From: Candidatus Dojkabacteria bacterium | GTDB taxonomy: Bacteria; Patescibacteriota; Dojkabacteria; JAFGLO01 | DNA: 54,798 nt | Direction of reading: 5' to 3' | Assembly: GCA_035371485.1 (NCBI GenBank) | Contig: DAOOWV010000002.1 | Span: 1-54,798, forward strand | In this document: one piece after another, positions 1 through 54,798 of the stretch | How the letters are laid out: each line of letters begins with the position of its first letter | Position numbering within the stretch: the first letter of the stretch is position 1 | Translations under genes and position numbers: made by a program | Notes under the pieces: model-generated | The model's input: the letters and a program-made list of their open reading frames with translations, nothing else | Told to the model about the DNA's origin: nothing | Database searches by the model: none

Positions 1-2068
1 CATTTTCTTCTCCAGCCCCGCTATCAAAACTGTTTTCTGTCTTTTCAACGTTTAGGTTAATATAGCTTTTAGATGCAAATACACCACTTCCACTGGTCCA
101 CACTGAAACCGACGTACATTTCTCACTATTCCAATAAACATCGGGTTGTTGCCAACTAATATTTCCCGAGATAGACATACTTTTTTGTCCAGAATATGGA
201 CCTACATACAAGGCACCTCCATAAGGTGGACTACTTGTACTCCACGTACAATTTGATGGGCTTCCAGATGGGGCTGTTTTTATCCAACAGTTCCTTGGGC
301 CATCTGCATTAAATTGACAAACTTGTCTATATGTCATATTTCGAGCACACCAATCCCAACAAGCTGGCCAACCTGCTACTCCAAGAGCAACATCGAAAGG
401 AATTGTTCTAACTGTCGCTTCAGCACCACCAGTATTTGAACACCATCTGTTTTCTATTGGAACCAAATAATTATCAGCCCAAGAAAATTCTCCATCTTTA
501 GTAATTAACTCCATTTTGGCATTATAGTTATTATTACTACCATAAACCATTTCAGCCCAAACCGTCAAAAATCCCTTTCCAACATCAATAAGTTTTGGTG
601 CTTCATCATAAGTTGAATATCCAGAATATGATTTTCCATTCTCTCCCCATTGTTTAACTCCGGAAGAATTAATATATTGGATATAAATACTATTTGGTGG
701 ACCATCACTATTGTACCAAGGAATATAAAACCCTCCCTCATCATCAGAAAAAGCCGTTAGTGTATCAAATCTAGGGTAGTCATATAATAAATCCATATTA
801 GTTATAAACATTTCACTAACCTGTAGAACTTCATCTTCGACCCAAAAACACGTACAAACTTCATCTGACATACAATCAGAAGCACTTCCATAAAAGTCAC
901 GTGGACGTTGAAAATCATCACAAGAAGTTGCACCAACACAATCAGGATCATCAGACCACATTAGCGGTTCAGGGTTAAATTTGGTGCCTGGTAAGTTATA
1001 CATAGTACCACTACACACATCGTTATTTTCAAAAAAATCAGGATCATCCCAAAGAGCAACTCCAGTCGATGTAAGTTTTTGAGCAAAGACCTGACCATAA
1101 TGCCATCCGACTCGTTCATCAAACCAATATATCAATATGTTATTTTCGTCATCAGCTATTAATCTCGGATGTAACCAAAGCCAATCAATCGGTAATCTTG
1201 AGACTAGTACACCATTACTATCCCAGACAAAATTTCCTAATATATTTATTTTATATAAAGCTATTTCCGATCCCAGCCACGGAGCTCCAATCCATTCTGG
1301 ATCTTCAATTGAGTCATCATAAGGTCTGTTTAAACCAATTACTAAGTCTCCATTTCCGTCAATCGCACTATTAAAAGATAAAGTTCCCAAATAATTTGAA
1401 CCCTGTTCAATTTCTACACCATTATTCCAAAGCTTATTCCCATTTGAATCTAATAATTGAGCTACTATTTTTTCAGAAACACCCAAACTTACAGTATTAT
1501 CGTTAATAGGGGAGTAAACTGCATAAAAGTAGCCATTTTGAGCTGAAAGAATCGGAAAAACATCATAGCTAGTGTGCACATAATCAATAAAAACTCCATC
1601 TGCTCCCCATCCAAGACTACCATCCGGCATTACCTTTTGAACCATTAATTCATTATCTGGTGAAACATATCCAACATAAAGAGCATCTTCAGGTGCAGAT
1701 AATAATTTAAAAGTGAATGGGTCATAAGATTCTGAGAACACATCAAATATTAATGGGGAAGACCATATTTCAACACCATCAACATCAAATTTATTAACAT
1801 AGAGTTGGTTTCCATCAACTAACCATCCGACATAAAAATTTTCACCATCTGCACCAATTATTCTCGCATTTTGTGTCGTTGAGCCAGTAACATTTGTAAT
1901 CTCTTTTCCTAGTTCACTCCATTCAAGAAGTGGAAAAGATGTACTAGCAGAAACCCCAGTCAAATCTCTTTGAATCCATACCACTCCCAATCCCAATAAA
2001 AGCATTGATACAAAATAAAATGTCGCTTTTAAAGTAGTCTTTTTCAATGTAACTTTTATTAAACTCAT
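1..2068 (-). CDS. Large secreted/surface protein, partial (C-terminus beyond left window edge); function unknown
   Basis: Absent from the ORF track because no stop lies in the window. The ATG at 2068-2066 opens a stop-free minus frame running to position 2. The N-terminus MSLIKVTLKKTTLKATFYFVSMLLLGLGVVW looks like a signal anchor. The body is W/G/D/Y-rich with a Cys-rich block (CVGATSCDDF...CMSDEVCTCFW). Confidence 0.7.
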   Translation of the reverse strand, partial: MSLIKVTLKKTTLKATFYFVSMLLLGLGVVWIQRDLTGVSASTSFPLLEWSELGKEITNVTGSTTQNARIIGADGENFYVGWLVDGNQLYVNKFDVDGVEIWSSPLIFDVFSESYDPFTFKLLSAPEDALYVGYVSPDNELMVQKVMPDGSLGWGADGVFIDYVHTSYDVFPILSAQNGYFYAVYSPINDNTVSLGVSEKIVAQLLDSNGNKLWNNGVEIEQGSNYLGTLSFNSAIDGNGDLVIGLNRPYDDSIEDPEWIGAPWLGSEIALYKINILGNFVWDSNGVLVSRLPIDWLWLHPRLIADDENNILIYWFDERVGWHYGQVFAQKLTSTGVALWDDPDFFENNDVCSGTMYNLPGTKFNPEPLMWSDDPDCVGATSCDDFQRPRDFYGSASDCMSDEVCTCFWVEDEVLQVSEMFITNMDLLYDYPRFDTLTAFSDDEGGFYIPWYNSDGPPNSIYIQYINSSGVKQWGENGKSYSGYSTYDEAPKLIDVGKGFLTVWAEMVYGSNNNYNAKMELITKDGEFSWADNYLVPIENRWCSNTGGAEATVRTIPFDVALGVAGWPACWDWCARNMTYRQVCQFNADGPRNCWIKTAPSGSPSNCTWSTSSPPYGGALYVGPYSGQKSMSISGNISWQQPDVYWNSEKCTSVSVWTSGSGVFASKSYINLNVEKTENSFDSGAGEEN

Positions 2069-2165
2069 CAATATAGATTACCAAATTATTAATTTAAAAT
2101 GATAGCATATAGAAAAAAAAGTACAACCTTTGTAATATCTTCCTATTTTATAGTAATATATTTTT

Positions 2166-2705
2166 ATGAACATTAACATTCCAATAAAAATTTGCAGGAA
2201 AAAAGTTAAGAATCTTTCACTAAAAATAGATCCTATGGGAAATGTTACAGTTACAGCACCTTTTTTTTTATCTCTTAGTGAAATTAACAATTGGATACAA
2301 CCGAAAAAAAAATGGATCTTTAAAAATATAAATAGACTTAATGGCATAGATCAGAACAATATTGAAATTAGCAATTTCACACGAAACGAAGCTAAAGCAA
2401 AGATAATAGAATACGTCAAAGAATCATCAATAATCACACAAACGACTATTAATAAAATCTATATCTCTTCAGCAAAAACAAGATGGGGAACCTGCAGTAG
2501 TAAAGGAAATGTTCGAATAAATTGGAAACTAATTAATGCTCCAGATGAAATACTACAATATGTCATATTTCATGAATTATGCCACCTAAAACATCCAAAT
2601 CATTCTAGACAGTTCTGGGCCGAAGTATCCAAATACGATCCACAATATAAAATACATCGTAAATGGCTAAAAGAAAATGGACATAAGTTACAGAAGGCAG
2701 GTTAA
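2166..2705 (+). CDS. YgjP-like (DUF45/M48-type) metal-dependent hydrolase
   Basis: C-terminal HExxH context FHELCHLKHPNHSRQFW followed by YKIHRKWLK, which is typical of the YgjP/DUF45 family. Confidence 0.75.
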   Translation: MNINIPIKICRKKVKNLSLKIDPMGNVTVTAPFFLSLSEINNWIQPKKKWIFKNINRLNGIDQNNIEISNFTRNEAKAKIIEYVKESSIITQTTINKIYISSAKTRWGTCSSKGNVRINWKLINAPDEILQYVIFHELCHLKHPNHSRQFWAEVSKYDPQYKIHRKWLKENGHKLQKAG

Positions 2706-2745
2706 GTTAAGTGATAAGTAATAAGTAATAAGTGATAAGTACCCT
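2701..2745. repeat. Degenerate heptamer array GTRATAA (x4-5) straddling the stop codon
   Basis: gttaa gttaa, then gtgataa gtaataa gtaataa gtgataa gtaccct at 2711-2745. It has stops in all three plus frames. Confidence 0.8.
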
Positions 2746-2879
2746 AAACCCCAAAATCATATATTCTGTATCATTTAAAACAATCCCAACCTTTTTCTAT
2801 TATAGGTTGTAAAAATTCAATAACATATATAGCGTTCTTTGTGTTAAAATACTCTCAACTGTTATTAATTATTAGTAGT

Positions 2880-3046
2880 GCGCTTGTAGTCCCGACAGAC
2901 CACAACGGTAGTTGTAATGGTCTAGTCGAGGATCCTCACACCATATGATTAATAAGGAAAGTGGTGTGGGACTCAATTGGATACGCATCCGCCTCTGGCG
3001 GAGAGCAGACCTTTCTAACGATAGGACTGCTGAATATTGAAAAGAT
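2880..3046 (+). other. tRNA-Arg-like 5' portion (acceptor 5' strand, D arm, UCU-like anticodon context) interrupted by structured inserts
   Basis: Three blocks match the intact tRNA. GCGCTTGTAG (2880-2889), CTCAATTGGATA (2972-2983) and GAGCAG (3003-3008) are identical to 3047-3056, 3057-3068 and 3069-3074. They are separated by an 82-nt self-complementary insert and the hairpin TCCGCC-TCT-GGCGGA. A stem GCAGACC/GGACTGC follows, with a loop that begins TTTCTAA. Confidence 0.5.
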
Positions 3047-3120
3047 GCGCTTGTAGCTCAATTGGATAGAGCAGTCCCGTCCTAAGGGAAAGGTTGGAGG
3101 TTCGATTCCTCCCAAGCGTA
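3047..3120 (+). tRNA. tRNA-Arg (anticodon CCT)
   Basis: Cloverleaf folded by hand. Acceptor GCGCTTG/CAAGCGT (G1.U72). D arm GCTC-AATTGGATA-GAGC. Anticodon arm GTCCC-GTCCTAA-GGGAA. T arm GGAGG-TTCGATT-CCTCC. Discriminator A, and no encoded CCA. Confidence 0.85.
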
Positions 3121-3219
3121 ATGCAGATGTGGAATCGTCTTTCGTGGGAGGTTACCGCCAAAGGCGGATTAGACACTTGAGTTTTGTAAGAGTCTAGCGA
3201 TTCCTCCCAAGGCGTAAAG
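3121..3219 (+). other. tRNA-Arg-like 3' portion (T arm plus acceptor 3' strand) with a 44-nt insert in the T loop
   Basis: GGGAGG-TT (3146-3153), then insert 3154-3197 (hairpins CCGCC-AAA-GGCGG and TAGACACTT/AAGAGTCTA), then CGATTCCTCCCAAG (3198-3211, identical to 3103-3116), then GCGTA. Confidence 0.5.
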
Positions 3220-3254
3220 AAAAAACTGTTTCATATAATTTATTAATCAATAAA

Positions 3255-3656
3255 ATGAAGGATTGGAAAGAAAATTTTAATAAAACCAACCAAAAAGGAA
3301 GTGTTCTAAAAGATACCCCCAGGGGTAAAATGTATATCAGCACTCCAGATGAAATTATGTCTGTAATAAAAGAAATTCCCAAGGGGAAGATTATCAGCAC
3401 AAAAGATATAGCACAACAACTGGCCAAAAAGCATAAAGCCGATTACACATGTGGATTAACAATAGGTATTTTTGTTGCGATTATCGCAAATTATGTCGAA
3501 CAGGAAAAAATAAAAGATGTTCCATATTGGAGAGTAGTCAAAGGCAAAGGAGTTTTGTATGAAAGTTACCTCAGAGAGCCATCAAAACAAGAACAGTATC
3601 TTAAATTAGAAGGACATAAAATAGAAAAGGGGAAGATCGTAAATGCTAGATTATAA
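3255..3656 (+). CDS. MGMT-family / alkyltransferase-like DNA-binding protein (no active-site Cys)
   Basis: IPKGKIISTKDIAQQL...VPYWRVVKGKG resembles the MGMT DNA-binding domain, but the PCHR cysteine is replaced (PYWR). Confidence 0.55.
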   Translation: MKDWKENFNKTNQKGSVLKDTPRGKMYISTPDEIMSVIKEIPKGKIISTKDIAQQLAKKHKADYTCGLTIGIFVAIIANYVEQEKIKDVPYWRVVKGKGVLYESYLREPSKQEQYLKLEGHKIEKGKIVNARL

Positions 3657-3660
3657 AAAT

Positions 3661-3737
3661 TGAGAATTTTAGATTTTGAATTCTGAATTATCGAAAAGTA
3701 AGATAATTTAAAATCTAAAATTCATAATTTATAATTT
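3661..3737. repeat. Heptamer arrays (tNtGAAT type and ATAATTT type) containing a perfect 14-bp inverted repeat
   Basis: Units are tgagaat tttagat tttgaat tctgaat ... ataattt aaaatct aaaattc ataattt ataattt. gaattttagatttt (3664-3677) is the exact reverse complement of aaaatctaaaattc (3710-3723). Confidence 0.8.
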
Positions 3738-3818
3738 CTTAGGGTTACTTTTTTTTCATAAATCACGTATACTTTATTTATAGGTCTTGGTTTTCTTATT
3801 TATTTTTTATTTAATAAT

Positions 3819-4589
3819 ATGGAAAATAAAGCTAAATTCACTACAATTGCTCTTGCAATCCTCCTTATATTATTTATAGGCTACTCAGCATACGCTACTT
3901 ACACAATTATCGACCTTAGGAACGATTTAAAGAACATTGAAAATACAGCTAACACAAAAGATGATAATCAAATCGAAAGCGAAAGTACATCCAATTCAAA
4001 CACAAGTGAAAAAACGCTAAAAGAGTATATTCATCCCTTATATCCAGAGGTTAAAATTAAATATGATAACAGTTGGAAACTAGAAATAAAAGAAGAGGAA
4101 TTTACTATGTCTGTATTTTCTTCAGAATTTGATTCTATTGGAACGAAAACTTCAGTTAAAAATGTATTGATAGAATTAGAAAAAGACTCTACTAAAATCA
4201 AGTTTCACATGTCTCCCTCAATGATGTATGGTAGCGAATGTTCAGGATTCTTTTATACTAAGGAGGAGAAATCAATCAATCAATTAGAAAATGGATGGTT
4301 TAGAATTGAATCAGACACAGGATATGATTACATCAGAAATGCAGTATTTCATGGAACAGAAGATTACGAAACATTTGCTGAATGTGCACTATGGCAAAAT
4401 CAAAACGCTGACGATTATGATTTTGGTATATACGATGATGCAGGTACAGTCGTAACAGAATATAATCACGAGGGATTACTTGGTTTACTCTATATTACAA
4501 TTGAAGTTAATTCTGACAATGATTCTGAGTTATTAAAAGAAGCTGATGAAATAGTAACTCAATCTTCATATGGCTTTTACATTAAGTAA
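3819..4589 (+). CDS. Membrane-anchored hypothetical protein
   Basis: Long ORF with one N-terminal TM helix (FTTIALAILLILFIGYSAYATYTII) and an acidic extracytoplasmic body. No family recognised. Confidence 0.6.
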   Translation: MENKAKFTTIALAILLILFIGYSAYATYTIIDLRNDLKNIENTANTKDDNQIESESTSNSNTSEKTLKEYIHPLYPEVKIKYDNSWKLEIKEEEFTMSVFSSEFDSIGTKTSVKNVLIELEKDSTKIKFHMSPSMMYGSECSGFFYTKEEKSINQLENGWFRIESDTGYDYIRNAVFHGTEDYETFAECALWQNQNADDYDFGIYDDAGTVVTEYNHEGLLGLLYITIEVNSDNDSELLKEADEIVTQSSYGFYIK

Positions 4590-4641
4590 AATTGTAATAT
4601 ATAATTTTCTTTGTTCTTTATTAATTATTATTTAAATAAAA

Positions 4642-5163
4642 ATGGAAAACAAATCAGAAGCACTAAAAAAACTGCTTAAGGTCGGGGTTGAAATTGCCAG
4701 CTTGGCTTTTGTTGCCTTTGGTGCTTTTTCTGATAAGGTTAGAAGGGAGATTTTCGAAAGGGATAAGGGAACTTGCCAACGCTGTGGGAGGAGGTTTAAA
4801 GATGGTTGGATGTTGCAATGTTCGCATTTTGATCATGAAAGAAATGAAGGATATGACGATCCGGAGAATGGACAACTGGAATGCATAAGGTGTCATATGG
4901 CTAATCATTTATCGCAGATGGGCAGTTGGGGAGATGAACATTATAGAGCGGTTGTATTATTAGCTGGTCTTGTAATGAGGGAGGGATATCATACGTGGAA
5001 ATGGTACTTGGAAAATCCAGCCCGCGCCGAAGTGCAAAAGCAAGAGGATATTTCAGATATGTTTGAATTATTTGGTAGAAATGGTTATAATGCTTGGGAT
5101 TTTATAGATAATGATAATGAACAAAGTTATGTCAACAGAAGATTGGTACTTAAAAAGTATTGA
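4642..5163 (+). CDS. HNH nuclease-domain protein with N-terminal hydrophobic helix
   Basis: CQRCGRRF...CSHFDHERNEGYDDPENGQLECIRCHMANH matches the HNH/zinc-finger motif pattern. Confidence 0.6.
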   Translation: MENKSEALKKLLKVGVEIASLAFVAFGAFSDKVRREIFERDKGTCQRCGRRFKDGWMLQCSHFDHERNEGYDDPENGQLECIRCHMANHLSQMGSWGDEHYRAVVLLAGLVMREGYHTWKWYLENPARAEVQKQEDISDMFELFGRNGYNAWDFIDNDNEQSYVNRRLVLKKY

Positions 5164-5945
5164 AACAGACGTGGAATATCTAAACCCAGAATTATATCAA
5201 GATATGCTCAAAACCACCGATGTTACCGTTGCAATTCATAATGCAACTGAGATTACCTTCACAATGGCAACACAGATATTTTGTTGCAAAAAATTTACAG
5301 AAACATTTGGGGACCATGGGGGAGTGATCCCGAATGTTTTAATGATAATGAAATCAATATTGTTTTAAATCCTACAAATACAAGTTATGGTATAGCTAGA
5401 GTTTCTTTCCCAGACTTAATAAATAAGGATTTAACAAATCCTCTGTTTCTGAAGAACACATTTTCTACTATATTATTGATGGAAATAAAACGTATTGTAC
5501 CGATCTAGGATTTGATTATCATTTTGGACCCACAGGAGTAAATGAATACATTAAAAATAAATACGAAGTAATAATAAATGGTGTAAATGACGAAGATAGA
5601 ATCAAAGAAGCAGATGAATTCTTCAAGCAATATTTTGAACTAAATATTGAAAGCACTAATGACAATAATGGTGATACAAATAATTCCCTATTTTATTCAT
5701 ACGAAGGAGAACGAAATGACCTCGGAGATAACACAACTTGGTTAGTATTTAAATACACAAAAGATTCAACTGCATTGGAAAACCTACTTGACAAAAATAG
5801 ACAAACTGAATTTCCCGCATTAGCAAATTTGCAAATTGGCGACAAGTTCATAATAAAATACGATAATATTAACTGCTTAGCCGGAGCAGGAACAGGCTAT
5901 TGTAGGCTATTAACCGAAAATCTTACATTCCCAAAAGTAGAGTAG
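5129..5945 (+). pseudogene. Frameshifted gene of unknown function (three consecutive reading frames)
   Basis: Coding-like sequence continues from frame 2 (5129-5368) into frame 1 (to 5508). It then moves into frame 0 (about 5427-5945, no canonical start). The first junction lies at an A6 run near 5285. Confidence 0.5.
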
Positions 5946-6054
5946 TCATATTTTTCACAACATGCTAAAATCCTCTACAAGTTATGCAAGTTAAAAGTTA
6001 ACAAGCGAACTAGTGAGCAAATGTTGAATTCATGATTATTACTTCTATAAGTTC

Positions 6055-6103
6055 ATATTACTTGTTACTTATTACTTGTTACTTATTACTTATTACTTAG
6101 TTA
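6055..6103. repeat. Heptamer array TTRTTAC x6 directly upstream of thyA
   Basis: atattac ttgttac ttattac ttgttac ttattac ttattac ttagtta. The track ORF start at 6076 (TTG) lies inside this array. Confidence 0.8.
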
Positions 6104-6105
6104 AT

Positions 6106-6918
6106 ATGCAACAATACCTTGATCTTATCAAACATGTTTTGGAAAATGGACGCACTAAAGCTAATCGCTCTGGTTTCTGGGTAAGAAGTGAATTTGGTCA
6201 TATGTCACGTTATGATCTTACAGAAGGATTTCCGCTTGTAACTACTAAAAGAATGCCACAAAAAGTATGGATTCATGAATTACTTTGGTGGATTTCAGGT
6301 GATTGTACAAATACAAAAACATTAAAAGATAGGCTCCCAAAAGATAAAATTAAGATATGGGATATTTTTGCTGATGATGAAGGAAATATTGGTCCACTTT
6401 ACGGCTTCCAATGGCGTAATTGGCCTGGATATGATGGTAAACCAATAGATCAACTTCAAAATGTTATTAATCTTCTTAATGATGATCCTAACTCAAGAGC
6501 AATGATTGTAAGTGCATGGAATGCTGGACAATTAAAAGAAATGCGACTTCCACCATGTCACACCTTTTTTCAATTTTACGCTAGAAAAGACGAACTGAGC
6601 ATGATGATGTATCAACGATCAGGAGATATATTAATAGGAGTACCCTTTAATATTGCTCAATATTCACTTTTACTTATGATGGTAGCACAAGTTACTGGAT
6701 ATAAGGCAAAGGAGTTTATACATGTAATAGGGGATGCTCATATTTATAAAAACTATAAAGAACAAGCATTGGAGCAAATTGGAAGAAAGCCATATCCACT
6801 CCCTAAAATGATATTAAATCCTAAGGTAAAAAATATAGATGATTTCAAAATTGATGATTTCAAAATTGAAAATTACCAGCATCATCCTCCAATTAACATG
6901 AATGTGAATTTAGTATAA
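6106..6918 (+). CDS. thyA: Thymidylate synthase
   Basis: Colinear with classical ThyA from MQQYLDLIKHVLENG through FPLVTTKR, HELLWW, PPCHTFFQFY, YQRSGD and PFNIAQYS. The start is taken at ATG 6106 rather than the track TTG at 6076. Confidence 0.95.
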   Translation: MQQYLDLIKHVLENGRTKANRSGFWVRSEFGHMSRYDLTEGFPLVTTKRMPQKVWIHELLWWISGDCTNTKTLKDRLPKDKIKIWDIFADDEGNIGPLYGFQWRNWPGYDGKPIDQLQNVINLLNDDPNSRAMIVSAWNAGQLKEMRLPPCHTFFQFYARKDELSMMMYQRSGDILIGVPFNIAQYSLLLMMVAQVTGYKAKEFIHVIGDAHIYKNYKEQALEQIGRKPYPLPKMILNPKVKNIDDFKIDDFKIENYQHHPPINMNVNLV

Positions 6919-6934
6919 CTAACTTAGTATAGCC

Positions 6935-7456
6935 ATGATAGAACTAATAGTTTCAATTTCAGAAAACAATGCTATTGGGAAGAAGAATAATCTCCCATGG
7001 AAACTAAAATCCGATCTTTCCCATTTTACCCAAATATCCAAAGGAAGATTACTTGTTATGGGAAAAAATAATTATTTATCCATGAAGGCAATTTATGACA
7101 AAAAGTATCCCAGTCAAAATAGATTTATGGGACTAAATAGAACTGCACTGGTATTAAGTGATACACCTATTGAAAACCCTCCCAAAAACGTTCAGATAGT
7201 AAATTCATTTGATAAAGCACTAATAATTGCCCAAAAAAGAAATGGACTCATTATCGGAGGAGGAATGATATACAAGCTTTTTTTGCAGTTTGTTGATAAA
7301 ATGTATATAACAAAAGTACATACCACAGTAAAGGATGCTGATGTATTTTTCCCAGAGATCAATGAAGCAGAGTGGGAAATCAAAAAGATATCCGAACAGA
7401 AGAAGGATAAAAACAACGAATACGGATTTTCAATCCTTGAGTATACTAGAATTTAA
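6935..7456 (+). CDS. folA: Dihydrofolate reductase
   Basis: The N-terminus IVSISENNAIGKKNNLPWKLKSDLSHF and IIGGGMIY match DHFR motifs. The gene sits immediately downstream of thyA. Confidence 0.85.
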   Translation: MIELIVSISENNAIGKKNNLPWKLKSDLSHFTQISKGRLLVMGKNNYLSMKAIYDKKYPSQNRFMGLNRTALVLSDTPIENPPKNVQIVNSFDKALIIAQKRNGLIIGGGMIYKLFLQFVDKMYITKVHTTVKDADVFFPEINEAEWEIKKISEQKKDKNNEYGFSILEYTRI

Positions 7457-7561
7457 ATAATAGGTGATACATGAGATATGTTGGGATTTTTAAATTTTGA
7501 ACTCAAAATCTTTCTCATATATCACTTATCAAGTATCATTTAATTTAAATTTAAATAAACG

Positions 7562-7726
7562 ATGGCAAATGATGATTTAGTCAAAAATCTCAAAAAAATG
7601 GAAGAATCTGGATATTTCAAGGAAGATATGAAAATTGATCCAGGAAGTTTTTCACTTGACGGATTAATAGATGATGATGAAGAATCTAAAAAGAAAGGAA
7701 AACCTAATAAGAATTGTAATAAATAG
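7562..7726 (+). CDS. Small acidic hypothetical protein (54 aa)
   Basis: ATG-to-TAG ORF MANDDLVKNLKKMEESGYFKEDMKIDPGSFSLDGLIDDDEESKKKGKPNKNCNK fills the gap before the GT gene. It is below the track length cutoff. Confidence 0.35.
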   Translation: MANDDLVKNLKKMEESGYFKEDMKIDPGSFSLDGLIDDDEESKKKGKPNKNCNK

Positions 7727-7732
7727 CACTTC

Positions 7733-8854
7733 ATGAAAGTTGGTATTTTAATACCGCACCTTTTTGCCCAAGATGCACTCAAAGACAAAGTAATTTTTGC
7801 ACCTCTTACACTTGCAGAAAAGCTAACTAATAGCCTAGTAGATAGAGGACACGAAGTAACTGTTTTCACACCAGGAAGATTAACAACTAAAGCTCAAAAT
7901 GTTAATGTTGATCTGTCATTAATAGAAGAGGAAATAAGATTAGCTGAATGTACTTTACCTCAATTTATCGTCCAAAACCCTGTTGCATTTATTACAATGT
8001 CACGACAAGTTCACACAGAGTTAACAGTAAAAGCACTTCAGTTCTTGAAAGAAGGTAAAATTGACTTACTTCATGTATACATGTGTGAAGATGAAAACCC
8101 GCTATATTTCTCACAACTAATTGATAAACCCGTAATTTTTACACATCACGATCCGTTTAACTACTATCGTAAATATAGAGTACGTTTTCCCCAATTAAAA
8201 AGCTTAAATTACGTTTCAATCTCTTATGCACAAAGGAAAACGGCTCCAGAAGGACTAAATTTTTGTGAAAACATATATAATGGTGTTGACGAACAAGAAT
8301 ATGCTTTTAGCGAAAAAACGGATGATTATTTCGCATCTTTAGGGCGAATAGTTCAAAACAAAGGAGTACATATTGCAATCGATTGTTGTGAAAAATTGGG
8401 ATATAAGTTAAAAATAGCAGGAAAACACTATTCAAACTCAGACGATAAAGATGGGGGATACTGGGAAAAATATATTGAACCACATATTGACAACAAATTA
8501 ATTAAATATGAAGGTTTTCTTAAACCGCCTTATGAAACCAATAAATTTCTAAAAAAGACGAAAGCATTGTTATTTCCCATTGAATGGGATGAACCATTTG
8601 GATTGGTAATGGTTGAATCATTAATGTCTGGAACTCCGGTTATAGCTTTTGACAATGGATCAGTAAGAGAAATTATTGAACATGAAAAAAATGGATTCAT
8701 TGTGAAAACAAAGGAAGAAATGATAAAAGCCATGCAAAAGATTAACTCAATAGATAGAAAATATTGTAGACAATCGGTAATCCCCAGGTTTACAATCAAA
8801 ACTATGGTTGAAAAATATGAGAAACTCTACAAACAAATGGTAAATTATACGTGA
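7733..8854 (+). CDS. Glycosyltransferase, GT4/GT1 family
   Basis: C-terminal EWDEPFGLVMVESLMSGTPVIAFDNGSVREIIEHEKNGFIV is the retaining GT-B (EX7E) signature. Confidence 0.85.
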   Translation: MKVGILIPHLFAQDALKDKVIFAPLTLAEKLTNSLVDRGHEVTVFTPGRLTTKAQNVNVDLSLIEEEIRLAECTLPQFIVQNPVAFITMSRQVHTELTVKALQFLKEGKIDLLHVYMCEDENPLYFSQLIDKPVIFTHHDPFNYYRKYRVRFPQLKSLNYVSISYAQRKTAPEGLNFCENIYNGVDEQEYAFSEKTDDYFASLGRIVQNKGVHIAIDCCEKLGYKLKIAGKHYSNSDDKDGGYWEKYIEPHIDNKLIKYEGFLKPPYETNKFLKKTKALLFPIEWDEPFGLVMVESLMSGTPVIAFDNGSVREIIEHEKNGFIVKTKEEMIKAMQKINSIDRKYCRQSVIPRFTIKTMVEKYEKLYKQMVNYT

Positions 8855-8898
8855 TAAATGAGAAATATTAAAAATAATAAGTTAAATTTATTCAAATA

Positions 8899-8926
8899 CT
8901 TATCATATATCATCTATCATTTAGCA
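8899..8926. repeat. Heptamer array NTATCAN x3-4 across a stop codon
   Basis: cttatca tatatca tctatca tttagca. Confidence 0.6.
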
Positions 8927-9971
8927 CTTGATAAACATCACTATTTGAATATTCATCAAGATAGATAACACATCTTATTCCTGCTTCCTTTATAATCCTT
9001 GCACACACAGAGCATGGGCATTTTGTAACCCAAAGAATGGCCTTACTTAAGTCATAACCTAATTTTAAAGCATTAATAATTGCATGCACTTCAGCATGAA
9101 CCGACTCCATAAGCTCAGCATTCTTTCCTAGTTCTGAAAATTCTTTTTCCCTGCGTGCGCCATGATACAAAGTATAACCCTCCCAAGGAGAAATCTTATT
9201 CTGACCAAAAGCAATAATCTTCAATTCACCTTCTTTTGAAAACTCATTTTTAACATAATTCAAATTCCATACTCCATCAATCTGCTTTTCATTTTTCACT
9301 TTTCGTTTTTCACTTTTATAAGTTAGACAAGCTCCCGTTTTCCCGGTCCAATCCCATGATAAATTTTTTACATCATTACAAAAATCTATTATTTGATCTA
9401 TAGAAAATAAATTATCACCTTCGATAGTCAAGTTGTCTGTATTTACAGATTTCCATTTGTTATTAAGCCTTTTATAGTTCTGAATATTAACAGCTTTTAC
9501 ATATTTCTTGACCTCATCTTCGACAATAAAAGGGGAGTGAGTGATAACCTCAATATCATTTTTAATACACTCCCAATATACTGAATTATAATGCAAAATC
9601 CCGGCCCATGAACCATAAAAACCTATCATTCTGGTTGGTTTAAATTCACGAAGAACAAATTTTACATCATTTTGAGAATATGTAAGATGAATCAATAAGT
9701 TCTGATATTTACTATTAATTGATTCCAATATATTATTAACTTGAGCAAAATCCATCTTCCTAAACTGTTCACCGTCCTCCAACCCACTTACATAATTCTC
9801 AACAAGATCACCAATAATTACCAAACGATTTTTCTTTACTTCCTTCAAAATAATTTCCTTAAGTTTTAACACATTTACATAAGCCATACCCAAGATAAAA
9901 CTCTTATCAGTAACACTTCGAATATATTGCTTTTGTTTTTCAGAAAGCTTATTCCAACTTAAATGGACCAT
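8910..9971 (-). CDS. CDA-fold (dCMP/cytidine deaminase-type) zinc deaminase with a long N-terminal extension
   Basis: C-terminal SVHAEVHAIINA...CPCSVCARIIKEAGIRCVIY carries the HAE and PCxxC zinc motifs. The preceding roughly 180-270 aa match nothing I recognise. Confidence 0.7.
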   Translation of the reverse strand: MVHLSWNKLSEKQKQYIRSVTDKSFILGMAYVNVLKLKEIILKEVKKNRLVIIGDLVENYVSGLEDGEQFRKMDFAQVNNILESINSKYQNLLIHLTYSQNDVKFVLREFKPTRMIGFYGSWAGILHYNSVYWECIKNDIEVITHSPFIVEDEVKKYVKAVNIQNYKRLNNKWKSVNTDNLTIEGDNLFSIDQIIDFCNDVKNLSWDWTGKTGACLTYKSEKRKVKNEKQIDGVWNLNYVKNEFSKEGELKIIAFGQNKISPWEGYTLYHGARREKEFSELGKNAELMESVHAEVHAIINALKLGYDLSKAILWVTKCPCSVCARIIKEAGIRCVIYLDEYSNSDVYQVLNDR

Positions 9972-10035
9972 AATTTAGAAATTTTAAATTTTAAATGTTG
10001 AAATTTAAATTGTTCACTCGTTAACTTTTAACCTG

Positions 10036-10572
10036 TTAGTTTATAGAATATTTCTTATTAAATCTTTTGATTAGGTCTTTGAAAAATTTCTTATTCTCTT
10101 TAAAATTTTTTGCCAATACACTTGGGGGATAAGTAATCTTTTGATAATTAATTTTTACAAGTCCATCAGTATAGGGAACTAAATGAATATGTAGATGTTC
10201 AATAGTCTTTTGGGACTCTTCACCTAAACTTCCACCTTCCCGATAAATCACCCATACACATTTATAACCAAAAACCAGTCTTATAAATTTTTTACCTATA
10301 TATTCCAAAAGCCTTACTGTTTCCCATTCCTTAGAAGTAAGATCCTTTAAATGAGTAACATGTCTTCGTGGAACAATCATCAGTGCACCATTAATATACG
10401 GATAAATATTGGTAGTCAATACAACTCCGTCAATCTCCATAAGCATATATTTTGCTTTCATATCACATAATACACACTTATTTACTGATTTCCATATATC
10501 TCCATAAGAAAAATCTGCATCACTTCGTGCATTCATATTTACATTTTCAAACAAAGACACTTGAATCTCCAC
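10036..10572 (-). CDS. HIT (histidine triad) family protein
   Basis: IEHLHIHLVPY histidine-triad motif. Confidence 0.8.
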   Translation of the reverse strand: MEIQVSLFENVNMNARSDADFSYGDIWKSVNKCVLCDMKAKYMLMEIDGVVLTTNIYPYINGALMIVPRRHVTHLKDLTSKEWETVRLLEYIGKKFIRLVFGYKCVWVIYREGGSLGEESQKTIEHLHIHLVPYTDGLVKINYQKITYPPSVLAKNFKENKKFFKDLIKRFNKKYSIN

Positions 10573-10610
10573 TCAAACTAATTAACAATTAATAGTTAAA
10601 TTTTTCTTAT

Positions 10611-10659
10611 CCGTTCACTCGTTCATTTGTTAGTTCGTTCATTCGTTCACTTTTTCATT
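10611..10659. repeat. Short-period (7-8 nt) CGTTCAYT array
   Basis: cgttca recurs at 10612, 10620, 10636 and 10644. Hairpins CAACC-GAA-GGTTG (10661-10673) and CCAGCC/GGCTGG (10675-10680 / 10703-10708) follow. Confidence 0.6.
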
Positions 10660-10715
10660 TCAACCGAAGGTTGACCAGCCTTACTTTTTAAAAATATAGG
10701 AGGGCTGGCATTTGT

Positions 10716-11303
10716 TCACTTTTCACTTTTAGCTTTTAGGTATCTTTCCTTAATTGGTGAATCACTTTCATTCATATAATCTTTAAGCATTTCAGCAAAC
10801 TGTCCACCAATAACTCTTTTTGCTATTTGAGTCGTAGATAAATATAACGATTGCCTTGGGATAATAATGAATTTACCACCATAACCGAGAACAGTTTTAT
10901 ATTCGATAGAGTTTTTATGATCTCCAGTATAATCCTCTTTTACTGATACAAATACATCAGGTTTTAATAGTTCTACCGTTGTTTTGCAGCTTGGAAGGGG
11001 AACAATAGTTACAAAATCAACACATTTTAAGAAACATAGGGTTTCAGCTCTTATCCATTCATCCATAATTGGTTTATTAGGGCCTTTTACTGTTCGAATA
11101 GATTGATTACTATTAACACCCACAACCAACACATCTCCTAACTTCTTAGCCTCTGTTAGATATCTCATTTGCCCCACATGAATCATATCCCAACTTCCAG
11201 CAGTAAAAACAATTTTCTTACCTAAACCTTTAACTTTGTCATGAAAAGTTGACAATTCCTCAGGAACAATCAATTTTCCTTTCAACATCTCTCGTGGCAT
11301 CAT
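10716..11303 (-). CDS. Cytidylyltransferase-like nucleotidyltransferase (RfaE domain II / TagD-like)
   Basis: IVFTAGSWDMIHVGQMRYLTEAKKLGDVLVVGVNSNQSIRTVKGPNKPI matches the family pattern, but HxGH reads HVGQ. Confidence 0.7.
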   Translation of the reverse strand: MMPREMLKGKLIVPEELSTFHDKVKGLGKKIVFTAGSWDMIHVGQMRYLTEAKKLGDVLVVGVNSNQSIRTVKGPNKPIMDEWIRAETLCFLKCVDFVTIVPLPSCKTTVELLKPDVFVSVKEDYTGDHKNSIEYKTVLGYGGKFIIIPRQSLYLSTTQIAKRVIGGQFAEMLKDYMNESDSPIKERYLKAKSEK

Positions 11304-11420
11304 AAAAGTAAGTTCTCAATTTAATTGTGGGGGTATTATATATGATTATCAAAAAAAATGCTCAATGCTAAGTAAGATAGAAGATGGTAGTGTATAGTTA
11401 TTAAATAGTAGGCGGTATGC

Positions 11421-11462
11421 AGTAATCAGTGATTGGTTATTAGTGATTAGTGATCAGTTATT
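11421..11462. repeat. Heptamer array AGTRATY x6
   Basis: agtaatc agtgatt ggttatt agtgatt agtgatc agttatt, preceded by the core GGTATGCAGTA (11414-11424). Confidence 0.8.
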
Positions 11463-11573
11463 AGATTTATTTTGGTTTTTCATTTCTGATAATAAGTCAC
11501 TACCCTCAAATCAATATTTTCACACTTCGCTACTTACCACTTACAGCATACTGCATACCAACCATTGTATCCC

Positions 11574-11594
11574 TTATCACATATCACCTATCAC
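11574..11594. repeat. Heptamer array NTATCAC x3
   Basis: ttatcac atatcac ctatcac, directly after the stop of the kinase gene. It is the reverse-complement type of the 11421 array. Confidence 0.7.
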
Positions 11595-11600
11595 TTAATT

Positions 11601-12659
11601 TCATTCGTTAGTTCGTAAGTTCGCAACAGTTCTCAAATAATGTTCATTATCCAATAAACTTTCATAAGGGTTACATGCTAATAACTTCCATAAATCTCTC
11701 CATAAAAAATATTTGATAAGTAATTCAAGATATACTTTATCAATCTTTTTAACATATCCTTGGCTAAAATAATTTTCAACCTCATCCTTTTTCTTATATT
11801 TACAATCAACATATAAAAAAGCTAAAGTTCTTGCGACATCAACTTCAACAGGCCCAAACAACATCTTTTCAAAATCAAGAATACCTGTTATCGGATAAAT
11901 GTCTTTTTCTTTCTCGGTAGAAAATAGGAGATTACCCCTTACAAAATCACAATGAATAAATTGCCAGCTCGAATTTAATAGCGAATTCTTGTTCATCAAC
12001 CTAATATTCTTTATTATTTGATTAATTTCTCTGACATCTATACAAATTGATAGTTTTTTTTGAATATAGCTAGAATTCCTTGTAAAATAAGCCAACATTC
12101 TTTGGCTATCAACCTCAAAATATGTACTCCAATCATATATTTTATTACATGCACGATATCTAGCCCAGATTTCATGCATACGCAGCATACTCATTCCTAA
12201 TGATTTAATGTGTCTTCTTGTATAAGCCTCCCAGGGAATAGTTACACCTCCACAATAATTATACAAAGTAACAAGTCTTATCTTTTCCTTTCCTTTCCAG
12301 TCATTTTTTATCTGAGAAAAATTATCACGCTCAAGCATAAGCACTGTATCCCCATTCGGCAAAAAACAAGCATCTCTAACAGGTAAACCATTATTCTTTA
12401 AAAAACCAATTGCACAATGTATTTCTTCCAACAAATCTTTTGAATATTTATTTGAATATCTATTAGGATTAAAGAATGACAATACATAAACCGAAGAATC
12501 AATTATAACTTTTACAACAGTATTCATATATCCCTGATTAAGAAGCTCAAACTTCATTGACTTTGAAAAATCAACAGGAATATCAAATGAAGATACAATA
12601 TTATAAATGTTCTTATAGTCAAGTGCTTTTTTATTATCCATGTTTTTACACAGTGCCAA
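11601..12659 (-). CDS. Aminoglycoside/choline-kinase-type (APH fold) phosphotransferase
   Basis: FIHCDFVRGNLLF (HxDxxxxN catalytic loop) and GILDFE (DFE/DFG equivalent). Confidence 0.75.
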   Translation of the reverse strand: MALCKNMDNKKALDYKNIYNIVSSFDIPVDFSKSMKFELLNQGYMNTVVKVIIDSSVYVLSFFNPNRYSNKYSKDLLEEIHCAIGFLKNNGLPVRDACFLPNGDTVLMLERDNFSQIKNDWKGKEKIRLVTLYNYCGGVTIPWEAYTRRHIKSLGMSMLRMHEIWARYRACNKIYDWSTYFEVDSQRMLAYFTRNSSYIQKKLSICIDVREINQIIKNIRLMNKNSLLNSSWQFIHCDFVRGNLLFSTEKEKDIYPITGILDFEKMLFGPVEVDVARTLAFLYVDCKYKKKDEVENYFSQGYVKKIDKVYLELLIKYFLWRDLWKLLACNPYESLLDNEHYLRTVANLRTNE

Positions 12660-13599
12660 TTATAGCTCTATCGTCAGACCCCCAACCAAAGTTTATACCT
12701 TTTTTACCAAAAACTTCAAGCACTTCACTAATAACAAATAACTTAAGAGCACCAGTAAACCAATTACTTTCCGGACATATCGTAAAAAATATTCCTCTTT
12801 CTTTAGCTATTTCAAGCAATTTTTCATCTTTATATATTTGAACTCCATGATTAAACTGTTTTATCTCGGGGAAACGATTAACCACAAACTCCAAATCTCT
12901 TGAAGTCGTTTCACCAATATGCAATGAGAGCTCCTGTTTACCTTTTTTAATTAAATAGTCTAACTGGTTCTCAAAAACAGAGTAGGGGAAAGCGTCTTCA
13001 TCACCAGATATGTCAAATCTCGCTATTCCTTTTTTAAATAGCCTATTGGATGTTGAAATCACCTCTTGAATACTATCCATTTCCATATCTTTTTGACCTT
13101 TTCTTAGAGATAGTACAAAAGTAAATACATCTTTCTTTGCGGGAACAAGATTGGACCAAGTATCCGAAAACATAGTACAAACATCTTGCCATGAATACCT
13201 AGCATTTTCATCTGCAAAAGGGCAAAAGAACAATTCAACCCTCTCAAATCCATTATAACTTTTAATAGTTTCATCCAATAGATATCTCAAATCAGAAATA
13301 TCTAAACAACTCCATCGAATAAAAGAAGTAGGTAATCCTTGTATAAAATCCCATAAATTCTTAGCAGGGGAACGTAAAACAAATTTTTCATACAAATAAT
13401 CTGTCACCGTTATTTCAGAGGCCCGTGAAAACAATAATTTCTTTATTTCATCCACAGCTTCAATATGAAATTCAAATTTAAAATGATCTACAGAAGTTGA
13501 GGAAAGAAGATAGTCTCGGTTCTTAATAAAAAGTTTTGCAAATACACGCCATGGTATCGATCCTTCAAAATGGCAGTGATAATCTGTTTTACGCATCAA
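12646..13599 (-). CDS. Adenosine/AMP-deaminase-like metal-dependent hydrolase
   Basis: DYHCHFEGSIP (HxH), SLHIGE and GWGSDD correspond to the A_deaminase metal and catalytic motifs. It overlaps the kinase gene by 14 nt. Confidence 0.65.
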   Translation of the reverse strand: MMRKTDYHCHFEGSIPWRVFAKLFIKNRDYLLSSTSVDHFKFEFHIEAVDEIKKLLFSRASEITVTDYLYEKFVLRSPAKNLWDFIQGLPTSFIRWSCLDISDLRYLLDETIKSYNGFERVELFFCPFADENARYSWQDVCTMFSDTWSNLVPAKKDVFTFVLSLRKGQKDMEMDSIQEVISTSNRLFKKGIARFDISGDEDAFPYSVFENQLDYLIKKGKQELSLHIGETTSRDLEFVVNRFPEIKQFNHGVQIYKDEKLLEIAKERGIFFTICPESNWFTGALKLFVISEVLEVFGKKGINFGWGSDDRAIIGTV

Positions 13600-13833
13600 C
13601 TAATAAACAAATTATTGATCGGTAACAAAACATATTAACAAGTATTTTTTCAAAAATGCAAGTACCTTAACAACTTATGTTAACAAAATTATTAATTATT
13701 CAATGTTGTTAAGTATGCGTAACATTTTTTGACAACAATCTGAAACAAAATTTATATACACAATAAAGAGATCCTGTTTTCACAGGCACAAATAAGTTTT
13801 CACCATGGGTTATTGTTCGAACATCACTCAAAA

Positions 13834-14343
13834 TTACTTAGTAATTAAGAAATTTTTTGTAAATTCATCCATATTTACAAAATCATCAACCTCTTCAGAT
13901 AATGCCTTGGAACAAGTTTTTCCAAAAGCATAAAGTTCAACCAAGCAACCCTCCGATTGCTGTAAATATTTAACCAAAGGAATGTAATCTCCATCACCGC
14001 TTATTAAAACAATAGAATCAACCTTCTTACCCATACGAATCGCATCCATTGTTATCCCAACATCCCAATCACCTTTTTTAGCACCACCTGGGAATATCTG
14101 TAAATCTTTTTCTTTAATCTCAAAACCAGATTTATTTAATGCTTCAAAAAAATCTTTTTCCTTCGTTACAACATCAGTTTTAATTACATAGGCTATCGCC
14201 CTTACTAAAATTCGATCAGCTACAGCATGATCTAAAACTCTTCTAAAGTTAACTTTTGCCTTATAGAGATGTTTAGCGCTGTAATAAAGATTTTGAACAT
14301 CTACAAGCACGGCGACACGTTGATCTTTGTGTTTGGCAATCAT
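13834..14343 (-). CDS. NYN/LabA-like (PIN-related) domain protein
   Basis: VAVLVDVQNLYYS and LISGDGDYIPLV are typical NYN/DUF88 motifs. Confidence 0.8.
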   Translation of the reverse strand: MIAKHKDQRVAVLVDVQNLYYSAKHLYKAKVNFRRVLDHAVADRILVRAIAYVIKTDVVTKEKDFFEALNKSGFEIKEKDLQIFPGGAKKGDWDVGITMDAIRMGKKVDSIVLISGDGDYIPLVKYLQQSEGCLVELYAFGKTCSKALSEEVDDFVNMDEFTKNFLITK

Positions 14344-14557
14344 TCTTTTGTTTTTTTCAATTTAATTTAATACATACTAACACAAAACATTATCTTTTAC
14401 AAAAAATGTAGCAAAAATAAATACGAGCTGATACAATTAATTGTTAATAGTTTAAGTAAAAGTTATACTCTACGATAAAGTAATAAACAATCTCAACAAA
14501 ATCCGAAATTATTTTCAAGTATCAATTGTTGGTAATACTAAAGAGGGATACCAACTT

Positions 14558-15134
14558 ATGAAGTTTTCACACATAAAAAATGACCATAACCCCTTATTAA
14601 CTATCCTGGCTGGGTGTCATGGTGAGGAGCCAGCCCCTGTTTTAACAATTTTTAATTATTATAGAGACATATCGTATACCCTTATTGAACATAATGTAAA
14701 TGCGGTTATCTACCCATTAATTAATCCATGGGGATTTGACAGAAACATTAGGTTTAATAAAGAAGGATTAAGTTGTAACAGTAATTGGACAGGACTTATT
14801 TCCGAACCAACTGTATATGAAATTGAAGTAGTTAAAAAAGATCTAATAAATTACAATCCAAACGTTTTCATATCTTTACATGAAGATGATGAATCTCCAA
14901 ATCAGTTTTACGTTTATACTCAGAGACAATCAAGGTTTGAAGCAATGTTGATTGCTACTGGAGCTCAATTTTTTTCCCATAAAACGTGATGGTAAATTTC
15001 ATGAAGATGAAGTAGTAAATGGGATAATAAAGGATTACGATGAAGGAACAGCAGAGGATATGATGTAAAAAAGAGGATGTAAATTTAGCTACGTTACCGA
15101 AACTCCTTCATCAGAACCAATAATTTGCGAATAA
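14558..15134 (+). pseudogene. M14-type zinc carboxypeptidase / succinylglutamate desuccinylase-like gene, disrupted
   Basis: ILAGCHGEEP and ISLHEDD are zinc-ligand contexts. The frame changes at the T7 run 14969-14975. Coding sense then continues (DGKFHEDEVVNGIIKDYDEGTAEDMM), hits an in-frame TAA at 15066-15068, and resumes as KRGCKFSYVTETPS with the catalytic-Glu context. Confidence 0.65.
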
Positions 15135-15189
15135 AATGTAATCTAGAACTAATAAAGTCAGCAATTAAAATAACTTCAAATACTTCTAA

Positions 15190-15858
15190 ATGAAATCAAA
15201 AATCAACTCAAAAATAGCCTACATCTTCGACATGGATGGTACCATTGTGGATCTTGAAGCACTAAATCACAATAGTATTAATGAAACAATAGATAAATTT
15301 TTTCAGTATAAATTATCCAATGATCAATATCAAAAGTACTTTTCTGGTTTAAAAGCCACAGAGTCTTTTGCAAATTTTATTAAATTTTATAATCCCCAAA
15401 CCAATATAACCAAACAAGAGTTAATCGATGAATTTAGAAGAATCAAAAGATACTGCCTATTAAATAGATTTAACGATTCAGTAACGCTAATAAAGGGTGC
15501 CAAAGAATATCTTATCAAATTGAAAAATGAAAACAAAAAAATAGTTTTAGCAACATCTGCAATCAAAGAATTTACGCTTACTATACTTAGAAATTATGAT
15601 ATTCTTGATATTTTCGATAAAATAATTACAGCAGAGGATGTAATAAAAGGTAAACCAGATCCTGAAATATATCTAAAAGCTCTAAATTTCACTGGTGTAA
15701 CTGCAAGTCAAGCGGTTGTGTTTGAGGATTCAAAAAGTGGAATAATGTCTGCAAAGAATGCTGGTATTACCTGTATTGGTATTCATACTAAAGGATTAAA
15801 CGACGATTATGTCCAAACTGCAGACTACGTAATTCAAAACTATTACGAATTACTATAG
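15190..15858 (+). CDS. HAD-superfamily hydrolase, beta-phosphoglucomutase-like subfamily
   Basis: FDMDGTIVDLE (motif I), ATSA (motif II), KGKPDPEIY and FEDSKSGIMSAKNAG (motifs III/IV). Confidence 0.85.
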   Translation: MKSKINSKIAYIFDMDGTIVDLEALNHNSINETIDKFFQYKLSNDQYQKYFSGLKATESFANFIKFYNPQTNITKQELIDEFRRIKRYCLLNRFNDSVTLIKGAKEYLIKLKNENKKIVLATSAIKEFTLTILRNYDILDIFDKIITAEDVIKGKPDPEIYLKALNFTGVTASQAVVFEDSKSGIMSAKNAGITCIGIHTKGLNDDYVQTADYVIQNYYELL

Positions 15859-15910
15859 TTGATTTATCACTTACACCGTAATACAATACTTTAAATTAAA
15901 TATTATCAAC

Positions 15911-16558
15911 ATGGCAGAAGAAATAAGATTTACATCAAACTATGAGGATCTATCGACAGATAATGGTTTTCAATTTGAATTCAAATGTGGAAAATGTGGT
16001 GCAGGATATAGATCTGCTTTTAAGAAATTTTTAGTTGGTGGAATTTCACAAGCCCTAGACACCGCGAGTAGTTTATTAGGAGGTATATTTTCTAGTGCTT
16101 CAACAGTTTCGGATAATGTAAAGTCAGCAACCTGGCAAAAAGCTCATGATGATGCATTTACTGAAGCAATCAAGGAATTGGAAGGTAAATTTATACAATG
16201 CCCTAAATGTAATAATTGGGTATGTCGTGAAAAATGCTGGAACGAAAAGAAGGGTTTGTGTAAAGAATGTAGCCCTGATTTTGGTGTTGAAATGGCAGCG
16301 GCACAATCATCACGTTCAATTGAGGAAATATGGGCACACTCAGCAATGGCAGAAGAAGACAAGAAACTTGGTAAAGAAAATCGGAGAGCAGGCATAGTAG
16401 GGAGTTGTCCCAAATGCGAAAAACCACTAACTACAAATGCAAAATTTTGCCCAGAATGTGGTGCAAATCTCCACGATGAAGGTAAATGTAAAAAATGCGG
16501 AGCAAAATTACAACCTAACGCAAAATTCTGTGCAGAATGTGGAACGAGTACTTCTTAA
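15911..16558 (+). CDS. Zinc-ribbon domain protein
   Basis: Several CxxC pairs: CGKCG, CPKCNNWVC, CPKCEKPLTTNAKFCPECG and CKKCGAKLQPNAKFCAECG (double zinc ribbon). Confidence 0.7.
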   Translation: MAEEIRFTSNYEDLSTDNGFQFEFKCGKCGAGYRSAFKKFLVGGISQALDTASSLLGGIFSSASTVSDNVKSATWQKAHDDAFTEAIKELEGKFIQCPKCNNWVCREKCWNEKKGLCKECSPDFGVEMAAAQSSRSIEEIWAHSAMAEEDKKLGKENRRAGIVGSCPKCEKPLTTNAKFCPECGANLHDEGKCKKCGAKLQPNAKFCAECGTSTS

Positions 16559-16560
16559 GT

Positions 16561-17295
16561 CTAAACTATAAAGGAATTTTCAATAGGTAACTCCCAAAGG
16601 GTATCAAATAGAATTTTAAATGATGAATAAATCTCTTTTTGATGGATAATCAAAGAAATTATTTCATTCTTGTAATTTGAATCACCACTTTTTTGTCATA
16701 CAGCATAATTTGAGAAGGAATATTCAACATATACTGTGGAATCAGGCGAATTTTTCTACCTTCAATTTCCCTATAACTTTCTAACGTATACCTCACTGTG
16801 CCAAGTTGAGGAGAAATTATTCTGGGAGGTATTCCCAATTTTGATCTTTGTACAACATGTCTATTAATTCTCTTATTAAATCACCTGCATCTCTATCAAA
16901 AGCAGATCTTATCAAGTCAACAGGATGTTTGTTTTCCTCAATGTCTAAATGTATTTTTTTCAAACCCTCAAGTCCTAACATAGTATCAACAACTGGTAAT
17001 GAATGATTTTGAGAATACAGATTGATAATTTCCGGATATGACTTATAAAAGTTGTCTTTTACTTTCTCAACTTTTTCAAAATGCTTTTTTATTCTAAAAT
17101 CCAAATATTTAGGGCTATTAACTTCAAATTCAATTAAATCTGCAGAACCCGAAACTCTACTGATTAATTTTTATCCTCCAGTGAATATAATGCTTTATAA
17201 ACAGTCGGCCTTTTAATTCCCAACATTTTTGACACATTCGATGGCTTACGTTTACCGTTAACTAACAAGTAAATAATTGCTTTGTGTCACACCAT
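16561..17295 (-). pseudogene. Degraded TrmB-like HTH regulator (paralog of 35067-35816)
   Basis: ATG at 17295, then an in-frame TGA at codon 3. The HTH AIIYLLVNGKRKPSNVSKMLGIKRPTVYKALYSLEDKN follows. After that come a frameshift near 17165, the track ORF 17104-16817, and further coding-like pieces in two other frames down to 16561. Confidence 0.6.
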
Positions 17296-17446
17296 GGTGA
17301 CAATGTTTTTTATGGGGTTACTAAAAACATTTGTAATAAATTTAGATATTTATGCAAAAAATATTTAATTAATATATCATACTAATTAAACTGCCTTTTC
17401 AATTCAGATATACAGACTTCTACAGAATTATAACTAAAATAATTTT

Positions 17447-18229
17447 ATGATAAAAAAAATGAATGAAGAAACAGTTTTAGATCAAGACCCAAGAACCGCA
17501 TTGATAGAAGAGCTATTGCAAAATATTGTTCCTTACAGAGAAATAACTTTGATAAGAGCAGATGAAATGGTAACTGATATTTACTTAAGAGACCTTACTC
17601 CAGGATCGGAATTTACTCTCTATGGAAGTATACATATCCCTCCAAGATATCAATTTCCTGTCAATTATGTTTTACCAAGAATAAAAGAAATCGGAGAAAC
17701 GTTAAATTTACCCCTCCTAGAAATAGAATATATTGACCCACATGATATTGATGCAGACTTTGGAAGATACCCAAGAATTAGGGCAACGGGTTTTTCTGAG
17801 CCCCAGTTAATCATAAGTCGCACATACTCACAACAACCTAAAAGAACAAGAGAGCTTTTGGCAAAAAACGCTCGCAATGCAGGTATTAACATTTATACAT
17901 TTAGTACTAACGAGATAGATATTAAACCGTTCAAAGATTATTTTTTTAAATCTACAAATATATTTGACCCCGAAGCAGTTATTGAAATGGTTAAAGCAGT
18001 ACAAAGAAGACCTCAGGGATTAAAAGAGCCACTTTATTTTTATGCCCTATCTAAAATACCAACTATTCCTGAAATGCTAACTGCATTGAAAGGTAAATCG
18101 GCAATGGCAAATTTTCTCATTAAATTATATACCTCTTCATGTGCCACAAATTCAGAAAGAGAAAACCAAATATTATCCCATGAAATCATGAGAATTTGGT
18201 TTAGATTTTTTTACCCTTATGGCATATAA
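17447..18229 (+). CDS. Hypothetical protein (260 aa)
   Basis: Long ORF with no recognisable motif. It overlaps the next ORF by 11 nt. Confidence 0.6.
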   Translation: MIKKMNEETVLDQDPRTALIEELLQNIVPYREITLIRADEMVTDIYLRDLTPGSEFTLYGSIHIPPRYQFPVNYVLPRIKEIGETLNLPLLEIEYIDPHDIDADFGRYPRIRATGFSEPQLIISRTYSQQPKRTRELLAKNARNAGINIYTFSTNEIDIKPFKDYFFKSTNIFDPEAVIEMVKAVQRRPQGLKEPLYFYALSKIPTIPEMLTALKGKSAMANFLIKLYTSSCATNSERENQILSHEIMRIWFRFFYPYGI

Positions 18230-18623
18230 CGCTATCAATGCAAACGATTTTACATGGCTAGGATTTACCCCAGCTCAAATAATTGATAACATATACGAGA
18301 CTTTATCAAATCAAGGCTATCGTGTTCATGTACTCGATCTTACTAGATTCATAATGTGCACTCCGGAGGGGAATTATAATGGACATGATTATGATGGGAT
18401 TTCAAGAGAAATCCTTAGAATACAATCAATTTTTAGGAAAGGTGACATATTAATACTCAGAGAGGATAGAAAAGCACTTGCCTATCGTACCTATACATCT
18501 CAACAAGATGGTACAATTAAAGATGAGCTTATTGAGGTTAATTTTGCAAACAGAAGGCTTCTAAACAATTTAAGATCCGAAGCAACTTATAACGGCCTTT
18601 TAATTAATATAAATGGATCCTAA
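18219..18623 (+). CDS. Hypothetical protein (134 aa)
   Basis: Arranged for translational coupling with the previous ORF. No motif recognised. Confidence 0.55.
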   Translation: MAYNAINANDFTWLGFTPAQIIDNIYETLSNQGYRVHVLDLTRFIMCTPEGNYNGHDYDGISREILRIQSIFRKGDILILREDRKALAYRTYTSQQDGTIKDELIEVNFANRRLLNNLRSEATYNGLLININGS

Positions 18624-18769
18624 ACGAACTCACACAGACAATAAAGTAGGAGTATATTTAAAAATAATCAATAAAATTATTCAATTATTAATAGATACAA
18701 AGCCCATATTACTTGAAATATAAATAATATAATAATACAATACACGCGATACAATACACCAAATTACAA

Positions 18770-19339
18770 ATGAAAACCTACAAAATACAGTCGATTCCCC
18801 GCAATGCCCGTAAAGTCTTTACTGGAAAATTATGTGAAATATACCAATGGGAACAAAATATGTTTGATGGAAAAACCAAAATCTTTGAAAAGATAAAGTA
18901 CAATGACGCAGTCAATATAATTGCCATTACTAAAAACAAAAATATATTAGTAACCAAGGAAATTCAACCTCAAAGTAAAAGCTTCTACAGTGTCCCTGGA
19001 GGAACAATCGATAATAACGAAACACCACTTGATGGTGCTAAAAGAGAACTTCTAGAAGAAACCGGATACGAAGCCAAGAAGTGGCTAAAATTTCATCAAT
19101 CCCAACCCATGACAAGACTTGAATGGAACGTTTATACATATATTGCAATCGACTGTGAAAAAAAGAAAAATCAAATACAATCCAACGGTTCAAAAATAAT
19201 TGTGTCAGAAAAAAGTTTATTAGAATTTTTAAACATAATAATGGATGATACATATAGAGACAGAGAAATAACGTTGAAACTTCTTAAAATTAGAGATAAT
19301 CCTAAAGCCTGGAAGAAATTTGAAAAACTGTTTTCATAA
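18770..19339 (+). CDS. Nudix hydrolase
   Basis: Nudix box GGTIDNNETPLDGAKRELLEETGY. Confidence 0.85.
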   Translation: MKTYKIQSIPRNARKVFTGKLCEIYQWEQNMFDGKTKIFEKIKYNDAVNIIAITKNKNILVTKEIQPQSKSFYSVPGGTIDNNETPLDGAKRELLEETGYEAKKWLKFHQSQPMTRLEWNVYTYIAIDCEKKKNQIQSNGSKIIVSEKSLLEFLNIIMDDTYRDREITLKLLKIRDNPKAWKKFEKLFS

Positions 19340-19427
19340 ACATGATGACATTAATTTAGTGTTGTAAATATCCAAGTATTTTGATATAGTCATTATCAAG
19401 ATCAATTCATAATTTAGAGTAAACGAA

Positions 19428-20747
19428 ATGGAATATATCACTATCGTTCTGCTGTTTGCAATTTTAATAATATCTATTTTTGCACTAGTAAAGAAACCAG
19501 CACATAACACAAGCTTAGAACAAATAATTCAACAACTCATCCGTGACATATCTAGAATTGAAACGGTTTTAAAAGACGAAATGGCACGTGGTCGAGAGGA
19601 AAGTTCAAAACTTAACAGTTCAATGCGAACTGAAATTGCACAATACTTAAAAAACATTGGCGACTCACTTGAAAAAAGAATTTCACTATTCTCACAACAA
19701 CAAACCGATAACTTTGAACAATTTTCGCAGAACCTACAACTTCTTACAGAAAAAAATGAAAAGAAAATGTCTGAAGTTAGAGAAACAATTGAAAAAAGAC
19801 TTGAACTTATACAAAAAGACAATACTGAACAACTTGAACGCATGCGTAATACTGTTGATGAAAAACTTACAGACACACTCGATAAGAGATTAGGCGAAAA
19901 GTTCAAACTGGTTAACGATAGGCTTGAACAAGTCTACAAAGGTCTTGGGGAAATGCAAACTTTAGCCACTGGGGTAGGTGACCTTAAAAAGGTACTTACA
20001 AATGTCAAAACTAGAGGTACTTGGGGTGAAATTCAACTCGGTAACCTACTTGACCAAATGTTAACCAAAGAACAGTATGAACAAAACATTACCACCAAAC
20101 GAGATAGCAAAGAAAGAGTTGAATATGCAATAAAAATTCCTAGCAAAAATGATGATAATGCATCTATATGGTTACCTATCGACGCTAAGTTTCCTATGGA
20201 CATTTACAATAAATTAGCCTCTGCACAAGAAGAAGCAAATGTTGATCTTGTCGTTTTATATGGAAAAGAGCTTGAAAATTTTATTAAACAACAAGCTAAA
20301 ACAATTAATGAAAAATATATAGATCCTCCCTATACTACTGATTTTGCGATTCTTTACTTACCAATTGAGGGGCTATATGCAGAAGTAACTCAAAGACCTG
20401 GACTTTGTGAGTTTTTACAAACTCAATATAGAGTAACAGTAACAGGTCCAAACACAATTGCAGCATTTTTAAATAGTCTTCAGATGGGATTTAGAACCCT
20501 AGCTATTGAAAAAAGATCAAGTGAAGTCTGGGAAACACTAGGTGTTATTAAAAATGAATTTGGAAAATTCGGCATGATACTTGAGAAAGCTAAAAAGAAA
20601 ATACAAGAAGCTGGAAATGTTATTGATGAGGCTGGAAGTAAAACAAGAAGTATTGAATCTAAACTCAAAAAAGTAGAGACCCTACCCATAACAAATACTG
20701 AAACCGCGAATAAGCTTTTTGTTGAAACAGACCAAACTAGCATTTAA
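19428..20747 (+). CDS. rmuC: DNA recombination protein RmuC
   Basis: N-terminal TM helix, a long coiled coil, then RGTWGEIQLGNLLDQML and the C-terminal RmuC nuclease-like region. Confidence 0.85.
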   Translation: MEYITIVLLFAILIISIFALVKKPAHNTSLEQIIQQLIRDISRIETVLKDEMARGREESSKLNSSMRTEIAQYLKNIGDSLEKRISLFSQQQTDNFEQFSQNLQLLTEKNEKKMSEVRETIEKRLELIQKDNTEQLERMRNTVDEKLTDTLDKRLGEKFKLVNDRLEQVYKGLGEMQTLATGVGDLKKVLTNVKTRGTWGEIQLGNLLDQMLTKEQYEQNITTKRDSKERVEYAIKIPSKNDDNASIWLPIDAKFPMDIYNKLASAQEEANVDLVVLYGKELENFIKQQAKTINEKYIDPPYTTDFAILYLPIEGLYAEVTQRPGLCEFLQTQYRVTVTGPNTIAAFLNSLQMGFRTLAIEKRSSEVWETLGVIKNEFGKFGMILEKAKKKIQEAGNVIDEAGSKTRSIESKLKKVETLPITNTETANKLFVETDQTSI

Positions 20748-20748
20748 A

Positions 20749-22086
20749 ATGGAAAAAACCTATTACGTCAAAATTTACGGTTGTCAAATGAATTATGCTG
20801 ATGCAGAAAGAATTGACTATATCATGCAAGACGCCGGATATAAAAAACTAACTAAACATGATAATGCCGATATTATCATCGTTGTTTCCTGTTCTGTAAG
20901 AGCCAAAGCTGAACAAAAGGTTCATTCATGGATAAATCAACTTCCAAGTGAAAAAACCATAGTACTTACAGGATGTATGGTTAGGCGCGACTTTAAAGAT
21001 TCAGAATGTCAAAACACCAACAAAAATTTGAAATATATTAAAAGAATTTGTCCAAATATTAAGCATTATATTCCAATTAAATCGATAAATAACATTGTTA
21101 AAATAATTGAAAACTCAATAGGGGAGCAAAAAAAGGGGAGTGCATCAACTTCTAAGAATTACCTCACTACCCCACAAATCTTCTCAGATAAATCGATAAC
21201 CGCTTACATACCAATTATGACTGGCTGTGCTCAATTTTGCACCTACTGTATCGTCCCTTTTGCTCGTGGTGAAGAAATATCTAGAAAGACAGATGAAATA
21301 TTAAACGATGTAAAATTAGCTTTAAAAGAGGGAAAAACTCACATTGTTTTACTCGGACAAATTGTAAATAAATGGATAGATCCTGTTTCCAAATTGACAT
21401 TTGTTGAGCTTCTTAAAAAAATCTGTTTAATTGACAATGATTTTTGGCTTACCTTTTTAAGCCCACATCCTAATTATGTTACAAAAGAGCTACTTGATTT
21501 CATCATTTCCGAGCCCAAAATGTTAAAATACCTAGGCTTACCCTTACAACATGGTGACAACCATATTCTTAAACAAATGAACAGAGGTTATTCTGTTGAA
21601 AAATATACTGAACAGATCGAATATTTAAGGTCAACTTATAACTCAAATAATTTGTCAAAAAATGTTCCACTATATTTAACTACTGATATTGTAATAGGTT
21701 TTGGAGATGAATCAGAAGAATCATTTCAAACAACCTATGCTCTTCTAAAACAACTTCGCTTCAATCAAGTTTTTGTAGCTTACTATTCCGAACGTCCTTA
21801 TACCCAGGCCAGTATATCAATTCCCGATAAAATACCAATAAACACAAAGATTGAAAGAAAAAATAAAATAAGAAAATTAACTGAAAAGATTTATTTCGAA
21901 GAAAACGAGAAGTTAATTGGAAAAGTACTTCCCTGTAGAGCGCATGACATTCACAGAGGAATAACTTATTCAAATCAATATATTGAACTCGATCCAATTC
22001 ACTCTAACTTGGTCGGAAAACTAATAAACGTAAAAATTACATACGGTGGAAGGTATGGAATTAAGGGTAAACTGGTTTCCGTTTGA
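20749..22086 (+). CDS. miaB: tRNA methylthiotransferase, MiaB family (radical SAM)
   Basis: YVKIYGCQMNYADAERI (UPF0004 domain), CAQFCTYCIVPFARG (CxxxCxxC) and a C-terminal TRAM-like end. Start taken at ATG 20749, right after the rmuC stop. Confidence 0.85.
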   Translation: MEKTYYVKIYGCQMNYADAERIDYIMQDAGYKKLTKHDNADIIIVVSCSVRAKAEQKVHSWINQLPSEKTIVLTGCMVRRDFKDSECQNTNKNLKYIKRICPNIKHYIPIKSINNIVKIIENSIGEQKKGSASTSKNYLTTPQIFSDKSITAYIPIMTGCAQFCTYCIVPFARGEEISRKTDEILNDVKLALKEGKTHIVLLGQIVNKWIDPVSKLTFVELLKKICLIDNDFWLTFLSPHPNYVTKELLDFIISEPKMLKYLGLPLQHGDNHILKQMNRGYSVEKYTEQIEYLRSTYNSNNLSKNVPLYLTTDIVIGFGDESEESFQTTYALLKQLRFNQVFVAYYSERPYTQASISIPDKIPINTKIERKNKIRKLTEKIYFEENEKLIGKVLPCRAHDIHRGITYSNQYIELDPIHSNLVGKLINVKITYGGRYGIKGKLVSV

Positions 22087-22513
22087 TTTTGACCCCTTAG
22101 AGCGAGTTTCTGTTATAAATTCTAACTTTTTTGATCAATATTTCACTTATATAAGATAAATTTCTTCAAACACTTAATTCCATCTACTCCTACATCTCCA
22201 AGACTATACAAAATATTGAAGTTGATAGCTTTACATTAGACCTAAATCATTAGGGTTTAATAAGAAATAAAAATAGTAAATATTTAAAAAAATAGTTTTT
22301 TTCAATTGAAATATTATTGTTTGGTACATACCACATTCTCTGTAAGAGAACAAAATAGGGGATTATAAAAAAATTAGTGAAAAGTACAATAATGAACTAA
22401 GTTACTATTTGTTAGTCTAATATAGAAAAAATGTAGTAATAATTAAGCGATTAAAATTAATTTAAATCCAATTTATTACTTGTAAATTGTTAATCGTTAA
22501 TTAAGTCAAAATG

Positions 22514-22536
22514 TTCTCTCCCACCGCACTCCACCA
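22514..22536 (+). other. Isolated tRNA-Ala/tmRNA-like 3' end fragment with encoded CCA
   Basis: TTCTCTC-CCACC-GCACTCC-ACCA has the layout T loop / T stem 3' strand / acceptor 3' strand / ACCA. The U70 and A73 alanine identity context is present. No matching GGTGG T-stem strand or 5' acceptor strand is nearby. Confidence 0.3.
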
Positions 22537-22902
22537 CAGTTTCCGAGTATAAGGATGATTATACTCAGTTTATCGCGGTCCCTATTTTACTATAAAATAA
22601 CTTAAAAAAGGGTAACTACAAAAATCCAACATTAAATAGAAAAAACTCAAATATATTTTTTTATTATCTGAATTAAATGCACTGTTTTTAACAAAATAGC
22701 ACTCTCTTAACATACACTGCGATTCTACGACTTATCCACAAAACACAGGGAGAACTACCCTATAGTATTTCAGGCCCTTCTTGTTCACAAGAGAACCATT
22801 TTACATAAATTATTATAGGACACGTTTTACACATCACGATATTATAAGACGTGACGTGTAGTAAGTCCCATAATAATCCCCTTCTCTGCCTCTGGTGATG
22901 GA

Positions 22903-23913
22903 TTAAATAAATGAAATGCCACGCAAAACAAGATAAAAAACGATTATAATTCCAATCAAATATTCAATAAATGTGTATATTTTAAATCTTTTTCGCCAGT
23001 TATTCATCAAGATCCCAAGCATCACTAACAAGACCACCGTTGGGACTAAAGACAGCAATCTATAACTGACAGGAAACATGTAAAAAGGTAGTACTGCTAA
23101 ATAACTACTCCACCCTACACCAACGGAAAAGATTGCAATTTCTCTTCTGGAAAAACCAAATGTCGCAACAACGGGATAAACCAAAGCAACATAAATAAAA
23201 AAAAGTATTGGCGAAAACAATATACTAAGGTTAAATGAAAGATATACAAAAGTAATAAAATATGCACTTACCACAGCTACCATATAACCAGTTGTTTGAG
23301 CTACTTGCAACAAAGGAACCTCTTTAACTCTGGAAACAAGAAGGATATTCGCTGTAAGCATAACTATATAAATATATACAAACATAAAAATCAATATAAA
23401 AACAAAAGAAACTGTTTCATAAAAATGCCCCAAATATCTAAGATAAAACAACTCAAAGAACAAAATTAATGAACCAACTGAACTTGAAACAAAAATAATT
23501 ACATGTCGACTTGATATCGTTAATAGATATGACCCAAAGACAAAAAATAATAAAGAAGTTGTACAAATTTGAAAACCTATAACAAAATATATCATATTAG
23601 TTATAGACAATATCTCTGTATTTGTATAACGTATAACAATCGATCTTACAATTGCAAAAAGCAACACTATTATTAGTGAAGCCCAAATCATCTTTCTTCT
23701 CTTTTGAATACTTTCTTGAACAATTGAGTTTACACTATCACCTGCCCTATCAAAAACCTTGACTAGTCGAAATTTTCTCGTAAAAATACGCTTAAATTTT
23801 TTCAGAAAAAAATTAATAGGATAAATATTATCGTCAGCAACAATTGATTCAGTATTAGTAAAGATATTTTCCTGAATTAGCTCTTTTTTATAGTTTTTTC
23901 TGTTGTTATTCAT
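22903..23913 (-). CDS. Polytopic membrane protein, unknown function
   Basis: 336-aa ORF with about 8-9 hydrophobic helices after a basic N-terminal region. It is the last gene of the ruv-containing minus-strand string. Confidence 0.65.
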   Translation of the reverse strand: MNNNRKNYKKELIQENIFTNTESIVADDNIYPINFFLKKFKRIFTRKFRLVKVFDRAGDSVNSIVQESIQKRRKMIWASLIIVLLFAIVRSIVIRYTNTEILSITNMIYFVIGFQICTTSLLFFVFGSYLLTISSRHVIIFVSSSVGSLILFFELFYLRYLGHFYETVSFVFILIFMFVYIYIVMLTANILLVSRVKEVPLLQVAQTTGYMVAVVSAYFITFVYLSFNLSILFSPILFFIYVALVYPVVATFGFSRREIAIFSVGVGWSSYLAVLPFYMFPVSYRLLSLVPTVVLLVMLGILMNNWRKRFKIYTFIEYLIGIIIVFYLVLRGISFI

Positions 23914-23922
23914 GAAAGGACG

Positions 23923-24954
23923 TTAATTAAAATTGAGACCTTCATTATGCCTATGTTGTGCATTAAGTCCAAGGTGCTTGTACCCCAAATCTGTTACAAC
24001 CCTCCCTCTATGTGTACGCTGAATCAATCCAGCCTTAATTAGAAATGGCTCAACAACATCAGATAATGTTGATTTATCCTCAGCTACTGCAGATGCCAAT
24101 GTTGATAAACCTACTGGACCTCCATCAAAAGAATTAATCATAATTTGAAGAATTTTTCTATCGAGATCATCTAATCCAAACTCATCTATTCCCAATGTAT
24201 CTAAAGCCTTGAGAGCAACTTGTTTCGTTATTACTTTACTGGCAACATCATCCATCATATCTCTAACTCTTCTCAAAAGTCTCACTGCAACCCTTCCTGT
24301 ACCCCTAGAACGCTTTGCAATCTCAACAGCAGCTTGTTCATCAATATTAACACCAAGAACCCCAGAAGCACGCAAAATTATGCTTACTAAATCATCGATA
24401 TTAAAAAAGTCTAAATGTAATAAAATGCCAAATCTATCTCTCAATGGTGGAGATAGTAAACTAAGTCGAGTAGTAGCACCAATTAAAGTGAATGGCGGAA
24501 GTGATAATCTCATTGATTTTGCCCCTACTCCCTTTCCAACAACGATATCGAGAGCAAAATCTTCCATTGCTGGATACAATATTTCCTCAACATTTTTATT
24601 GAGTCTATGTATCTCATCAATAAAAAGAATATCTCCTTCTTTCAAATTTGAAACAATTGCGGCTAAGTCACCTTGTCTTTCAATTGCTGGTCCTGATGTA
24701 ATTTTAACGGTAACACCAAGTTCTTTCGCAACAACAAAAGCAAAAGTAGTTTTTCCTAATCCAGGTGGACCATAAAACAAAATATGATCTAATGGCTCAT
24801 TTCTCTTTTTAGCTCCATTAATAGCCATTTTTATAATCTTTTTCTCACGCTTTCGACCAATTAAGGAATCCAATGAGTCAGGTCGTATCTTGATATCACC
24901 ATCAGAATCCATTCTTGAAACGTTAACATTTTTAACATCAGCATTTTTAGACAT
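23923..24954 (-). CDS. ruvB: Holliday junction branch migration ATPase RuvB
   Basis: Walker A GPPGLGKTT, ILFIDEIHRL, and a RuvB winged-helix C-terminus (FLIKAGLIQRTHRGRV). Confidence 0.95.
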   Translation of the reverse strand: MSKNADVKNVNVSRMDSDGDIKIRPDSLDSLIGRKREKKIIKMAINGAKKRNEPLDHILFYGPPGLGKTTFAFVVAKELGVTVKITSGPAIERQGDLAAIVSNLKEGDILFIDEIHRLNKNVEEILYPAMEDFALDIVVGKGVGAKSMRLSLPPFTLIGATTRLSLLSPPLRDRFGILLHLDFFNIDDLVSIILRASGVLGVNIDEQAAVEIAKRSRGTGRVAVRLLRRVRDMMDDVASKVITKQVALKALDTLGIDEFGLDDLDRKILQIMINSFDGGPVGLSTLASAVAEDKSTLSDVVEPFLIKAGLIQRTHRGRVVTDLGYKHLGLNAQHRHNEGLNFN

Positions 24955-25528
24955 TTGACAAGCAAACTTTAATTAAATCCTCAACAGAATCATTTAATAA
25001 TTTTTGAACCTCTATGTTTTTTATCATTTTATTGACTTCAAACTCCCCAAAGCCCAAACTTTTCATCGCATTTTTTAGCTCATTTATCTTTTCATTATCT
25101 GCACCACTTGAATCTATTGTTACTAATTTCCCAGCTAATTCAACAATTATTCTTTGTGCTCCTTTCTTCCCTACTCCTTTTACCGCACATAGTCTCGACA
25201 CATCACCGGCCTCAGTTATAGTAACAAACTCTTCAAAAGGATAGCTGTTCATTATATCAAGTGCTGTTGTTGGTCCAACTCCAGATACTGTCAATAATTT
25301 CTCAAAATACATAACATCATTCAAATCAATAAATCCAAATAATTCCTCTTTATTTTCACGAATATGATGATAAAGATTTAATTCGACTTCAGAATTTATT
25401 GGCGAACTGTCCAAATCTCTAAAAAGCATAAAAACGGCATATCCCACCCCAGAATTAGTTGCCACAACAGAGAAATTTCTTCCCTTTCTTATTATATTTC
25501 CTTTTATCCAAGCATACACTTTTTTCAA
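24947..25528 (-). CDS. ruvA: Holliday junction DNA-binding protein RuvA
   Basis: HhH motifs VSGVGPTTALDIM and VKGVGKKGAQRII. TTG start. It overlaps ruvB by 8 nt. Confidence 0.9.
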   Translation of the reverse strand: MKKVYAWIKGNIIRKGRNFSVVATNSGVGYAVFMLFRDLDSSPINSEVELNLYHHIRENKEELFGFIDLNDVMYFEKLLTVSGVGPTTALDIMNSYPFEEFVTITEAGDVSRLCAVKGVGKKGAQRIIVELAGKLVTIDSSGADNEKINELKNAMKSLGFGEFEVNKMIKNIEVQKLLNDSVEDLIKVCLSNV

Positions 25529-25589
25529 TTAACAATTAATAACTAATAATTAACAAATGATTATTAGTCCGTTCACTTTTAACTCATTA
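25527..25589. repeat. Heptamer array AATTAAC/AACTAAT type, then CTTTTAA type
   Basis: aattaac aattaat aactaat aattaac aaatgat tattagt ccgttca cttttaa ctcatta, between ruvC and ruvA. Confidence 0.7.
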
Positions 25590-25590
25590 A

Positions 25591-26070
25591 CTAGTCCCTA
25601 TTGTACCCTCTAGCAGTAATATAAGCAATTGCCAGCGCATCTGCATGATCATCAGGTTGAGGAATAAAATCTAGGTTAAGAACAAGTTTTACAACTGCTT
25701 GTATTTGTTCTTTACTGGAGTTTCCATACCCCGTAACCATCATCTTCATTTCATTTGGGGTATATTCAATAATCGGGATATCATATTTACCTCCTATCAT
25801 CAGGACAACTCCCCTTGCTTCTCCTGTAATAATTGCATTCTTTACATTTTTGGCGAAAAATACCTTTTCTAAACCGATAAGTTTTATTTTATACTTTAAA
25901 ATTATCTTTTCTAATTCAGTAAAAATCTCCCAATATCTTATAGAATTTTCAACTCCTGATTTTGTTGTTATACATCCTCCATCAACCCATACTACATTAT
26001 TATCCTTATCCAGTTTAACGACTCCCCATCCCATTCTTGAAATACCTGGATCAATTCCTAAAATATACAC
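25591..26070 (-). CDS. ruvC: Crossover junction endodeoxyribonuclease RuvC
   Basis: ILGIDPGISRMGWGVV N-terminus and DDHADALAIA C-terminal acidic motif. Confidence 0.9.
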   Translation of the reverse strand: MYILGIDPGISRMGWGVVKLDKDNNVVWVDGGCITTKSGVENSIRYWEIFTELEKIILKYKIKLIGLEKVFFAKNVKNAIITGEARGVVLMIGGKYDIPIIEYTPNEMKMMVTGYGNSSKEQIQAVVKLVLNLDFIPQPDDHADALAIAYITARGYNRD

Positions 26071-26107
26071 CTTTTTATAATTAATAGTTAATAGTTTAGC
26101 TCAAAAA

Positions 26108-26836
26108 TTATTCTCTGTCCTCCAAAATGGCATTGTGCCAAACATTCAAGACATCATCTAAATCCTCGATTTCATCAATCAATTTAATGAAAGAATCTTT
26201 ATCATTTACTTCAACGCCTTCTTTAGATTTATAAACTAAGCCTGCCGAAACCACTTCTATTCCTAACTTTTCTATTTCCTCTCGAACCTTTTGTACCTTA
26301 TCAGGCTGGGACGTTATAGTTAATCCCTCATCAAATTCTTCAATATCAACTACACCAATAATGTCCAAAAGTTTCTCAAATTTTTCATCAGTTGTATTTA
26401 TATTGATAATTTTTATCTCACCCACTCTATTAAACTGCCAAAGCACAGAACCACTTGAAGATAATTCCGCTCCATTTTTCCTCAAAGCCATTCTTAATTC
26501 AGCAACAGTTCTATTTTTATTATCTGTCAAACATTCAATTAGTAAAGCTACCCCACCAGAAAAATAGCCTTCATATAGTATTCTTTCGAGTGTACCATCT
26601 TTTCCACTTCCTAAACCTTTTGCAATTGCATTTTCAATACTTGATAATGGCATTTTAGCAAATTTAGCTCTATCGACAACAGATCTTAATTGATAATTGA
26701 AATTTACATCTCCACCCCCACCTTCTTTTACAGCAAGGGAAATTTCTTTAGATAATTTGGAAAAACTTTTTCCCTTCTGTGCATCATTTGCTTCTTTTTT
26801 ATGTTTTATTTTTGACCACTTCGAATGTCCTGACAT
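26108..26836 (-). CDS. yebC: YebC/PmpR family transcriptional regulator
   Basis: MSGHSKWSKIKHKK is the canonical YebC N-terminus. The track ORF starts two codons earlier, at 26842. Confidence 0.9.
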   Translation of the reverse strand: MSGHSKWSKIKHKKEANDAQKGKSFSKLSKEISLAVKEGGGGDVNFNYQLRSVVDRAKFAKMPLSSIENAIAKGLGSGKDGTLERILYEGYFSGGVALLIECLTDNKNRTVAELRMALRKNGAELSSSGSVLWQFNRVGEIKIININTTDEKFEKLLDIIGVVDIEEFDEGLTITSQPDKVQKVREEIEKLGIEVVSAGLVYKSKEGVEVNDKDSFIKLIDEIEDLDDVLNVWHNAILEDRE

Positions 26837-26857
26837 TTTCAAAACAATTAATTAATT

Positions 26858-27940
26858 CTATAACTGTTTTTCACACAGTACTATCACAATATCTCCCGTT
26901 GCAACAAATTCAGGACGATTATATATCATTTTTATGTTATTTCCAAATCTTTTATCTATTATTTCTACAACCTCGGTTAAGCTTTCTTTATATTTTTCTT
27001 GGTCTACAACATAGATCATGTTTCCCGAACAACTTTCTAAAACCATCAAAGGTGCGTTTTCAGCCCTAACAACAACAAGCCCTAAATTCTTAAACCATCG
27101 AGATAACCTCATACCCTCACCAGTAATATTTGAGGCATTATATATCTCAATCTGAGCCTGTTCCAACAATAAATTTTCATAAATTTCAAGCGATCGTAAT
27201 AAGTCGTTCCATTGTTCAGTTTCCACGTATTCATAAACACGCCCTGCTTCAATATCCTCTCCATCACCCATTGGACTTATTTTCTTTTCTATGACATTAT
27301 ATTCATTTAACTTATTTCGCAATGAAACAACTTGTGATGGTGAGGCTGTTGAATAAATTTGACCAGTAACTTTTTTGATTTCGGATCCATTAACTAATAC
27401 ATTTTTCCAATTCAAATCAAATACTGCATCATTAAGAGTATTAATTTCTAACTTATCGCGAGAATATACTATTGGGGGTATAATTATTACTTGATCAATT
27501 CTATATGACATTATTTCTTCAACATACCATTTTATTGATTCAAGATAATTATTTGATTCATTAATAGTTGAAGATCTTATCAAAATATCACTAACCCTTA
27601 TAACGTTTCTTTTATTATATTTCGTATTATCCTCAAGTAAAAGATCTTTATCTAAATTAATTTCATATACCCTTTTAAAACTATCAGACACTAGAACTAT
27701 TCTTAATTTTTCTATTAAGGCTACTTCCAACTCGGGATTATTTACTTCTACAAATAACCAAGCTTGTTCTTTTGTACTTATGTTTTCACACAAATATTTC
27801 TGTGAAAACTCGAATTTAAAAGTCTTAAACTTAATATAATTATATAAAATAACAAAAAATAAACTCAAGGTAGCGATGAGTAATATATACTTCACTATTT
27901 TTATTAATGAGGGTCTTTTCATAGTGTTCAATCGTACCAT
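26858..27940 (-). CDS. Membrane-anchored protein with LytR_C-like C-terminal domain
   Basis: N-terminal TM helix. The C-terminal IEIYNASNITGEGMRLSRWFKNLGLVVVRAENAP resembles the LytR cell-envelope C-terminal domain. Confidence 0.5.
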   Translation of the reverse strand: MVRLNTMKRPSLIKIVKYILLIATLSLFFVILYNYIKFKTFKFEFSQKYLCENISTKEQAWLFVEVNNPELEVALIEKLRIVLVSDSFKRVYEINLDKDLLLEDNTKYNKRNVIRVSDILIRSSTINESNNYLESIKWYVEEIMSYRIDQVIIIPPIVYSRDKLEINTLNDAVFDLNWKNVLVNGSEIKKVTGQIYSTASPSQVVSLRNKLNEYNVIEKKISPMGDGEDIEAGRVYEYVETEQWNDLLRSLEIYENLLLEQAQIEIYNASNITGEGMRLSRWFKNLGLVVVRAENAPLMVLESCSGNMIYVVDQEKYKESLTEVVEIIDKRFGNNIKMIYNRPEFVATGDIVIVLCEKQL

Positions 27941-28283
27941 CCAAGATAAGTTTTTGCAATTCTCAACCTAATTTCTTATTAATTATATCACATACCAACA
28001 TCATTTGTTTCAACACAATCTTAATTTTCAAAGAAAACACGCCACTTCACATTTTACATTAATTTTACTAAAAGAATCACCACACAACACAATGTTCACA
28101 AACGTAACACACAAACCTTTTTGTAATCTATTGCCTTTTATCAAACATTTTCATCCAAATTCTTTTTGCGTTGATTAGAAAAACACTTCCCACCCGGAAC
28201 GTAACTTAATCGTAACATAAAACCAGACTCTGTTTTCGTTCGGCCACAAAAATACGAAAAAGAAAGCAACAATACTATATCGT

Positions 28284-29411
28284 TCACTTGTTTGGATGAA
28301 AATAAGCTCTAATTTTAACGGAATGCAAGCCAGTTGTTGGTCCACCATCTTCAACTGTTTCAAAACTACCATATTCATTAATTACCATTTTTTGTTCAGC
28401 AACCAAATATTGAGTAGGAATTTCTAAATACATCGCAAAAGAGTGTAGAAACATCCCCTCACCATCTCTTAAACCGTTTTTGCCGTATATAGGATCATTA
28501 AATATAGGAAACCCTATTTCCTTAAGAGTAGCTCTTATTTGATGAGTACGTCCGGTAACTAATTTAATTAAAAAAATCACCTTGTTTTCACCACGATACA
28601 TTGGAATTAACTCAAGCACCGCTGATTTGGCACGACTTGAAAAAGAAATATTTCTTTTTTCAAGTACAAAACGAAAAGAATCCCTCCCTTTTCTAAAAAT
28701 AAAACCATTAATTAAGTAATGGTTTTTATTTATTACTTTCACTCCTTCAATCGTTTTATTATTAAATTCAAGGTTATTATATTGTGAAGGATCAAATTCT
28801 TTAGTAATTTGTGAAAACATATCAGTAATGTTCTTACATACGTCAATATTTTTTACGTCGATGTAGTTATTATTGAGGTTACTAATTTCTGACAAAGCAA
28901 GATAATATTTACTGATTCTTCTCTTCTCAAAAAGTAATGCTAAATAGTCTGTAAGTAATCTATTTTTGGATACAATAACAATTCCGCTAGTATCTTTATC
29001 TAAACGATGAACAACACCCAAATCTCTATAACTTGTATTTTCTGAATATTTCTTATTTGGAAAAACATTCTGAATTAAAGTTCCTGTATAAACACCTGCG
29101 CCTGGATGCATAACCATACCAACTTTTTTATTTAATACAGTAAAGTTTGAATTCTCATAAATAATGTTTAACTTTGATTTATTATTCTCACTAGAATTTT
29201 GATTATTAAAAGGAAAAAGCAATTTATTCAAAATTACAAAATCAAATTGAATTTCTTCATTACCCTCAAGTAAGTGCGAAGGCTTAGAAATCTTAACTTT
29301 ATTAACCTTTACTCCACCATTCTTAATATAATTAATAACAGCTTCCCTACTAATTTCCTTTGTTTGCAATTTTTCCTTCAATATAGGAAGAATATACTTA
29401 TCAGCTCTCAT
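28284..29411 (-). CDS. RluA-family 23S rRNA pseudouridine synthase (RluD-like, with S4 domain)
   Basis: HRLDKDTSGIVIVSKN catalytic Asp motif and GRTHQIRATLKEIGFPIFNDPIYG. Confidence 0.85.
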   Translation of the reverse strand: MRADKYILPILKEKLQTKEISREAVINYIKNGGVKVNKVKISKPSHLLEGNEEIQFDFVILNKLLFPFNNQNSSENNKSKLNIIYENSNFTVLNKKVGMVMHPGAGVYTGTLIQNVFPNKKYSENTSYRDLGVVHRLDKDTSGIVIVSKNRLLTDYLALLFEKRRISKYYLALSEISNLNNNYIDVKNIDVCKNITDMFSQITKEFDPSQYNNLEFNNKTIEGVKVINKNHYLINGFIFRKGRDSFRFVLEKRNISFSSRAKSAVLELIPMYRGENKVIFLIKLVTGRTHQIRATLKEIGFPIFNDPIYGKNGLRDGEGMFLHSFAMYLEIPTQYLVAEQKMVINEYGSFETVEDGGPTTGLHSVKIRAYFHPNK

Positions 29412-30176
29412 TTATTTCCAATCCTTCATTCTAATATCTACTGGGGTACTATCATCCTTAATTTTACTTACTTCAACAATTAAAAAGATGTTCCAAACAA
29501 CAAATGCTATTAGAAATACAAATATATAAATGAAATCAAGGTGTTCAATATTAAAAATATAAGTCAATATAGCTAAAATAAAAAACAAAAACAAGTTCGA
29601 AATCTGAATATAACGGATTCTTGGCCTATTTTTTCTATTTACAATAGTATAAATAACGTAAGAGACGAGTAAAAGAAATACACATACAAGTATAACAATA
29701 AATCCTATACTCATAGAACTTCTGTTCCACCATGATAATATTCCCATATATAATAAAAGCCAACACATAAAAAATCTGTTAAAAAAATATAGAGATTTTC
29801 TTAATGAAAATTGATATTTCTTTTTAGAAAAACTGACATGTAATAACATCGTAACCATAAGAAGCCACACCAATTCTGTTCCATCCCACAAGTTAATAAA
29901 TTTGTAAGGGAAGAAATTAAACATTTCATTTACTGGAGATCTTATTGAAAATCGCCATTCAATTGCCCCATAATTTCCCAGATGAAATAAGATATAAAGA
30001 GTTCTTCCAATTATTAAAGCAATCAAAAATGAAAAAAGAAGACTATCAAGATATTGATATTTCCTAACATTCTTTGTATTTGTAAATCCAACATATAAAA
30101 CAATAAATGAGAAAAAAAACGCAACAGCCAATGAAATAAGAAGTGCAGAAAAATCTCTACCTCCGACAAAAATCAT
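29412..30176 (-). CDS. Polytopic membrane protein, unknown
   Basis: 254-aa hydrophobic ORF that abuts the rluD-like start with no spacer. Confidence 0.55.
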   Translation of the reverse strand: MIFVGGRDFSALLISLAVAFFFSFIVLYVGFTNTKNVRKYQYLDSLLFSFLIALIIGRTLYILFHLGNYGAIEWRFSIRSPVNEMFNFFPYKFINLWDGTELVWLLMVTMLLHVSFSKKKYQFSLRKSLYFFNRFFMCWLLLYMGILSWWNRSSMSIGFIVILVCVFLLLVSYVIYTIVNRKNRPRIRYIQISNLFLFFILAILTYIFNIEHLDFIYIFVFLIAFVVWNIFLIVEVSKIKDDSTPVDIRMKDWK

Positions 30177-30201
30177 AAAAAAAAGAATTAACTAAACTAC
30201 G

Positions 30202-30912
30202 TCACTTTTTCTTTCCAATACTAGAAAACATCTTCTTCATTTCTTCAACTCCACTCTTTAATCGCTGTTTAAACTTTTCAAAGTTACTTTTTAACTCTTG
30301 CCACATTTTCTTAAACGGTTCTTTAATAAGAATCCTTTTTCTTTCAAGCTTAGAAGTATTTTTTACCTTTTTTACATCATTATTTGCTACAGATGGGATA
30401 GACTTTTCTGTTTCCACTGTTATTTTGTTTTCATTTTTTTTCACTTCAGATTGATCTTCAGGTACAAAAGAATACCCGCATTGTGAACAAAAAGAATTGT
30501 AGTATGGAGAATATGTTCCACATTTAGGACATTGTTTCCTTAGTTTAGATCCACAATATCTGCAAAATATATTTTCAGACTCATTAATTTTTTTACAGTT
30601 ATAACATTCCATTACTGAAAGAGATTCAGAAAATAAAGCTTTTTTCTCTAAATCTATATAATACTTCTCATCAAGGGAATATTTGTTTCTTAAAACCAAA
30701 TACAAAAATAGTCCAATTAAGGGGACCATCCCTATTAAAGTCAATAGTACAATACTCCAGAACTCTTTATACCTTCTACCAGCATCAATTCTAATCCAAA
30801 TTGCAACTAGAATCCATTGTAAAAAAAGTAAAGCAAAGACATAAAACGCAACAACATATATATTCTCAGCTACCCATTCAATACTACTTACGATTATTTT
30901 TTCGTCAATCAT
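30202..30912 (-). CDS. Membrane protein with PLDc_N-like N-terminus and double zinc ribbon
   Basis: WIRIDAGRRYKEFWSIVLLTLIGMVPLIGLFLYLVLR, then CYNCKK...CRYCG...CPKCG...CSQCG. Confidence 0.6.
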   Translation of the reverse strand: MIDEKIIVSSIEWVAENIYVVAFYVFALLFLQWILVAIWIRIDAGRRYKEFWSIVLLTLIGMVPLIGLFLYLVLRNKYSLDEKYYIDLEKKALFSESLSVMECYNCKKINESENIFCRYCGSKLRKQCPKCGTYSPYYNSFCSQCGYSFVPEDQSEVKKNENKITVETEKSIPSVANNDVKKVKNTSKLERKRILIKEPFKKMWQELKSNFEKFKQRLKSGVEEMKKMFSSIGKKK

Positions 30913-31040
30913 TTTATTATTTTATAACTAAAATGTTTTACCAGTAATCACTTTTCGTTCTAAAACAACTCTATTCTAAAAAAAACAATTCCCTGTCGTT
31001 GCTAAAGCTTCAACAGACAAGCCGGCTTGAACGAATTAAC

Positions 31041-31075
31041 TTTTCACCTTTCACTTTTCATTTTTCACTTGTAAT
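31041..31075. repeat. Heptamer array TTTTCAC x4
   Basis: ttttcac ctttcac ttttcat ttttcac ttgtaat. Confidence 0.8.
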
Positions 31076-31076
31076 C

Positions 31077-31159
31077 TGCCGAAGGAGCTCGCACCTTACA
31101 CGAGCTGAACACGAGTTATGTTAACTCGTAATTCTAAAGAAACGATTCCCTCATTCGGC
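31077..31159 (-). other. tRNA-Leu-derived acceptor/T-arm-like element with internal hairpins
   Basis: The minus strand reads GCCGAATGAGGG...[ACGAGTT-AACAT-AACTCGT; AGCTCG-TGTAAGGTG-CGAGCT]...CTCCTTCGGCA. The 16-nt TAATCTGCCGAAGGAG at 31072-31087 exactly repeats 31181-31196, which is the tRNA-Leu 3' end plus flank. Confidence 0.5.
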
Positions 31160-31185
31160 AACCTCTTTTTCTCAACTCAATAATC

Positions 31186-31269
31186 TGCCGAAGGAGGGAA
31201 TCGAACCCTCACCCACTTGCGTGGACGGGATTTTGAGTCCCGCGTGTATACCAATTCCACCACTTCGGC
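31186..31269 (-). tRNA. tRNA-Leu (anticodon CAA), class II
   Basis: Acceptor GCCGAAG/CTTCGGC. D arm with GGAATTGGTATAC. Anticodon arm CGGGA-CTCAAAA-TCCCG. Long variable arm TCCACGCAAGTGGGT. T arm GAGGG-TTCGATT-CCCTC. Discriminator A. Confidence 0.85.
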
Positions 31270-31449
31270 GTGGTTTATTTATTTATTTGTTACGCCTTTG
31301 TGGTGAAAATTTAAGGTGTATACCCTGCCTTGACTTACGTTTCGGCAGATTCACAACCATGTTAGCAACTTCGTTGCTACAGGGTTGGAACAATTCCACC
31401 ACTCCCGCCTGCCTGTCCTTAATTACAATTGTCTGGCGGGCAGGTCGGC
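31270..31449 (-). other. tRNA-Leu-like 5' portion interrupted by two large structured inserts
   Basis: Minus-strand blocks GCCGA (31449-31445), AGTGGTGGAATTG (31403-31391, identical to 31264-31252) and GTATACAC (31323-31316, identical to 31251-31244) keep tRNA order. They are split by a 41-nt GC-rich insert and a 67-nt insert. A degenerate CTTAAAT (UAA-like) segment follows. Confidence 0.5.
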
Positions 31450-31479
31450 CCTCAATAAATAATAATTAATACCCACCCT

Positions 31480-31514
31480 CTATCAATTCTTACATATCAA
31501 CTATCACTTATCAT
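31480..31514. repeat. Heptamer array NTATCAN
   Basis: ctatcaa ttcttac atatcaa ctatcac ttatcat. Confidence 0.65.
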
Positions 31515-31547
31515 GTAATTATTTACAAAGGATTTTACCACATTCCG

Positions 31548-32858
31548 TTAATTTTTGTATATATTCTTGAAACTTGCAAGTTCCTTTACAAAAGCCACTT
31601 CAACTTCACCTATTGGACCATTTCTGTGCTTAGCAACAATAATATCTGCAATTCCTTTTTTTTCAGTATCTGGAACATAAAGTTCTTCTCTATGAATAAA
31701 CATTACAACATCAGCATCCTGTTCAATTGATCCTGAATCACGTAAATCTGAAAGCTGTGGTCTTCGGTCACTTCTTGATTCGACCCCTCTTGAAAGCTGA
31801 GATAACGCAACAACTGGTACTGAAAGTTCCCTAGCAAGATTTTTAAGCCCCATTGATACTTCAGCAATCTCCTGAACTCTATTTTCTAAACCTCTACTTC
31901 GTAAAAGCTGTAAATAGTCAACAACTATAAAATCTACTCCTACCTCAGAATGCAATCTTCTCGCTTTTGCCCTAAGTTCCATGACAGACTGTCCAGGTTT
32001 ATCGTCAATATATATTGATGCATCAGCCAATCTACCAAAAGCATTTCCCAATTTCTGAAACATCTCATCAGATAATTTCCCTGTATGCAAATCCCACATA
32101 CTAACTTCCGCCAACATAGACAATAACCTATCAATAATCTGCATTCTTGACATTTCCAATGAAAAAATACCCACCTTCTTTTTTTGTTCTATTGATGCAT
32201 TAAGTGCAAACCCCAAAGCACACGCCGATTTACCAACTGAAGGACGTGCAGCTAAAATTACCAAATCTGAAGGCTGAAATCCTCCCAAAATTGCGTCTAA
32301 ACCCTTTAATCCTGACCTTATACCATCAAAATCTTTATTTTGATCAAGTTTCTCTGCTCGTTCATAAGCCTCTTTAAGGAGATCTTTAATGTGAATAAAT
32401 CTATCTCCAACTCTTTCTTGAGATATTGAAAACAGTCCTTGTTCGGCTTCATCCAGTACAACTGCAACTTCTTTATTCTCTTCAAAAGCCAATTCTTCAA
32501 TTTTGGATGCTGCAGATATCAATTTTCTTCTTATACTAAGCTCTTTAACGATCGTTGCATATTCCTGAGCATGAGCTGCAGTAGGAACTGAACTAGCAAC
32601 TTCACTTAAGTATTCAACTCCTCCAATAGCTTTTAACTGTTTACGCTTTCTTAAATGGTCCGCAAGCGTCATTATATCAATAGAAATTCCTTGATCCAAC
32701 AAATCAATTATACTCTCATAAATTGTTCTATGTCTGCTATCATACCAGTGTTCCGGAAGTAATATTTCAGCAGCAGTCAAAATTGCATCTTTATCAAGCA
32801 AAAATGATCCAATTAAGGAAGCTTCAATTTCTACGTTATGTGGAGGAATTTTATCCAT
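31548..32858 (-). CDS. dnaB: Replicative DNA helicase DnaB
   Basis: IPPHNVEIEASLIGSFLLD N-terminus, Walker A ARPSVGKSACALG, and IVVDYLQLL and SQLSR motifs. Confidence 0.95.
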   Translation of the reverse strand: MDKIPPHNVEIEASLIGSFLLDKDAILTAAEILLPEHWYDSRHRTIYESIIDLLDQGISIDIMTLADHLRKRKQLKAIGGVEYLSEVASSVPTAAHAQEYATIVKELSIRRKLISAASKIEELAFEENKEVAVVLDEAEQGLFSISQERVGDRFIHIKDLLKEAYERAEKLDQNKDFDGIRSGLKGLDAILGGFQPSDLVILAARPSVGKSACALGFALNASIEQKKKVGIFSLEMSRMQIIDRLLSMLAEVSMWDLHTGKLSDEMFQKLGNAFGRLADASIYIDDKPGQSVMELRAKARRLHSEVGVDFIVVDYLQLLRSRGLENRVQEIAEVSMGLKNLARELSVPVVALSQLSRGVESRSDRRPQLSDLRDSGSIEQDADVVMFIHREELYVPDTEKKGIADIIVAKHRNGPIGEVEVAFVKELASFKNIYKN

Positions 32859-32862
32859 TATT

Positions 32863-33405
32863 TTATGATATTAAGAAGTAAAAACTCTTTTTGTCCTTAA
32901 TCTTAGCACTAATATCAACTTTTTTCACAGTACTTAGCTCTTTTCCCCTCGTAACTTCATTTATCCATGCAGGTACTTCTGTCCCCTCCCTCAGCAAGAA
33001 AACAATTGCTCCAGTATCGATTGAGTCTATTCTTTTTTTTATCGAATCCAAATCCACAATAGAATCAACTGGAATCACAAACACATCAATATCTGAAGAT
33101 ATTTTTCTAAAAGCATCATCAATATCTAAAGCATTATCAACAAATAAGACTTGTATTTCATCAAAATTTAAAAGATAAAAACATTCCTTTTCACCTTTAT
33201 TTCCAATTACAAGTACGTCACCTATTTCCCATTCTCCTTCACCTGAAATATGAAAACGTCCTTCTCTCTTAATAATTCCTTCTTCTTTCTCTGGAAATAA
33301 TACAACGGAGCTTTCACCAAATTCTTTACTTTCAGTAATTAGTCCCAATACGTTAATACCGTTTTTATTCATAATTACACCACTTGCAATCCTACTCAAC
33401 TTCAT
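32863..33405 (-). CDS. Hypothetical protein (180 aa)
   Basis: ORF immediately upstream of dnaB on the same strand. No motif recognised, and the start is uncertain (an internal ATG gives MNKNGINV). Confidence 0.5.
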   Translation of the reverse strand: MKLSRIASGVIMNKNGINVLGLITESKEFGESSVVLFPEKEEGIIKREGRFHISGEGEWEIGDVLVIGNKGEKECFYLLNFDEIQVLFVDNALDIDDAFRKISSDIDVFVIPVDSIVDLDSIKKRIDSIDTGAIVFLLREGTEVPAWINEVTRGKELSTVKKVDISAKIKDKKSFYFLIS

Positions 33406-33479
33406 ACAAATATCACGTAAAATTATACCCTTGTATGATACATTAACTGACGATCGAATGCAAACTTTTCAGAAAGGGA

Positions 33480-33737
33480 CTATTTCATTATTTGAAAAGC
33501 CTTTTTAATCTCTTCGAGAATATTTTGCCTAACCTGTTCCTGTACAATTTCAACCTTTATACTTTGAATTGCAGATATTACCGCCTGTAACTGAACTAAA
33601 ACTTGATTTAATGGTTTTCCCTCATCAATCATTCTTTTAACAGCATCTAATTGACCACTAGCCCTACTAAACCTCTGCATAATTTTATCTTTTTCTTTTC
33701 CGTCAAATACAACCTCATTGTTTACTACATCGTCCAT
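33480..33737 (-). CDS. CsoR/RcnR/FrmR-family (DUF156) repressor-like protein lacking Cys and His
   Basis: RFSRASGQLDAVKRMIDEGKPLNQVLVQLQAVISAIQS follows the family helix pattern (RIxGQxxGxxRMI...QxxAV). The 85-aa sequence contains no C or H. Confidence 0.6.
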   Translation of the reverse strand: MDDVVNNEVVFDGKEKDKIMQRFSRASGQLDAVKRMIDEGKPLNQVLVQLQAVISAIQSIKVEIVQEQVRQNILEEIKKAFQIMK

Positions 33738-33875
33738 TTTATAAATTAATAATTAATATACCCAGCATTTATACCCTACCAGGTATTGCAAGGATTATAT
33801 TCAAATACTCTTCAGTTGTCAAATTTAATTTTTTATGTAATAATCATGTCCTGAAATAAAATTAAAAATAATACA

Positions 33876-34136
33876 ATGAAAAAGAACGTCCATCCTAAAA
33901 CCATTGCTGGCCATAAAGTTGTTTGCACCTGTGGAGCAACTTATACTATCAACTCAACTTCTACAACTATTCCTCAAGTTGACACCTGTTGGAAATGTCA
34001 CCCTGCTTGGACCAAGCAATTTGAAGCTGCATCCAACCGAGGAGACAGAATGACAAGGTTTAAAGAACAAATGCTTAAGACTCAACAAAAACAGAAGGAA
34101 ATTCAGAAAAATGCCAAGTCAACAAAAAAAGATTAA
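33876..34136 (+). CDS. rpmE: 50S ribosomal protein L31
   Basis: MKKNVHPKT...VVCTCGATYTINST...VDTCWKCHPAWT matches L31. It has a Lys-rich C-terminal tail. Confidence 0.9.
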   Translation: MKKNVHPKTIAGHKVVCTCGATYTINSTSTTIPQVDTCWKCHPAWTKQFEAASNRGDRMTRFKEQMLKTQQKQKEIQKNAKSTKKD

Positions 34137-34938
34137 CTCCCCTTCATCAGCAATCATTAATCAAATACTGAATCTTGATATTTCTACATACGAAAAGAAT
34201 CTTCTATTAAATACTAATAAAAAGCTTACTCCCTCTATTATTAATAAAATCTCAAAGGGATTTCCTGTTGAATACGCTGTCAACAAAACAATTTGGTATG
34301 GAGTTCATTTTTATGTTAACTCGAGCGTTTTAATTCCACGTCACGAAACTGAACAAGTAGTTGAAATTGTTAATTCCCAAGTAAGTCCCAAAGAGAAATA
34401 TGTATTTCTTGATATCGGAACTGGTAGTGGTGCAATAATTATTACTCTCGCTAAAACAATAAAGCAAAATCCTGATTATTGTTTTATTGGAAGCGACATC
34501 TCTCCCAAAGCAATAAAAGTTTCACAAACTAATAAAGAACTTCACATTACACCTTTAAACAATAATGTAAGCTTTTATACAGGCTCTTTGATTCACACTC
34601 AGCTCAAAAATCTGTTACTTGAAAAATATAAAGAATACAAACTGATAATTATTGCCAATTTACCATATCTATCATCTCAAGATGCCACTGTTAGTAGCAA
34701 AGTTAAAAAACATGAACCGCACCTTGCATTATTTGCAAAAAACGATGGCCTTTATTTATATCAAAAGCTCTTCAAACAAATATTAAGATACAAAATACCA
34801 TTTCATTCAATTATTTTAGAAATTGATGCAGAAAAAGCTAATAATTTTATAAAAGTTTGTAAGCAATTCTTTCCCAATAATAAAATATCATTTACTAAGG
34901 ACATCAATTTAAAAAACCGATTCATAACAATTACCTAA
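34111..34938 (+). CDS. prmC: Release-factor glutamine N5-methyltransferase PrmC/HemK-like
   Basis: SAM motif LDIGTGSGAIIITLA. The motif IV position reads IIANLPYL (NLPY instead of NPPY). Confidence 0.75.
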   Translation: MPSQQKKINSPSSAIINQILNLDISTYEKNLLLNTNKKLTPSIINKISKGFPVEYAVNKTIWYGVHFYVNSSVLIPRHETEQVVEIVNSQVSPKEKYVFLDIGTGSGAIIITLAKTIKQNPDYCFIGSDISPKAIKVSQTNKELHITPLNNNVSFYTGSLIHTQLKNLLLEKYKEYKLIIIANLPYLSSQDATVSSKVKKHEPHLALFAKNDGLYLYQKLFKQILRYKIPFHSIILEIDAEKANNFIKVCKQFFPNNKISFTKDINLKNRFITIT

Positions 34939-35066
34939 GACCAAACTTCATCATTCAAAACAGTTCTATTCAACAACCCAATCACTTTTACGTCCGCCAT
35001 TGCGGACACCAACTCCTTGTGTTAAAATACACCAACTCAAATATTTAATTTAATCTCAAAAATCGT

Positions 35067-35816
35067 ATGACAACAGTGGACAACCTTTCTCTGTTTGGAC
35101 TAAATGAAAACGAGATTTTAATATACCGTAAAGTTCACGCAATCGGACACGCTACGGTCTTACAGTTAAGTAAAGAAACAGGAATAAAAAGAACCACAGT
35201 ATATCGTACTATTGAAAAACTTAAAAAGAAAGGGTTCGTCTATGAGTTTGGAGTTAATGAAAGCAAAAGAATTGCAACAACACCATTGTCGGTACTTGAC
35301 GAAAAGATTAGAAAAAGAGAGTTGAAAATACTTAGGATGAAAAACGCCCTTGCTCCAGTTCTTCGTGAACTTACAACCTCATCACAAGAAAATAGCAAAA
35401 TAAGCTCAAATAAAACTTATACTGGAAGTGAAGGTGTTAAGAAAGTGTTTGAATATTTGCTCAACGATATTTCTACAGAAATAATAACAATACACAGCCA
35501 AAATCATAATATATTCCCTATTTTTGAATTTGAAACTGCTGAATTATTTTGGAACACATGCCTTACTCAAAAAGTTAAAATAAAACACCATCTATCAGAA
35601 AACATTCCTTTGGTATGGACGAATACTGAAATTATTAATAGTAAATTGTATCGGGAACTTCTTCATCCCAATGCACCAGAAATTCTTAAAAACTGCACAA
35701 TAATTGTAAGAAATAATGAAACAATTATTATTGATTGGAGCAATAATATCATTCAAGCACAAATAATACAAAATAAGGGATTGAGTAAACTTATTGAATT
35801 TTATTCAAACAATTAG
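35067..35816 (+). CDS. TrmB-family HTH transcriptional regulator
   Basis: The N-terminus LFGLNENEILIYRKVHAIGHATVLQLSKETGIKRTTVYRTIEKLKKKGFV is a TrmB-type winged helix. Confidence 0.7.
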   Translation: MTTVDNLSLFGLNENEILIYRKVHAIGHATVLQLSKETGIKRTTVYRTIEKLKKKGFVYEFGVNESKRIATTPLSVLDEKIRKRELKILRMKNALAPVLRELTTSSQENSKISSNKTYTGSEGVKKVFEYLLNDISTEIITIHSQNHNIFPIFEFETAELFWNTCLTQKVKIKHHLSENIPLVWTNTEIINSKLYRELLHPNAPEILKNCTIIVRNNETIIIDWSNNIIQAQIIQNKGLSKLIEFYSNN

Positions 35817-35820
35817 TCCT

Positions 35821-37005
35821 CTAATCAAATTCACTTATGCTTGCCAATGTAGCCTGAAGTTCGATATATTTCCCCTCTCTAAATACTTCCAATTTTACAA
35901 TGTCACCTACTTTTCCTTTTTGAATAAGAAAATTTAGATTACCTTCAACGGCTGTATCATCAACTTGAGTAATAATATCTCCAACCACAATCCCGGCTTT
36001 TTCAGCTGGACTTCCTGATACGACTTCAGTGACTAATGCTCCTTCAACAAGGTTTTTATCAAACAAAACGTCAAAAGAATCTATTGGATTATATACAACT
36101 CCAAGAAATGGAAATTCAAAACGACCATATTTTTTATACTCTTCTACTCTTTCCTTGACGATTTTAGACGAAATACAAAAACCGATATTATCAACATACA
36201 TCATTCTTAGAAAATTGACTCCAATTACTTCACCGCTTAAATTTAACAGAGGACCACCTGAGTTACCTGGATTAATAGCGGCATCAGTCTGAATCACATC
36301 TTCGTAAACTATTTCAACACCAGAAGAATAGTAACTTATTTCACGATTTTTACCACTTACTACTCCAGTGGTAACAGTATCTGTAAATTCACCTAGTGCA
36401 GATCCAATTGCCAAAACTTCTTCACCAACAAGAACCTCATCGGAATTTCCAAAACGAAGTGCATGCAATTTTGTTTCACCTGGATCCACTTTAATAATTG
36501 CAATATCATTAACTTGATCAAGAATTATATCCTGGGGAGTAAACCTTGTTCCATCTCTTAAAATAACAACATATTCATAATCAGGATATTCTACCACATG
36601 ATGATTTGTAACTATTATTCCACTTTCATCAACGACAAAACCACTTCCTATATTGGCTTCTTGTTCATCACGCTCTTTATACCTATTATCATTAATAGCT
36701 ATAGTAACAACACCATCCCTTACATCATCAACTACGTTTATAAACCTACTTTTATCTACATTGTCAACCGTACTTTTACAAACCAAACAACCGTCAGAGG
36801 TTACTTCAGTTCCATTACCGTTTATATCAATTATACCTTTGTTTTCAAGCCATTTTTTACCTACGATTCCAAGATAAATTCCTAGTATAAAAACAATAAT
36901 CAAAATAATAATTGCCAAACAGCCAAAGATAACTATCTTTACATTTTTTTTCTTTTTCACTGGTAAGTTTTTTTCAACTTTTTTTTCAGTAATCTTTTCT
37001 TCCAT
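35821..37005 (-). CDS. HtrA/DegP-type serine protease with PDZ domain
   Basis: Catalytic triad contexts TNHHVV, DIAIIKV and GNSGGPLLN. PDZ-like C-terminus and N-terminal TM anchor. Confidence 0.9.
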   Translation of the reverse strand: MEEKITEKKVEKNLPVKKKKNVKIVIFGCLAIIILIIVFILGIYLGIVGKKWLENKGIIDINGNGTEVTSDGCLVCKSTVDNVDKSRFINVVDDVRDGVVTIAINDNRYKERDEQEANIGSGFVVDESGIIVTNHHVVEYPDYEYVVILRDGTRFTPQDIILDQVNDIAIIKVDPGETKLHALRFGNSDEVLVGEEVLAIGSALGEFTDTVTTGVVSGKNREISYYSSGVEIVYEDVIQTDAAINPGNSGGPLLNLSGEVIGVNFLRMMYVDNIGFCISSKIVKERVEEYKKYGRFEFPFLGVVYNPIDSFDVLFDKNLVEGALVTEVVSGSPAEKAGIVVGDIITQVDDTAVEGNLNFLIQKGKVGDIVKLEVFREGKYIELQATLASISEFD

Positions 37006-37057
37006 TATGAATAAGTAAAATTATATTTATAAGATAAAGCGATTGCACCTTTAAATA

Positions 37058-37131
37058 CACGCTTGGGGGGAATCGAACCTCCAACCCCCACTTCCGCAAA
37101 GTGGTGCTCTATCCAATTGAGCTACAAGCGC
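37058..37131 (-). tRNA. tRNA-Arg (anticodon GCG)
   Basis: It shares its acceptor and D arm with the tRNA at 3047 (GCGCTTGTAGCTCAATTGGATAGAGC). Anticodon arm CCACT-TTGCGGA-AGTGG. The T arm GGAGG-TTCGATT-CCCCC has one A.C mismatch. Discriminator G. Confidence 0.75.
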
Positions 37132-37139
37132 AAAATTAT

Positions 37140-37616
37140 TTATTTTCTAACATCAACTGTAAACATACCTTCAAACTTTTTTTCAAAAACTGAAGAATCA
37201 GATGGTTCTATTTCAAATTTCACTGAATTTTTACCAATCTGATCAATAACTTCCTTTTCAGAAATACTTATTTTTACAGCTGGAAAAGCACTCAAGTTTA
37301 TTTTCTGTGAGATAACTTCTAAAATATGGTCTGATTTCATTCTTTTTTTCAATTTACTACCTCTAGTTTTTGATTCTGTAACAACGATAGATAAATTGTT
37401 TAGCTTTTTAAACAACAAATCTGCTTGTTTTATCTGATCTTTCTTCAAAGACACTGCTTTTTCTTTCATCCTTTTTGCATCATCCAAGCTTTTTCCAATT
37501 GCCCTTACTGCTAAACCATTTGGAAAGAGATAATTTAACGCATATCCATCCTTAACATTGACAATATCTCCCATTAACCCAATACCTTTAACATTCTTTT
37601 TCAAAATTACATCCAT
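37140..37616 (-). CDS. rplI: 50S ribosomal protein L9
   Basis: [36 protein letters not shown] is the canonical L9 N-domain. The track ORF begins three codons earlier, at 37625. Confidence 0.9.
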
Positions 37617-37681
37617 TGTTAGCAAAAATCAAATTATATAATTTCGCTAAGTAAATTATAACATACTTTATAATGACTTTG

Positions 37682-39052
37682 CTAAAGAGATTTTACATAT
37701 TCTATTGCTCTTTCCATCTGTTCATCAATACCCAGTTTAAAATCTTCTTCATCCATAATTACTTCAATATCTGGAATCACCTTATTGTCTTTATCAAGAT
37801 GTCTGTCATTAGGAAGTAACCATTTTTCTATTGTAATATGAATACTTGTACCTTCTTTAAGCTCAATAACATTTTGTACACTACCTTTTCCAAAAGAAGC
37901 TACCCCCATAATTTTACCTTTATTGTGTGCCTGAATTGCGCCTGCAAAAATTTCGGATGCAGATGCACTACCATCGTTAATTAAAACAACAATATCTAAT
38001 CCTTTCAACCTACCTGAACCAGCTCGATCAACCCTTGAGACTTCCAGAATTTTTCCATTTTTTCCTGCAGTTTTATATCTAATATCACCAATGGACAAAA
38101 AATCATCTAAAGCATAAGAAACGCTATTTAGAAAACCTCCAGGATTCCCCCTTAAGTCAATTACTAACTTTTCAATATCACTATCATTTATATCATTTAC
38201 AATCTCATCCCACATTTGATTCCAAATAGCAGGATTTTCTGCACTAAAGGAATTAATATAAATTACCCCTACTTTTTCATCTAACTTTTCAAAATTTATT
38301 GTAGTAATTTTTCCTCTAACAACAGAAACATCAAAGTTTTCTTCTTTTCCCTGTCTTGCAATCGTTAATACAACTGTTGTTCCACTATTACCACGAATTC
38401 GTGAAACCACATCCTCAATTGATAGTCCTTCCACAGAAAATCCATCAACAGCAACAATTTCATCACCTGGTAATAATCCCGACTTTCTTGCTGGAGAAGC
38501 GTAAAAAGGTTGAATAATATAAACTTTACCATCTTTCTGAGTAAGTTGAGCTCCTATTCCCTCAAATGATGAAGCATTTGAATCATTATAGCTTGCTGTT
38601 TGCTCAGGTGTTAAAAATACGGTATACGGATCTCCTAAACTACTAACCATTCCTTGAATTGCGTAATATTTCATATTTTGGCCATCAATTGCCGATGAAT
38701 CAATATATTGATCTTGCAACATATACCAAACTTCCGAAAACAATGAAAAATCGACATTCTCATATTCAATCTCAGGTTCCCACTTTCCTGTCATAATAAA
38801 AAGTTTACTTCTTTCAATCACTTCACAAATTGCGCTTCCTGTCTTGCTGTTTTGGGATATAACATTTCCCTGAGAATCTGTTGAATAAGAAACTGATGAC
38901 CTACCAATTAAAAATGCAAAGATAAAAATAAAAATCCACGAAATCAAGAGAGGAACAACTACTGAGACAATTTTTAAATTCGCGTTTGGAGAAGTTGGTG
39001 GAATTTGTTCATTATCAAAAACAAAATTTTTATTTATATCTTTTTTAACCAT
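37682..39052 (-). CDS. S41 carboxyl-terminal processing protease (Ctp) with PDZ domain
   Basis: DLRGNPGGFLNSV and GSASASEIFAGA S41 motifs, plus an N-terminal TM anchor. Confidence 0.9.
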   Translation of the reverse strand: MVKKDINKNFVFDNEQIPPTSPNANLKIVSVVVPLLISWIFIFIFAFLIGRSSVSYSTDSQGNVISQNSKTGSAICEVIERSKLFIMTGKWEPEIEYENVDFSLFSEVWYMLQDQYIDSSAIDGQNMKYYAIQGMVSSLGDPYTVFLTPEQTASYNDSNASSFEGIGAQLTQKDGKVYIIQPFYASPARKSGLLPGDEIVAVDGFSVEGLSIEDVVSRIRGNSGTTVVLTIARQGKEENFDVSVVRGKITTINFEKLDEKVGVIYINSFSAENPAIWNQMWDEIVNDINDSDIEKLVIDLRGNPGGFLNSVSYALDDFLSIGDIRYKTAGKNGKILEVSRVDRAGSGRLKGLDIVVLINDGSASASEIFAGAIQAHNKGKIMGVASFGKGSVQNVIELKEGTSIHITIEKWLLPNDRHLDKDNKVIPDIEVIMDEEDFKLGIDEQMERAIEYVKSL

Positions 39053-39063
39053 GGGAAAAATAT

Positions 39064-40071
39064 TTAAATTACTTGTACATTCTTATAATCAACAACAAGA
39101 ATAGTACCACTCTTTGTAAATATATGCAATTCATCTCCAATAATTCTCTCCACTACCCCTTCTTTACCTCCATATTCGAAGCCGGGTATAACAACTGTCG
39201 TTCCTTTCTGAATATCATGATATGATTCCACATATTGTTCCTTATCAATAAATAGTTTGTTAGTAAAAATTCTAGAAGTTGAACTATCAATTTGAATATA
39301 TGCATCACCACCTCGATTAAGTGTGCAGAGATTATAGATTTTTGAAGGGATGCTCCTTACCCCCCAACCATTACAAACTAATATTGGAACAGGTAACATT
39401 GGATGTGTTTTCTTAATGGACATATAGTCTGAATATCTAATCCCACCGCAGATTACCCCACAGGCCTTCAATCTTACCAACTGTCTATAAAGTACTGGCA
39501 TTAAATTACGTCTTACCATTACAAATTTATCGGTAACATCTGTCCCCACATTTATAACAACTGAGTTTGGATTTTCACTATCAGGTACTTTAAGCACATG
39601 AGAGCTTAACTTAAGCTCTTTATTACCAAGTATAAAATTTGAAAAAAAAGATGAAGCTGGTGAACTAATTGCATAGGTTTTGTCACCAACATCACTTACC
39701 GTCCCTGATATACTTGAACTTTCGGATACTTTAACATGCCCCTCTGTAATATATAATTTTTCATCATCGAAGTTTACAACACCATTAACCGGAGATAAAT
39801 TTTTTTTGACTTTTATTCCTCCAATATCACTTGATGTTAAAACTTGACCGACAGTAACTACTTCTCCATTTAAAACTTGTATATCTGATTTGGGCATTCC
39901 TTTTACATTAAGGGTAAAAATTGTTTTAGGATACATCCCCATACTTATAACATCACCCTTCTTTATCTCATCACCTACATTAATATATAGACGAATACCG
40001 CTATATTTTCTTTCGAAAACAAAGTCATAATTTTTGTGTAATTGTACACCCCTTATACCATATGTTTTCAT
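39064..40071 (-). CDS. Hypothetical protein (335 aa)
   Basis: Barrel-sandwich/lipoyl-like turns (VGDEIKKGDVI, NGEVVTVGQVL) and a KOW-like C-terminus. No family assigned. It overlaps the upstream ORF by 4 nt. Confidence 0.6.
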   Translation of the reverse strand: MKTYGIRGVQLHKNYDFVFERKYSGIRLYINVGDEIKKGDVISMGMYPKTIFTLNVKGMPKSDIQVLNGEVVTVGQVLTSSDIGGIKVKKNLSPVNGVVNFDDEKLYITEGHVKVSESSSISGTVSDVGDKTYAISSPASSFFSNFILGNKELKLSSHVLKVPDSENPNSVVINVGTDVTDKFVMVRRNLMPVLYRQLVRLKACGVICGGIRYSDYMSIKKTHPMLPVPILVCNGWGVRSIPSKIYNLCTLNRGGDAYIQIDSSTSRIFTNKLFIDKEQYVESYHDIQKGTTVVIPGFEYGGKEGVVERIIGDELHIFTKSGTILVVDYKNVQVI

Positions 40072-41267
40072 TCTAATTGGTTAATCCAATTTATTATTTG
40101 AACATTATTATTTTGGTATGAATCACCATAAATTATTGGAGATAATCTCCCATCAAACAATATTTTTACATCATTTTCTAAATTTAATTTGAAAGTTCTT
40201 GATCTATTATTTTGTAGAAATACCCCTTCCTCTAAAGAGATCTCAACTTCTGTATTTGCAGAAATATTAATTAATCTCATTTCATCACTTAAAATATAAA
40301 ACTGTTCTTTTCCATCAATATTTTTGCTAGTGCCAACCAAAGCAGTTCCACTTCTTTTAAACCTCTCATATCTTAAAGGAATATACATACAGGCAACTCC
40401 ATTTAAAGCCATTTCTACTATTTCACTTACCTTTTTATTCCTAAAAATTCTACTTAAAAACCCAAATGATAATTCATTTTTAAAAAAGTTTATCTCTAGT
40501 GAAATCCCAGCACCAATTCCATCAATAACTGATAAAATAGCATGTTCGAAAGAAATAAGTGAAAATATCTGTCCAGTTATGCATACTTTACATTTCTTGG
40601 TAGTTTGAAAAAAATCTTCTAGCATTTTATCCTGCTTAAAAAACATCATAACAAGCGCTCGCACTACATCTTGTACTTTTTTACTACCATAATTATAAGA
40701 TCTTTCGGTATATAATACTGCAAGAATTTCTTCAAGTTCTACAGCTGTAATCGGCAATGTTAAAAAAGCTGACAACTTTTGAATATCAATAGCTTTTACA
40801 AATTCTTCAACATCATGAAAATCAACATTTTTTTCAAACCTCTTTTTCCCATTTTTTACACAAGTAATATTCCAATTATCATACCCCATACTAACATAAC
40901 ATACTTCCTCAGCTAATTCACTTAACCTACTTACTAGAAAACGATCATTTTCAGTATCAATAAAGTTCCAATCAGTTTTTCTTAAATCACTAAGTTCAAA
41001 TACACTTTTATTCTTTGAAATATATTTTGCAAGTACGTAATCTTCTAGAATTTCTATATCTTTTAAGTCCTGTTTTAGCAGGGTAATGGAATCTGAAATC
41101 ACCGAAGCAAGTGTTTCATCAGACAATAAGTTATAGTTAAAAGGAACTGAAAAGGTCTTTAATCTTAACACTTGATCATGTTCATCACACAAAATGAAAC
41201 TAGTATCCAAAGCGGAATGTTGAACATTTACGAATACATATATAACAGAACACTGAGCAGTTTCCAT
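40068..41267 (-). CDS. Hypothetical protein (399 aa)
   Basis: Long ORF directly downstream of rpsR. No motif recognised. Confidence 0.6.
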   Translation of the reverse strand: METAQCSVIYVFVNVQHSALDTSFILCDEHDQVLRLKTFSVPFNYNLLSDETLASVISDSITLLKQDLKDIEILEDYVLAKYISKNKSVFELSDLRKTDWNFIDTENDRFLVSRLSELAEEVCYVSMGYDNWNITCVKNGKKRFEKNVDFHDVEEFVKAIDIQKLSAFLTLPITAVELEEILAVLYTERSYNYGSKKVQDVVRALVMMFFKQDKMLEDFFQTTKKCKVCITGQIFSLISFEHAILSVIDGIGAGISLEINFFKNELSFGFLSRIFRNKKVSEIVEMALNGVACMYIPLRYERFKRSGTALVGTSKNIDGKEQFYILSDEMRLINISANTEVEISLEEGVFLQNNRSRTFKLNLENDVKILFDGRLSPIIYGDSYQNNNVQIINWINQLE

Positions 41268-41309
41268 GGATACATTATGCCAGATTAATGATTCAATTAC
41301 AAATATCTA

Positions 41310-41654
41310 TTAGTCTTGATTAACAAAAGATACTAAAGACATCTGCCTTGCACGCTTAATAGCTCTTGATAAGGATCTTTGATGCTTTGAACACATTCCT
41401 GATTTATTTCGTCCAACAATTTTACCTCTTATAGACATAAATCTTTTTAGAAGATAAACATCTTTATAGCTTACTCTAGTAACGTTTGAGTCACACAAAG
41501 GACATACAGAACTTACAGGTAAAATCTTCTTTTTGCGTTGTTTTTTCTGTGAAGTGATCGTCTGAACATCTTTAAGCCATGAAAATCTCTTTTCACGATC
41601 TCTATCAGCAACACCATCATTTTTAATAACCTTTTTATTTATTGTCTCTGCCAT
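41310..41654 (-). CDS. rpsR: 30S ribosomal protein S18 (with about 45-aa N-terminal extension)
   Basis: YKDVYLLKRFMSIRGKIVGRNKSGMCSKHQRSLSRAIKRARQMSL is the S18 core. Confidence 0.9.
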   Translation of the reverse strand: MAETINKKVIKNDGVADRDREKRFSWLKDVQTITSQKKQRKKKILPVSSVCPLCDSNVTRVSYKDVYLLKRFMSIRGKIVGRNKSGMCSKHQRSLSRAIKRARQMSLVSFVNQD

Positions 41655-41671
41655 TTATTTTTTAAAACACA

Positions 41672-42166
41672 TTAGAATACTAAATCATCAAGTACATCAT
41701 CCTCATCAGAAGCCTTTGCTGGAGCCTTTTCAGGTTTGGATTCCTTATCCTCAGTCGTACTCTTCTCTGAAGATGGATTACTTTCAACTTTGGGTGCATT
41801 ACCGGAAGCACCAAGTCCAACTTTTCCTTTATCGTTTAAGAGTTGCATTTCAACAGCAACAATTTCAGTTCTATATATTGTTTCACCATTTGCATTTTCG
41901 TAAGATCTTGTTCGTAATTCACCTTCAATATAAACTAACATACCTTTTGCTAATAGGTTGTAACATATTTCTGCTAATTTATTCCAAGCAACAATATTTA
42001 AAAACTCAGCTTCCTCTCTCTGTTCTCCACTTGCTGAATCCTTCCATGACCTATTGGTTGCAACACCAAACACACATACTGGAGTACCCTTTGCTGTGTA
42101 CCTCATCTCTGGATCTCTTGTGAGATTTCCAATGATAAGTACCTTGTTTAACGATCGACTAGCCAT
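41672..42166 (-). CDS. ssb: Single-stranded DNA-binding protein
   Basis: NKVLIIGNLTRDPEMRYTAKGTPVCVFGVATNR OB fold, and an acidic C-terminal tip DDVLDDLVF. Confidence 0.95.
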   Translation of the reverse strand: MASRSLNKVLIIGNLTRDPEMRYTAKGTPVCVFGVATNRSWKDSASGEQREEAEFLNIVAWNKLAEICYNLLAKGMLVYIEGELRTRSYENANGETIYRTEIVAVEMQLLNDKGKVGLGASGNAPKVESNPSSEKSTTEDKESKPEKAPAKASDEDDVLDDLVF

Positions 42167-42198
42167 ACTTATTTGAATAAAACTTATGTAAAACCGAT

Positions 42199-42573
42199 TT
42201 ATTTATTTCTCGAATAACTTCTTTTTTGTGGTTTATCTGTATCATTAGAGGCTTCTTTCTTTCCAAAAGAAACCCCTACCTCATCTTTATTAAGTGTAGA
42301 AATCATAAACCTTACAATTTCACCTCTTCTACCTAATTTATACTTAAGAGCATCAACTTTTGCACTATCAATTTCTATTTGATATACAACATAATATCCT
42401 TCTTTTTGACCTCCAATTTTATGAGCCATATATCTTTTACCCCAAATATCCTTTAGTTTAACAGCTCCTTTTAAATCATCTATTGTTTTTTCAATATATG
42501 AATAGACGTCATTTCTCACATTGTCGGGAAGATATGCCCTCGTAATGAACATTAACTCATAAAGATTTTTCAT
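42199..42573 (-). CDS. rpsF: 30S ribosomal protein S6
   Basis: MKNLYELMFITRAY...WGKRYMAHKI fits S6. It sits first in the rpsF-ssb-rpsR order. Confidence 0.9.
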   Translation of the reverse strand: MKNLYELMFITRAYLPDNVRNDVYSYIEKTIDDLKGAVKLKDIWGKRYMAHKIGGQKEGYYVVYQIEIDSAKVDALKYKLGRRGEIVRFMISTLNKDEVGVSFGKKEASNDTDKPQKRSYSRNK

Positions 42574-42721
42574 TTATAAACAAACGTGTGAACTTAAAAC
42601 TTTGGTATGTTAGCATATGAAACAAAAAAAAGCAACAGAATTTTAACAGCAGTTAACATGTATTGATATATTAATAATTAGGTGCTAATATAATTATTAA
42701 TTAACTTTATATAACCATACT

Positions 42722-43564
42722 ATGGTAAATCCTAAGAAAAGCGTGGGATTAATCTTTTTAGGAGTAGTTGCAGCTGTATTCCTCCTTACCATTATATTCG
42801 ATTCTTTCACTACAATATCAAGTGGAACAGTTGGAGTTGTAAGAAGATTTGGTGAAGTAAAAAGAGTAATTTATCCAGGTATTAACTTCAAACTTCCATT
42901 ACTTGAAGATGTAATTGTTTACAATACTCAAAGAGTAATTTACGAAACCAGTGCATATCCAACAGAATCAAATGCCGATTATACTGATTATCCGGTGGAT
43001 ACAACTACGAAGGATGGACAACCAATTAGTATTAAATACTCCATTCGTTTTAGCATTGATCCAAACAAGGCTGAATGGTTAGCTAATAACCTTGGAAACG
43101 AAGCTGAAATTGTCGAAAAAATAGTAAAAACTGATTCGAGAATTTACGTTAGAGGAATTGCAAGAGAATATGAAGCTGGCGATCTTTACACTGGAAATAT
43201 TGTTGCAGTACAGGATGCAATCAGCGAAGTTTTGGTTGAAAGCTTTGAGAAAAACGGTCTAATTCTTGATGATTTCGGAATTAGAAATATTGACTTTAGC
43301 CCAGACTATGTAGCAGTAATTGAACAAAAGCAAAGAGAAAAAGAAAAGGTCACAACTGAAAAATATATTGCAGAACAGGAACAATATAAAAAGCAAGCTG
43401 CAATTACAAAAGCAGAAGCGGAGGCAGAATCACAGAAATTACTTCAAACCACAATAACTCAACAAATATTAATGAAAATGTGGATTGAAAAATGGAATGG
43501 TCAACTTCCTCAGGTTGTAACCGGAGAAGGACAGGATTATATATTAAATATGGGAGATTTATAG
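42722..43564 (+). CDS. SPFH/band-7 (prohibitin-like) membrane protein
   Basis: N-terminal TM helix, then SGTVGVVRRFGEV...PGINFKLPLLEDV and a coiled-coil C-terminus. Confidence 0.85.
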   Translation: MVNPKKSVGLIFLGVVAAVFLLTIIFDSFTTISSGTVGVVRRFGEVKRVIYPGINFKLPLLEDVIVYNTQRVIYETSAYPTESNADYTDYPVDTTTKDGQPISIKYSIRFSIDPNKAEWLANNLGNEAEIVEKIVKTDSRIYVRGIAREYEAGDLYTGNIVAVQDAISEVLVESFEKNGLILDDFGIRNIDFSPDYVAVIEQKQREKEKVTTEKYIAEQEQYKKQAAITKAEAEAESQKLLQTTITQQILMKMWIEKWNGQLPQVVTGEGQDYILNMGDL

Positions 43565-43566
43565 TT

Positions 43567-43608
43567 AAGTAACAAGTAATAAGTAACAAGTAATAAGGAA
43601 TAAATACT
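43567..43608. repeat. Heptamer array AAGTAAC/AAGTAAT (14-nt unit x2, then decay)
   Basis: aagtaac aagtaat aagtaac aagtaat aaggaat aaatact, followed by ctgcatactgtatactgc. Confidence 0.85.
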
Positions 43609-43652
43609 CTGCATACTGTATACTGCCTACAGCCTTCTAATAAAATAACAAT

Positions 43653-44222
43653 TCATTCACTAAAGGTTTCTGTTGTATAAGTTTTTATATTGATCCTATT
43701 TTTCTTCCAATAATCAGCTACAAGCCCAGCTTTCATACAAAGATGTGAAAAGAAAGAATCCACATCAGCTAACTCCTTCCAGACATCTGGTAAAAAAGTA
43801 GCTCTGTTAAAAACTCCTACTTCCAATATCACCCCTACTCTATTTTCAGTGAAAAATTTAAAAATATCATCGGTACTATGATATTGAAACTCGATTGGAC
43901 TTGTCAAAATTGAAACTGTAATTTTTACTTTTCCAAATTCATCAAGACTAAGTGGAAAAAATCTTGTATCCTCAAACGCCGAATCATATGCATGTTCAAT
44001 TACATCAATATATAATGCTCTATATGCTTCAAGCGTTCCAATACAGCCTCTCAGATCTCCGTTAATTTCTAATGTAACAAAAGTAGCTTTTTTCTCTTTC
44101 AAATAATCATCTAAATCTGATAGCGTTGAACAGTCAAATTTTTTACCTTCATTCAAATATGTTTCTATAGACTTTCGAGCAAGTAAAAGCATTGTCTTTC
44201 TTTGGTGTTTATTATATTCCAC
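43653..44222 (-). CDS. AMMECR1-domain protein (AmmeMemoRadiSam system protein A)
   Basis: GDLRGCIGT motif, and adjacency to the MEMO and radical SAM genes. Confidence 0.85.
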   Translation of the reverse strand: MEYNKHQRKTMLLLARKSIETYLNEGKKFDCSTLSDLDDYLKEKKATFVTLEINGDLRGCIGTLEAYRALYIDVIEHAYDSAFEDTRFFPLSLDEFGKVKITVSILTSPIEFQYHSTDDIFKFFTENRVGVILEVGVFNRATFLPDVWKELADVDSFFSHLCMKAGLVADYWKKNRINIKTYTTETFSE

Positions 44223-44263
44223 AGCCTTAAATTTAAAATGTTAAATGTCGAATTGTCGTTGGT

Positions 44264-44312
44264 GGTTAGTGATTAGTGACTAGTCACTTCTCACCTATCA
44301 CGTATCATTTTC
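44264..44312. repeat. Heptamer array switching strand type at a perfect 14-nt palindrome
   Basis: ggttagt gattagt gactagt cacttct cacctat cacgtat cattttc. AGTGACTAGTCACT (44275-44288) is its own reverse complement. Confidence 0.8.
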
Positions 44313-45117
44313 ATTTAAAAACAATTCCCACATACCCCACTACTCCACCCATTTCCCCAGTTATCATTCCTGAATGTTTGTATTCAACTAGTATAGGTTT
44401 TAACTTATTAGCTTTCGCAATAAGAATAGCAATTTCAATCCCGACAAGACCACAAGCCGCTTCTTCTGTAAAATTTGATTCTAAATTCAAAATTTTATTT
44501 ATAGTGTTTTGATCAATTTTTTGTGCAATCTTAGATGGATAATAATGAGATAAATCAGTACTTATTACTAATAAACCATCGTTTTTAATAGTTTCAATTA
44601 AAGTCGAAACCACCCCTTCTGCATCCTCCAAATCACTTGATAACATAGGGATTATCTTTGATTTAGGGTGTAAAATTGATACAAAAGGTAATTGAACTTC
44701 TATTGAATGCTCATCCACAAATGCTTCATTTTTTATACTGAAACCACTAGATTTTGACAATTCATTTATTTTTCCAACATTGCCACTTGCAACCCCAAGT
44801 GGTGTCCACCAAGACGGACATGTGCACAAACCTATATTTTTAACATATTGAGTGTGAGCTGAACCTAAAATGTAAATATTTTTATAATTGTATCCTTCTG
44901 TTTGTTTATAAACCTTACCAGCAACTTTTCCTGAAAAGAAATATCCCGCATGTGGAACAATAATTATCCTTGGAATAGATTTTGTCAACTTCTTTCCTTC
45001 CCCAACATATTCTAAAATATCTCTTTTTAATTCATTTGCGTCTTGAGGATAGAAAGATCCAGCAAATCTTGCCTCTCGTACATTTTCAAAAAAATCATTC
45101 ATTATTGTATTCTTCAC
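44311..45117 (-). CDS. MEMO1-family protein (AmmeMemoRadiSam system protein B)
   Basis: IIVPHAGYFFSG and STDLSHY motifs. Confidence 0.85.
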   Translation of the reverse strand: MKNTIMNDFFENVREARFAGSFYPQDANELKRDILEYVGEGKKLTKSIPRIIIVPHAGYFFSGKVAGKVYKQTEGYNYKNIYILGSAHTQYVKNIGLCTCPSWWTPLGVASGNVGKINELSKSSGFSIKNEAFVDEHSIEVQLPFVSILHPKSKIIPMLSSDLEDAEGVVSTLIETIKNDGLLVISTDLSHYYPSKIAQKIDQNTINKILNLESNFTEEAACGLVGIEIAILIAKANKLKPILVEYKHSGMITGEMGGVVGYVGIVFK

Positions 45118-45128
45118 TATTGTATTAT

Positions 45129-45680
45129 CTAATAATACACATGTTTTAATCCTACTTCCTTCCCTATTTTTACAGCTTTCTCAACAATTTCATAAGATGT
45201 ACTTTTTTTATCCATCATTTTATATGCAGGATGAAAAGCCGAAACATGCCATGGGATTCCACTATCAACACTCTTTACAAATTTAGCTATAGAGGTTATT
45301 TCATCAATTGAGTCATTTTCACCAGGAACAAGTAAAGTTGTAATCTCAACCCATACACCTAATTTATGAGTATATCTTATACTTTCAAGCACGTTATCAA
45401 GTTTCGCTCCACAAATTTTATTATAAAATCTTTCTGTAAATGCCTTTAGGTCAATATTAACTGCATCCAGATATGGGCTTATCATATCTATAGCCTCTTT
45501 AGAATAATAGCCATTTGAAACATAAACGTTTTTTATTCCTTTTTTGTTTGCTAGTTTAGCAGTATCATAAGTATATTCAAAAAAGATTGTGGGCTCATTG
45601 AATGTATAAGCTATTGATGGAATCTTGTTCATAAGACAATACTTTACAATTTCTGAAGGAGAAAGCTCTGTAGCATACAT
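45129..45680 (-). CDS. AmmeMemoRadiSam radical SAM enzyme, C-terminal part (after an in-frame TAA)
   Basis: SPSEIVKYC...IAYTFNEPTIFFEY continues the family sequence. It is in the same frame as 45687-45983. Confidence 0.7.
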   Translation of the reverse strand: MYATELSPSEIVKYCLMNKIPSIAYTFNEPTIFFEYTYDTAKLANKKGIKNVYVSNGYYSKEAIDMISPYLDAVNIDLKAFTERFYNKICGAKLDNVLESIRYTHKLGVWVEITTLLVPGENDSIDEITSIAKFVKSVDSGIPWHVSAFHPAYKMMDKKSTSYEIVEKAVKIGKEVGLKHVYY

Positions 45681-45686
45681 GTTTTT

Positions 45687-45983
45687 TTAACGCACTTGCG
45701 AAATATCTGCATTCTGACAAAACTCACATTTAAAATTACATCCAATAGTACCAATTGAAAATATTTCAGTACCAGGCATAAAATGTCTAAGAGGTTTCTT
45801 TTCTATCGGATCGATAGCTACAGCAATAGGTTTTCCATATACTTCTAAAAATAGCTTTCCTTTCAAATTTTTGCGCACTCCACAAATTCCATATTTTCCT
45901 TCCCCAATCACACAATAATGCTTACACGCCAAGCACCTAACTTTATCCGTCAATAAAGCCTTATATAAAACGCACTCCTTCAT
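45687..45983 (-). CDS. AmmeMemoRadiSam radical SAM enzyme, N-terminal part (Cys-rich region plus CxxxCxxC)
   Basis: CLACKHYCVIGEGKYGICGVRKN...DPIEKKPLRHFMPG...GCNFKCEFCQNADISQ. It ends at TAA 45689-45687. The ATG of the next piece follows two codons later in the same frame. Confidence 0.7.
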   Translation of the reverse strand: MKECVLYKALLTDKVRCLACKHYCVIGEGKYGICGVRKNLKGKLFLEVYGKPIAVAIDPIEKKPLRHFMPGTEIFSIGTIGCNFKCEFCQNADISQVR

Positions 45984-46020
45984 GTCATTTACTTATATTT
46001 AACACTATATCCTTTAATAG

Positions 46021-46055
46021 TTGTTACTTATTACTTGTTAATTGTTCCTTGTAAC
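46021..46055. repeat. Heptamer array TTRTTAC type
   Basis: ttgttac ttattac ttgttaa ttgttcc ttgtaac. Confidence 0.8.
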
Positions 46056-46096
46056 TAAAGTATACCATATTTATGATTTGTGATAAAATCAAAACC

Positions 46097-46131
46097 AAGT
46101 AATAAGTAAGAAGTGATAGGTAATAAGTAAG
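46097..46131. repeat. Heptamer array AAGTRAK type (reverse complement of the flanking arrays)
   Basis: aagtaat aagtaag aagtgat aggtaat aagtaag. 46096-46109 is the exact reverse complement of 46024-46037. Confidence 0.8.
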
Positions 46132-46160
46132 ATTGTTCTATTTCAATCGACCATCTCTAA

Positions 46161-46195
46161 CTTGTTACTTGTTAAGTATTACTTGTTACTTAATC
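46161..46195. repeat. Heptamer array CTTGTTA type
   Basis: cttgtta cttgtta agtatta cttgtta cttaatc, ending 4 nt before the ychF ATG. Confidence 0.8.
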
Positions 46196-46198
46196 ATT

Positions 46199-47299
46199 AT
46201 GCTTTCAGTAGGAATCGTAGGCAAACCAAATGCTGGAAAATCAACATTATTCAATGCACTCACTAATCAAAATGTGCCTGCAGAAAATTATCCCTTTTGT
46301 ACAATTGATAAAAATACTGGAGTTGTTGCTGTTCCCGATGAACGTCTCGATAAATTAGTAAGGCTCTTTGATTCAAAAGAACGCATTCCTGCAACCGTGA
46401 CCTTTGTAGACATCGCTGGTCTTGTGGCTGGTGCATCACAAGGTGAAGGTCTCGGAAACATGTTTTTGGCACATATACGTGAAGTAGAGCTAATTATTTT
46501 TCTATTAGGTGCTTATGAGCAAGAAAGTGAACCAATAGATGATTTAACTGTTGTAGAAACAGAATTAATATTAAAGGATATAGAAACTGTTGAAAAACGA
46601 TATCAGAAAACTAAAAAAGAAAAGAAATATGAAAAAAAGGGAGCAACTGCGTCAAAATTTGATGAGGTTGCATTACTAGAACGTCTTTTATCACAGCTAA
46701 ATAACAATATCCCAGCTATTGCCTTTTCACAAAATCTAGAAGTAGAAGAACAAGATTATATTAGAGAAATGTTTTTGCTTTCAAATAAAAAATATTTGAT
46801 AACACTAAATATCTCTGAGAAAACTTCCTCTGAAACAGTAAGTCAATATAAACAGCAAATAATTCAGGATAGAGCAAAAAAAGGAATTACATTAACTGAA
46901 GAAGAAATATGTATTGTGAATGCAAAATTGGAATATGAAATATCTAGATTATCAGATACTGAAAAGAATGAATATATTGAAGCATTGGGAATTGAATATA
47001 TTGGAATGCCAGCAATAATTAAACGTTGCTACACCATGTTAAACTACATTACCTTTTATACCGGTGATGAAAGGATGATGAATGCCTGGCAAATAATAAA
47101 TGGAACATCAGCAAAAGAAGCAGCAGGAGTTATTCACACCGATCTAATGAATAAATTTATAAGAGCAGATGTTTTATCCTTTGAAGATATTGTTGCTTGT
47201 GGGGGGTGGAAAGAAGCAAGAGCTAATGGCAAAATTAAAACAGTTGGAAAAGAATATGTTTTACAAGATGGAGATCTGATGATAGTGATGCACAATTAA
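46199..47299 (+). CDS. ychF: Ribosome-binding ATPase YchF (Obg-like)
   Basis: MLSVGIVGKPNAGKSTLFNALT G1 motif, and a TGS/YchF C-terminus (GWKEARANGKIKTVGKEYVLQDGDLM). The track start at 46133 (TTG) lies in repeat sequence. Confidence 0.9.
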   Translation: MLSVGIVGKPNAGKSTLFNALTNQNVPAENYPFCTIDKNTGVVAVPDERLDKLVRLFDSKERIPATVTFVDIAGLVAGASQGEGLGNMFLAHIREVELIIFLLGAYEQESEPIDDLTVVETELILKDIETVEKRYQKTKKEKKYEKKGATASKFDEVALLERLLSQLNNNIPAIAFSQNLEVEEQDYIREMFLLSNKKYLITLNISEKTSSETVSQYKQQIIQDRAKKGITLTEEEICIVNAKLEYEISRLSDTEKNEYIEALGIEYIGMPAIIKRCYTMLNYITFYTGDERMMNAWQIINGTSAKEAAGVIHTDLMNKFIRADVLSFEDIVACGGWKEARANGKIKTVGKEYVLQDGDLMIVMHN

Positions 47300-47300
47300 T

Positions 47301-47369
47301 CAAGTAATAGGTAACAAATAACAAGTAACAAGTGAGTTGAAGGAACAAGTTACAAGTAATAGGTAACAA
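47301..47369. repeat. Heptamer array with a 17-nt perfect direct repeat
   Basis: caagtaa taggtaa caaataa caagtaa caagtga... CAAGTAATAGGTAACAA occurs at 47301-47317 and again at 47353-47369. Confidence 0.85.
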
Positions 47370-47557
47370 TAGAAGCTTATATGCAGTAAATGGTAAACGG
47401 TGGGCAGAAAAATTTGGAGTTAGTGCTGGATTAGGAGTTATAAGTGTTGAGTTATTATAAAGAATAATTAATAAATAATAATTATGTTGTTTTTTAGTTA
47501 TTAGTTATATGTTATGAAATAGCAGGTGGGTACAAAAATAATTTTCATTACATCTTT

Positions 47558-47833
47558 ATGAAAAAAATTATGTCAAGGTGTGGAATTATTTGCTCCGAAT
47601 GTAAGTATAGAGAAAAGTTTAATTGTCCTACTTGTCATAAAACAAATGGCAAACCATTTTGGGGAGAATGTAAAGTTGCAGAATGCAGTATTTCTAAAGA
47701 TTTAAATAATTGTTCAGAATGTAATGGTTTCCCCTGCTAACAATTGAAGGATCTTGCTTATGATCCCAAAGAAGGAGACAATGGACAAAGAATTAAAAAC
47801 TTGGAAAAAGAAAGGGAAAGTGAGAAGAAATAA
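47558..47833 (+). pseudogene. Cys-rich DUF3795-like zinc protein interrupted by an in-frame TAA
   Basis: CGIICSECKYREKFNCPTCHK...CKVAECSISKDLNNCSECNGFPC, then TAA (47738-47740), then in-frame QLKDLAYDPKEGDNGQRIKNLEKERESEKK to TAA at 47831-47833. Confidence 0.5.
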
Positions 47834-47922
47834 ATTATATGTGGACAAACTAACAAGTGAACAAGTTAAGAAATTGGTTATAGGTTCACAAGCTAAGATT
47901 ATTGATAAATAATATAAAACTG

Positions 47923-48657
47923 ATGATTGATACAAAATTTAATTTTTATTCAGACGCAAGAGGTGGTGATCCCGATAATATTAGTCCAACTCTTAGAGAA
48001 TATCATAAGAGATTATGGAGTAAACCCTTACCAAGCGGTAAAATTTTTGATCTGAGCAATGATAAAAGTAATGTCTATTTGTACCATAAGTCAGAAATAG
48101 GTGAATTCTTTCTAGGAAGTGATGCAATAACCCATTCATACAAATATCATAAAAGAAAGTGTTGGATTATTAGTCAGATTCCTAAAGAAGTTGACTATCT
48201 ATTTGACATAGGTTCCACTATTGGAGCCTACATCATATTTCCCAATAATAGGATTAAAGGAAGCTTAACAATCAATCAAGCACGAGGAGTAAATAGTCTA
48301 ATTGATGATAGATTTGACTTAACGTTAGAGTGTATTCGTCTTTTTTACCTAGAACAAAAAAGTCCACTATACAATACATTGTTAAGGTACAAAAGCTTTT
48401 TCGATTTATTTCATAACTTTATTAATTACATTCACTTCTTTTTATTAGATGATTTAATTGATAATAAACAAAATATTAAATTTTATTTACCATTCACATA
48501 TTTTCAAACCCGCCCATCGTTCTCAAATACTGACGAGTATTTATTATATAAAGAGAGAGTTACAAACTTTGTTAGATCAAGAAATAAAAGAATTGAAAAT
48601 TATGTCAAAATCAAAAATAGCCTAAAAGAAATAACTGAATTGAACTTATTTACTTAA
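47923..48657 (+). CDS. Hypothetical protein (about 244 aa)
   Basis: MIDTKFNFYSDARGGDPDNISPTLREYHKRLWSKPLPSGK looks like a conserved globular protein, but I cannot name the family. The track start at 47902 is TTG. Confidence 0.6.
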   Translation: MIDTKFNFYSDARGGDPDNISPTLREYHKRLWSKPLPSGKIFDLSNDKSNVYLYHKSEIGEFFLGSDAITHSYKYHKRKCWIISQIPKEVDYLFDIGSTIGAYIIFPNNRIKGSLTINQARGVNSLIDDRFDLTLECIRLFYLEQKSPLYNTLLRYKSFFDLFHNFINYIHFFLLDDLIDNKQNIKFYLPFTYFQTRPSFSNTDEYLLYKERVTNFVRSRNKRIENYVKIKNSLKEITELNLFT

Positions 48658-48728
48658 TCTTAACCTAATATACAATTCAAACCAGAAATAATTTAATAAT
48701 GTGGAGTAAAAATAATTTTGTATTTAGA

Positions 48729-48763
48729 GATCAGTTATTAGTGACTAGTGATCAGTAATCTAA
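48729..48763. repeat. Heptamer array GAYYAGT type
   Basis: gatcagt tattagt gactagt gatcagt aatctaa. Confidence 0.8.
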
Positions 48764-48813
48764 ACTGAGATCTGCGAACTGAATTCTAAGTACCTAGCAC
48801 TTCTAACAAAAAA

Positions 48814-48848
48814 CTTTTCACTTTTAACTCTTCACTTTTCACTCACTA
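48814..48848. repeat. Heptamer array CTTTTCA type across a stop codon
   Basis: cttttca cttttaa ctcttca cttttca ctcacta. It overlaps the last codons of the 48832-49836 gene. Confidence 0.75.
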
Positions 48849-49836
48849 ATAACTTCCAATATTTCGTCTTCCAGACCTCAATAACTGCCAAAACTGGACC
48901 TTGAATTAGCGACATAATGAAAGACATAACCATTATTGCCAATACAAACACTATAAAAGCTGCTATGATTGCAAAGACAATTCCAAGTGGGAAAAACAAG
49001 CCAAATACAACAACGACCATAATAATGACAAATAGGAATAAGAACACCATCAAGAATGACACAACAGCCAAAACAATCGAAATTAAAAATTTAGCAACCC
49101 AATATAAAATAAAATTAACAATATTGTTCTTCAATAAATCAACAGCATCTTTTATTGAATCCTCAATTGACTTGCCACCAATTAATAAATATCTTTTGGA
49201 CAAATCCAACAAAATACCCAAACAAACAGAGCCTACAATCAATGTAATTATTCCCAATCCACAGAAAAAGATTAGGGGAATTGATAACACACCTAAAATC
49301 AAAGACGCAATTGAGTAGATAACTTCCAGTGCAAAGGTTTTTAAGACATGAGAATGACCATATTTCCATAAACTTTTAAAACTCATATCATATTTCTTAT
49401 CTGCTAAATCTACTGCACTAATTAATACATTGCGTGATACATTTCGAAGATATGTTGATAAAGCAAGCCAAACAAGTGCAACACAACACACTGTCGGAAT
49501 AATAATTAAATAATTATCCTGTATAAACTCAGCAACATCTACAATTGAGTTCCTGTATTTATTATTCTCGAGAATAGGCTTATCATATTTTTTAATATTA
49601 TTGTAATTACTTTTGAAATTTGAACTATTCAAACTACCGGTATTAACCCCGCTAATTGTTCCACCAAACATGACGAAAATGATTCCAAACACTAAAAGAA
49701 TCTTATATAATTTTACAAACGAAAAAGACTCCTTAAACAATTCAATTATCTGGTCAAATGCAACCTTTTTATCATTCATTTTTTTTTGAGTTAAAATAAT
49801 TACATCAATTTTAACAGAAGTTACATACAAATTCAA
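48832..49836 (-). CDS. Polytopic membrane protein, unknown
   Basis: 334-aa ORF with multiple long hydrophobic helices. The start is uncertain (an internal ATG gives MNDKKVAF). Confidence 0.6.
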   Translation of the reverse strand: MNLYVTSVKIDVIILTQKKMNDKKVAFDQIIELFKESFSFVKLYKILLVFGIIFVMFGGTISGVNTGSLNSSNFKSNYNNIKKYDKPILENNKYRNSIVDVAEFIQDNYLIIIPTVCCVALVWLALSTYLRNVSRNVLISAVDLADKKYDMSFKSLWKYGHSHVLKTFALEVIYSIASLILGVLSIPLIFFCGLGIITLIVGSVCLGILLDLSKRYLLIGGKSIEDSIKDAVDLLKNNIVNFILYWVAKFLISIVLAVVSFLMVFLFLFVIIMVVVVFGLFFPLGIVFAIIAAFIVFVLAIMVMSFIMSLIQGPVLAVIEVWKTKYWKLLVSEK

Positions 49837-49877
49837 TTTTTGATATAATCATTCTAAATAATAATTAATAATTAATA

Positions 49878-50606
49878 ATGAACAGTTCTTTTTTATTATA
49901 TTCATTAAAACAAAACTTTAAAAACATATCTCTAACAATCCGCCAAAGTACTGTAGGTAGATTTTTGCTTAACCATGGATTAGACGAAATTCAAAACTCC
50001 CCTATTCTTAACATTACAAAGTATTTACCTCAAAAAGATATAAGAATTTTTTCTCCTTATAAAACCGAATCTGTAATATTAGAAATTGGCACTGGAAATG
50101 GTGAACATTTAGTAAGAATTGCAAAGGACAACACAAAACACACTATTATTGGGTTTGAACTTGTTCAGGAATATGTAAAAAAAACTGCTAATAACATAAT
50201 GAAAAACGTCTGCAAAAATGCAAAGATAGTTCATGGCGAGGCAAAGAAAATAATTGAAAAATATATTCCCAATCAAACTGTTGATAAAATATATATCATT
50301 TGTCCGGATCCTTGGCCTAAGAAAAGACACATAAAACATAGAATTACCTACATTGAAAACCTTACTCCATTGGTCAAAAAACTAAACATGGATGGAGAAA
50401 TAATTGTTATTACTGATAATGAAATTTTAGCTCAAACACTTGACGATAGTTTAGAAAAATATCAAAAAAGCAAAATATTTGATATTCAATTTAAGCGTAA
50501 AAAATATTCAGAACTTCCAAAATTTGTCTTCAGAACAAAATATATTAAAAAATGGGAAAAAATTGGGAGAGAATTTTGGTATTACTCAATAATCAAAGTT
50601 GGGTAG
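49878..50606 (+). CDS. trmB: tRNA (guanine46-N7)-methyltransferase
   Basis: ILEIGTGNGEHL SAM motif and CPDPWPKKRHIKHR signature. Confidence 0.85.
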   Translation: MNSSFLLYSLKQNFKNISLTIRQSTVGRFLLNHGLDEIQNSPILNITKYLPQKDIRIFSPYKTESVILEIGTGNGEHLVRIAKDNTKHTIIGFELVQEYVKKTANNIMKNVCKNAKIVHGEAKKIIEKYIPNQTVDKIYIICPDPWPKKRHIKHRITYIENLTPLVKKLNMDGEIIVITDNEILAQTLDDSLEKYQKSKIFDIQFKRKKYSELPKFVFRTKYIKKWEKIGREFWYYSIIKVG

Positions 50607-51207
50607 TATTATCTTTGTGAGATTTCCGTCTAATTATAATTATAAACAACAAAACAATAAAAATCACTATTAATCCTATACCCACATACTTCCACCAATT
50701 ATTGAAATATCCTCCTGGGGTCTCAACTTTAACTCTAATTTCTGTCAATCCCATTACTTTTCCAACAGTCACTTCATATGCCCCTCCAGCATGATAAACA
50801 ATAAAGTCATAGCTATCTTTTAGCTCACTTAAAGTAAGTGTTAGTCCACCTTCATTATCCAATTTATATTTTTCACCAGCATATAAGACCTCAACATTAG
50901 ACAAGGGATTACCTTCTTTATCGACAAAGATAAATTTAACTTCAAAACTTACCTTCTCTTGAGTATCTTCCTCATCTGGTTGATCATCTTCAACGACCTC
51001 TTCGTCGTTTTCAACCTCAATTACCTGAGGCACTACAACTTTGTTTACTACAGGGATTAAAATTGTAGTGTATAAAATACAATCCGAAAATATTGGAGAT
51101 ATATTCCCAAGCACATCAATGTACTGAACATACATACACAAATTATCGCCTTTTTCATATTTATATGAAATTTCATTAGTCAATGGAACCCAACTCAATG
51201 TTGCCAA
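50593..51207 (-). CDS. C-terminal, membrane-anchored segment of the giant surface protein (separated by a frameshift)
   Basis: The frame stays open upstream of the TTG start (…YEILEIPEDLATLSWVPL). It contains an acidic linker, a CarboxypepD_reg-like beta domain (VKFIFVDKEGNPLSNVEVLYAGEKYKLDNEGG) and a C-terminal TM helix. Confidence 0.65.
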   Translation of the reverse strand: MATLSWVPLTNEISYKYEKGDNLCMYVQYIDVLGNISPIFSDCILYTTILIPVVNKVVVPQVIEVENDEEVVEDDQPDEEDTQEKVSFEVKFIFVDKEGNPLSNVEVLYAGEKYKLDNEGGLTLTLSELKDSYDFIVYHAGGAYEVTVGKVMGLTEIRVKVETPGGYFNNWWKYVGIGLIVIFIVLLFIIIIRRKSHKDNTTQL

Positions 51208-51221
51208 ATCTTCTGGAATTT

Positions 51222-54200
51222 CTAATATCTCATACCTAATACAGAAGTATATTGATCACCATAAGTAAACTTCAGGTTTACATCCCTACTATTAGTTGTC
51301 TTATCTCCATCGTTTATACTAACTCCTCCTGTTGGACCACTTTTATCTATTGTAAACTTACCTGTAGTTGGAGTAACTGTATAATTTCCCGCATTATCAT
51401 AAACTTTTACATACCACTCATAGTTCGCTTCTGCAAAAGAGTTAGTCCACCAAATATCTCTTAGTTTTTCATGAATAGGTATTTCCACCCAAACAGGAAG
51501 TGTTGACTTAGTATTCAAATCCGCCCAAACATCCGATATTTCCTCTTTGACTTTTACCCCAGAACCTTCATTAAGTGGGTAATATGCAAATAATTTGGAA
51601 TATTGAGGATGGGTGTCATCAATTTCTTTAAACATCCAATTATACAGTTCCTCCTGAGTTAATTCTGCATCATAAATTCTAACCTCTCTTATGGAACCAT
51701 TAATACCGTAGTTGTCACTTGAATAGTATTTACCAAAATAAAAAGCACCAATACTAACATCTGGCAATGTATAATATAGTGTTACTTGCCTCTGATTAAT
51801 GAGTTTTCCGTCAATGTAAAGTTTATAATAACCAAACTTATCATAAGTTGTAGCAATATGATGCCAATTACTATCGACATATCCTGTAACATCATAAGAA
51901 ACCGAAGTTCTATTATACGTCGAAATTAGACTATAAGTTCCCGACATGCTATTTTTAGAAAGATATGTATACCAATACATACTAGATCCCGAATCTTTAA
52001 ACGAATACAGAAACCCATCAGGATAGGATGTTATTGGCTCAAGCTTATACCATCCCTCAATTGTCAATTCATCAGTAAACGCATGTGAAAACGTTGGATT
52101 TTCAATCCAATTATCTAACTTAAATATTAATGAACTTTTAACATCATTTATTAGATCTTCTTGCTTAACAGTGCCCAAGAGATTACTCTGGCTCCAGATC
52201 TCATATCTATTTATCCCACTAAAATTAAAAAATTCATGAAAATCATTTGTATTTCCCCAAGCTAAAGTAATATTTCCATCATTTAATAATTCATTGTTTT
52301 TATAATTTTTGATATCAAAATTATTGTCGAGATTAGGAGAATAGGTATCGGAATCATATTCAAGGTTAAAATCTGTTAATTTCGGTGTATCTATCCCACT
52401 ATTCAAATACAATTCAACCTTATATTGTACAAACCTTTTATCATCCATAATTTCAGGTAAATCTAAACCACTTGTAATCAAACTCCATCCTGAATCTATT
52501 TCTTCTTCATCATCAGCTCTAAAATAAACAATAATTGAGGTGCTAGAAGGCAAATTTTGAATCCAACTTATTATTCCCAAACGATTATAATTGGAGTAAA
52601 GATCGAAAACTTCTGAAACATAAATTCCGGATTTTACATAATGATTTCCTGAAAAACTTTGAGAACTGGAAATATTGAACATCAACAAATCATTAACACC
52701 CTGATCTTCAACATCTTGTTGTGAAATATTTGTTCCCAATATAGTAAGATCTCTAATAACTACATCCGAAAAATTAACTAAATTTGACCCAATTGTAAAA
52801 TTACCTGAGACAGAAGGAATCTGAGGCATTGAGACTTCTCCAATTTTCACACCGTTAATATATGCAGAGAATGAGCTTAAATCCCAAGTCAAAACAATTC
52901 TATGAATCTGACCTACTTCCCACTGTATACCATCGGTAGTAATTACTTTCGACTCCCCCATTTCAAAGTATAAATTATCACTATTACCATATTTATAAAT
53001 CTTAATATTGTCTGCCTCAAATAATATTTTAGGCTCATTGTCTAAATTTGATTTGGTTACAAAAGACGAGGTAGTTTTAAAAGAAAAAATAATTGTTCCT
53101 TCTGATGGGTTTATATTCCCCTCAATAGGATAGGATAGAGATGATGATAATCTTATAGAACAGGAGTCATCAGGAGTCGAAATACCGCTATCATCATTGT
53201 TCCCATCACAATTTGCATCCCAAAAATAAATATCATTATTAAATGAGTTTACCGAACCATCAAAATATTCAGAAACAAGATTTGAGGGTTCAACCTGCAC
53301 TGCATCAAGATAAACATATTCACCTGAAATAACCCCAATTCCAAAAGAATGTACCCCAGTACTTTCAGCAGTTACACTCGCACTAATCCTAAACCAAAGA
53401 TCATTCATATTTTCATACTTAGTTTCACTTGATGAAATTACATTTCCATCATAAGTTAGTTTTAGAAAATTATTGTTAATTGAACCATAAAATTGTCTTT
53501 TCGCATAAACAGAAAAAACATAATTCTGTCCCTCCTCAAGAGTAACATCAGTAGAATAATTACCATAAGACATATTTTCAATATCATATAATCCTCTTTG
53601 CGGATCAGCCGATTCAACTGAAGAGCTTAAACCCAACGTTCCATGTAACCCATTTCCTGTACAGTCTGAGACTGTTTGACCTGTAAGGTCATTCATCCTC
53701 CAATTGGCAACAAGTCCACTTGATGCTAACTCTACACATTCTTCATCAGTATATAAAATATTATAATCAGAAGATATCTCCTCTTGAGTTCGAACTTTAT
53801 TCCAAATTCTTAGATTCCCAAGAAAACCTTTATATTCAAACCCGGTATAACCTATAGCTAATCTAATTGGAGAAGTCGAGATTGAAGGTTCAATTGTGTA
53901 CGTATTAGTCGAAACCAATGTTCCATCAACATAACCCTTTATCGTTTTATTTACACTATCCCTAACTAAAGTTATATGATAAGTTTGATAATTTTGTAGC
54001 AAATCTGCAGGAACAATAATAGCACTTGTATAGTTTGACGTAGATTGACCATGATAATAATTAATTGAACCGTTAGTTTCGATTACAAATGAAAATTCAT
54101 TACCATAAGATTTGTGTAAAGGATTGGTACGAGTATACTTTAAGTTATATCCATCAAGTAATGTTGTAGCAGACAGTTCGGCTTTATTGATGTCGAATTC

Positions 54201-54798
54201 AATTGTTAAATCACCTGTAATTTGAAGAAGAACATTATTAGGAATGTTTACTACATCATTAGAACCATCAAACCATAATGAACCTTTATCGCCTGTATGC
54301 AATTCAGGACTATTAAAAACTTTTGCACCTTTTAATCCAGATAGCGAATGATCATTGCTCAATGTTGACAAGATCTCTGAAGACTTTGTCCATCCATTAT
54401 CAAAAAGAGTACTATTTTCAAATGAAGGATTTTTTACAAGATTTTGCGCTAAACCACTAACTAGAACACCTAGCTCTCGATTATAGTTTTGGGAACTATG
54501 TACGTCTAAGACCCATTTGGGTCCAGATTGATTTGGGACTCCAACCCTATACCAATTACCAATCCCTAAAATGGCATCATTATTTCTAGCAGAATCGTAA
54601 GCTTTTAGACTTGAACCATATAATTTGTTCTCTTGAAATTCATCAAAATGATACAATGCAACAGTATTATCATCTGCAACGAAATACAAAGAAGGAGTAA
54701 AATTAGAAGTATATTTAATTCCATGAGTAACAATGACTTCATCGATGTTGCCATTTAAAGATGCAGTTCCACTAGTTTGTCCCAAAAATGATGATGGT
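51222..54798 (-). CDS. Giant surface protein with repeated LamG/concanavalin-A-like lectin domains, partial (N-terminus beyond right edge)
   Basis: The frame is open to the window end (…PSSFLGQTSG), so the TTG at 54785 is not the true start. Repeated LamG_3-type endings occur: NGNIDEVIVTHG, FLGNLRIWNKVRTQEEI and INGSIREVRIYDAELTQEELY. Confidence 0.8.
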   Translation of the reverse strand, partial: PSSFLGQTSGTASLNGNIDEVIVTHGIKYTSNFTPSLYFVADDNTVALYHFDEFQENKLYGSSLKAYDSARNNDAILGIGNWYRVGVPNQSGPKWVLDVHSSQNYNRELGVLVSGLAQNLVKNPSFENSTLFDNGWTKSSEILSTLSNDHSLSGLKGAKVFNSPELHTGDKGSLWFDGSNDVVNIPNNVLLQITGDLTIEFDINKAELSATTLLDGYNLKYTRTNPLHKSYGNEFSFVIETNGSINYYHGQSTSNYTSAIIVPADLLQNYQTYHITLVRDSVNKTIKGYVDGTLVSTNTYTIEPSISTSPIRLAIGYTGFEYKGFLGNLRIWNKVRTQEEISSDYNILYTDEECVELASSGLVANWRMNDLTGQTVSDCTGNGLHGTLGLSSSVESADPQRGLYDIENMSYGNYSTDVTLEEGQNYVFSVYAKRQFYGSINNNFLKLTYDGNVISSSETKYENMNDLWFRISASVTAESTGVHSFGIGVISGEYVYLDAVQVEPSNLVSEYFDGSVNSFNNDIYFWDANCDGNNDDSGISTPDDSCSIRLSSSLSYPIEGNINPSEGTIIFSFKTTSSFVTKSNLDNEPKILFEADNIKIYKYGNSDNLYFEMGESKVITTDGIQWEVGQIHRIVLTWDLSSFSAYINGVKIGEVSMPQIPSVSGNFTIGSNLVNFSDVVIRDLTILGTNISQQDVEDQGVNDLLMFNISSSQSFSGNHYVKSGIYVSEVFDLYSNYNRLGIISWIQNLPSSTSIIVYFRADDEEEIDSGWSLITSGLDLPEIMDDKRFVQYKVELYLNSGIDTPKLTDFNLEYDSDTYSPNLDNNFDIKNYKNNELLNDGNITLAWGNTNDFHEFFNFSGINRYEIWSQSNLLGTVKQEDLINDVKSSLIFKLDNWIENPTFSHAFTDELTIEGWYKLEPITSYPDGFLYSFKDSGSSMYWYTYLSKNSMSGTYSLISTYNRTSVSYDVTGYVDSNWHHIATTYDKFGYYKLYIDGKLINQRQVTLYYTLPDVSIGAFYFGKYYSSDNYGINGSIREVRIYDAELTQEELYNWMFKEIDDTHPQYSKLFAYYPLNEGSGVKVKEEISDVWADLNTKSTLPVWVEIPIHEKLRDIWWTNSFAEANYEWYVKVYDNAGNYTVTPTTGKFTIDKSGPTGGVSINDGDKTTNSRDVNLKFTYGDQYTSVLGMRY

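Follow-up and report, generated by a model that had tools for sequence, protein, structure and literature searches.

Heptanucleotide repeats in intergenic DNA have been described in several forms. The GGGAATC repeats of Xanthomonas and the GGGGAYT repeats of Nostoc/Anabaena (Rehm et al., 2015; PMC4692102) are 89–93% intergenic and dispersed through the genome, with no link to surface or phase-variable genes; sister species carry them between the same gene pairs, with extensive variation in length and sequence. Their purine-rich strand is the non-coding one 0–50 bp upstream of an ORF, and the coding one 0–50 bp past a stop codon, stop-overlapping copies included. TAACTGA repeats (MacGregor, 2015; PMC4679880) form intergenic arrays of 2–6 units in marine Beggiatoaceae and in some Cyanobacteria and Bacteroidetes. 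With both TAA and TGA in the unit, every frame is closed in one direction and open in the other, and some arrays overlap ORF ends; the host genes are mostly without Shine-Dalgarno sites, strains differ by indels in 7-nt steps, and the arrays are missing in sister taxa of the same gene order.

As summarised in these two papers (PMC4679880, PMC4692102), a survey of long simple-sequence repeats (SSRs) in prokaryotes (Mrazek, Guo and Shah, 2007) found heptamers to be the commonest class, intergenic and phylogenetically sporadic, with unit lengths that are not multiples of three excluded from genes; polymerase slippage with a contact of ~7 nt was the cause proposed. The same summaries place repeats of 5–11 nt mainly in large GC-rich genomes and cyanobacteria. 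A further comparison is plasmid pSM19035, where a dedicated ribbon-helix-helix protein, omega (ParB), has six sites of contiguous 7-bp direct and inverted units over promoters, all on the one plasmid (PMC9499535).

The window considered here, i.e., the whole stretch of DNA analysed, is 55 kb from the 31% GC genome of an uncultured Candidatus Dojkabacteria bacterium, a member of the candidate phyla radiation (CPR). A sequence-only reading had assigned its heptamer arrays to no described element class; this was wrong, because intergenic heptamer arrays (long SSRs, STRR, TAACTGA, GGGAATC/GGGGAYT) are already in the literature, in one case with the same polarity (PMC4679880; PMC4692102 for the polarity). 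They are best read as an AT-rich CPR counterpart of the cyanobacterial STRR, the Beggiatoa/cyanobacterial TAACTGA and the Xanthomonas/Nostoc GGGAATC arrays. With GGGAATC/GGGGAYT they share tandem 7-nt intergenic units, dispersal, no link to surface or phase-variable genes, sites kept in sister species despite varying length and sequence, and polarity (PMC4692102); they differ in being AT-rich (AGTRAYA), stop-carrying, of several families and unable to form G-quadruplexes, in a CPR host of ~31% GC. With TAACTGA they share stop-bearing heptamers, closure of one strand, overlap of some arrays with ORF ends, scarce Shine-Dalgarno sites, 7-nt indels, and syntenic relatives without arrays (PMC4679880). 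The BOGUAY TAACTGA arrays, however, are dominated by a single unit, which is closed (“forward”) in orientation and ends 1 nt short of starts (PMC4679880), whereas here there are many unit families and start-adjacent arrays are in the open orientation. No TAACTGA dimer occurs in the window. Heptanucleotide STRR of cyanobacteria were reportedly described by Mazel et al. in 1990; their unit sequences are absent from the window. Like STRR and the long SSRs, as far as the latter are summarised, the present arrays have heptanucleotide units, are sporadic in distribution and spare genes; unlike the typical hosts in those summaries, the host here has a small, AT-rich CPR genome. Contiguous direct and inverted 7-bp units, some fitting WATCACW, recall pSM19035 (PMC9499535), but here units are variable, adjacent strict heptads and a gene for such a protein were not seen, and sites are chromosome-wide.

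Extent of the period-7 signal

All statistics cover the 55 kb window and ~53 kb from relatives, rather than whole genomes. When an array was called at 16 or more of 21 lag-7 self-matches, a lag scan of the window found 24 period-7 arrays, against 0–2 for each of the remaining periods between 4 and 12; 20 of the 24 are mostly intergenic, the location originally claimed for them. Autocorrelation of pooled intergenic DNA (7.4 kb), with dinucleotide shuffles as the null, gave z=10.2 at lag 7, z=7.3 at lag 14, and z=3.5 at lag 21, an excess over shuffled sequence that coding DNA of the window does not share, having a period of 3 only and no lag-7 peak. Four or more TGA/TAA in a row at a constant distance form 16 chains when that distance is 7 nt, and 0–3 at any other. 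Arrays are found in ~40% of spacers, beside unrelated housekeeping genes.

All 17 of the 7-nt sites first listed were recovered, as was the 8-nt array. Tandem Repeats Finder reported a period-7 array at 15 of them, and the 8-nt array at 10612-10659; of the other two, 31480-31514 shows T-R-A five times in succession, 7 nt apart, and 48729-48763 was picked up by the lag-7 scan. Some boundaries had been drawn too wide, however: 3661-3737 is clearly periodic only from 3703, and 25527-25589 only up to ~25556. Two listed arrays are composite, 44264-44312 consisting of two half-arrays in opposite orientation and 47301-47369 of two blocks mutually out of register. Arrays absent from that list include 7515-7545, 10711-10732, 11530-11559, 43609-43637, 9285-9317 (intragenic), and 49855-49879. 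The arrays, with one non-repeat core, are as follows.

2706..2741, + strand: GTGATAA/GTAATAA, five units, beginning at the stop codon of a YgjP-like gene, sense
3703..3737, unstranded: ATAATTT, five units, A/T-only family, stops on both strands
6056..6102, − strand: GTAATAA/GTAACAA, 6–7 units (TTAYTAC on top), ending 3 nt upstream of the thyA ATG at 6106
7458..7474, + strand: degenerate ATAGGTG ATACATG AGA, sense, just past the DHFR stop, forming the 5' arm of a conserved hairpin
7515..7545, − strand: TGATAYR, four units (top strand TATCA), 23 nt ahead of the start of a 54-aa gene; 3' arm of the DHFR-to-unk54 hairpin
8899..8926, − strand: ATGATAR, 3–4 units, overlapping the stop of a dCMP-deaminase-like gene (minus strand), sense; orthologous array in L221
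9285..9317, − strand: period-7/14 array inside the dCMP-deaminase-like coding region, reading as a Lys/Glu-rich linker
10612..10659, − strand: the sole 8-nt array, GTGAACGA, 5–6 units, between CTP_transf and HIT genes
10711..10732, − strand: AAGTGAA, 2–3 units, overlapping the CTP_transf gene stop, sense
11421..11464, + strand: AGTGATT/AGTAATC, six units, mid-spacer, stops on both strands
11530..11559, − strand: GTATGCA/GTAAGTG units, downstream of a post-stop array
11574..11598, − strand: GTGATAR, three units, 3–7 nt past the APH-like gene stop, sense
25526..25556, unstranded: AATTAAC, four units, filling the ruvC-ruvA spacer, stops on both strands
31039..31070, − strand: GTGAAAA, 4–5 units, mid-spacer between tRNA-Leu and a DZR gene
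31480..31514, − strand: degenerate TGATAR, five units, 34 nt past the dnaB stop, sense
43566..43603, + strand: AAGTAAY, 5–6 units, beginning 1 nt past the Band_7 stop, sense
43609..43637, − strand: GTATRCA, 3–4 units, 15 nt from the AMMECR1 stop, convergent side
44252..44307, unstranded: composite; GTGATAG-type, four units, minus strand (44284-44307), directly past the Memo stop, with inverted TAGTGAT, three units (44262-44284)
46021..46056, − strand: GTAACAA, five units (top strand TTGTTAC), flush with the upstream side of a promoter-like core
46058..46087, + strand: non-repeat core, AAAGTATACCAYATT..TTTGTGATAAAAT, conserved in four species
46097..46131, + strand: AAGTAAK, five units, sense arm of the ychF 5'-leader hairpin
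46160..46195, − strand: TAACAAG, five units (CTTGTTA on top), antisense arm of the ychF leader hairpin, ending 3 nt before the ATG at 46199
47301..47369, + strand: CAAGTAA-type, five units, then an out-of-register second block, directly past the ychF stop
48729..48763, + strand: AGTGAYY, four units, 70–84 nt past the DUF6994 stop, sense
48812..48848, − strand: GTGAAAA, 4–5 units, overlapping the DUF7544 gene stop (minus strand), sense
49855..49879, unstranded: TAATTAA, 3.6 units, in the divergent spacer ahead of a methyltransferase gene

The array at 31039..31070 adjoins a 15-nt copy of the 3' end of that tRNA. The two halves of the 44252..44307 composite pair as a weak hairpin, and the orthologue of the intragenic 9285..9317 array is (AAAAACG)n in both L221 and L222. 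As had been suspected, arrays with one open strand create false N-terminal extensions: the 6056..6102 array is open on the thyA strand and gives a false ORF start at 6076, and the 46160..46195 array does the same for ychF at 46133, with profile matches beginning only at residues 11 and 23, respectively, of the extended ORFs.

Polarity and turnover

Each array is internally homogeneous and units vary from site to site, but most can be reduced to the single family A-G-T-R-A-Y-A, in agreement with the few related families and complements recognised in the sequence-only reading. The stop-rich, purine-rich strand reads outward from the adjoining ORF: sense after stops, antisense before starts. Ten post-stop arrays are closed on the sense strand only and two on the antisense only, compared to two and seven for pre-start arrays (Fisher p=0.009); two added loci gave 4:0 post-stop and 0:3 pre-start. 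Arrays straddling or following stop codons do, then, lie predominantly in the sense orientation, as the sequence-only reading had it. Since array-free flanks are 50–51% purine on both gene sides, polarity is a property of the arrays and not of background composition. Array sites correspond to the slack among conserved signals (stop codon, promoter-like core, start codon). The core at 46058..46087 is itself likely the ychF promoter, judging from its conservation and its consensus (TGnTAAAAT).

Three sister species (YchF 86–88% identical) share the period-7 excess, and related loci L095, L218, L219, L221, and L222 contain 3–14 period-7 arrays each and almost none at other periods. Syntenic L096 and L097 (YchF 61% and 57% identical) have no period-7 arrays, and their spacers are shorter. 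The arrays are thus confined to one shallow clade of Dojkabacteria-like (CPR) bacteria. Between sister species, unit family and copy number turn over while the period and the site persist: depending on species, the unit past the ychF stop is CAAGTAA, GAGATGA, or TACTTAG, and that upstream of the ychF promoter core TTGTTAC, CTGTTAC, TCTCTAT, or ATTATTA; past the GT4 stop there are 2–3 degenerate units in the window vs. more than 25 in L221; and the ychF leader arrays of the window and L219 differ by a 7-nt indel.

Some arrays change less. The first 42 nt past the ychF stop are identical (42/42) between the window and L219 (species D), with adjoining coding sequence 72–88% identical, and the DHFR-to-unk54 spacer, its 29-nt loop included, is nearly unchanged in L222; together these argue for constraint on at least some arrays. 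No array length polymorphism was found across 14 same-species loci from at least eight samples, so the arrays are not hypermutable on that timescale, even if it spans a divergence of only ~0.03%. Two same-species assemblies differ by only two SNPs in 16.7 kb, both in the thyA array at 6056..6102 and at the same unit position.

Possible origins and functions

Slippage, one of several origins originally suggested, is the best supported of them, the period being fixed and the unit sequence not. On balance, we lean toward the arrays being heptanucleotide simple-sequence repeats that are generated by slippage and filtered by selection, some possibly co-opted. During replication or repair, slipped strands and conversion within arrays would create and homogenise them, in a lineage whose machinery may favour 7-nt misalignments, and selection would decide which survive. 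Because 7 is not divisible by 3, arrays would be kept out of ORFs, and next to ORFs only the orientation with the stop-rich, purine-rich strand reading outward would persist. Support comes from the contrast in periods (24 vs. 0–2), units that vary both between sites and at orthologous sites, the large orthologous copy-number differences, the 7-nt indel, the clade restriction, and the clustering of both SNPs at one unit position of one array; the phenomenon, the slippage proposal, and the polarity also appear in the literature (PMC4692102, PMC4679880). The lack of length polymorphism and the two conserved spacers count against it. Why the unit should be 7 nt, and why arrays at start codons are polar, does not follow from slippage alone, and at 5' ends the selective filter is assumed.

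Behind genes, the arrays do supply stops in all three frames within ~21 nt, at least passively. That they are selected for it, as cassettes halting read-through or frameshifted ribosomes within three units and insulating downstream cistrons in a genome without Shine-Dalgarno sites and hairpin terminators, seems unlikely as a general account. SD-like motifs are indeed found in only 4/58 genes, and there are 2 intrinsic terminators where 6.5 would be expected. All stop-abutting arrays are sense-closed, both exceptions to the 10:2 and 4:0 ratios lie 3 nt from the next gene start, the changing unit past the ychF stop always keeps the gene's own stop type (TAA, TGA, or TAG), and one post-stop array is identical across species over 42/42 nt. 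The frame-independent stop initially envisaged therefore fits at 3' ends, but start-adjacent arrays have their stops on the non-coding strand (7 vs. 2). Three units would suffice, yet arrays reach 5–7 units here and more than 25 in L221; spacers of this AT-rich genome are rich in stops anyway, 9/28 array-free post-stop flanks being already closed in three frames within 35 nt; richness in stops cannot be separated from richness in purines; and the G-rich, stop-free heptamers of Xanthomonas and Nostoc show the same polarity (PMC4692102).

Sense and antisense arrays of the same family, if in one transcript, would form long hairpins, as in the ychF leader and the DHFR-to-unk54 spacer, and could as stem arms terminate transcription, stabilise mRNA ends, or gate translation. 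The ychF leader has the same layout in the window and L219 (promoter core, sense array, loop, antisense array, AUG), with fold z=-5.9 in both; the DHFR-to-unk54 spacer has z=-3.7, and -5.5 in L222, with an identical loop; and the thyA leader reaches -5.6 in L222, while in L221 its two arms now both belong to the GATGA/TCATC family, having changed in concert. A few paired arrays look secondarily constrained. Folding of one locus can differ between species, though (thyA leader +0.3 in the window and -1.2 in L221; ychF leader +1.5 in L095), and most arrays are unpartnered: only 2 of ~15 array-bearing spacers fold significantly through their arrays, and of the 5/34 spacer folds with z<-2, only these two are owed to arrays. 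There are no U-tracts, canonical terminator patterns are below chance, and an Rfam search gave no match. The terminator or REP-like role once suggested is thus not general, and we consider hairpins a doubtful explanation for the class.

It is comparably doubtful that the arrays serve as operators, nucleoid sites, or signals for translation by binding a protein that oligomerises with a footprint of 7 nt. The binder could be a DNA-binding protein of the omega/ParB ribbon-helix-helix type, each dimer of which covers one heptad, or one that binds single strands, such as ribosomal protein S1 or a cold-shock protein acting on RNA; Csp, S1, or CsrA was proposed by MacGregor for TAACTGA arrays (PMC4679880). 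The strict 7-nt register of direct and inverted units resembles the pSM19035 parS/operator 5'-WATCACW-3' (PMC9499535), units such as TATCACA and AATCACT fit it, and some arrays abut promoter-like cores and start codons. However, strict WATCACW heptads never occur side by side in the window, its precomputed Pfam hits include no ribbon-helix-helix or cold-shock gene, and arrays accompany unrelated genes in a large share of spacers. Unit families also differ by array and by orthologous site in sister species (AAGTAAC, GAGATGA, TACTTAG, TCTCTAT, CTCCNTA, AAATTTT), making a single sequence-specific binder unlikely.

Less probable still is that the arrays act as polar transcription pauses or roadblocks. 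It is always the T-rich strand (TTRTTAC, TTTTCAC) that reads into the ORF, so from whichever side a polymerase entered a gene, it would encounter TTNTTA-like non-template motifs every 7 nt, the sense polymerase pausing for ribosome loading and the antisense or convergent one being blocked. Bacillus subtilis has a NusG-dependent TTNTTT pause signal, which the array motifs resemble. This idea alone would cover the symmetric polarity at both gene ends by one mechanism, and a genome with few Shine-Dalgarno sites and few hairpin terminators would need other means of coupling or termination. It is based purely on resemblance, however; the T-rich motif is missing from many unit families (GAGATGA, TACTTAG, CTGCATA), and in Xanthomonas, where units have the same polarity, the inward-reading strand is rich in C rather than T (PMC4692102). 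Finally, chance low complexity or an assembly artefact has virtually no claim: although the genome is AT-rich and some listed arrays are weak (3661-3700, 25557-25589), both are refuted by the z of 10 against dinucleotide shuffles, the contrast between period 7 and all others, and arrays that are identical at 14 loci in independent assemblies.

Period-7 arrays in intergenic DNA

Tandem repeats with a 7-nt unit are concentrated in the spacers of the window. A self-match scan (calling threshold 16 of 21 self-matches) finds 24 period-7 arrays, vs. between zero and two for any other period between 4 and 12; 20 of the 24 are mainly intergenic, while spacers make up only 13% of the window. Autocorrelation of the pooled intergenic DNA (7.4 kb) against dinucleotide-preserving shuffles gives z-scores of 10.2, 7.3, and 3.5 at lags 7, 14, and 21. 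Coding DNA of the window shows its codon period only, with no lag-7 signal, so that at window scale the intergenic lag-7 peak by which the sequence-only reading proposed to recognize the periodicity is present, and is confined to spacers. Of chains in which four or more TGA or TAA recur at a fixed distance, 16 have spacing 7, and any other spacing has between zero and three. Tandem Repeats Finder (TRF) reports period 7, with 3–10 copies, at more than 25 places, and about 20 of the 50 spacers in this 55 kb of genome carry arrays. These are the properties of heptanucleotide simple-sequence repeats: units head to tail in three or more copies; a 7-nt excess over other lengths and over chance, here and likewise in four related loci; a strong non-coding bias; and restriction to a lineage, with units and copy numbers varying between relatives, and 7-nt steps.

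The sequence-only reading had listed 17 sites with a 7-nt period and one 8-nt array. TRF recovers the latter and finds a period-7 array at 15 of the 17; of the other two, 31480–31514 has five T-R-A spaced 7 nt apart in the chain scan, and 48729–48763 appears in a lag-7 scan. The claimed units are visible once each site is printed in register. The feature is real and striking, and was correctly described, although some limits need revision: 3661–3737 is clearly periodic only from 3703, 25527–25589 only to about 25556, 44264–44312 is not one array but two half-arrays of opposite orientation, and 47301–47369 consists of two blocks out of register.

When 71 units of the longer chains are aligned on T-R-A, their consensus is A-G-T-R-A-Y-A, with AGTAATA, AGTAACA, and AGTGATA the most frequent. 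Most of the units first listed as separate families stand as units, but their separateness does not: GTRATAA, AGTGATT, AAGTAAC, TTTTCAC, and their complements are rotations or variants of the single family AGTRAYA, and AATTAAC is one base different from AAGTAAC. Minor families are A/T-only (AAATTTT, ATAATTT, TAATTAA), GTATGCA, and the 8-mer GTGAACGA. Arrays are 3–7 units long, and unit perfection shows no clear trend with distance from the ORF, as a growth gradient along the arrays might have.

The arrays fill the stretches separating signals that the species have in common (the upstream gene's stop codon, a promoter-like core, and the start codon), and conserved non-repeat cores sit between variable arrays. 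The cores, and one array within a gene, are as follows (L221 and L222 are orthologous loci from sister species).

About 5950–5975, upstream of thyA: promoter-like core with TGnTAAAAT/TAGAAT motif, kept among four species
46058–46087, upstream of ychF: promoter-like core with TGnTAAAAT/TAGAAT motif, kept among four species
About 11330–11365, upstream of the CTP_transf gene: non-repeat core TTGATAAT..TATAAT, kept among four species
9285–9317, and at 10568–10610 in L221 and 773–811 in L222: period-7 array inside the dCMP-deaminase-like coding region

The three cores are probably promoters, which would give ychF and thyA leaders of about 105–125 nt. The array within the dCMP-deaminase-like gene, (AAAAACG)n in L221 and L222, is translated as a Lys/Glu/Arg/Asn-rich linker; it is tolerated there because the frame in which the gene is read stays open.

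There are practical consequences for annotation and assembly. The open (stop-free) strand of an array yields wrong start calls, and the false N-terminal extensions noticed earlier at thyA and ychF are confirmed; one L221 array contains a run of N, where the repeats have broken the assembly. Separately, the apparent 460-nt spacer after ychF includes a 60-aa cysteine-rich ORF (DUF3795; 47558–47740, + strand), which is called in locus L090 and missing from an ORF list limited to 80 aa or more.

The gene content of the window is ordinary housekeeping (thyA, DHFR, dnaB, ruvABC, ychF, S6-SSB-S18, L9, L31). The nearest named YchF proteins are from Candidatus Dojkabacteria (46–61% identity), and a YchF scan of the genome collection gave relatives at 46% identity or less only. 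The same species, at 99.95–100% identity, turns up in eight or more digester-type metagenome assemblies, as well as in a further GenBank assembly, GCA_029547425.1; anaerobic-digester samples with this organism include JGI 3300009689, 3300010342, and 3300010345. The genetic code is standard (33 TAA, 13 TGA, and 12 TAG stop codons), leaders are G-poor and C-poor throughout the window, and a Shine-Dalgarno-like motif is found for only 4 of the 58 genes.

Orientation relative to ORFs

In most arrays one strand is purine-rich, with stops in all three frames (closed), and the opposite strand is open. Beside an ORF, the closed strand runs 5′ to 3′ away from it, at both stop and start boundaries.

Orientation of arrays near ORF boundaries in the window and in the orthologous loci L095, L218, and L219
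Up to 40 nt after a stop codon: closed in sense only, 10; closed in antisense only, 2
Up to 40 nt before a start codon: closed in sense only, 2; closed in antisense only, 7

The bias is significant by Fisher test (p = 0.009). Both post-stop exceptions are 3 nt from the start of the next gene, and both pre-start exceptions are 30–40 nt distant from the start. L221 and L222 contribute a further 4:0 after stops and 0:3 before starts, counts that are partly non-independent because some of these sites are orthologous to window sites. Array-free flanks are 50–51% purine on both sides, so the polarity is a property of the arrays and not amplified background composition. Read outward from the ORF, starts resemble stops: compare the thyA start ATTAACTAAGTAATAAGTAAT and the ychF start AATGATTAAGTAACAAGTAAT with the Band_7 stop TTAAGTAACAAGTAATAAG.

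Distribution among relatives and comparison with known heptamers

Three sister species, represented by the loci L095 and L221, L218 and L222, and L219, share the trait. Compared to the window, their YchF proteins are 86–88% identical, and their dCMP-deaminase-like proteins about 65%.

Period-7 arrays in orthologous loci of the sister species
L095: 7 arrays; 0–2 at each other period from 5 to 10
L218: 3 arrays; 1 in total at other periods (5–10)
L219: 8 arrays; 0 at other periods (5–10)
L221: 14 arrays; at most 2 each at other periods (4–12)
L222: 9 arrays; 0 at other periods (4–12)

In syntenic spacers, whose comparison was also proposed from the sequence alone, arrays are found at orthologous sites in the sister species, but there are none in the more distant syntenic Dojkabacteria L096 (YchF 61%) and L097 (57%), whose spacers are shorter (median 25 nt vs. 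64 nt, p = 0.09). At orthologous sites the array is retained while unit and copy number change. Depending on species, the unit after the ychF stop is CAAGTAA, GAGATGA, or TACTTAG, each containing the stop-codon type used by that gene, and the unit upstream of the ychF promoter-like core is TTGTTAC, CTGTTAC, TCTCTAT, or ATTATTA. After the GT4 stop, the window has two or three degenerate units, whereas in L221 GTATGAR is repeated more than 25 times, with a gap in the assembly. The leader arrays of the window and L219 differ by one 7-nt indel. Two stretches are unusually stable: the window and L219 agree at all 42 nt that follow the ychF stop, vs. 72–88% identity per 60-nt block of the gene, and the DHFR-to-unk54 spacer (unk54 is a 54-aa gene after DHFR), 29-nt loop included, has hardly changed in L222.

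Array lengths do not vary within the species, across 14 loci. The window and GCA_029547425.1 have only two SNPs in 16.7 kb, both in the thyA array (6078 and 6092) and at the same unit position; TTGTTAC and TTATTAC units are swapped, as expected from intra-array conversion. Phase-variable contingency repeats were rejected for the lack of indels in any array of the 14 loci, and the neighbors are housekeeping genes (thyA, ychF, dnaB, ruvA), not surface or restriction-modification genes. A separate difference lies at 51224, where the window is missing one G relative to nine other same-species loci. This breaks a 1452-aa Laminin_G_3-domain protein into two ORFs (50593–51207 and 51222–54785), and is either a frameshift of this assembly or a strain-specific pseudogene.

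A metagenome scan for three copies of AAGTAAY returned 120 mostly unrelated contigs (L098–L217), none from this clade. Period 7 accounts for 4–9 arrays in each of several unrelated contigs of 40–60% GC, and periods 5–6 and 8–10 for few or none (6:0 in L134, 4:0 in L112 and in L116), so heptamer-rich genomes seem common in metagenomes.

The sequence-only reading knew of no described element class with this design. There is one, though it is unexplained. Mrazek and co-workers, as cited in PMC4679880 and PMC4692102, reported that in many prokaryotes no class of long simple-sequence repeat is more abundant than heptanucleotides, and suggested as the cause polymerase slippage linked to a contact spanning about 7 nt. 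The TAACTGA arrays that MacGregor described from Beggiatoaceae, cyanobacteria, and Bacteroidetes are stop-rich in one orientation, in Shine-Dalgarno-poor genomes, with 7-nt indels between strains, and missing from close relatives of the same gene order (PMC4679880). The GGGAATC/GGGGAYT arrays of Rehm et al. lie near ORFs with the G-rich strand non-coding upstream and coding downstream, and between sister species the site is kept while length and sequence vary (PMC4692102). ORF-relative polarity is common to these and to the window arrays. Unlike G-quadruplex heptamers, which have a G-tract per unit and a preference for four units, window units contain 0–2 G, and the window has no such dimers. 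Of TAACTGA there are 12 single copies and no dimers, and start-adjacent arrays are in open orientation, whereas those of the TAACTGA network are mostly forward, ending about 1 nt before starts.

The cyanobacterial heptanucleotide repeats (STRR) of heterocystous species reportedly have the units CCCCAGT, TTGGTCA, and CAACAGT. A cyanobacterial origin, the first guess from the heptamer period, was rejected, as the best YchF relatives are Dojkabacteria and the window contains no STRR-unit dimer. The arrays are of a known kind, not a new class; what is new for intergenic heptanucleotide repeats is the lineage and the unit family. A library search found no paper joining heptamer repeats with candidate phyla radiation (CPR) bacteria. 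The window is a fourth, phylogenetically remote case, with unrelated AT-rich units in a CPR bacterium following the same polarity rule. It bears on questions dating from 2007–2015, namely what makes 7 nt the preferred unit of long bacterial microsatellites, and why these are oriented away from ORFs. Its value is in showing ORF-relative polarity to be independent of unit sequence, which argues for a general cause and not for a single-sequence property such as G-quadruplex formation.

Possible origins and functions

The invariants are period, intergenic location, and polarity, with unit sequence free to vary, a combination that fits slippage plus selection. Slippage or conversion would generate and homogenize arrays locally, in a lineage that tends to misalign by 7 nt, and selection would then act on what may lie beside an ORF. 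Clade restriction, turnover, homogeneity within arrays, and the confinement of the SNPs to a single array are observed; we infer the slippage itself and the nature of the selective filter, and give the whole explanation slightly better than an even chance. The clade is a shallow one, with arrays present at 86–88% YchF identity and absent at 61% or less, so a contrast of replication and repair gene sets could pinpoint what switches heptamer slippage on.

A frame-independent translation stop was among the roles first suggested. Arrays acting as stop cassettes would explain the 3′ arrays well, but neither the 5′ arrays nor the stop-free Xanthomonas case, and we think the idea fairly unlikely.

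Conservation of all 42 nt after ychF, the conserved DHFR-to-unk54 hairpin, and start-side polarity are not accounted for by pure slippage and leave room for a functional reading, in which the arrays are polar elements whose 7-nt register is sensed, irrespective of sequence, by a clade-specific factor or by the transcription or translation machinery. If so, outward-pointing arrays would bracket and insulate each ORF, stopping ribosomes and/or polymerases leaving or entering it and substituting for the Shine-Dalgarno sites and hairpin terminators lacking here, and paired arrays would have come to serve as leader hairpins. That the unrelated Xanthomonas and Nostoc heptamers have exactly this polarity would also be explained. 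All the same, we consider this unlikely.

A sequence-specific binder of the arrays is quite unlikely, being hard to square with the turnover of unit families. The omega/ParB operators of pSM19035, at least four contiguous WATCACW heptads with a cognate ribbon-helix-helix gene, were tried as a candidate and rejected: some units match, though no strict heptads are adjacent; a ribbon-helix-helix domain is not recorded among the window's genes; and unit families change between species.

Hairpins can form, since sense and antisense arrays of one family pair when on a shared transcript.

Predicted folds in array-bearing leaders and spacers (z relative to shuffles)
ychF leader, window: z −5.9
ychF leader, L219: z −5.9
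7457–7561, window, DHFR-to-unk54 spacer hairpin, stem of opposed heptamer arrays: z −3.7
2534–2647, L222, DHFR-to-unk54 spacer hairpin: z −5.5
thyA leader, L222: z −5.6

The 29-nt loop of the DHFR-to-unk54 hairpin (TTTTTAAATTTTGAACTCAAAATCTTTCT) is identical in L222, whose dCMP-deaminase-like protein is only about 66% identical. Orthologous leaders fold inconsistently between species, however: the thyA leader has no significant fold in the window (z +0.3) or L221 (z −1.2), nor the ychF leader in L095 (z +1.5). Of 34 spacer strands folded, five reach z < −2, only two of these through arrays (coding controls, 0 of 26), and in most spacers with arrays the fold is no stronger than that of shuffled sequence. 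This scarcity and species dependence mark hairpins as an occasional by-product or occasional co-option, not as the general function. The terminator or REP-like role first suggested does not hold in general either. Canonical hairpin-plus-U terminators number two in a pattern scan of the window vs. 6.5 expected, both inside genes, which speaks against intrinsic terminators and REP/BIME elements (G+C-rich palindrome, U-tract), and in Rfam 15 the arrays have no match even at E ≤ 1, the gathering score being reached by three tRNAs only. Hairpin or terminator elements would cover a minority of arrays, and as the explanation are improbable. An mRNA 5′–3′ panhandle of the arrays flanking ychF was dropped, because their complementarity, present in the window and L219, is missing from L095 and L218.

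A polar pause or roadblock, proposed from resemblance, would cover starts and stops with a single mechanism, but is very improbable. Anti-Shine-Dalgarno complementarity of GGTGAT-like units was set aside, Shine-Dalgarno sites being hardly used here.

Some spacers beside tRNA genes, at 3122–3254 and 31270–31547 (also about 2870–3045), are G+C-rich in a genome of 31% GC. Against shuffles, the first two give markedly stronger folds (z −2.8 and −4.3, respectively), and none matches Rfam, even at E ≤ 1; all are possibly structured RNAs of no recognized class. Also near a tRNA gene is a 15-nt direct repeat, AATCTGCCGAAGGAG, at 31073–31087 and 31182–31196 (copy starts 109 nt apart). Its second copy takes in the 3′-terminal 11 nt of tRNA-Leu(caa) and 4 flanking nt, and its first is immediately adjoined by a GTGAAAA array. 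The repeat looks like an att-type scar from integration at the tRNA.

What the first reader, a model, noticed from the sequence alone, without database searches (positions are those of the whole stretch)
2880..3219. Intact tRNA-Arg(CCU) nested between insert-riddled 5' and 3' pieces of a second tRNA-Arg-like gene
Blocks identical to the intact tRNA (3047-3120) recur upstream in tRNA order. GCGCTTGTAG at 2880-2889 equals 3047-3056. CTCAATTGGATA at 2972-2983 equals 3057-3068. GAGCAG at 3003-3008 equals 3069-3074. Two inserts split these blocks. One is an 82-nt insert in the D stem (2890-2971) with internal pairings AGACCA/TGGTCT, CAAC/GTTG and CACACC/GGTGTG. The other is the GC hairpin TCCGCC-TCT-GGCGGA (2988-3002). 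A stem GCAGACC/GGACTGC (3005-3011 / 3024-3030) follows. Its loop starts TTTCTAA, which is a UCU (AGA-reading) anticodon-loop context plus 5 extra nt. Downstream of the intact tRNA, 3146-3219 reads GGGAGG-TT, then a 44-nt insert with hairpins CCGCC-AAA-GGCGG and TAGACACTT/AAGAGTCTA, then CGATTCCTCCCAAG(G)CGTA. That is a T arm plus an acceptor 3' strand. Together the outer pieces look like one tRNA-Arg(UCU)-like gene broken by several structured inserts, one of which is a complete tRNA. GC-rich hairpins in an AT-rich genome argue for structured RNA rather than drift. Alternatives are scars of recombination or integration at a tRNA gene, or decaying duplicates. The extra G in CAAGGCGT and an A.A mismatch favour decay.
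Basis: partly seen in the sequence, partly recalled or inferred. Interest (0 to 1): 0.7.

Follow-up and report, generated by a model that had tools for sequence, protein, structure and literature searches.

The report
Intact tRNAs wrapped in tRNA fragments
In a tiny-genome (Dojkabacteria/CPR) bacterium, two working tRNA genes each sit inside a shell of forward and backward fragments of themselves, separated by small hairpin inserts; this is most likely residue of repeated local copying errors, not a second spliced tRNA, but it recurs and persists across species, which is unusual for bacteria.

Summary
Exact tRNA blocks lie in tRNA order around the intact tRNA-Arg(CCU) at 3047-3120, and the locus is identical in six independent assemblies. 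ARAGORN and Rfam detect only the inner gene. The outer pieces score as tRNA-Arg(UCU) only after five segments are removed by hand.

New findings:
- tRNA-Leu(CAA) at 31186-31269 (minus strand) has the same architecture. tRNA-Arg(GCG) does not.
- A related species (L138) shares the architecture at tRNA-Leu. Its 66-nt insert sits at the same D-loop site.
- One hairpin module (CAAC-loop-GTTG-TAA) occurs in the Arg and Leu shells and shows compensatory changes.
- The flanks also hold antisense tRNA pieces, giving a sense-antisense-sense order. Relatives show snap-back junctions at other positions.
- No insert junction has a bulge-helix-bulge motif or matches any Rfam family (which include group I introns and ribozymes), and neither locus has an integrase nearby.

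The outer Arg copy has a bulged acceptor stem. The outer Leu copy lacks anticodon and T arms. My best reading is recurrent DNA-level template switching that built a co-transcribed shell, not a spliced nested tRNA (confidence about 0.5).

One result cuts the other way. Outer blocks are 25/26 identical across species whose DnaB third-codon identity is only 55%, so a functional RNA role remains open.

The parts
2880..2889 (+). Outer block, tRNA positions 1-10 (GCGCTTGTAG)
   Evidence: Exact repeat of 3047-3056.
2890..2932 (+). Insert I1, hairpin module HP1 (TCCCGAC..CAAC-GGTA-GTTG-TAA..GTCGAGGA)
   Evidence: Folds as a hairpin. Same family as L138:4623-4663 and window 31390-31350. Of 17 pairs, 85% are paired and 5 show changes on both sides. 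The motif occurs only at tRNA loci.
2933..2971 (+). Insert I1, variable hairpin HP2 (TCC-TCACACC...GGTGTG-GGA)
   Evidence: 10-bp stem in the RNA fold.
2972..2983 (+). Outer block, tRNA positions 11-21 (CTCAATTGGATA)
   Evidence: Exact repeat of 3057-3068.
2984..3002 (+). Insert I2: CGCA plus the G+C hairpin TCCGCC-TCT-GGCGGA
   Evidence: One of only two CCGCC-N3-GGCGG sites in the window. Resembles the anticodon arm TCCGCC-TTCTAA-GCGGA of tRNA-Arg(UCU) in other bacteria, with a shortened loop.
3003..3031 (+). Outer block 22-31 (GAGCAGACC), a TTTCTAA loop, and the antisense copy AGGACTGCT: a snap-back hairpin
   Evidence: 3023-3031 is antisense to tRNA 23-31 (I5, 81).
3047..3120 (+). Intact tRNA-Arg(CCU), the only detectable tRNA here
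   Evidence: ARAGORN. Rfam RF00005 at 60.8 bits.
3131..3143 (+). GGAATCG (antisense of T-loop CGATTCC) followed by TCTTTC: a terminator-like element
   Evidence: Sequence. A parallel element GGGAATCG-TTTCTTT follows tRNA-Leu. The termination role is inferred.
3144..3153 (+). Outer block, tRNA positions 46-55 (GTgGGAGGTT)
   Evidence: 9/10 identical to 3093-3102 (D14).
3154..3197 (+). Insert I4 in the T loop (55/56): the hairpin CCGCC-AAA-GGCGG plus the hairpin TAGACACTT/AAGAGTCTA
   Evidence: Contains CACTTGAGT, which is near-antisense to the D-loop block (I23).
3198..3216 (+). Outer block, tRNA positions 56-73 with one extra G (CGATTCCTCCCAAG-G-CGTA)
   Evidence: 14-nt exact repeat of 3103-3116 (D3).
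31459..31486 (-). Promoter-like site TTGATA-16-TATTAT, just upstream of the outer Leu 5' piece
   Evidence: 10 of 12 consensus matches. It ends about 9 nt before GGCCGA.
31316..31449 (-). Outer Leu 5' shell: GCCGA(1-5) | 41-nt insert | AGTGGTGGAATTG(6-18) | 66-nt insert (HP1+HP2) | GGTATACAC(18-26)
   Evidence: 31351-31341 inside HP2 is an 11-nt perfect antisense of the tRNA 3' end plus trailer.
31292..31308 (-). Spacer TTTCACCACAAAGGCGT, near-antisense of tRNA-Leu positions -2..15
   Evidence: I2. Kept in L138 (CCACCAC..GGCG), where a T.G pair becomes C-G.
31186..31269 (-). Intact tRNA-Leu(CAA)
   Evidence: ARAGORN and Rfam, 62.2 bits.
31136..31160 (-). TGCCGAATGAGGGAATCG, antisense of tRNA-Leu 67-84 (17/18), followed by TTTCTTT
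   Evidence: I1, 81, 92.
31072..31087 (-). Outer Leu 3' block CTCCTTCGGCAGATTA (tRNA 74-84 plus 5 nt of trailer)
   Evidence: 16-nt exact direct repeat.

Best explanation
Only the inner genes work as tRNAs: tRNA-Arg(CCU) at 3047-3120 and tRNA-Leu(CAA) at 31186-31269.

Each inner gene is wrapped in a shell of partial copies of a tRNA of the same type:
- forward 5' blocks upstream;
- forward 3' blocks downstream;
- backward (antisense) blocks in between.

I infer that the shell was built at the DNA level by repeated short-range template switching. In this process a nascent strand snaps back at one of the tRNA's own stem-loops or jumps to a nearby copy. That produces sense-antisense-sense arrangements of the tandem-inversion-duplication type and ready-made hairpins. 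A small two-hairpin module (HP1-HP2) was also copied between tRNA loci.

At least at the Leu locus, the shell is probably transcribed as leader and trailer of the real tRNA, folds into hairpins, and is trimmed away. It is not spliced into a second tRNA.

Shown:
- the block anatomy;
- recurrence at two of the three tRNAs in the window;
- the antisense copies;
- the shared module;
- different junctions in relatives;
- absence of known splice signals.

Inferred:
- the template-switch mechanism;
- co-transcription;
- lack of function of the outer copy.
For: 1. Sense and antisense tRNA-derived blocks occur at both loci and not at tRNA-Arg(GCG).
   - Shuffles reaching the observed sense matches: 0/2000 at both loci.
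   - Shuffles reaching the observed antisense matches: 24/2000 for Arg and 4/2000 for Leu.
2. Relatives carry different snap-back junctions at the same locus.
   - L132-L134: GCCGAAGTG-TTTA-CACTG.
   - L138 distal unit: CGAAGTGGTG-TT-CACC-TTCG, plus an extra degenerate unit.
   - The 41-nt insert at Leu 5/6 is present in the window and absent in L138.
   - Together these indicate a recurrent process rather than a fixed design.
3. The outer Arg hairpin AGCAGACCT-loop-AGGACTGCT is what a snap-back at the anticodon hairpin would produce.
4. HP1 of L138-Leu is closer to window-Arg HP1 (36 identical positions of 41-43) than to the positionally equivalent window-Leu HP1 (31). This points to copying between loci.
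5. The outer copies are not viable tRNAs.
   - ARAGORN and Infernal do not detect them.
   - The acceptor stem has a bulge and the anticodon stem has an A.A mismatch.
   - The double-cloverleaf fold is -105 against -131.5 kcal/mol for the minimum free energy fold.
   - The outer Leu copy lacks three arms.
6. No bulge-helix-bulge motif, group I intron or ribozyme is present.
7. No integrase or transposase lies near either locus, and the Leu locus sits in conserved core synteny, L31-CsoR-DnaB.
8. Published work shows that template switching can create hairpins and produce compensatory-looking changes in one step (PMC8794818, PMC7202029).
Against: - Outer Leu blocks are 25/26 identical between the window and L138, while DnaB third-codon identity is only 55%. 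By my arithmetic, the chance of this under neutrality is about 4e-6.
- The single difference (T16C) is mirrored in the inner tRNA of each species. This needs either selection or ongoing conversion.
- All seven insert junctions examined are precise, with no loss or duplication of tRNA nucleotides.
- A streamlined genome has kept 170-350 nt of supposed debris flanked by direct repeats.
- HP1 is not obviously tRNA-derived and shows covariation.
- The best promoter at the Leu locus sits exactly upstream of the outer 5' piece.
- I could not check whether another tRNA-Arg(UCU) gene exists in this genome, although AGA makes up 57% of Arg codons.
- Only the 5' side of one relative could be compared.
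Confidence: 0.5

Rival explanations
1. The shell is a selected cis-acting RNA. The leader holds a tRNA mimic (sense blocks) and an anti-tRNA segment, and the trailer holds an anti-3'-end segment plus a second mimic. The mimic captures the anti-tRNA segment as transcription proceeds, so the real tRNA can fold. The anti-3'-end segment plus U-tract terminates transcription or times 3' processing. The hairpin modules bind a factor or block exonucleases.
For: - Outer blocks are 25/26 conserved against 55% third-codon identity, and the T16C change is mirrored in both copies.
- The anti-5' spacer is kept in L138, with a T.G pair changed to C-G.
- The same sense-antisense-tRNA-antisense-sense order occurs at both loci, even though different tRNA parts are used.
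- A promoter-like site lies directly upstream of the outer Leu piece.
- HP1 shows covariation.
- GGAATCG plus a T-rich tract follows both tRNAs.
Against: - The architecture differs between close relatives whose DnaB is at least 90% identical. Insert positions are 5/6, 9/10, 12/13 and 18/19, and L138 has an extra unit.
- Leader-trailer pairing is not clearly better than shuffled sequence: 13/300 for Arg and 94/300 for Leu.
- Sense and antisense folds of the inserts are equally stable.
- tRNA-Arg(GCG) does without a shell.
- No known precedent exists.
Confidence: 0.25
2. The outer pieces are one real tRNA-Arg(UCU) gene. Its hairpin inserts are removed from the RNA, and its nested tRNA-Arg(CCU) is cut out by RNase P and RNase Z. 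The halves are then joined or held together.
For: - The blocks sum exactly to one tRNA.
- ARAGORN calls tRNA-Arg(TCT) after hand splicing. With only three inserts and the inner tRNA removed, at a relaxed threshold, it calls Arg(tct) with a 43-nt intron at the canonical 37/38 site.
- AGA makes up 57% of Arg codons, so this isoacceptor is essential.
- The junctions are precise.
- Insert sites 18/19 and 55/56 lie at the tRNA elbow, as do some archaeal non-canonical introns.
Against: - No bulge-helix-bulge motif and no self-splicing intron or ribozyme match.
- Bulged G in the acceptor stem, A.A in the anticodon stem, and nucleotide 26 missing.
- The cloverleaf fold is 26 kcal/mol worse than the minimum free energy fold.
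- A terminator-like element lies between the inner tRNA and the outer 3' piece.
- The parallel Leu shell cannot form a tRNA.
- Insert presence and position vary between close relatives.
Confidence: 0.06
3. The fragments are scars of integrative elements. Elements that target tRNA genes integrated, restored the gene with their own copy, and displaced native fragments. The elements were later almost wholly deleted.
For: - The downstream direct repeats cover the tRNA 3' end and, for Leu, 5 nt beyond it (CTCCTTCGGCAGATTA). This is typical of an att core, as described for Islander (PMC4383910).
- Leu(CAA) and Arg(CCU) are classic island targets in E. coli (leuX, argW; my own knowledge).
- The Arg locus lies at a synteny break. 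In relatives, the MGMT-family gene sits in a Memo/AMMECR1 context.
- An archaeal case of a 5' tRNA fragment left upstream by a mobile element is known (PMC3293823).
Against: - No integrase or cargo lies between the repeats, which are only 77-98 nt apart.
- The Leu locus is in conserved core synteny.
- Integration does not explain non-overlapping consecutive 5' blocks, the antisense copies, or the shared HP1 module.
- tRNA 3'-end and junction patterns gave no match in the viral contig collection.
Confidence: 0.08
4. HP1-HP2 and the G+C hairpins are small non-autonomous mobile elements, of MITE or REP type or intron-like. They insert precisely into tRNA-like DNA, and the outer copy is a dead duplicate that tolerates them.
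For: - The same module occurs in Arg (site 10/11) and Leu (site 18/19). The cross-locus, cross-species copies are the most similar pair.
- The 41-nt Leu insert is present in one species and absent in the other.
- Insertions are precise and lack target-site duplications.
Against: - There are only two HP1 copies and two CCGCC hairpins in 54.8 kb, all at tRNA loci, and none in other intergenic DNA.
- The inserts share no terminal inverted repeats or target motif.
- No transposase is nearby.
- No similar sequence was found in the phage, plasmid or viral collections.
Confidence: 0.1

Closest known systems
Displaced tRNA fragments at integration sites of genomic islands and prophages (Islander; PMC4383910)
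   Same: An intact tRNA is followed by a short direct repeat of its 3' end, which for Leu extends a few bases past the gene.
   Different: The repeats are only 77-98 nt apart, with no integrase or cargo between them. There are also 5' fragments upstream in consecutive non-overlapping blocks, antisense copies, and hairpin inserts.
Archaeal disrupted tRNA genes: multiple non-canonical introns, split tRNAs and intron transposition (PMC4090602, PMC3293823; Fujishima 2010 as cited in PMC10714607)
   Same: tRNA sequence is interrupted precisely at several non-canonical sites (D arm, T loop). Related inserts occur at different positions in different tRNAs. A 5' fragment lies upstream of an intact gene.
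   Different: The organism is a bacterium. No junction has a bulge-helix-bulge motif. An intact copy is nested inside. The outer copies are structurally defective.
Quasipalindrome / short-range template-switch mutation and tandem inversion duplication (PMC8794818, PMC7202029; TID in Salmonella from my own knowledge)
   Same: Copies run in sense-antisense-sense order. Junctions have 2-4-nt loops. Hairpins appear ready-made, with compensatory-looking changes.
   Different: Here the process is focused on particular tRNA genes, layered several times, and retained across species. No experimental link exists.
Bacterial tRNA group I introns (PMC3984707)
   Same: They are intervening sequences in bacterial tRNA-Leu and tRNA-Arg genes.
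   Different: Group I introns sit in the anticodon loop and need a catalytic core of about 200 nt or more. These inserts are 19-82 nt, lie in the D arm, acceptor stem and T loop, and match no Rfam intron model.
Palindromic insertion elements tolerated inside RNA and protein genes (Rickettsia palindromic elements; my own knowledge)
   Same: Small hairpin-forming inserts sit precisely inside a structured gene.
   Different: Those elements are dispersed in many copies. Here the copies are seen only in tRNA shells within the 55 kb available.

Membership tests
Archaeal-type intron-containing or split tRNA | Bulge-helix-bulge (or relaxed HBh') motif at each exon-intron junction | tested here: not met
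   A scripted search at seven junctions found no central 4-bp helix with flanking helices. There were two G.U-rich chance candidates without flanking helices.
Archaeal-type intron-containing or split tRNA | The spliced product is a canonical cloverleaf | tested here: inconclusive
   ARAGORN calls Arg(TCT) after hand removal of five segments. The product has a bulged acceptor G and an A.A mismatch and lacks nucleotide 26. The Leu shell cannot form a cloverleaf.
Archaeal-type intron-containing or split tRNA | Splicing endonuclease and ligase are encoded, and there is no other gene for that isoacceptor | not testable with these tools
   The whole MAG (GCA_029547425.1) could not be scanned.
Bacterial group I intron in tRNA | Insert in the anticodon loop with a P1-P9 catalytic core | tested here: not met
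   No Rfam match other than the inner tRNA at E<=10. The inserts are 19-82 nt and lie at sites 5/6, 10/11, 18/19, 21/22 and 55/56.
Integrative-element att scar at a tRNA gene | Direct repeat of the tRNA 3' end bounding the element | tested here: met
   14-nt (Arg) and 16-nt (Leu) exact repeats downstream.
Integrative-element att scar at a tRNA gene | Integrase gene and cargo between the repeats, or a recognisable remnant | tested here: not met
   Only 77-98 nt lie between the repeats. Pfam and PHROG scans of neighbouring genes show no recombinase.
Template-switch / tandem inversion duplication | Direct-inverted-direct order of copies of one segment | tested here: met
   The sense-antisense-sense maps of both loci. 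The antisense excess over shuffles is 24/2000 for Arg and 4/2000 for Leu.
Template-switch / tandem inversion duplication | Snap-back junctions with very short loops at pre-existing short palindromes | tested here: met
   L132: AAGTG-TTTA-CACT. L138: CGAAGTGGTG-TT-CACC-TTCG. Window: 3004-3031 centred on the anticodon-loop-like TTTCTAA.
Dispersed palindromic or MITE-type repeat | Many copies scattered in intergenic DNA, with terminal inverted repeats and/or target-site duplication | tested here: not met
   The motifs occur only at the two tRNA loci in 54.8 kb. No target-site duplications are present. The rest of the genome was not available.
tmRNA or other tRNA-like RNA with a large insertion | Detected by ARAGORN tmRNA mode or by Rfam models | tested here: not met
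   No tmRNA or tRNA-like family was found in the flanks.

The most novel reading that the evidence does not exclude
The shells are functional RNA. There are two versions of this reading.
- The outer Arg pieces are a true exploded tRNA-Arg(UCU). It would be matured by an unknown bacterial pathway in which hairpin inserts are removed and the nested tRNA is excised by RNase P and RNase Z, leaving ligatable 3'-OH and 5'-phosphate ends.
- More modestly, the shells are a conserved tRNA-mimic / anti-tRNA leader-trailer device that controls folding, termination or processing of the enclosed tRNA.

The probability given covers the two versions together, with the exploded-tRNA version the smaller part. 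Either version would be a bacterial counterpart of archaeal disrupted tRNA genes, with no known machinery.
Probability: 0.2. Interest if true: 0.9.

Novelty: new variant of a known kind. Interest (0 to 1): 0.55.

Why it matters
Disrupted tRNA genes (multi-intron, split, permuted) are treated as an archaeal and algal speciality, and their origin is debated.

Here a bacterium shows two intact tRNAs, each enclosed by precisely interrupted partial copies of itself. The two shells share an insert module, and the arrangement is kept in a sister species.

- If the shells are debris, the loci are a clean natural record of how short-range template switching builds hairpins and intron-like interruptions around structured RNA genes. 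That would give a plausible first step towards split or intron-bearing tRNAs.
- If the shells are functional, this would be a new class of cis-acting tRNA leader and trailer, or a new bacterial tRNA maturation route.

There is also a practical point. Such shells confuse tRNA annotation and break assemblies in CPR genomes. Several Logan contigs end inside these loci.

Tried and rejected
**Searches that led nowhere**
- Synteny through the MGMT-family neighbour. Relatives at 61-86% identity have the gene in other contexts with no tRNA-Arg upstream.
- Synteny through the YgjP-like neighbour. The only close relative's contig ends in a simple repeat 19 nt after the gene.
- Genome-collection scan with the tRNA 5' 27-mer.
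- Two metagenome scans with the tRNA 3' 27-28-mer. Both gave zero hits even though JGI contig L001 holds the sequence, so that collection lacks these samples.
- Protein search with the partial giant upstream protein. Nothing passed the threshold.
- Viral, phage and plasmid searches for the tRNA 3' end, a junction, the HP1 module and insert I1. Nothing relevant was found.

**Ideas tested and dropped**
- Known RNA families in the flanks: none at E<=10.
- A long leader-trailer processing stem: pairing is only marginally better than shuffles for Arg (13/300) and not for Leu, so I dropped it as a claim.
- A G.U wobble argument for sense-strand RNA structure: sense and antisense folds are equally good, so I dropped it.
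- A third example at tRNA-Ser in L011: the matching blocks lie inside coding sequence, so they are chance.
- Outer Leu as tRNA-Leu(UAA): a CTTAAAT string follows the block, but there is no anticodon stem and the string is not conserved in L138.
- Integron attC, IS200/IS605 ends, bridge RNA and DGR: I considered these from memory and set them aside because the required partner genes or core motifs are absent.
Full report
**Setting**

The window is an ENA metagenome contig (ERZ761562 NODE_530). It comes from a bacterium with about 31% G+C whose proteins NCBI names Candidatus Dojkabacteria, a CPR/Patescibacteria lineage. The gene content is bacterial: DnaB, RmuC, HtrA, CtpA and ribosomal protein L9. 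The finding lies in a 549-nt intergenic region between a YgjP-like metallopeptidase gene (2166-2705) and an MGMT-family gene (3255-3656).

**Checking the observation**

- None of 2000 flank shuffles reached the observed 37 nt of same-sense exact matches.
- The G+C hairpin CCGCC-N3-GGCGG occurs twice in 54.8 kb, both times here, against 0.01 expected.
- The locus is base-for-base identical in six independent assemblies apart from one SNP at 2714. It is therefore not a chimeric assembly.

ARAGORN and Infernal see one tRNA only, Arg(CCU) at 3047-3120.

**Does the outer set make a tRNA?**

ARAGORN calls tRNA-Arg(TCT) if I delete 2890-2971, 2984-3002, 3019-3023, roughly 3029-3143 and 3154-3197 by hand. 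With fewer deletions and a relaxed threshold, it calls Arg(tct) with a 43-nt intron at 37/38.

The product is poor, however:
- The acceptor stem has a bulged G (3211/3212).
- The anticodon stem has an A.A mismatch.
- Nucleotide 26 is missing.
- Forcing both cloverleaves costs 26 kcal/mol relative to the minimum free energy fold.

No junction carries a bulge-helix-bulge motif. Nothing in the flanks matches any Rfam family, including group I introns and small ribozymes, at E<=10.

**A second locus**

Reading the other tRNAs in the window changed the picture. tRNA-Leu(CAA) at 31186-31269 (minus strand) has the same architecture.
- Upstream: GCCGA | 41-nt insert | AGTGGTGGAATTG | 66-nt insert | GGTATACAC. 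These blocks are tRNA positions 1-26 in order.
- Then a spacer, then the intact tRNA.
- 98 nt after the tRNA end: CTCCTTCGGCAGATTA, which is the last 11 nt of the tRNA plus 5 nt of trailer.

tRNA-Arg(GCG) at 37058-37131 has nothing of the kind. Its sequence is identical to Arg(CCU) over the first 27 tRNA nt (a 28-nt match that includes the preceding T) and matches in 27 of the last 28. The outer Leu copy has no anticodon stem, variable arm or T arm, so it cannot be a split tRNA.

**Relatives**

Routes through the neighbours of the Arg locus failed. The 90% cluster of DnaB, the gene next to tRNA-Leu, gave usable contigs.

L137 is the same species, with one SNP.

L138 is a different species. Its DnaB is 81% identical at the nucleotide level and 55% at third codon positions. 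Its locus reads:
- GCCGAAGTGGTGGAACTG, which is positions 1-18 with no insert at 5/6;
- a 66-nt insert at the same 18/19 site;
- GTATACAC;
- a homologous spacer;
- the intact tRNA-Leu(CAA).

L138 also has a further degenerate unit upstream. L132-L134, a third species, begin the shell with GCCGAAGTG-TTTA-CACTG and then the contigs end.

The outer blocks are 25/26 identical between the window and L138. The one change (T16C) is present in both the outer and inner copies of each species. Under a neutral identity of 0.55, the chance of this is about 4e-6 by my arithmetic.

**The inserts are a family**

Three sequences share a hairpin, which I call HP1: window Arg 2890-2932, L138 Leu 4623-4663 and window Leu 31390-31350.
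- The form is T(C/T)CC-(CGAC|CAAC)...CAAC-loop-GTTG-(C)TAA...(GTCG|GTTG)...G(G/A)A.
- Of 17 pairs, 85% are paired.
- Five pairs change on both sides.
- 7/500 shuffles reach the observed covariation.

The core motif occurs nowhere else in the window or in the other Dojkabacteria loci. The most similar pair is cross-locus and cross-species, window Arg against L138 Leu. This argues for copying between loci rather than simple vertical descent.

**Antisense copies**

The flanks also hold backward copies of the tRNA.

For Leu:
- 31160-31143 is the reverse complement of tRNA 67-84 (17/18) and is followed by TTTCTTT.
- 31351-31341, inside the 66-nt insert, is a perfect 11-nt antisense of the 3' end plus trailer.
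- The spacer 31308-31292 is a near-antisense of positions -2..15. It is kept in L138.

For Arg:
- 3023-3031 is antisense to positions 23-31.
- 3131-3137 (GGAATCG) is antisense to the T loop and is followed by TCTTTC.

Antisense matches exceed shuffles, with 24/2000 reaching the observed value for Arg and 4/2000 for Leu. Each locus therefore reads sense - antisense - tRNA - antisense - sense.

**Interpretation**

A direct-inverted-direct order, junctions with 2-4-nt loops (L132, the L138 distal unit, window 3004-3031) and different junction positions in three close species are the signature of short-range template switching and tandem inversion duplication. That process is known to create hairpins and compensatory-looking changes in a single event (PMC8794818, PMC7202029).

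tRNA genes are dense in short palindromes that could seed such events. I therefore take the shells to be products of a recurrent DNA-level process, with the inner genes as the only working tRNAs. The promoter-like site TTGATA-16-TATTAT ends about 9 nt before the outer Leu piece. The shell is therefore probably transcribed as leader and removed by normal end processing.

**Why confidence is only about 0.5**

- The cross-species identity of the outer blocks, the mirrored T16C and the precise junctions look like constraint.
- The conserved anti-5' spacer and HP1 covariation point the same way.
- So does the survival of 170-350 nt of non-coding DNA flanked by direct repeats in a streamlined genome.

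Recurrent re-copying from the live tRNA could mimic that constraint, but I cannot show it. A selected tRNA-mimic / anti-tRNA leader-trailer device remains a serious rival (0.25).

The split tRNA-Arg(UCU) model stays at about 0.06. AGA makes up 57% of Arg codons, so that isoacceptor must exist somewhere, and I could not scan the genome for it.

Integrative-element scars fit the 3' repeats and the synteny break at the Arg locus. They do not fit the consecutive 5' blocks, the antisense copies, the core-synteny position of the Leu locus or the absence of any recombinase.

**Comparison with known systems**

The closest descriptions are archaeal disrupted tRNA genes (PMC4090602, PMC3293823), displaced fragments at island att sites (PMC4383910) and template-switch hairpins (PMC8794818). 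The loci share features with each and meet the defining tests only of the last.

My library searches found no report of tRNA shells or non-group-I tRNA inserts in CPR bacteria. The literature records introns in CPR rRNA genes only (PMC10714607).

**Verdict**

This is a real, recurrent and unusual feature. It is most likely a mutational by-product rather than a nested split tRNA, with a non-trivial chance of being a new cis-acting RNA arrangement.

Noticed in passing
window 31072-31486 (minus strand): tRNA-Leu(CAA) has the same shell as the Arg locus: ordered 5' blocks split by 41- and 66-nt hairpin inserts, antisense copies, and a 16-nt repeat of the 3' end plus trailer. This became central to the verdict.
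   Followed up: yes
window 3131-3143; 31136-31160 (minus); 37020-37045 (minus): Each tRNA is followed 10-25 nt downstream by a segment complementary to its own T loop and 3' side (GGAATCG; TGCCGAATGAGGGAATCG; weakly CAATCG after Arg-GCG), then a T-rich run. This may be a terminator design that uses the tRNA's 3' end as one arm of the stem.
   Followed up: partly
window 3047-3120 and 37058-37131: tRNA-Arg(CCU) and tRNA-Arg(GCG) are identical over the first 27 tRNA nt and match in 27 of the last 28. They differ essentially only in the anticodon arm, which suggests concerted evolution of the isoacceptors. Arg(CCU) has G at position 32 and a G.A pair at 27:43.
   Followed up: partly
window 2708-2742; 31495-31515 (minus); 31040-31071 (minus); L131:5540-5574: Short A/T/G-rich tandem motifs sit just after the upstream gene's stop codon or just after the shell: TAAGTGATAAGTAATAAG..., GATAAGTGATAGTTGATATG, GTGAAAA repeats, and GATAGAT repeats in a relative. 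Their role is unknown, and one of them ends a relative's contig.
   Followed up: no
window 3255-5368: The Arg locus sits at a synteny break. In relatives, the MGMT-family gene lies in a radical-SAM/Memo/AMMECR1 context. Here it is followed by an orphan 256-aa gene and an HNH endonuclease gene. The NCBI and one JGI assembly end at window coordinates 4754 and 5181, inside and just after the HNH gene, which suggests strain heterogeneity or a repeat there.
   Followed up: partly
L005 (ends at window 3093), L139 (ends at window ~31447), L132-L134, L138: Several Logan unitigs stop inside the shells or inside the inner tRNAs. This is consistent with co-existing strain variants that differ in these loci, for example in insert presence or absence.
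   Followed up: no
window 2786-2812: The hairpin CCAACCT-TTTTCTATTAT-AGGTTG is built from an antisense and a sense copy of tRNA-Arg positions 43-51. It lies 70-90 nt upstream of the shell. The match is short and may be chance.
   Followed up: no
window 2-2068 (minus) and 51222-54785 (minus): Very large secreted-type proteins lie at both ends of the window: DUF5122 in the 1212-aa form of the first and Laminin_G_3 in the 1187-aa second. A homology search with the partial first one returned nothing, probably because repetitive words saturated the candidate list.
   Followed up: no
tool coverage: The metagenome-contig collection returned no hit for a 28-mer that is present in JGI contig Ga0116252_10000811 (L001). 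Absence in that collection is therefore not evidence of absence for this lineage.
   Followed up: yes

Follow-up and report, generated by a model that had tools for sequence, protein, structure and literature searches.

The fragments of tRNA sequence that surround two of the three tRNA genes in the window (the whole 54,798-nucleotide stretch of Candidatus Dojkabacteria DNA analysed here) look like non-functional relics, and not like the parts of a concealed split tRNA from which essential codon readers would be made. In our preferred explanation, which we consider probable, each locus would hold a single functional tRNA gene together with relics of the same tRNA family, derived from local duplication or rearrangement, subsequently hit by palindromic insertions and co-transcribed with the gene as leader and trailer. 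A split or nested tRNA, as advanced in a sequence-only reading of this DNA, would have been the first one in bacteria, and its rejection averts the false annotation of tRNA-Arg(UCU) and tRNA-Leu(UAA) at these loci. What appears instead is a reproducible pattern in genomes of the candidate phyla radiation (CPR), to which Dojkabacteria belong, where about one fifth of the sampled tRNA genes are accompanied by hairpin-riddled copies of themselves with strict polarity. This is relevant for tRNA annotation in metagenome-assembled genomes, in which these fragments lead to broken contigs and possible miscalls.

Just three tRNAs were detected in the window by ARAGORN and Rfam (Table 1). Both the Arg-CCU and the Leu-CAA genes have pieces of their own sequence on either side, on the same strand, collinear with the tRNA and broken up by GC-rich stem-loops, and no comparable pieces flank the Arg-GCG gene. 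Individual pieces gave E-values from 2e-4 to 0.016 as blastn-short self-matches, all of them keeping the order of the tRNA. Both loci are base-identical across at least 10 independent assemblies and are therefore not assembly artefacts. The Arg 3' relic folds by itself into a minihelix with CGTCTT/AAGGCG and TGGGAGG/CCTCCCA pairings. An insertion of 44 nt (3154-3197), opening with an ACCGCC-AAA-GGCGGA hairpin, divides its T-loop, and its 3' acceptor strand carries one extra G. The order of 5' piece, complete tRNA and 3' piece highlighted in the sequence-only reading is thus real as regards collinearity and strand at both loci, but the Leu '3' piece' lies within a self-contained, degenerate full-length copy of the tRNA, which makes this locus three units in tandem and not two halves around an insert.

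Table 1. Features of the tRNA loci in the window, with the evidence for each where available.
Feature	Position	Strand	Evidence
tRNA-Arg(CCU), intact	3047-3120 (3046-3121 as called by ARAGORN and Rfam)	+	ARAGORN; Rfam RF00005, 60.8 bits
tRNA-Leu(CAA), intact	31186-31269	-	ARAGORN; Rfam, 62.2 bits
tRNA-Arg(GCG)	37057-37132	-	ARAGORN, Rfam
Arg 5' relic	2880-3032	+	sequence, blastn-short self-matches, alignment, hairpin search, fold z = -3.3
Arg piece GCGCTTGTAG (tRNA positions 1-10)	2880-2889	+	
Two-hairpin insertion, 82 nt, Arg 5' relic	2890-2971	+	
Arg piece CTCAATTGGATA (tRNA positions 11-22)	2972-2983	+	
19-nt insertion with TCCGCC-TCT-GGCGGA hairpin, Arg 5' relic	2984-3002	+	
Arg piece GAGCAG	3003-3008	+	
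Degenerate anticodon region with TTTCTAA, Arg 5' relic	heptamer 3012-3018	+	
Arg 3' relic	3136-3216	+	sequence, hairpin search, alignment, folds
Arg piece CGATTCCTCCCAA(G)GCGTA	3198-3216	+	
Leu 5' relic	31292-31449	-	sequence, self-matches, alignment, GC-hairpin scan, fold z = -4.7
Leu piece GCCGA	31449-31445	-	
40-nt hairpin CCTGCCCGCC...GGCAGGCGG, Leu 5' relic	31444-31405	-	
Leu piece GAGTGGTGGAATTG	31404-31391	-	
Two-hairpin insertion, 67 nt, Leu 5' relic	31390-31324	-	
Leu piece GTATACAC	31323-31316	-	
CTTAAAT heptamer, Leu 5' relic	31315-31309	-	
Decayed variable-arm sequence, Leu 5' relic	ends at 31292	-	
Leu 3' unit, degenerate full-length tRNA-Leu copy	31072-31160	-	inverted repeat, whole-tRNA alignment, homologous L084 module
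Own 5' acceptor strand of Leu 3' unit, TGCCGAAT	31160-31153	-	
Anticodon-arm-like hairpin, Leu 3' unit	31129-31111	-	
6-bp GC hairpin replacing the T arm, Leu 3' unit	31106-31086	-	
Leu piece CTCCTTCGGCAG+ATTA, exact 16-nt copy of the tRNA 3' end with 4 nt of trailer	31087-31072	-	
Predicted promoter-like site TTGATA-16-TATTAT, directly upstream of Leu 5' relic	31459-31486	-	consensus scan, 10/12 matches

The initial proposal took the outer pieces for nested or split tRNA-Arg(UCU) and tRNA-Leu(UAA) genes, essential and with halves that would be ligated or act in trans after release of the inner tRNA, which now seems to us extremely improbable. Its expectation of heavy AGA and UUA use proved right in this genome of 31% GC, as they account for 57% of the Arg and 37% of the Leu codons, each being the most used in its set. 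Further points in its favour are that in L050, as at the Arg locus of the window, 5' and 3' pieces complement each other roughly in extent, and that ARAGORN accepted an Arg-TCT cloverleaf in 28 of the 743 constructs with the true 3' end. That call, however, needs four exact, hand-picked excisions and gives a structure whose acceptor region is defective, with two G.U pairs, one mismatch and, at the acceptor/T junction, one base too many, and whose anticodon stem has 4 bp. None of the 3135 in-silico spliced Leu constructs was called a tRNA. The Leu 3' piece pairs with its own local 5' strand. As for the anticodon context, the strings TTTCTAA and CTTAAAT do exist, but neither of them sits on an anticodon stem. 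No arm with a 5-bp stem and a 7-nt loop was found around either heptamer: the sole stem around the Arg one has 7 bp, an A.A mismatch and a 12-nt loop, and in Leu a deletion has removed the anticodon stem's 5' strand. Outer anticodons elsewhere are CAA in L050, the same as the inner one, and a meaningless AAA in L036.

The intron and pseudogene modes of ARAGORN gave nothing beyond the known tRNAs, and Rfam scans at the gathering threshold (whole window) and at E<=10 (Arg locus only, 2500-3600) returned only tRNA and chance hits, with no group I catalytic core, intron or ribozyme. A Pfam scan that covered 51 ORFs of the window revealed neither RtcB nor a splicing endonuclease, the genes proposed for a search in the sequence-only reading, nor any RNA ligase or integrase. 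By-eye inspection of the junctions showed self-closing hairpins, and no motif of 3-nt bulge, 4-bp helix and 3-nt bulge was seen. The insertions fall in the D stem and T loop, positions at which splicing is not known in bacteria. Moreover, a split design should be present in sister genomes, but the closest relatives, L167 (72% DnaB identity) and L086 (71%), have at this site a bare tRNA-Leu(CAA) with no outer partner. The tRNAs that actually decode AGA and UUA must have their genes in another part of the genome.

Two known classes of interrupted tRNA genes invite comparison. Archaeal split, multi-intron and permuted tRNA genes (PMC4033280, PMC3218864) likewise have a tRNA in several pieces with intervening sequence at non-canonical positions; here, in contrast, the host is a bacterium, the pieces rebuild no canonical cloverleaf, an intact copy stands between them, splicing endonuclease and RtcB are missing from the window and sister genomes do not conserve the arrangement. 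Group I introns occur in bacterial tRNA-Leu(UAA), tRNA-Arg(CCU) and other tRNA genes (bioRxiv 10.1101/2020.01.27.920355), the same families as here and with an interruption near the anticodon loop, whereas the window insertions have no Rfam group I core and are hairpins of 15-82 nt in the D and T regions, too small for self-splicing.

On the other point raised at the outset, that the recurrence of this layout is not random decay, the wider survey agrees. Among 170 non-redundant, mostly CPR loci with 62 tRNAs, 12 of these tRNAs (about one in five) were flanked by such pieces, versus ~1.2 expected by chance, and their polarity was strict, with 5' pieces found 8 times upstream and never downstream, and 3' pieces never upstream and 6 times downstream. 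The same layout occurs in other CPR genomes around Leu-CAA, Glu-CUC (L063, L096) and Lys-UUU (L119, L161). The relics are evolutionarily labile: the two closest relatives lack them, L084 has only a 3' module homologous to the window Leu 3' unit, and the extent of the pieces ranges between lineages from 12 nt to full length. In L036 there is a plain partial tandem duplication, a 59-nt copy of 90% identity with a spacer that resembles a -10 region.

These data are in line with relics arising by local duplication, partial or of the whole gene, or by rearrangement, either of which would leave 5' pieces upstream and 3' pieces downstream, and the window loci have the collinear, same-strand, 5'-upstream and 3'-downstream arrangement of tandem duplications. 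The UCU-like and UAA-like heptamers are each a single C-to-T change at position 34 away from the inner CCU and CAA loops. Alignments of the decayed Leu and Arg segments, read by eye, show ~9 GC-to-AT versus 1-2 AT-to-GC changes, as expected for unconstrained DNA in a genome of such low GC. Since all tRNA-Arg genes of this genome have an identical 5' stretch of 27 nt, the Arg relic could also descend from a UCU isoacceptor. Spacers add a further observation. A clear copy of leader or trailer sequence was found in the L036 spacer, the match in the window is limited to 4 trailer nucleotides (ATTA) and a weakly leader-like ATTATTGAG, and no such copy was seen in L119, L161 or L050. Outside L036 the spacers are not recognisable leader copies, so that a simple tandem duplication is only a possible origin of the window relics.

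Relics of this origin would then have been invaded by small GC-rich palindromes of the REP/MITE type, widespread in CPR genomes. The GC hairpins belong to dispersed palindromic mini-elements that resemble this known class (PMC3184786, PMC3733652), with which they share short GC-rich stem-loops, dispersed and multi-copy, variably present among close relatives and in some cases identical in unrelated genomes. L175 has a GC palindrome in a non-tRNA spacer, and the orthologous spacer of L173 lacks it; a 24-nt hairpin is identical between L119 and L007; and the 20-mer CCTGCCTGCCGGCAGGCAGG, of which L050 has two copies, recurs in L063, L143 and 35 IMG/VR stretches, contigs carrying several copies each. 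They differ from classical REP/MITE repeats in that no GTAG/CGTC tag was identified, and in that some copies sit inside the D, variable or T loops of tRNAs. Hairpin scans confined the window copies to relics at the two tRNA loci, an observation that speaks against the preferred reading. None of the 51 scanned ORFs of the window matched a RAYT or IS200/IS605 TnpA transposase. The pattern is also of interest for the spread of palindromic mini-elements through genomes of very small size.

The flanks could alternatively be the footprint of a miniature mobile element that targets tRNA genes site-specifically, either a hairpin element or one served in trans by an integrase, which would insert at the D-, variable- or T-loop; a copy of the sequence so displaced would then restore the gene, as in the att duplications of integrative elements. 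We regard this as unlikely. Integrases have sublocation classes. In favour of this reading, the insertions occur at D-loop/D-stem junctions (window Arg, L050, L217), inside the 5' strand of the D-stem (L119, L161, window Arg), in the T-loop (window Arg, L050, L143), in the variable loop (L210) and once in the acceptor stem (window Leu), but no target motif is common to these sites. Direct repeats that pass the end of the tRNA into the trailer, of 16 nt including ATTA in the window and 17 nt including TTCATTG in L084, also argue for it, as do the insertion site and hairpin termini common to L119 and L161, which are not sister taxa, the presence of the 20-nt palindrome inside tRNA-like sequences in 3 of the 35 IMG/VR stretches, and a cassette adjoining tRNA-Arg (an MGMT-like gene, an unknown ORF and an HNH endonuclease) that is translocated relative to relatives. 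Set against these points, the inserts measure just 15-100 nt, the Arg and Leu loci share short hairpin motifs only and no common element sequence, and the window ORFs scanned encode no integrase or transposase. Integrative elements are known to leave partial tRNA gene fragments adjoining tRNA genes (van der Gulik et al. 2023, PMC9897764), which resemble ours in that part of a tRNA is repeated directly, on the same strand, beside an intact copy, with 3' repeats that reach or pass the gene end. Unlike them, the repeats studied here lie 15-100 nt from the gene with no integrase or island between, include 5' fragments upstream and are themselves interrupted by hairpins; taken as att sites, they are separated by only 77-100 nt, and no distal repeat was found. 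The fallback options of the first reading, mobile elements on tRNA genes and duplication or conversion among tandem copies, do capture part of this evidence.

The degree of conservation of the pieces speaks against duplication followed by decay. In the 5' relics, the pieces derived from the tRNA match the inner gene at 26/26 (Leu) and 28/28 (Arg) positions despite two large insertions per relic and a strongly diverged anticodon region, and uniform neutral decay does not predict such ~100% identity beside insertions and divergence. Also against it, relic pieces share the lineage-specific substitutions of their own tRNA (L119/L161 and window/L084), and the non-sister L119 and L161 have the relic and its hairpin at the same site.

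A functional reading of this co-variation, by which the flanks would be tRNA-like leader and trailer modules kept in register because acceptor-like helices aid precursor maturation, strikes us as rather improbable; in its variants, RNase P would cut at the downstream minihelix and so detach the tRNA 3' trailer from the terminator, or stable hairpins would protect the precursor or guide its folding. Both 3' units can self-fold with an acceptor-like stem stacked on a hairpin, although the Arg one folds no better than shuffled sequences (z = -1.5), and the 5' units do fold beyond shuffles (z = -3.3 for Arg and -4.7 for Leu). The Leu 3' unit retains an anticodon-arm-like hairpin of 5-7 bp with two pairs altered on both sides, and perfect GC stems are kept at these loci only, in an AT-rich genome. 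Modules with a role in maturation should, however, hardly be absent from the closest relatives with the same tRNA in the same place, vary so widely in extent between lineages, or be built from dispersed hairpins that also occur outside tRNA contexts.

A broader and still doubtful idea is an undescribed tRNA-centred system of CPR bacteria, in which small GC-rich hairpin elements would prefer D-, variable- and T-loop positions and an active process would keep the self-copies that carry them the same as the resident tRNA. This upkeep could come from an element life cycle with templated reconstitution of the gene or from relics acting as leader and trailer processing modules. Such a system, if true, would explain the complete identity of the pieces, their tracking of lineage substitutions and the same-site recurrence in non-sister genomes.

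Returning to the preferred reading of one functional gene per locus among duplicated and invaded relics, the whole block would probably be transcribed from a promoter before the 5' relic, and RNase P and 3' processing would release the inner tRNA only, with the relics becoming leader and trailer. The pattern may also have some bearing on how tRNA precursors are processed in as yet uncultured organisms. A putative -10 element has the same placement upstream of the relics in L036 and L050 as in the promoter-like site of the window Leu locus.

The genes for tRNA-Arg(CCU) and tRNA-Leu(CAA) are both bordered by pieces of their own sequence, which lie on the same strand and are collinear with the tRNA (see table), with E-values of 2e-4 to 0.016 for single pieces. 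The 3' pieces of the Arg locus depart from the tRNA by a T-to-G change where the T stem begins and by one additional G in the acceptor strand, and they form a unit that closes on itself by pairing of CGTCTT with AAGGCG. The Leu 3' piece, taken in a sequence-only reading of this DNA for a free tRNA half, is part of a self-contained unit alignable over the entire tRNA, in which a 5' acceptor strand of its own (inverted and 94% complementary to the tRNA 3' end over 18 nt) is joined by an anticodon-arm-like hairpin and a GC hairpin at the place of the T arm. A retroviral-type primer-binding site was considered for the 18-nt inverted match and rejected, the complement of CCA being missing; a degenerate copy, of which the match forms the 5' strand, is the better reading. 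No distal att repeats were found for either tRNA 3' end. The 5' flanks are more stable than shuffled sequence (fold z = -3.3 and -4.7). Both loci are unchanged, barring one SNP each, in at least 10 independent assemblies made with different assemblers, and are therefore no assembly artefact. The one within-species SNP of the Leu locus (31158, G/A on the + strand) affects the 5' acceptor-like strand of the 3' unit, where a G-C pair becomes G.U, and the sole SNP of the Arg intergenic region (2714) lies outside the relics, as we call the broken tRNA copies; as evidence on the loci, both SNPs are uninformative.

Features at the tRNA loci of the window and of the related loci (L plus number: CPR or IMG/VR loci used for comparison)
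Locus	Feature	Position	Strand	Basis
Window	tRNA-Arg(CCU)	3047-3120	+	ARAGORN, Rfam
Window	tRNA-Leu(CAA)	31186-31269	-	ARAGORN, Rfam
Window	tRNA-Arg(GCG)	37058-37131	-	ARAGORN, Rfam
Window	Arg piece, tRNA positions 1-10	2880-2889	+	sequence match
Window	Arg piece, tRNA positions 11-22	2972-2983	+	sequence match
Window	Arg piece GAGCAG	3003-3008	+	sequence match
Window	Arg pieces, T arm and 3' acceptor strand	3145-3153, 3198-3216	+	sequence match
Window	Leu pieces, acceptor 5' strand and D arm	31449-31445, 31404-31391, 31323-31316	-	sequence match
Window	Leu piece, repeat of the tRNA's final 12 nt and 4 nt of trailer	31087-31072	-	sequence match
Window	Heptamer TTTCTAA (UCU-like)	3012-3018		
Window	Heptamer CTTAAAT (UAA-like)	31315-31309	-	
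Window	Period-7 repeats, examples	2708-2741, 6056-6099, 9285-9317, 11421-11464, 31039-31070, 43566-43603, 46021-46191, 47292-47369, 48813-48843		
L050	tRNA-Leu(CAA), pieces on both flanks			
L036	tRNA-Leu(CAA), 59-nt 5' copy, 90% identity			
L143, L048	tRNA-Leu(CAA), 3' pieces only			
L096	tRNA-Glu(CUC), 3' pieces only			
L063	tRNA-Glu(CUC), pieces on both flanks			
L119, L161	tRNA-Lys(UUU); upstream of the intact gene, positions 1-12, hairpin, positions 13-20/23			
L210	CCTGCCTGCCGGCAGGCAGG in variable loop of 92-nt tRNA-Met	2239-2330		
L187	CCTGCCTGCCGGCAGGCAGG in truncated copy of L210-type tRNA-Met	about 8570-8650		
L217	CCTGCCTGCCGGCAGGCAGG at D-loop/D-stem junction of tRNA fragment	about 490-560		

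The window has a GC content of 31%. Its genes are of an ordinary chromosomal kind (DnaB, RuvABC, SSB, ribosomal proteins S6 and L9, ThyA and DHFR), and one encodes a Laminin_G_3 protein of 1187 aa. Its DnaB and MGMT-like proteins, the latter with an identical copy encoded on a 376-kb NCBI Dojkabacteria MAG contig, assign it to Candidatus Dojkabacteria (WS6), within the candidate phyla radiation (CPR, Patescibacteria). The tRNAs of the window number three by ARAGORN and Rfam, and tRNA-Arg(GCG) has no self-matching flanks of the kind seen at the other two. The source isoacceptor of the Arg relic is indistinct because tRNA-Arg(CCU) and tRNA-Arg(GCG) are identical over their first 27 nt (3047-3073, + and 37105-37131, -) and almost identical in their T arms. 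This relic may have descended from a UCU isoacceptor; whatever its descent, it is no working gene today.

One option raised in the sequence-only reading was that the outer pieces are split tRNAs, Arg(UCU) and Leu(UAA), serving AGA and UUA codons, a proposal that is not supported by splice constructs, sister genomes or other CPR loci. We built all plausible joins of the pieces in silico and ran ARAGORN on each: none of the 3135 Leu constructs was called, and among the 2229 Arg constructs the anticodon call (ct, cta, tct, taa, aaa and others) depended on which arbitrary junction was used. Of the 743 constructs with the true 3' end, 28 gave Arg-TCT, a call that required four exact excisions (82, 19, about 120 and 44 nt). 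The acceptor stem so obtained has two G.U pairs, one mismatch and an additional base at the acceptor/T junction; the anticodon stem has four pairs. On the native sequence, ARAGORN with introns or with relaxed or pseudogene thresholds returned only the intact genes. Rfam gave no intron or ribozyme at the gathering threshold in the whole window or at E<=10 in the Arg locus, where no other known RNA family appeared either, and returned tRNAs alone in 15 related loci. The RtcB or splicing-endonuclease genes that such a pathway was expected to involve matched none of the 51 scanned window ORFs, nor did any of these match an RNA ligase or an integrase.

The anticodon-like heptamers behind that proposal do exist as strings, but neither is carried by an anticodon stem. 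The Leu relic lacks the 5' strand of this stem, which reads GCGGGA in the intact gene, and after the heptamer it has TTTCA-CCACAAAGGCGT where the intact gene has TCCCGTCCACGCAAGTGGGT, a succession of C-to-T and G-to-A changes. Around the Arg heptamer the sole helix has 7 bp, an A.A mismatch and a loop of 12 nt. Alignments read by eye gave about nine GC-to-AT versus one or two AT-to-GC changes in the diverged segments, and the steps from CCU to UCU and from CAA to UAA are each a single C-to-T at position 34.

Genome and metagenome scans with DnaB yielded many CPR loci, with relatives of at most 53% identity among the matches listed, and the closest relatives compared at the Leu locus have 71-72% DnaB identity. 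The neighbourhood of DnaB and then tRNA-Leu(CAA) is conserved in CPR. Two sister loci hold tRNA-Leu(CAA) alone at this site, L167 (in a 107-nt spacer) and L086, and a third, L084, adds a 3' module of the same build as that of the window, in which a degenerate 5' strand and a GC hairpin are followed by an exact 17-nt repeat of the tRNA end, 7 nt of trailer included. The Leu mosaic is thus missing in two sisters that keep the inner tRNA, which by the criterion set in the sequence-only reading argues against an essential function of the outer partner.

The suspicion that such an arrangement is not random proved well founded. In a survey of 170 non-redundant, mostly CPR loci with 62 tRNAs, same-strand flanking self-matches (E<0.02) were found at 12 tRNAs, with about 1.2 expected by chance. 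The pieces are real and recurrent. Their polarity is strict, with eight 5' pieces upstream and none downstream, and six 3' pieces downstream and none upstream, which is the polarity produced by partial duplications. A presumed tie to readers of G-ending codons and to outer anticodons for A-ending ones did not hold, since the design also occurs at tRNA-Lys(UUU), and the outer anticodon loop is CTCAAAA, again CAA, in L050 and the outer anticodon AAA in L036. The spacer of L036 resembles the -10 region, and its copy is therefore a plain partial tandem duplication. L050 has two insertions of the perfect palindrome CTGCCTGCCGGCAGGCAGG, one at the junction of D loop and D stem and one in the T loop. 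This locus also has two identical tRNA-His genes about 1 kb apart (860-933 and 1900-1973), one with a CCGCCAGCTGGCGG palindrome at a distance of 109 nt; the arrangement suggests a recent segmental duplication around a tRNA.

GC-rich stem-loops separate the tRNA pieces at both window loci, and the motif CCGCC-N3-GGCGG occurs twice in the 55 kb, both times within the Arg flanks. Three of the eight exact GC-rich hairpins of the window are flank insertions (one Arg, two Leu); of the other five, one pairs the Arg T stem with the 3' relic, one lies inside tRNA-Arg(GCG), and three stand elsewhere, at 10675, 14608 and 34992. Similar elements are dispersed in other genomes. A 42-nt nested GC palindrome of the CCTGCC...GGCAGG type (CCGTGCCTGACCTGCCTGACGTCAGGCACGGCGGCAGGCAGG) sits in a non-tRNA spacer of L175 (about 1895-1945) and is lacking from the orthologous spacer (about 1925) of its close Dojkabacteria relative L173. 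Two different CPR genomes share an identical 24-nt hairpin, TCCGCCTTGGCTCGGCGAGACAGG, which lies within a tRNA-Lys relic in L119 (1999-2022) and in unrelated non-tRNA sequence in L007 (about 3338, -). The perfect 20-nt palindrome CCTGCCTGCCGGCAGGCAGG was found in L050 (twice), L063 and L143, and in 35 stretches of viral contigs from IMG/VR (L186-L220) with GC contents of 38-68%; some contigs have several copies, and in three of the stretches it lies within tRNA-like sequence. These hairpins belong to the REP/MITE kind of dispersed palindromic mini-element. Template switching, with the hairpin arms as inverted local copies of the tRNA, fits one L050 hairpin (GGCGGA) and not those of the window, L119 or L161.

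Each locus is one intact tRNA gene with degenerate, lineage-specific self-copies that carry palindromic insertions. A promoter-like TTGATA-16-TATTAT (31486-31459) lies just upstream of the Leu 5' relic, and a TATAAT is similarly placed in L036 and L050. Transcription would start at this upstream site, RNase P and 3' processing would free the inner tRNA only, with the relics discarded, and the AGA and UUA readers would be encoded at other sites of the genome. Several observations are not explained by the favoured mechanism. The tRNA pieces of the 5' relics match the inner gene at 26/26 and 28/28 positions, next to an anticodon region in which about one third of the positions differ. The relics of L119 and L161, and those of the window and L084, share lineage-specific substitutions with their own resident tRNA. 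Moreover, L119 and L161 have the insertion site and the hairpin ends in common, at 64% DnaB identity and with relic-free genomes as nearer relatives than each other. Possible causes of these observations are ongoing conversion, a site-specific process that restores the gene from a copy, which seems to us unlikely, and selection acting on the relics, which seems rather improbable.

The loci are best classed as tRNA-gene relics into which palindromic mini-elements have inserted. Both components are already known, and a literature search on the palindrome sequence and on CPR tRNA relics and REPs found no description of the mini-elements in CPR, nor one of the combination: self-copies with hairpins in their D, variable and T loops, a strict polarity, identity that tracks the resident tRNA, and a broad spread across CPR.

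In the surroundings of the Arg locus, relatives of 84-86% identity (L173 and L175) have the MGMT-like gene, a 256-aa ORF of unknown function and an HNH endonuclease between Memo and AMMECR1; in the window, this block lies 40 kb away, beside the Arg relics (3255-5163 compared with 43653-45680). The HNH gene is the internal breakpoint of several assemblies; a small cassette translocated at a recombination hotspot is a possible reading. The sole close YgjP homologue was found on L172 (SRR13394437_80058), a contig that ends in a GATAGAT repeat 19 nt past the YgjP-like gene, where the tRNA-Arg locus would follow, consistent with a repeat-induced assembly break. Degenerate period-7 repeats (TAAGTAA, ACTTTTC, AGTGATT and similar) occupy many spacers of the window, including the borders of both tRNA loci, and similar heptamer runs stand beside GC palindromes in L175 and several IMG/VR contigs.

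Follow-up and report, generated by a model that had tools for sequence, protein, structure and literature searches.

In a stretch of 54.8 kb from an uncultured Dojkabacteria (Patescibacteria) bacterium, which was analysed as a whole and is called the window here, one conventional tRNA-Leu(CAA) gene is flanked on both sides by non-coding modules that derive from the gene's own ends. The arrangement is probably due to a small insertion element aimed at tRNA genes and not to a second, split tRNA gene. The best explanation, to which we tentatively give somewhat less than an even chance, is that small, stem-closed insertion or duplication modules which encode no protein break into a tRNA gene close to one of its ends, restore the gene and leave behind the end that was displaced, and that these modules are co-transcribed with the gene and fold by themselves. 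A preceding sequence-only reading had described the locus as nested and mosaic; this description is correct, and all sequence features that it claimed were found in their places when the minus strand was read.

The tRNA-Leu(CAA) gene and its flanking modules

The intact tRNA-Leu(CAA) gene (31186-31269, minus strand), which lacks an encoded CCA, was called by ARAGORN as well as by the Rfam tRNA model (RF00005, 62.2 bits). The sequence TAATCTGCCGAAGGAG, consisting of the 11 final nucleotides of this tRNA and 5 nt of its trailer, occurs exactly twice in the window, at 31181-31196 and, as the displaced 3' end with its 5 trailer nucleotides, at 31072-31087, both on the minus strand. The two copies match at 16/16 positions, 93 non-coding nucleotides lie between them, and the sequence was encountered in 0/100 shuffles even when 2 mismatches were tolerated, confirming that the perfect direct repeat of the tRNA 3' end reported from the sequence is non-random. 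Since the repeat extends into the trailer, by 5 nt here and by 8 nt in the related locus L126, such repeats copy DNA and not the mature tRNA. Each of the two modules is composed of an antisense copy of one tRNA end, a structured core, and an outermost sense copy of the same end, the sense copy corresponding to nt 1-26 of the tRNA upstream and to its last 11 nt plus 5 trailer nt downstream. The antisense copies sit 20-25 nt from the tRNA gene, the layout is mirror-symmetric, and in predicted folds each module is closed by base pairing of its antisense segment with its outer sense copy.

The upstream module (31270-31449, minus strand) contains the displaced copy of the tRNA 5' end and finishes with a 46-nt tail. 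Its blocks GCCGA (31445-31449), AGTGGTGGAATTG (31391-31403), and GTATACAC (31316-31323), when joined, are 100% identical to nt 1-26 of the intact tRNA-Leu(CAA). The ordered mosaic of GCCGA, 41 nt, AGTGGTGGAATTG, 67 nt, and GTATACAC is present once in the window, at 31316-31449, and was absent from all of 100 shuffles (0/100), so that the three-block structure with two inserts noticed in the sequence-only reading holds, and the helices named there all appear in the predicted fold of 31270-31452 (z = -4.0). The 41-nt insert (31404-31444, minus strand) is predicted to form a GC-rich hairpin with the termini CCTGCCCGCC...GGCAGGCGGG, is the sole hairpin of this kind in the window and belongs to a family of GC-rich hairpin inserts found in other Patescibacteria. 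The 67-nt insert (31324-31390, minus strand) is predicted to form two hairpins and has an end, ...AAGGCAGG, that resembles the 41-nt insert; it also carries the 11-nt sequence AATCTGCCGAA (31341-31351), which is complementary to the tRNA 3' end together with 4 nt of trailer, so that the antisense copy reported within this insert is real. An antisense copy of the tRNA 5' end, TTTCACCAC AAA GGCGT (31292-31308, minus strand), had been missed earlier; in predicted folds its partners are either the displaced blocks of the upstream module or the nucleotides from -2 to +15 of the intact tRNA. The heptanucleotide CACCTTA in the upstream module is complementary to TAAGGTG in a hairpin loop of the downstream module, and this match of 7 nt was judged to be at chance level.

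In the downstream module, the element at 31077-31160 was predicted to fold as an acceptor-like closing stem around hairpins (z = -4.5), in support of the earlier description of an acceptor-like element enclosing two hairpins. The 5' arm of the closing stem is the antisense segment TGCCGAATGAGGGAATCG (31143-31160, minus strand), likewise missed before, which is complementary to the tRNA 3' end at 17/18 nt, and the 3' arm is the second copy of the direct repeat. The core (31088-31142, minus strand) is made up of the hairpin ACGAGTTA/TAACTCGT and the hairpin AGCTCG/CGAGCT with the loop TGTAAGGTG; a hairpin with a TGTAA loop just ahead of the repeat is common to this locus, L058, L096, and L038. 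GCCGAAT pairs with CTTCGGC at 6/7 positions and is followed by an A at the discriminator position, the helix extending to 10 bp, and the module thus presents the acceptor stem and discriminator of a canonical tRNA. With the threshold lowered to 70%, ARAGORN called the module a tRNA-Val, and this call is spurious. Four other assemblies have T at position 31158, where this one has C; this sole SNP in the spacer between assemblies turns a G-C pair of the closing stem into G-U.

The tRNA-Arg(CCT) locus and other content of the window

The similarity to a tRNA-Arg locus pointed out in the sequence-only reading was borne out, as the mosaic at tRNA-Arg(CCT) is comparable and equally non-random. The intact tRNA-Arg(CCT) gene (3046-3121, plus strand; ARAGORN and Rfam) is preceded by a module (2880-3045, plus strand; predicted fold z = -4.7) in which GCGCTTGTAG, 82 nt, CTCAATTGGATA, 19 nt, and GAGCAG follow each other, the blocks together representing nt 1-28 of tRNA-Arg(CCT). 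The downstream module (3122-3216, plus strand; predicted fold z = -2.1) contains the antisense sequences GGAATCG and TGGGAGG, two hairpins, the second of which contains TGTAAG, and an outer copy of the 3' end, CGATTCCTCCCAAG(G)CGTA. The third tRNA of the window lacks modules. Among the ORFs of the 54.8-kb window, none was recognized as an integrase, transposase, or reverse transcriptase.

Modules at the orthologous locus and in other Patescibacteria

Relatives with about 70% DnaB identity were compared at the dnaB / tRNA-Leu(CAA) / Zn-ribbon locus. In L227/L228 and L128 the tRNA-Leu(CAA) is bare, as is expected of the empty site of an att-type duplication, and L126 possesses the downstream module only, built on its own acceptor sequence (GCCAGCG) and with a repeat of 17 nt. 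Among the relatives compared, both modules occur together at this locus only in the window, and the module cores are not conserved between the window and L126. Same-strain assemblies from other samples displayed no presence/absence polymorphism of the modules, and all relatives recovered in a metagenome scan with DnaB were at 44-53% identity. The strain is present in anaerobic-digester samples, among them JGI 3300009689, 3300009676, and 3300025720. Between the tRNA-derived blocks and tRNA-Leu(CAA) there is no difference (100% identity), although the modules look old enough for their cores to have become very different; the perfect identity fits selection or gene conversion as readily as recency. 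The inclusion of non-tRNA trailer in the repeat and the absence of modules from the orthologous locus of relatives support an origin at the DNA level.

Related loci of Patescibacteria were obtained by scanning a genome collection with a 20-mer from the D arm, which is common to many phyla. Comparable modules adjoin tRNAs for Leu, Cys, Tyr, Ser, Phe, and Lys and also for Arg, His, Val, Gly, Ala, and Glu. A repeat of the 3' end of at least 12 nt within 400 nt was present at 11/131 tRNAs of Patescibacteria versus 1/93 of other phyla (p = 0.016), and a downstream antisense copy of at least 10 nt at 14/131 versus 0/93 (p = 0.0005). L096 has two modules in tandem after a tRNA-Tyr. In L080, an insert of the GC-hairpin type carries a whole intact tRNA-Ala inside a broken outer copy of tRNA-Ala. 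GC-rich hairpin inserts with the termini CC(T/C)GCC...GGC(A/G)GG split tRNA-derived fragments in unrelated Patescibacteria, and the exact 20-nt palindrome CCTGCCTGCCGGCAGGCAGG, common to GC-rich inserts of different genomes, lies within 21-69 nt of a tRNA gene in 4/5 of its carriers and inside a tRNA-derived fragment in L034, L080, and L072. When copies of the inserts were sought in the window and in related genomes, as the sequence-only reading had proposed, similar hairpins were seen to recur in Patescibacteria, and no further copies were found elsewhere in the window; each insert sequence is unique there, so that the window gives no sign of mobility inside the source genome. In related longer modules the helices covary, with 7 compensated pairs in 5 sequences, and conserved core motifs recur at different tRNAs and across genomes; L096 shows one compensated pair in its acceptor-like helix.

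Searches for a known identity of the flanks were negative. Rfam 15, at the gathering score and at E up to 10, gave no tRNA, intron, or other family in the flanks in the window, and on 19 related loci it returned tRNAs only, plus one rRNA. In BLAST searches of the locus against phages and plasmids, only the tRNA part matched and the flanks matched nothing. The core motif of the longer modules had 16 matches in 2.9 million viral contigs, none with the element; most of these lie clearly inside coding sequence and they were treated as chance. None of the modules was encountered in a free or autonomous form, neither cargo nor recombinase lies between the repeats in about 20 related examples, and the repeat-to-repeat distance in the examples is narrow and small (89-220 nt). 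Literature searches on the motifs and on tRNA-flanking structures in Patescibacteria brought up nothing relevant, and no description of similar modules was found.

Predicted transcription unit

A promoter-like site, TTGATA-16 nt-TATTAT (31459-31486, minus strand; a consensus match only, with 10/12 matches in a consensus scan), suggests that transcription likely starts a few nucleotides ahead of the upstream module. At the other side, a weak hairpin followed by T8 (30978-31021, minus strand) was considered from its sequence as a possible end of the transcription unit; it folds no better than shuffles, the scan did not pick it up, and it is not convincing as a terminator. A unit of about 400-470 nt would be transcribed as a whole, beginning at the promoter-like site (31486-31459); each antisense segment would find its decoy copy while the transcript is being made, the tRNA would fold normally, and the usual end-processing enzymes would release it. 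The whole precursor has a predicted fold with z = -7.4; in its thermodynamic optimum the antisense segments pair with the real tRNA ends and not with the decoys. In 22/25 modules the tRNA-sense strand folds better than its complement, an effect due mostly to base composition (p = 0.055).

Origin of the modules and alternative explanations

The modules are best interpreted as products of insertion or duplication, at the DNA level, of stem-closed elements without proteins at tRNA genes of Patescibacteria. Each insertion event would split the tRNA gene near one end and bring or copy a replacement end, so that an intact gene persists and the displaced end is left behind as the outer repeat; the displaced 5' end would later have been interrupted twice by members of the GC-rich hairpin insert family. 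The modules would then be passengers, selfish or neutral, and no second tRNA would be made. This proposal is supported by the non-random anatomy, the same design at tRNA-Arg(CCT), the extension of the repeat into the trailer, and the patchy distribution among relatives, and further from the recurrence in Patescibacteria, the shared termini of the GC-rich inserts, flanks that match no known family, and the promoter-like site. Against it count the absence of mobile-element enzymes from the window and of free forms of the modules, the uniqueness of each insert sequence within the window, the lack of presence/absence polymorphism among same-strain assemblies, and a thermodynamic optimum that places the antisense segments on the real tRNA ends. 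To our knowledge, no known mechanism explains the antisense copies. In a more far-reaching version, which we regard as unlikely, the modules constitute a new class of protein-less mobile elements homing into bacterial tRNA genes, in which the antisense/sense stem copies the helix of acceptor and T arm and the GC-rich hairpins form a second, intron-like layer that settles in tRNA-derived sequence; such an element would act folded as a single strand, DNA or RNA, and its insertion would regenerate the gene and leave the displaced end.

The covariation of helices in related modules also fits a functional RNA, and the strongest competitor, to which we give a minor but appreciable share of credence, regards the modules as selected leader and trailer domains of the precursor in which antisense clamps and decoys form a two-state fold that gates or times tRNA maturation, or in which acceptor-like closed modules mimic tRNAs, for example as decoys or substrates for end-processing enzymes. 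The strong predicted folds (z = -4.0, -4.5, and -4.7, and -7.4 for the precursor), the mirror-symmetric antisense segments 20-25 nt from each tRNA end, the promoter-like site, the compensated pairs in longer relatives and in L096, a SNP that keeps the pairing, the better folding of the sense strand in 22/25 modules, and the perfectly conserved tRNA-derived blocks are all in its favor, but the strand asymmetry is mostly a matter of base composition, the closest relatives, L227 and L128, have no modules at the orthologous locus and L126 has only one, the third tRNA of the window manages without a module, the cores differ between the window and L126, and the repeat continues into trailer sequence without function. 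The least probable explanation, to which we give hardly any credence, is a multi-intron or split tRNA gene: the outer blocks would be the exons of another isoacceptor, for instance tRNA-Leu(UAA), and the inserts would be removed from the RNA, one of them with the intact tRNA-Leu(CAA) inside. Such a gene would account for three 5' blocks that join into a perfect tRNA 5' part, for a CTTAAAT stretch that can be read as a UAA anticodon loop, and for the outer copy in L080 that is close to a whole tRNA-Ala; insertions in rRNA genes are known from Patescibacteria according to the passage of PMC10714607 that cites Tsurumaki 2022. UUA (471/1283 Leu codons) and AGA are the commonest Leu and Arg codons in the window, no canonical gene to read either lies in it, a further point in favor of a split gene, and from the frequency of UUA the source genome needs a canonical tRNA-Leu(UAA), genes for which are the norm in other Patescibacteria. 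The upstream part, suspected in the sequence-only reading to be of a tRNA-Leu(UAA) type, yields no anticodon stem, variable arm, or T arm once the inserts are removed; ARAGORN found no tRNA-Leu(UAA) with introns allowed, at thresholds of 70-80%, in tmRNA mode, or on hand-spliced constructs, and with E values of up to 10 allowed, the Rfam tRNA model recovered only the intact gene and nothing in the flanks. The outer mosaic, without anticodon arm or T loop and recognized by neither program, was thus rejected as a canonical tRNA. By inspection, the insert junctions are plain hairpins with first and last bases paired, without a bulge-helix-bulge or 3-nt bulges 4 bp apart, and a split tRNA of the archaeal type was rejected for this reason and because the joined exons give no complete tRNA; a splicing endonuclease or RNA ligase was not found among the ORFs of the window. 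A bacterial group I intron was likewise discarded, with no Rfam intron match up to E 10 and with inserts of 19-82 nt in the acceptor and D regions, and Rfam gave no group II intron signal in the flanks. Relatives that carry the upstream or the downstream module alone also speak against exons of one gene.

The textbook signature of an integration event at a tRNA gene is a direct repeat that starts in the T arm or acceptor and stops shortly beyond the 3' end; such a repeat, with 16/16 nt here and 17 nt in L126, could mark classical scars, that is, attL/attR-type remnants of larger elements (phage, plasmid, or island) that were almost wholly deleted and left the hairpins as arms. Integrated elements commonly give rise to partial tRNA genes in prokaryotes (PMC9897764), one archaeon has a 1.8-kb element bearing a recombinase between an upstream 5' tRNA fragment and the intact gene (PMC3293823), and the patchy distribution among relatives would fit as well. 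The repeats here and in about 20 related examples enclose no cargo or recombinase, however, their spacing is narrow and small (89-220 nt), a search of 2.9 million viral contigs for the core motif of the longer modules gave only matches treated as chance, and neither tRNA-matched antisense copies nor covarying hairpins nor precise inserts in a displaced 5' end are predicted, which makes such scars distinctly improbable. Of the att-type or target-site duplication that had been read from the sequence, the direct repeat of the tRNA end (16/16 nt) stands, whereas a simple att site of a large element and a classical transposon duplication are not supported, given 93 nt between the repeats, no recombinase in the window, and GC-rich inserts without target duplication. 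A MITE or TIR transposon was also rejected: the termini pair, but the flanking tRNA blocks are contiguous without duplication and the window has no other copies. Still less credible, in our estimate, are mutational by-products without any element. Quasi-palindromic tRNA arms and the terminator hairpins next to them would undergo replication template switching or fold-back repair, leaving inverted and then direct duplications of tRNA ends that are kept because they are harmless. Paceibacteria-type loci such as L082 and L058, in which a single long inverted repeat with the terminator loop at its centre comprises tRNA 3' end, terminator, and antisense copy, the perfect junction palindrome CAAGTCC|GGACTTG of L038, and the trailer within the repeats are what this process would leave; it does not explain core motifs conserved across different tRNAs and genomes or the common termini of the GC-rich inserts, the spacer in the window is not a hairpin, and a streamlined genome should tend to shed DNA that serves no purpose.

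Much of bacterial diversity belongs to the Patescibacteria, a phylum already known for unusually interrupted stable-RNA genes. If self-derived, self-folding modules routinely wrap tRNA genes, annotation pipelines meet many tRNA fragments that should not be counted as genes, tRNA precursors carry built-in antisense partners which possibly affect maturation, and there may be an unrecognized route of DNA insertion at tRNA genes that needs no enzyme encoded by the element, a point relevant to the long-standing problem of how split and interrupted tRNA genes arise. Even if the modules are only scars, they form a useful catalogue of a recurrent, lineage-specific scar type.

Comparison with known systems

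With the tRNA fragments left by att duplication, the modules share a repeat of the tRNA 3' end that reaches slightly past the gene, an intact gene beside a displaced fragment, and a patchy distribution. They differ in that only 93 nt separate the repeats and no recombinase or cargo was seen, in possessing an antisense copy of the same end, a self-closing fold, and a mirror-image module at the 5' side, and in that the displaced fragment is split further by hairpin inserts. Disrupted tRNA genes of archaea comprise multiple and transposing introns and split tRNAs, according to the passage of PMC10714607 citing Fujishima 2010, and the tRNA-Thr locus of Caldiarchaeum is an example (PMC3293823). Similar to these, short GC-rich stem-forming inserts cut tRNA sequences at non-canonical places and recur in different tRNAs, and a 5' tRNA fragment lies upstream of a working gene. 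In contrast to these, the modules occur in a bacterium, plain hairpins stand at the junctions in place of bulge-helix-bulge motifs, every interrupted copy is incomplete and lies beside an uninterrupted gene, and splicing is improbable.

Short GC-rich hairpins in an AT-rich genome, with conserved termini and able to occupy RNA genes, are also reminiscent of small palindromic elements, which include REP/BIME, the Rickettsia palindromic elements, the GC clusters of yeast mitochondria, and MITEs. The hairpins described here are not dispersed, being confined to the tRNA locus within the 54.8 kb, have no target-site duplication, and lie inside tRNA-derived fragments. Recombination sites that are used as folded single strands are known from the attC sites of integrons and from the attP hairpin of CTX phage, which is used by Xer recombinases. 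At the locus studied here, a sense copy, a short cargo, an antisense copy, a variable loop, and a second sense copy follow each other in the same order as in these sites, the antisense and second sense copies are predicted to form an imperfect hairpin that mimics the target duplex, and tandem arrays occur (L096). No integron integrase or Xer site was seen, the junctions show neither a GTTRRRY nor a dif-like core, the window encodes no cognate tyrosine recombinase, and the target is a tRNA end specific for each module, so that the resemblance, drawn by analogy, would be one of topology only. If the modules were indeed protein-less homing elements, they and the GC-rich hairpins together would be a bacterial counterpart of the transposing tRNA introns of archaea and of integron cassettes.

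The tRNA-Leu(CAA) gene and its flanking modules

The window has a G+C content of about 31% and its proteins are bacterial (including DnaB, L9, RuvABC and RluD-type proteins). The named nearest relatives of its DnaB are mostly Candidatus Dojkabacteria (WS6, Patescibacteria), the closest being just 69-72% identical. An NYN-domain (nuclease-fold) ORF at 13834-14343 is listed solely with tRNA end processing in mind, and a gene trio encoding AMMECR1, Memo and a radical-SAM protein lies at 43653-45680. According to ARAGORN and Rfam, tRNA-Leu(CAA) (31186-31269, minus strand) is the sole gene in the 635-nt spacer that separates dnaB (31548-32858, minus strand) from a zinc-ribbon gene (30202-30912); the spacer region is the window's highest-G+C kilobase (0.40).

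A sequence-only reading had described a nested tRNA-Leu mosaic in this spacer, and every feature it listed was found. The 16-nt direct repeat of the tRNA 3' end occurs twice, with 0 occurrences expected by chance, and the three upstream blocks, in their order and with their spacings, occur once (0 expected) and once joined correspond to nt 1-26 of tRNA-Leu(CAA). The helices it named are present in the predicted folds, and for both flanks, upstream (31270-31449) and downstream (about 31072-31160), the fold is much more stable than those of shuffled sequences (z = -4.0 and -4.5). Beyond that list, an 18-nt antisense copy of the tRNA 3' end (31143-31160, 17/18 matching) was detected at the start of the downstream element and an antisense copy of the 5' end, TTTCACCAC..GGCGT (31292-31308), within the upstream element. 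With these two segments added the locus is mirror-symmetric. It runs from the displaced 5' copy through a core and an antisense segment to the tRNA, 20 nt further on, and from there, across 25 nt, through a second antisense segment and a second core to the displaced 3' copy; the predicted folds of the modules close on themselves. As the repeat takes in the trailer, the nucleotides directly 3' of the tRNA gene, it originates at the DNA level.

The same design surrounds tRNA-Arg(CCT) (3046-3121), and tRNA-Arg(GCG) (37057-37132) is without flanking modules. About 17 nt 3' of the latter lies GCAATCG, one mismatch away from GGAATCG, the antisense T-loop piece behind the other two tRNAs. Assemblies of this strain obtained from other samples match the window at 99.98-100% identity and have no indel at the Leu or Arg(CCT) locus. 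Four of them differ from it by 1-2 SNPs (one also by a single-base gap) across about 13-21 kb, and their sole difference within the 661-nt spacer is position 31158, C in the window and T in the four. In the acceptor-like 5' arm of the downstream module this base is the second, the change from C to T turns a G-C into a G-U pair, and several related modules likewise have T at the matching position where their own tRNA has C. In same-strain contigs of two other samples (L232, L233), an HNH endonuclease ORF (4642-5163) carries 16-21 SNPs clustered at 4755-5076, and the 2-3 kb around the cluster, including the whole Arg(CCT) mosaic, are identical to the window.

A split second tRNA is not supported

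The interpretation given in the sequence-only reading holds in part; a split second tRNA is not supported. When the inserts were removed from the outer Leu mosaic, the anticodon stem, the variable arm and the T loop were all absent. The Rfam tRNA model matched the intact gene alone at E values up to 10, and ARAGORN, run with introns, at relaxed thresholds and on hand-spliced constructs, recovered no tRNA-Leu from the mosaic. Archaeal-type introns were rejected, as the insert junctions are plain hairpins and bulge-helix-bulge motifs are absent, and with the Rfam models neither group I nor group II introns were detected. Leu is most often encoded by UUA in the window, and Arg by AGA, so genes for tRNA-Leu(UAA) and tRNA-Arg(UCU) must exist somewhere in the genome; other Patescibacteria as a rule have a canonical tRNA-Leu(UAA) gene.

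Patchy occurrence at the orthologous locus

In five loci from other genomes (L126, L127, L128, L227, L229) DnaB is about 64-72% identical to that of the window. The gene order dnaB, tRNA-Leu(CAA), zinc-ribbon gene is kept in L126, L128 and L227, and the locus is rearranged in L127 and L229. A bare tRNA-Leu(CAA) is found in L227/L228 and L128. L126 lacks the upstream module and possesses a downstream one, in which an antisense piece and a hairpin are joined by a perfect 17-nt repeat that takes 9 nt from the tRNA and 8 nt from the trailer; it uses its own acceptor sequence GCCAGCG in place of GCCGAAG, and has its lone mismatch opposite tRNA position 66, as in the window. Clearly, the modules are no fixed partner of tRNA-Leu(CAA). 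Because the distances among the six closest DnaB lineages are all roughly equal, the order of gain and loss cannot be inferred. In L127, a 72-aa ORF and about 500 nt (5309-5830) separate dnaB from the tRNA-Leu gene, inside which the contig stops.

Modules at other tRNA genes of Patescibacteria

A scan with the D-arm 20-mer yielded 120 loci from many phyla. In those from Patescibacteria, many tRNAs (Leu, Cys, Tyr, Ser, Phe, Lys, Arg, His, Val and Gly) have a common layout on their 3' side. It begins with a terminator-like hairpin (at many loci, not all) and a copy of the 5' acceptor strand, after which a covarying hairpin is often present; next come an antisense of the T loop and of the 3' strand of the T stem, a core of 60-120 nt and a 14-20-nt copy of the same tRNA's 3' end. 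At Patescibacteria-labelled loci, 3'-end repeats of 12 nt or more within 400 nt accompanied 11/131 tRNAs versus 1/93 in other phyla (p = 0.016), and antisense copies of 10 nt or more in the 120 nt downstream were present at 14/131 versus 0/93 (p = 0.0005). One core type has the conserved motifs GAAAGGCGGAG, AAGCACTTAG and TTAGTGACTTG, along with a helix in which as few as 5 sequences show 7 compensated pairs. A shorter type has a small TGTAA-loop hairpin right before the repeat, a feature present in both downstream modules of the window and in L058, L096 and L038. L096 contains a tandem pair of modules, one with a compensated pair in its acceptor-like helix (U-A versus C-G in the tRNA); the tandem lies behind tRNA-Tyr (about 130-505, minus strand), and a separate terminator-like hairpin comes after at least the first module. 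The downstream modules of these related loci matched no Rfam family.

Upstream of tRNAs, partial 5' copies beginning exactly at tRNA nt 1 were found in L034, L038, L096, L114, L179, L221 and L080, most of them interrupted by GC-rich hairpins with related termini, which start with about (C)CCGCCT(A/T)CG and end with CGGCGG(A/G)CAGG or GGCAGG. These inserts are precise and lack a target duplication; in the window such a hairpin occurs at the Leu locus only. Five different genomes (L034, L072, L074, L080, L203) share an exact 20-nt palindrome, CCTGCCTGCCGGCAGGCAGG. In 4/5 it is 21-69 nt away from a tRNA gene, in L034, L080 and L072 it is part of a tRNA-derived fragment, and in L074 it is located about 740 nt 5' of 23S rRNA, probably inside the rRNA operon. 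Its perfect two-fold symmetry suggests that it is recognized as DNA. The downstream copy of L072 and L203 consists simply of the T arm and 3' end, with a GC-rich hairpin in the T loop. The clearest nested case is L080 (2310-2590, minus strand), where a broken outer copy of tRNA-Ala(GGC), with intact acceptor, D arm and anticodon arm and a defective T arm, carries four interruptions; one of the inserts, whose termini are of the GC-rich family, holds the entire working tRNA-Ala(GGC). The joined outer blocks were called as a tRNA at relaxed thresholds only. In L045, L113 and L115, a GC-rich hairpin, CCCGCCT(T/A)CGCC...GGCTTCGGCGGG, abuts the 5' side of tRNA-Gly(GCC), its final bases being the initial bases of the acceptor stem.

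Proposed origin and expression

The anatomy of the locus, its self-closing folds, the DNA-level repeat, the patchy distribution in relatives, the phylum-wide recurrence and the lack of tRNA, intron or Rfam matches are established. We infer that the modules are products of insertion or duplication, in which each event would split the tRNA gene near one end, restore the gene and leave the displaced end outside, the GC-rich hairpins being a second layer of small inserts. The window contains no recombinase, transposase or reverse transcriptase, and no cargo-bearing version of a module was seen there or at the related loci.

A promoter-like site (TTGATA, 16 nt, TATTAT) just upstream of the 5' module indicates that the whole unit is probably a single transcript. 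During synthesis, the 5' antisense would find the displaced 5' blocks already made and pair with this decoy, and the 3' antisense would emerge when the tRNA is already folded and then take the displaced 3' copy as its partner. Since each antisense would meet its decoy in the order of synthesis, the tRNA should be able to fold and be processed normally. A regulatory reading, in which the precursor would switch between two folds, stays alive because the computed thermodynamic optimum of the full precursor has both antisense segments paired with the real tRNA ends.

Comparison with known systems

The modules at the Leu locus exemplify a recurrent type of structure that flanks tRNA genes in Patescibacteria and is apparently undescribed to date; nothing on the motifs or on the tRNA-flanking phenomenon was found in the open literature. 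The order sense, antisense, loop, sense is the signature of folded single-strand site recombination, as in integron cassettes and CTX phage, which the modules resemble in topology and in nothing further. None of the known systems compared has its full set of defining features at the Leu locus. Among bacteria, the closest precedent is the partial tRNA gene that an integrated element leaves behind (PMC9897764). The closest precedents for a 5' fragment upstream of a working gene and for short stem-forming inserts at odd positions come from archaea (PMC3293823), and archaeal tRNA intron transposition, in the summary form given in PMC10714607, also belongs in this comparison.
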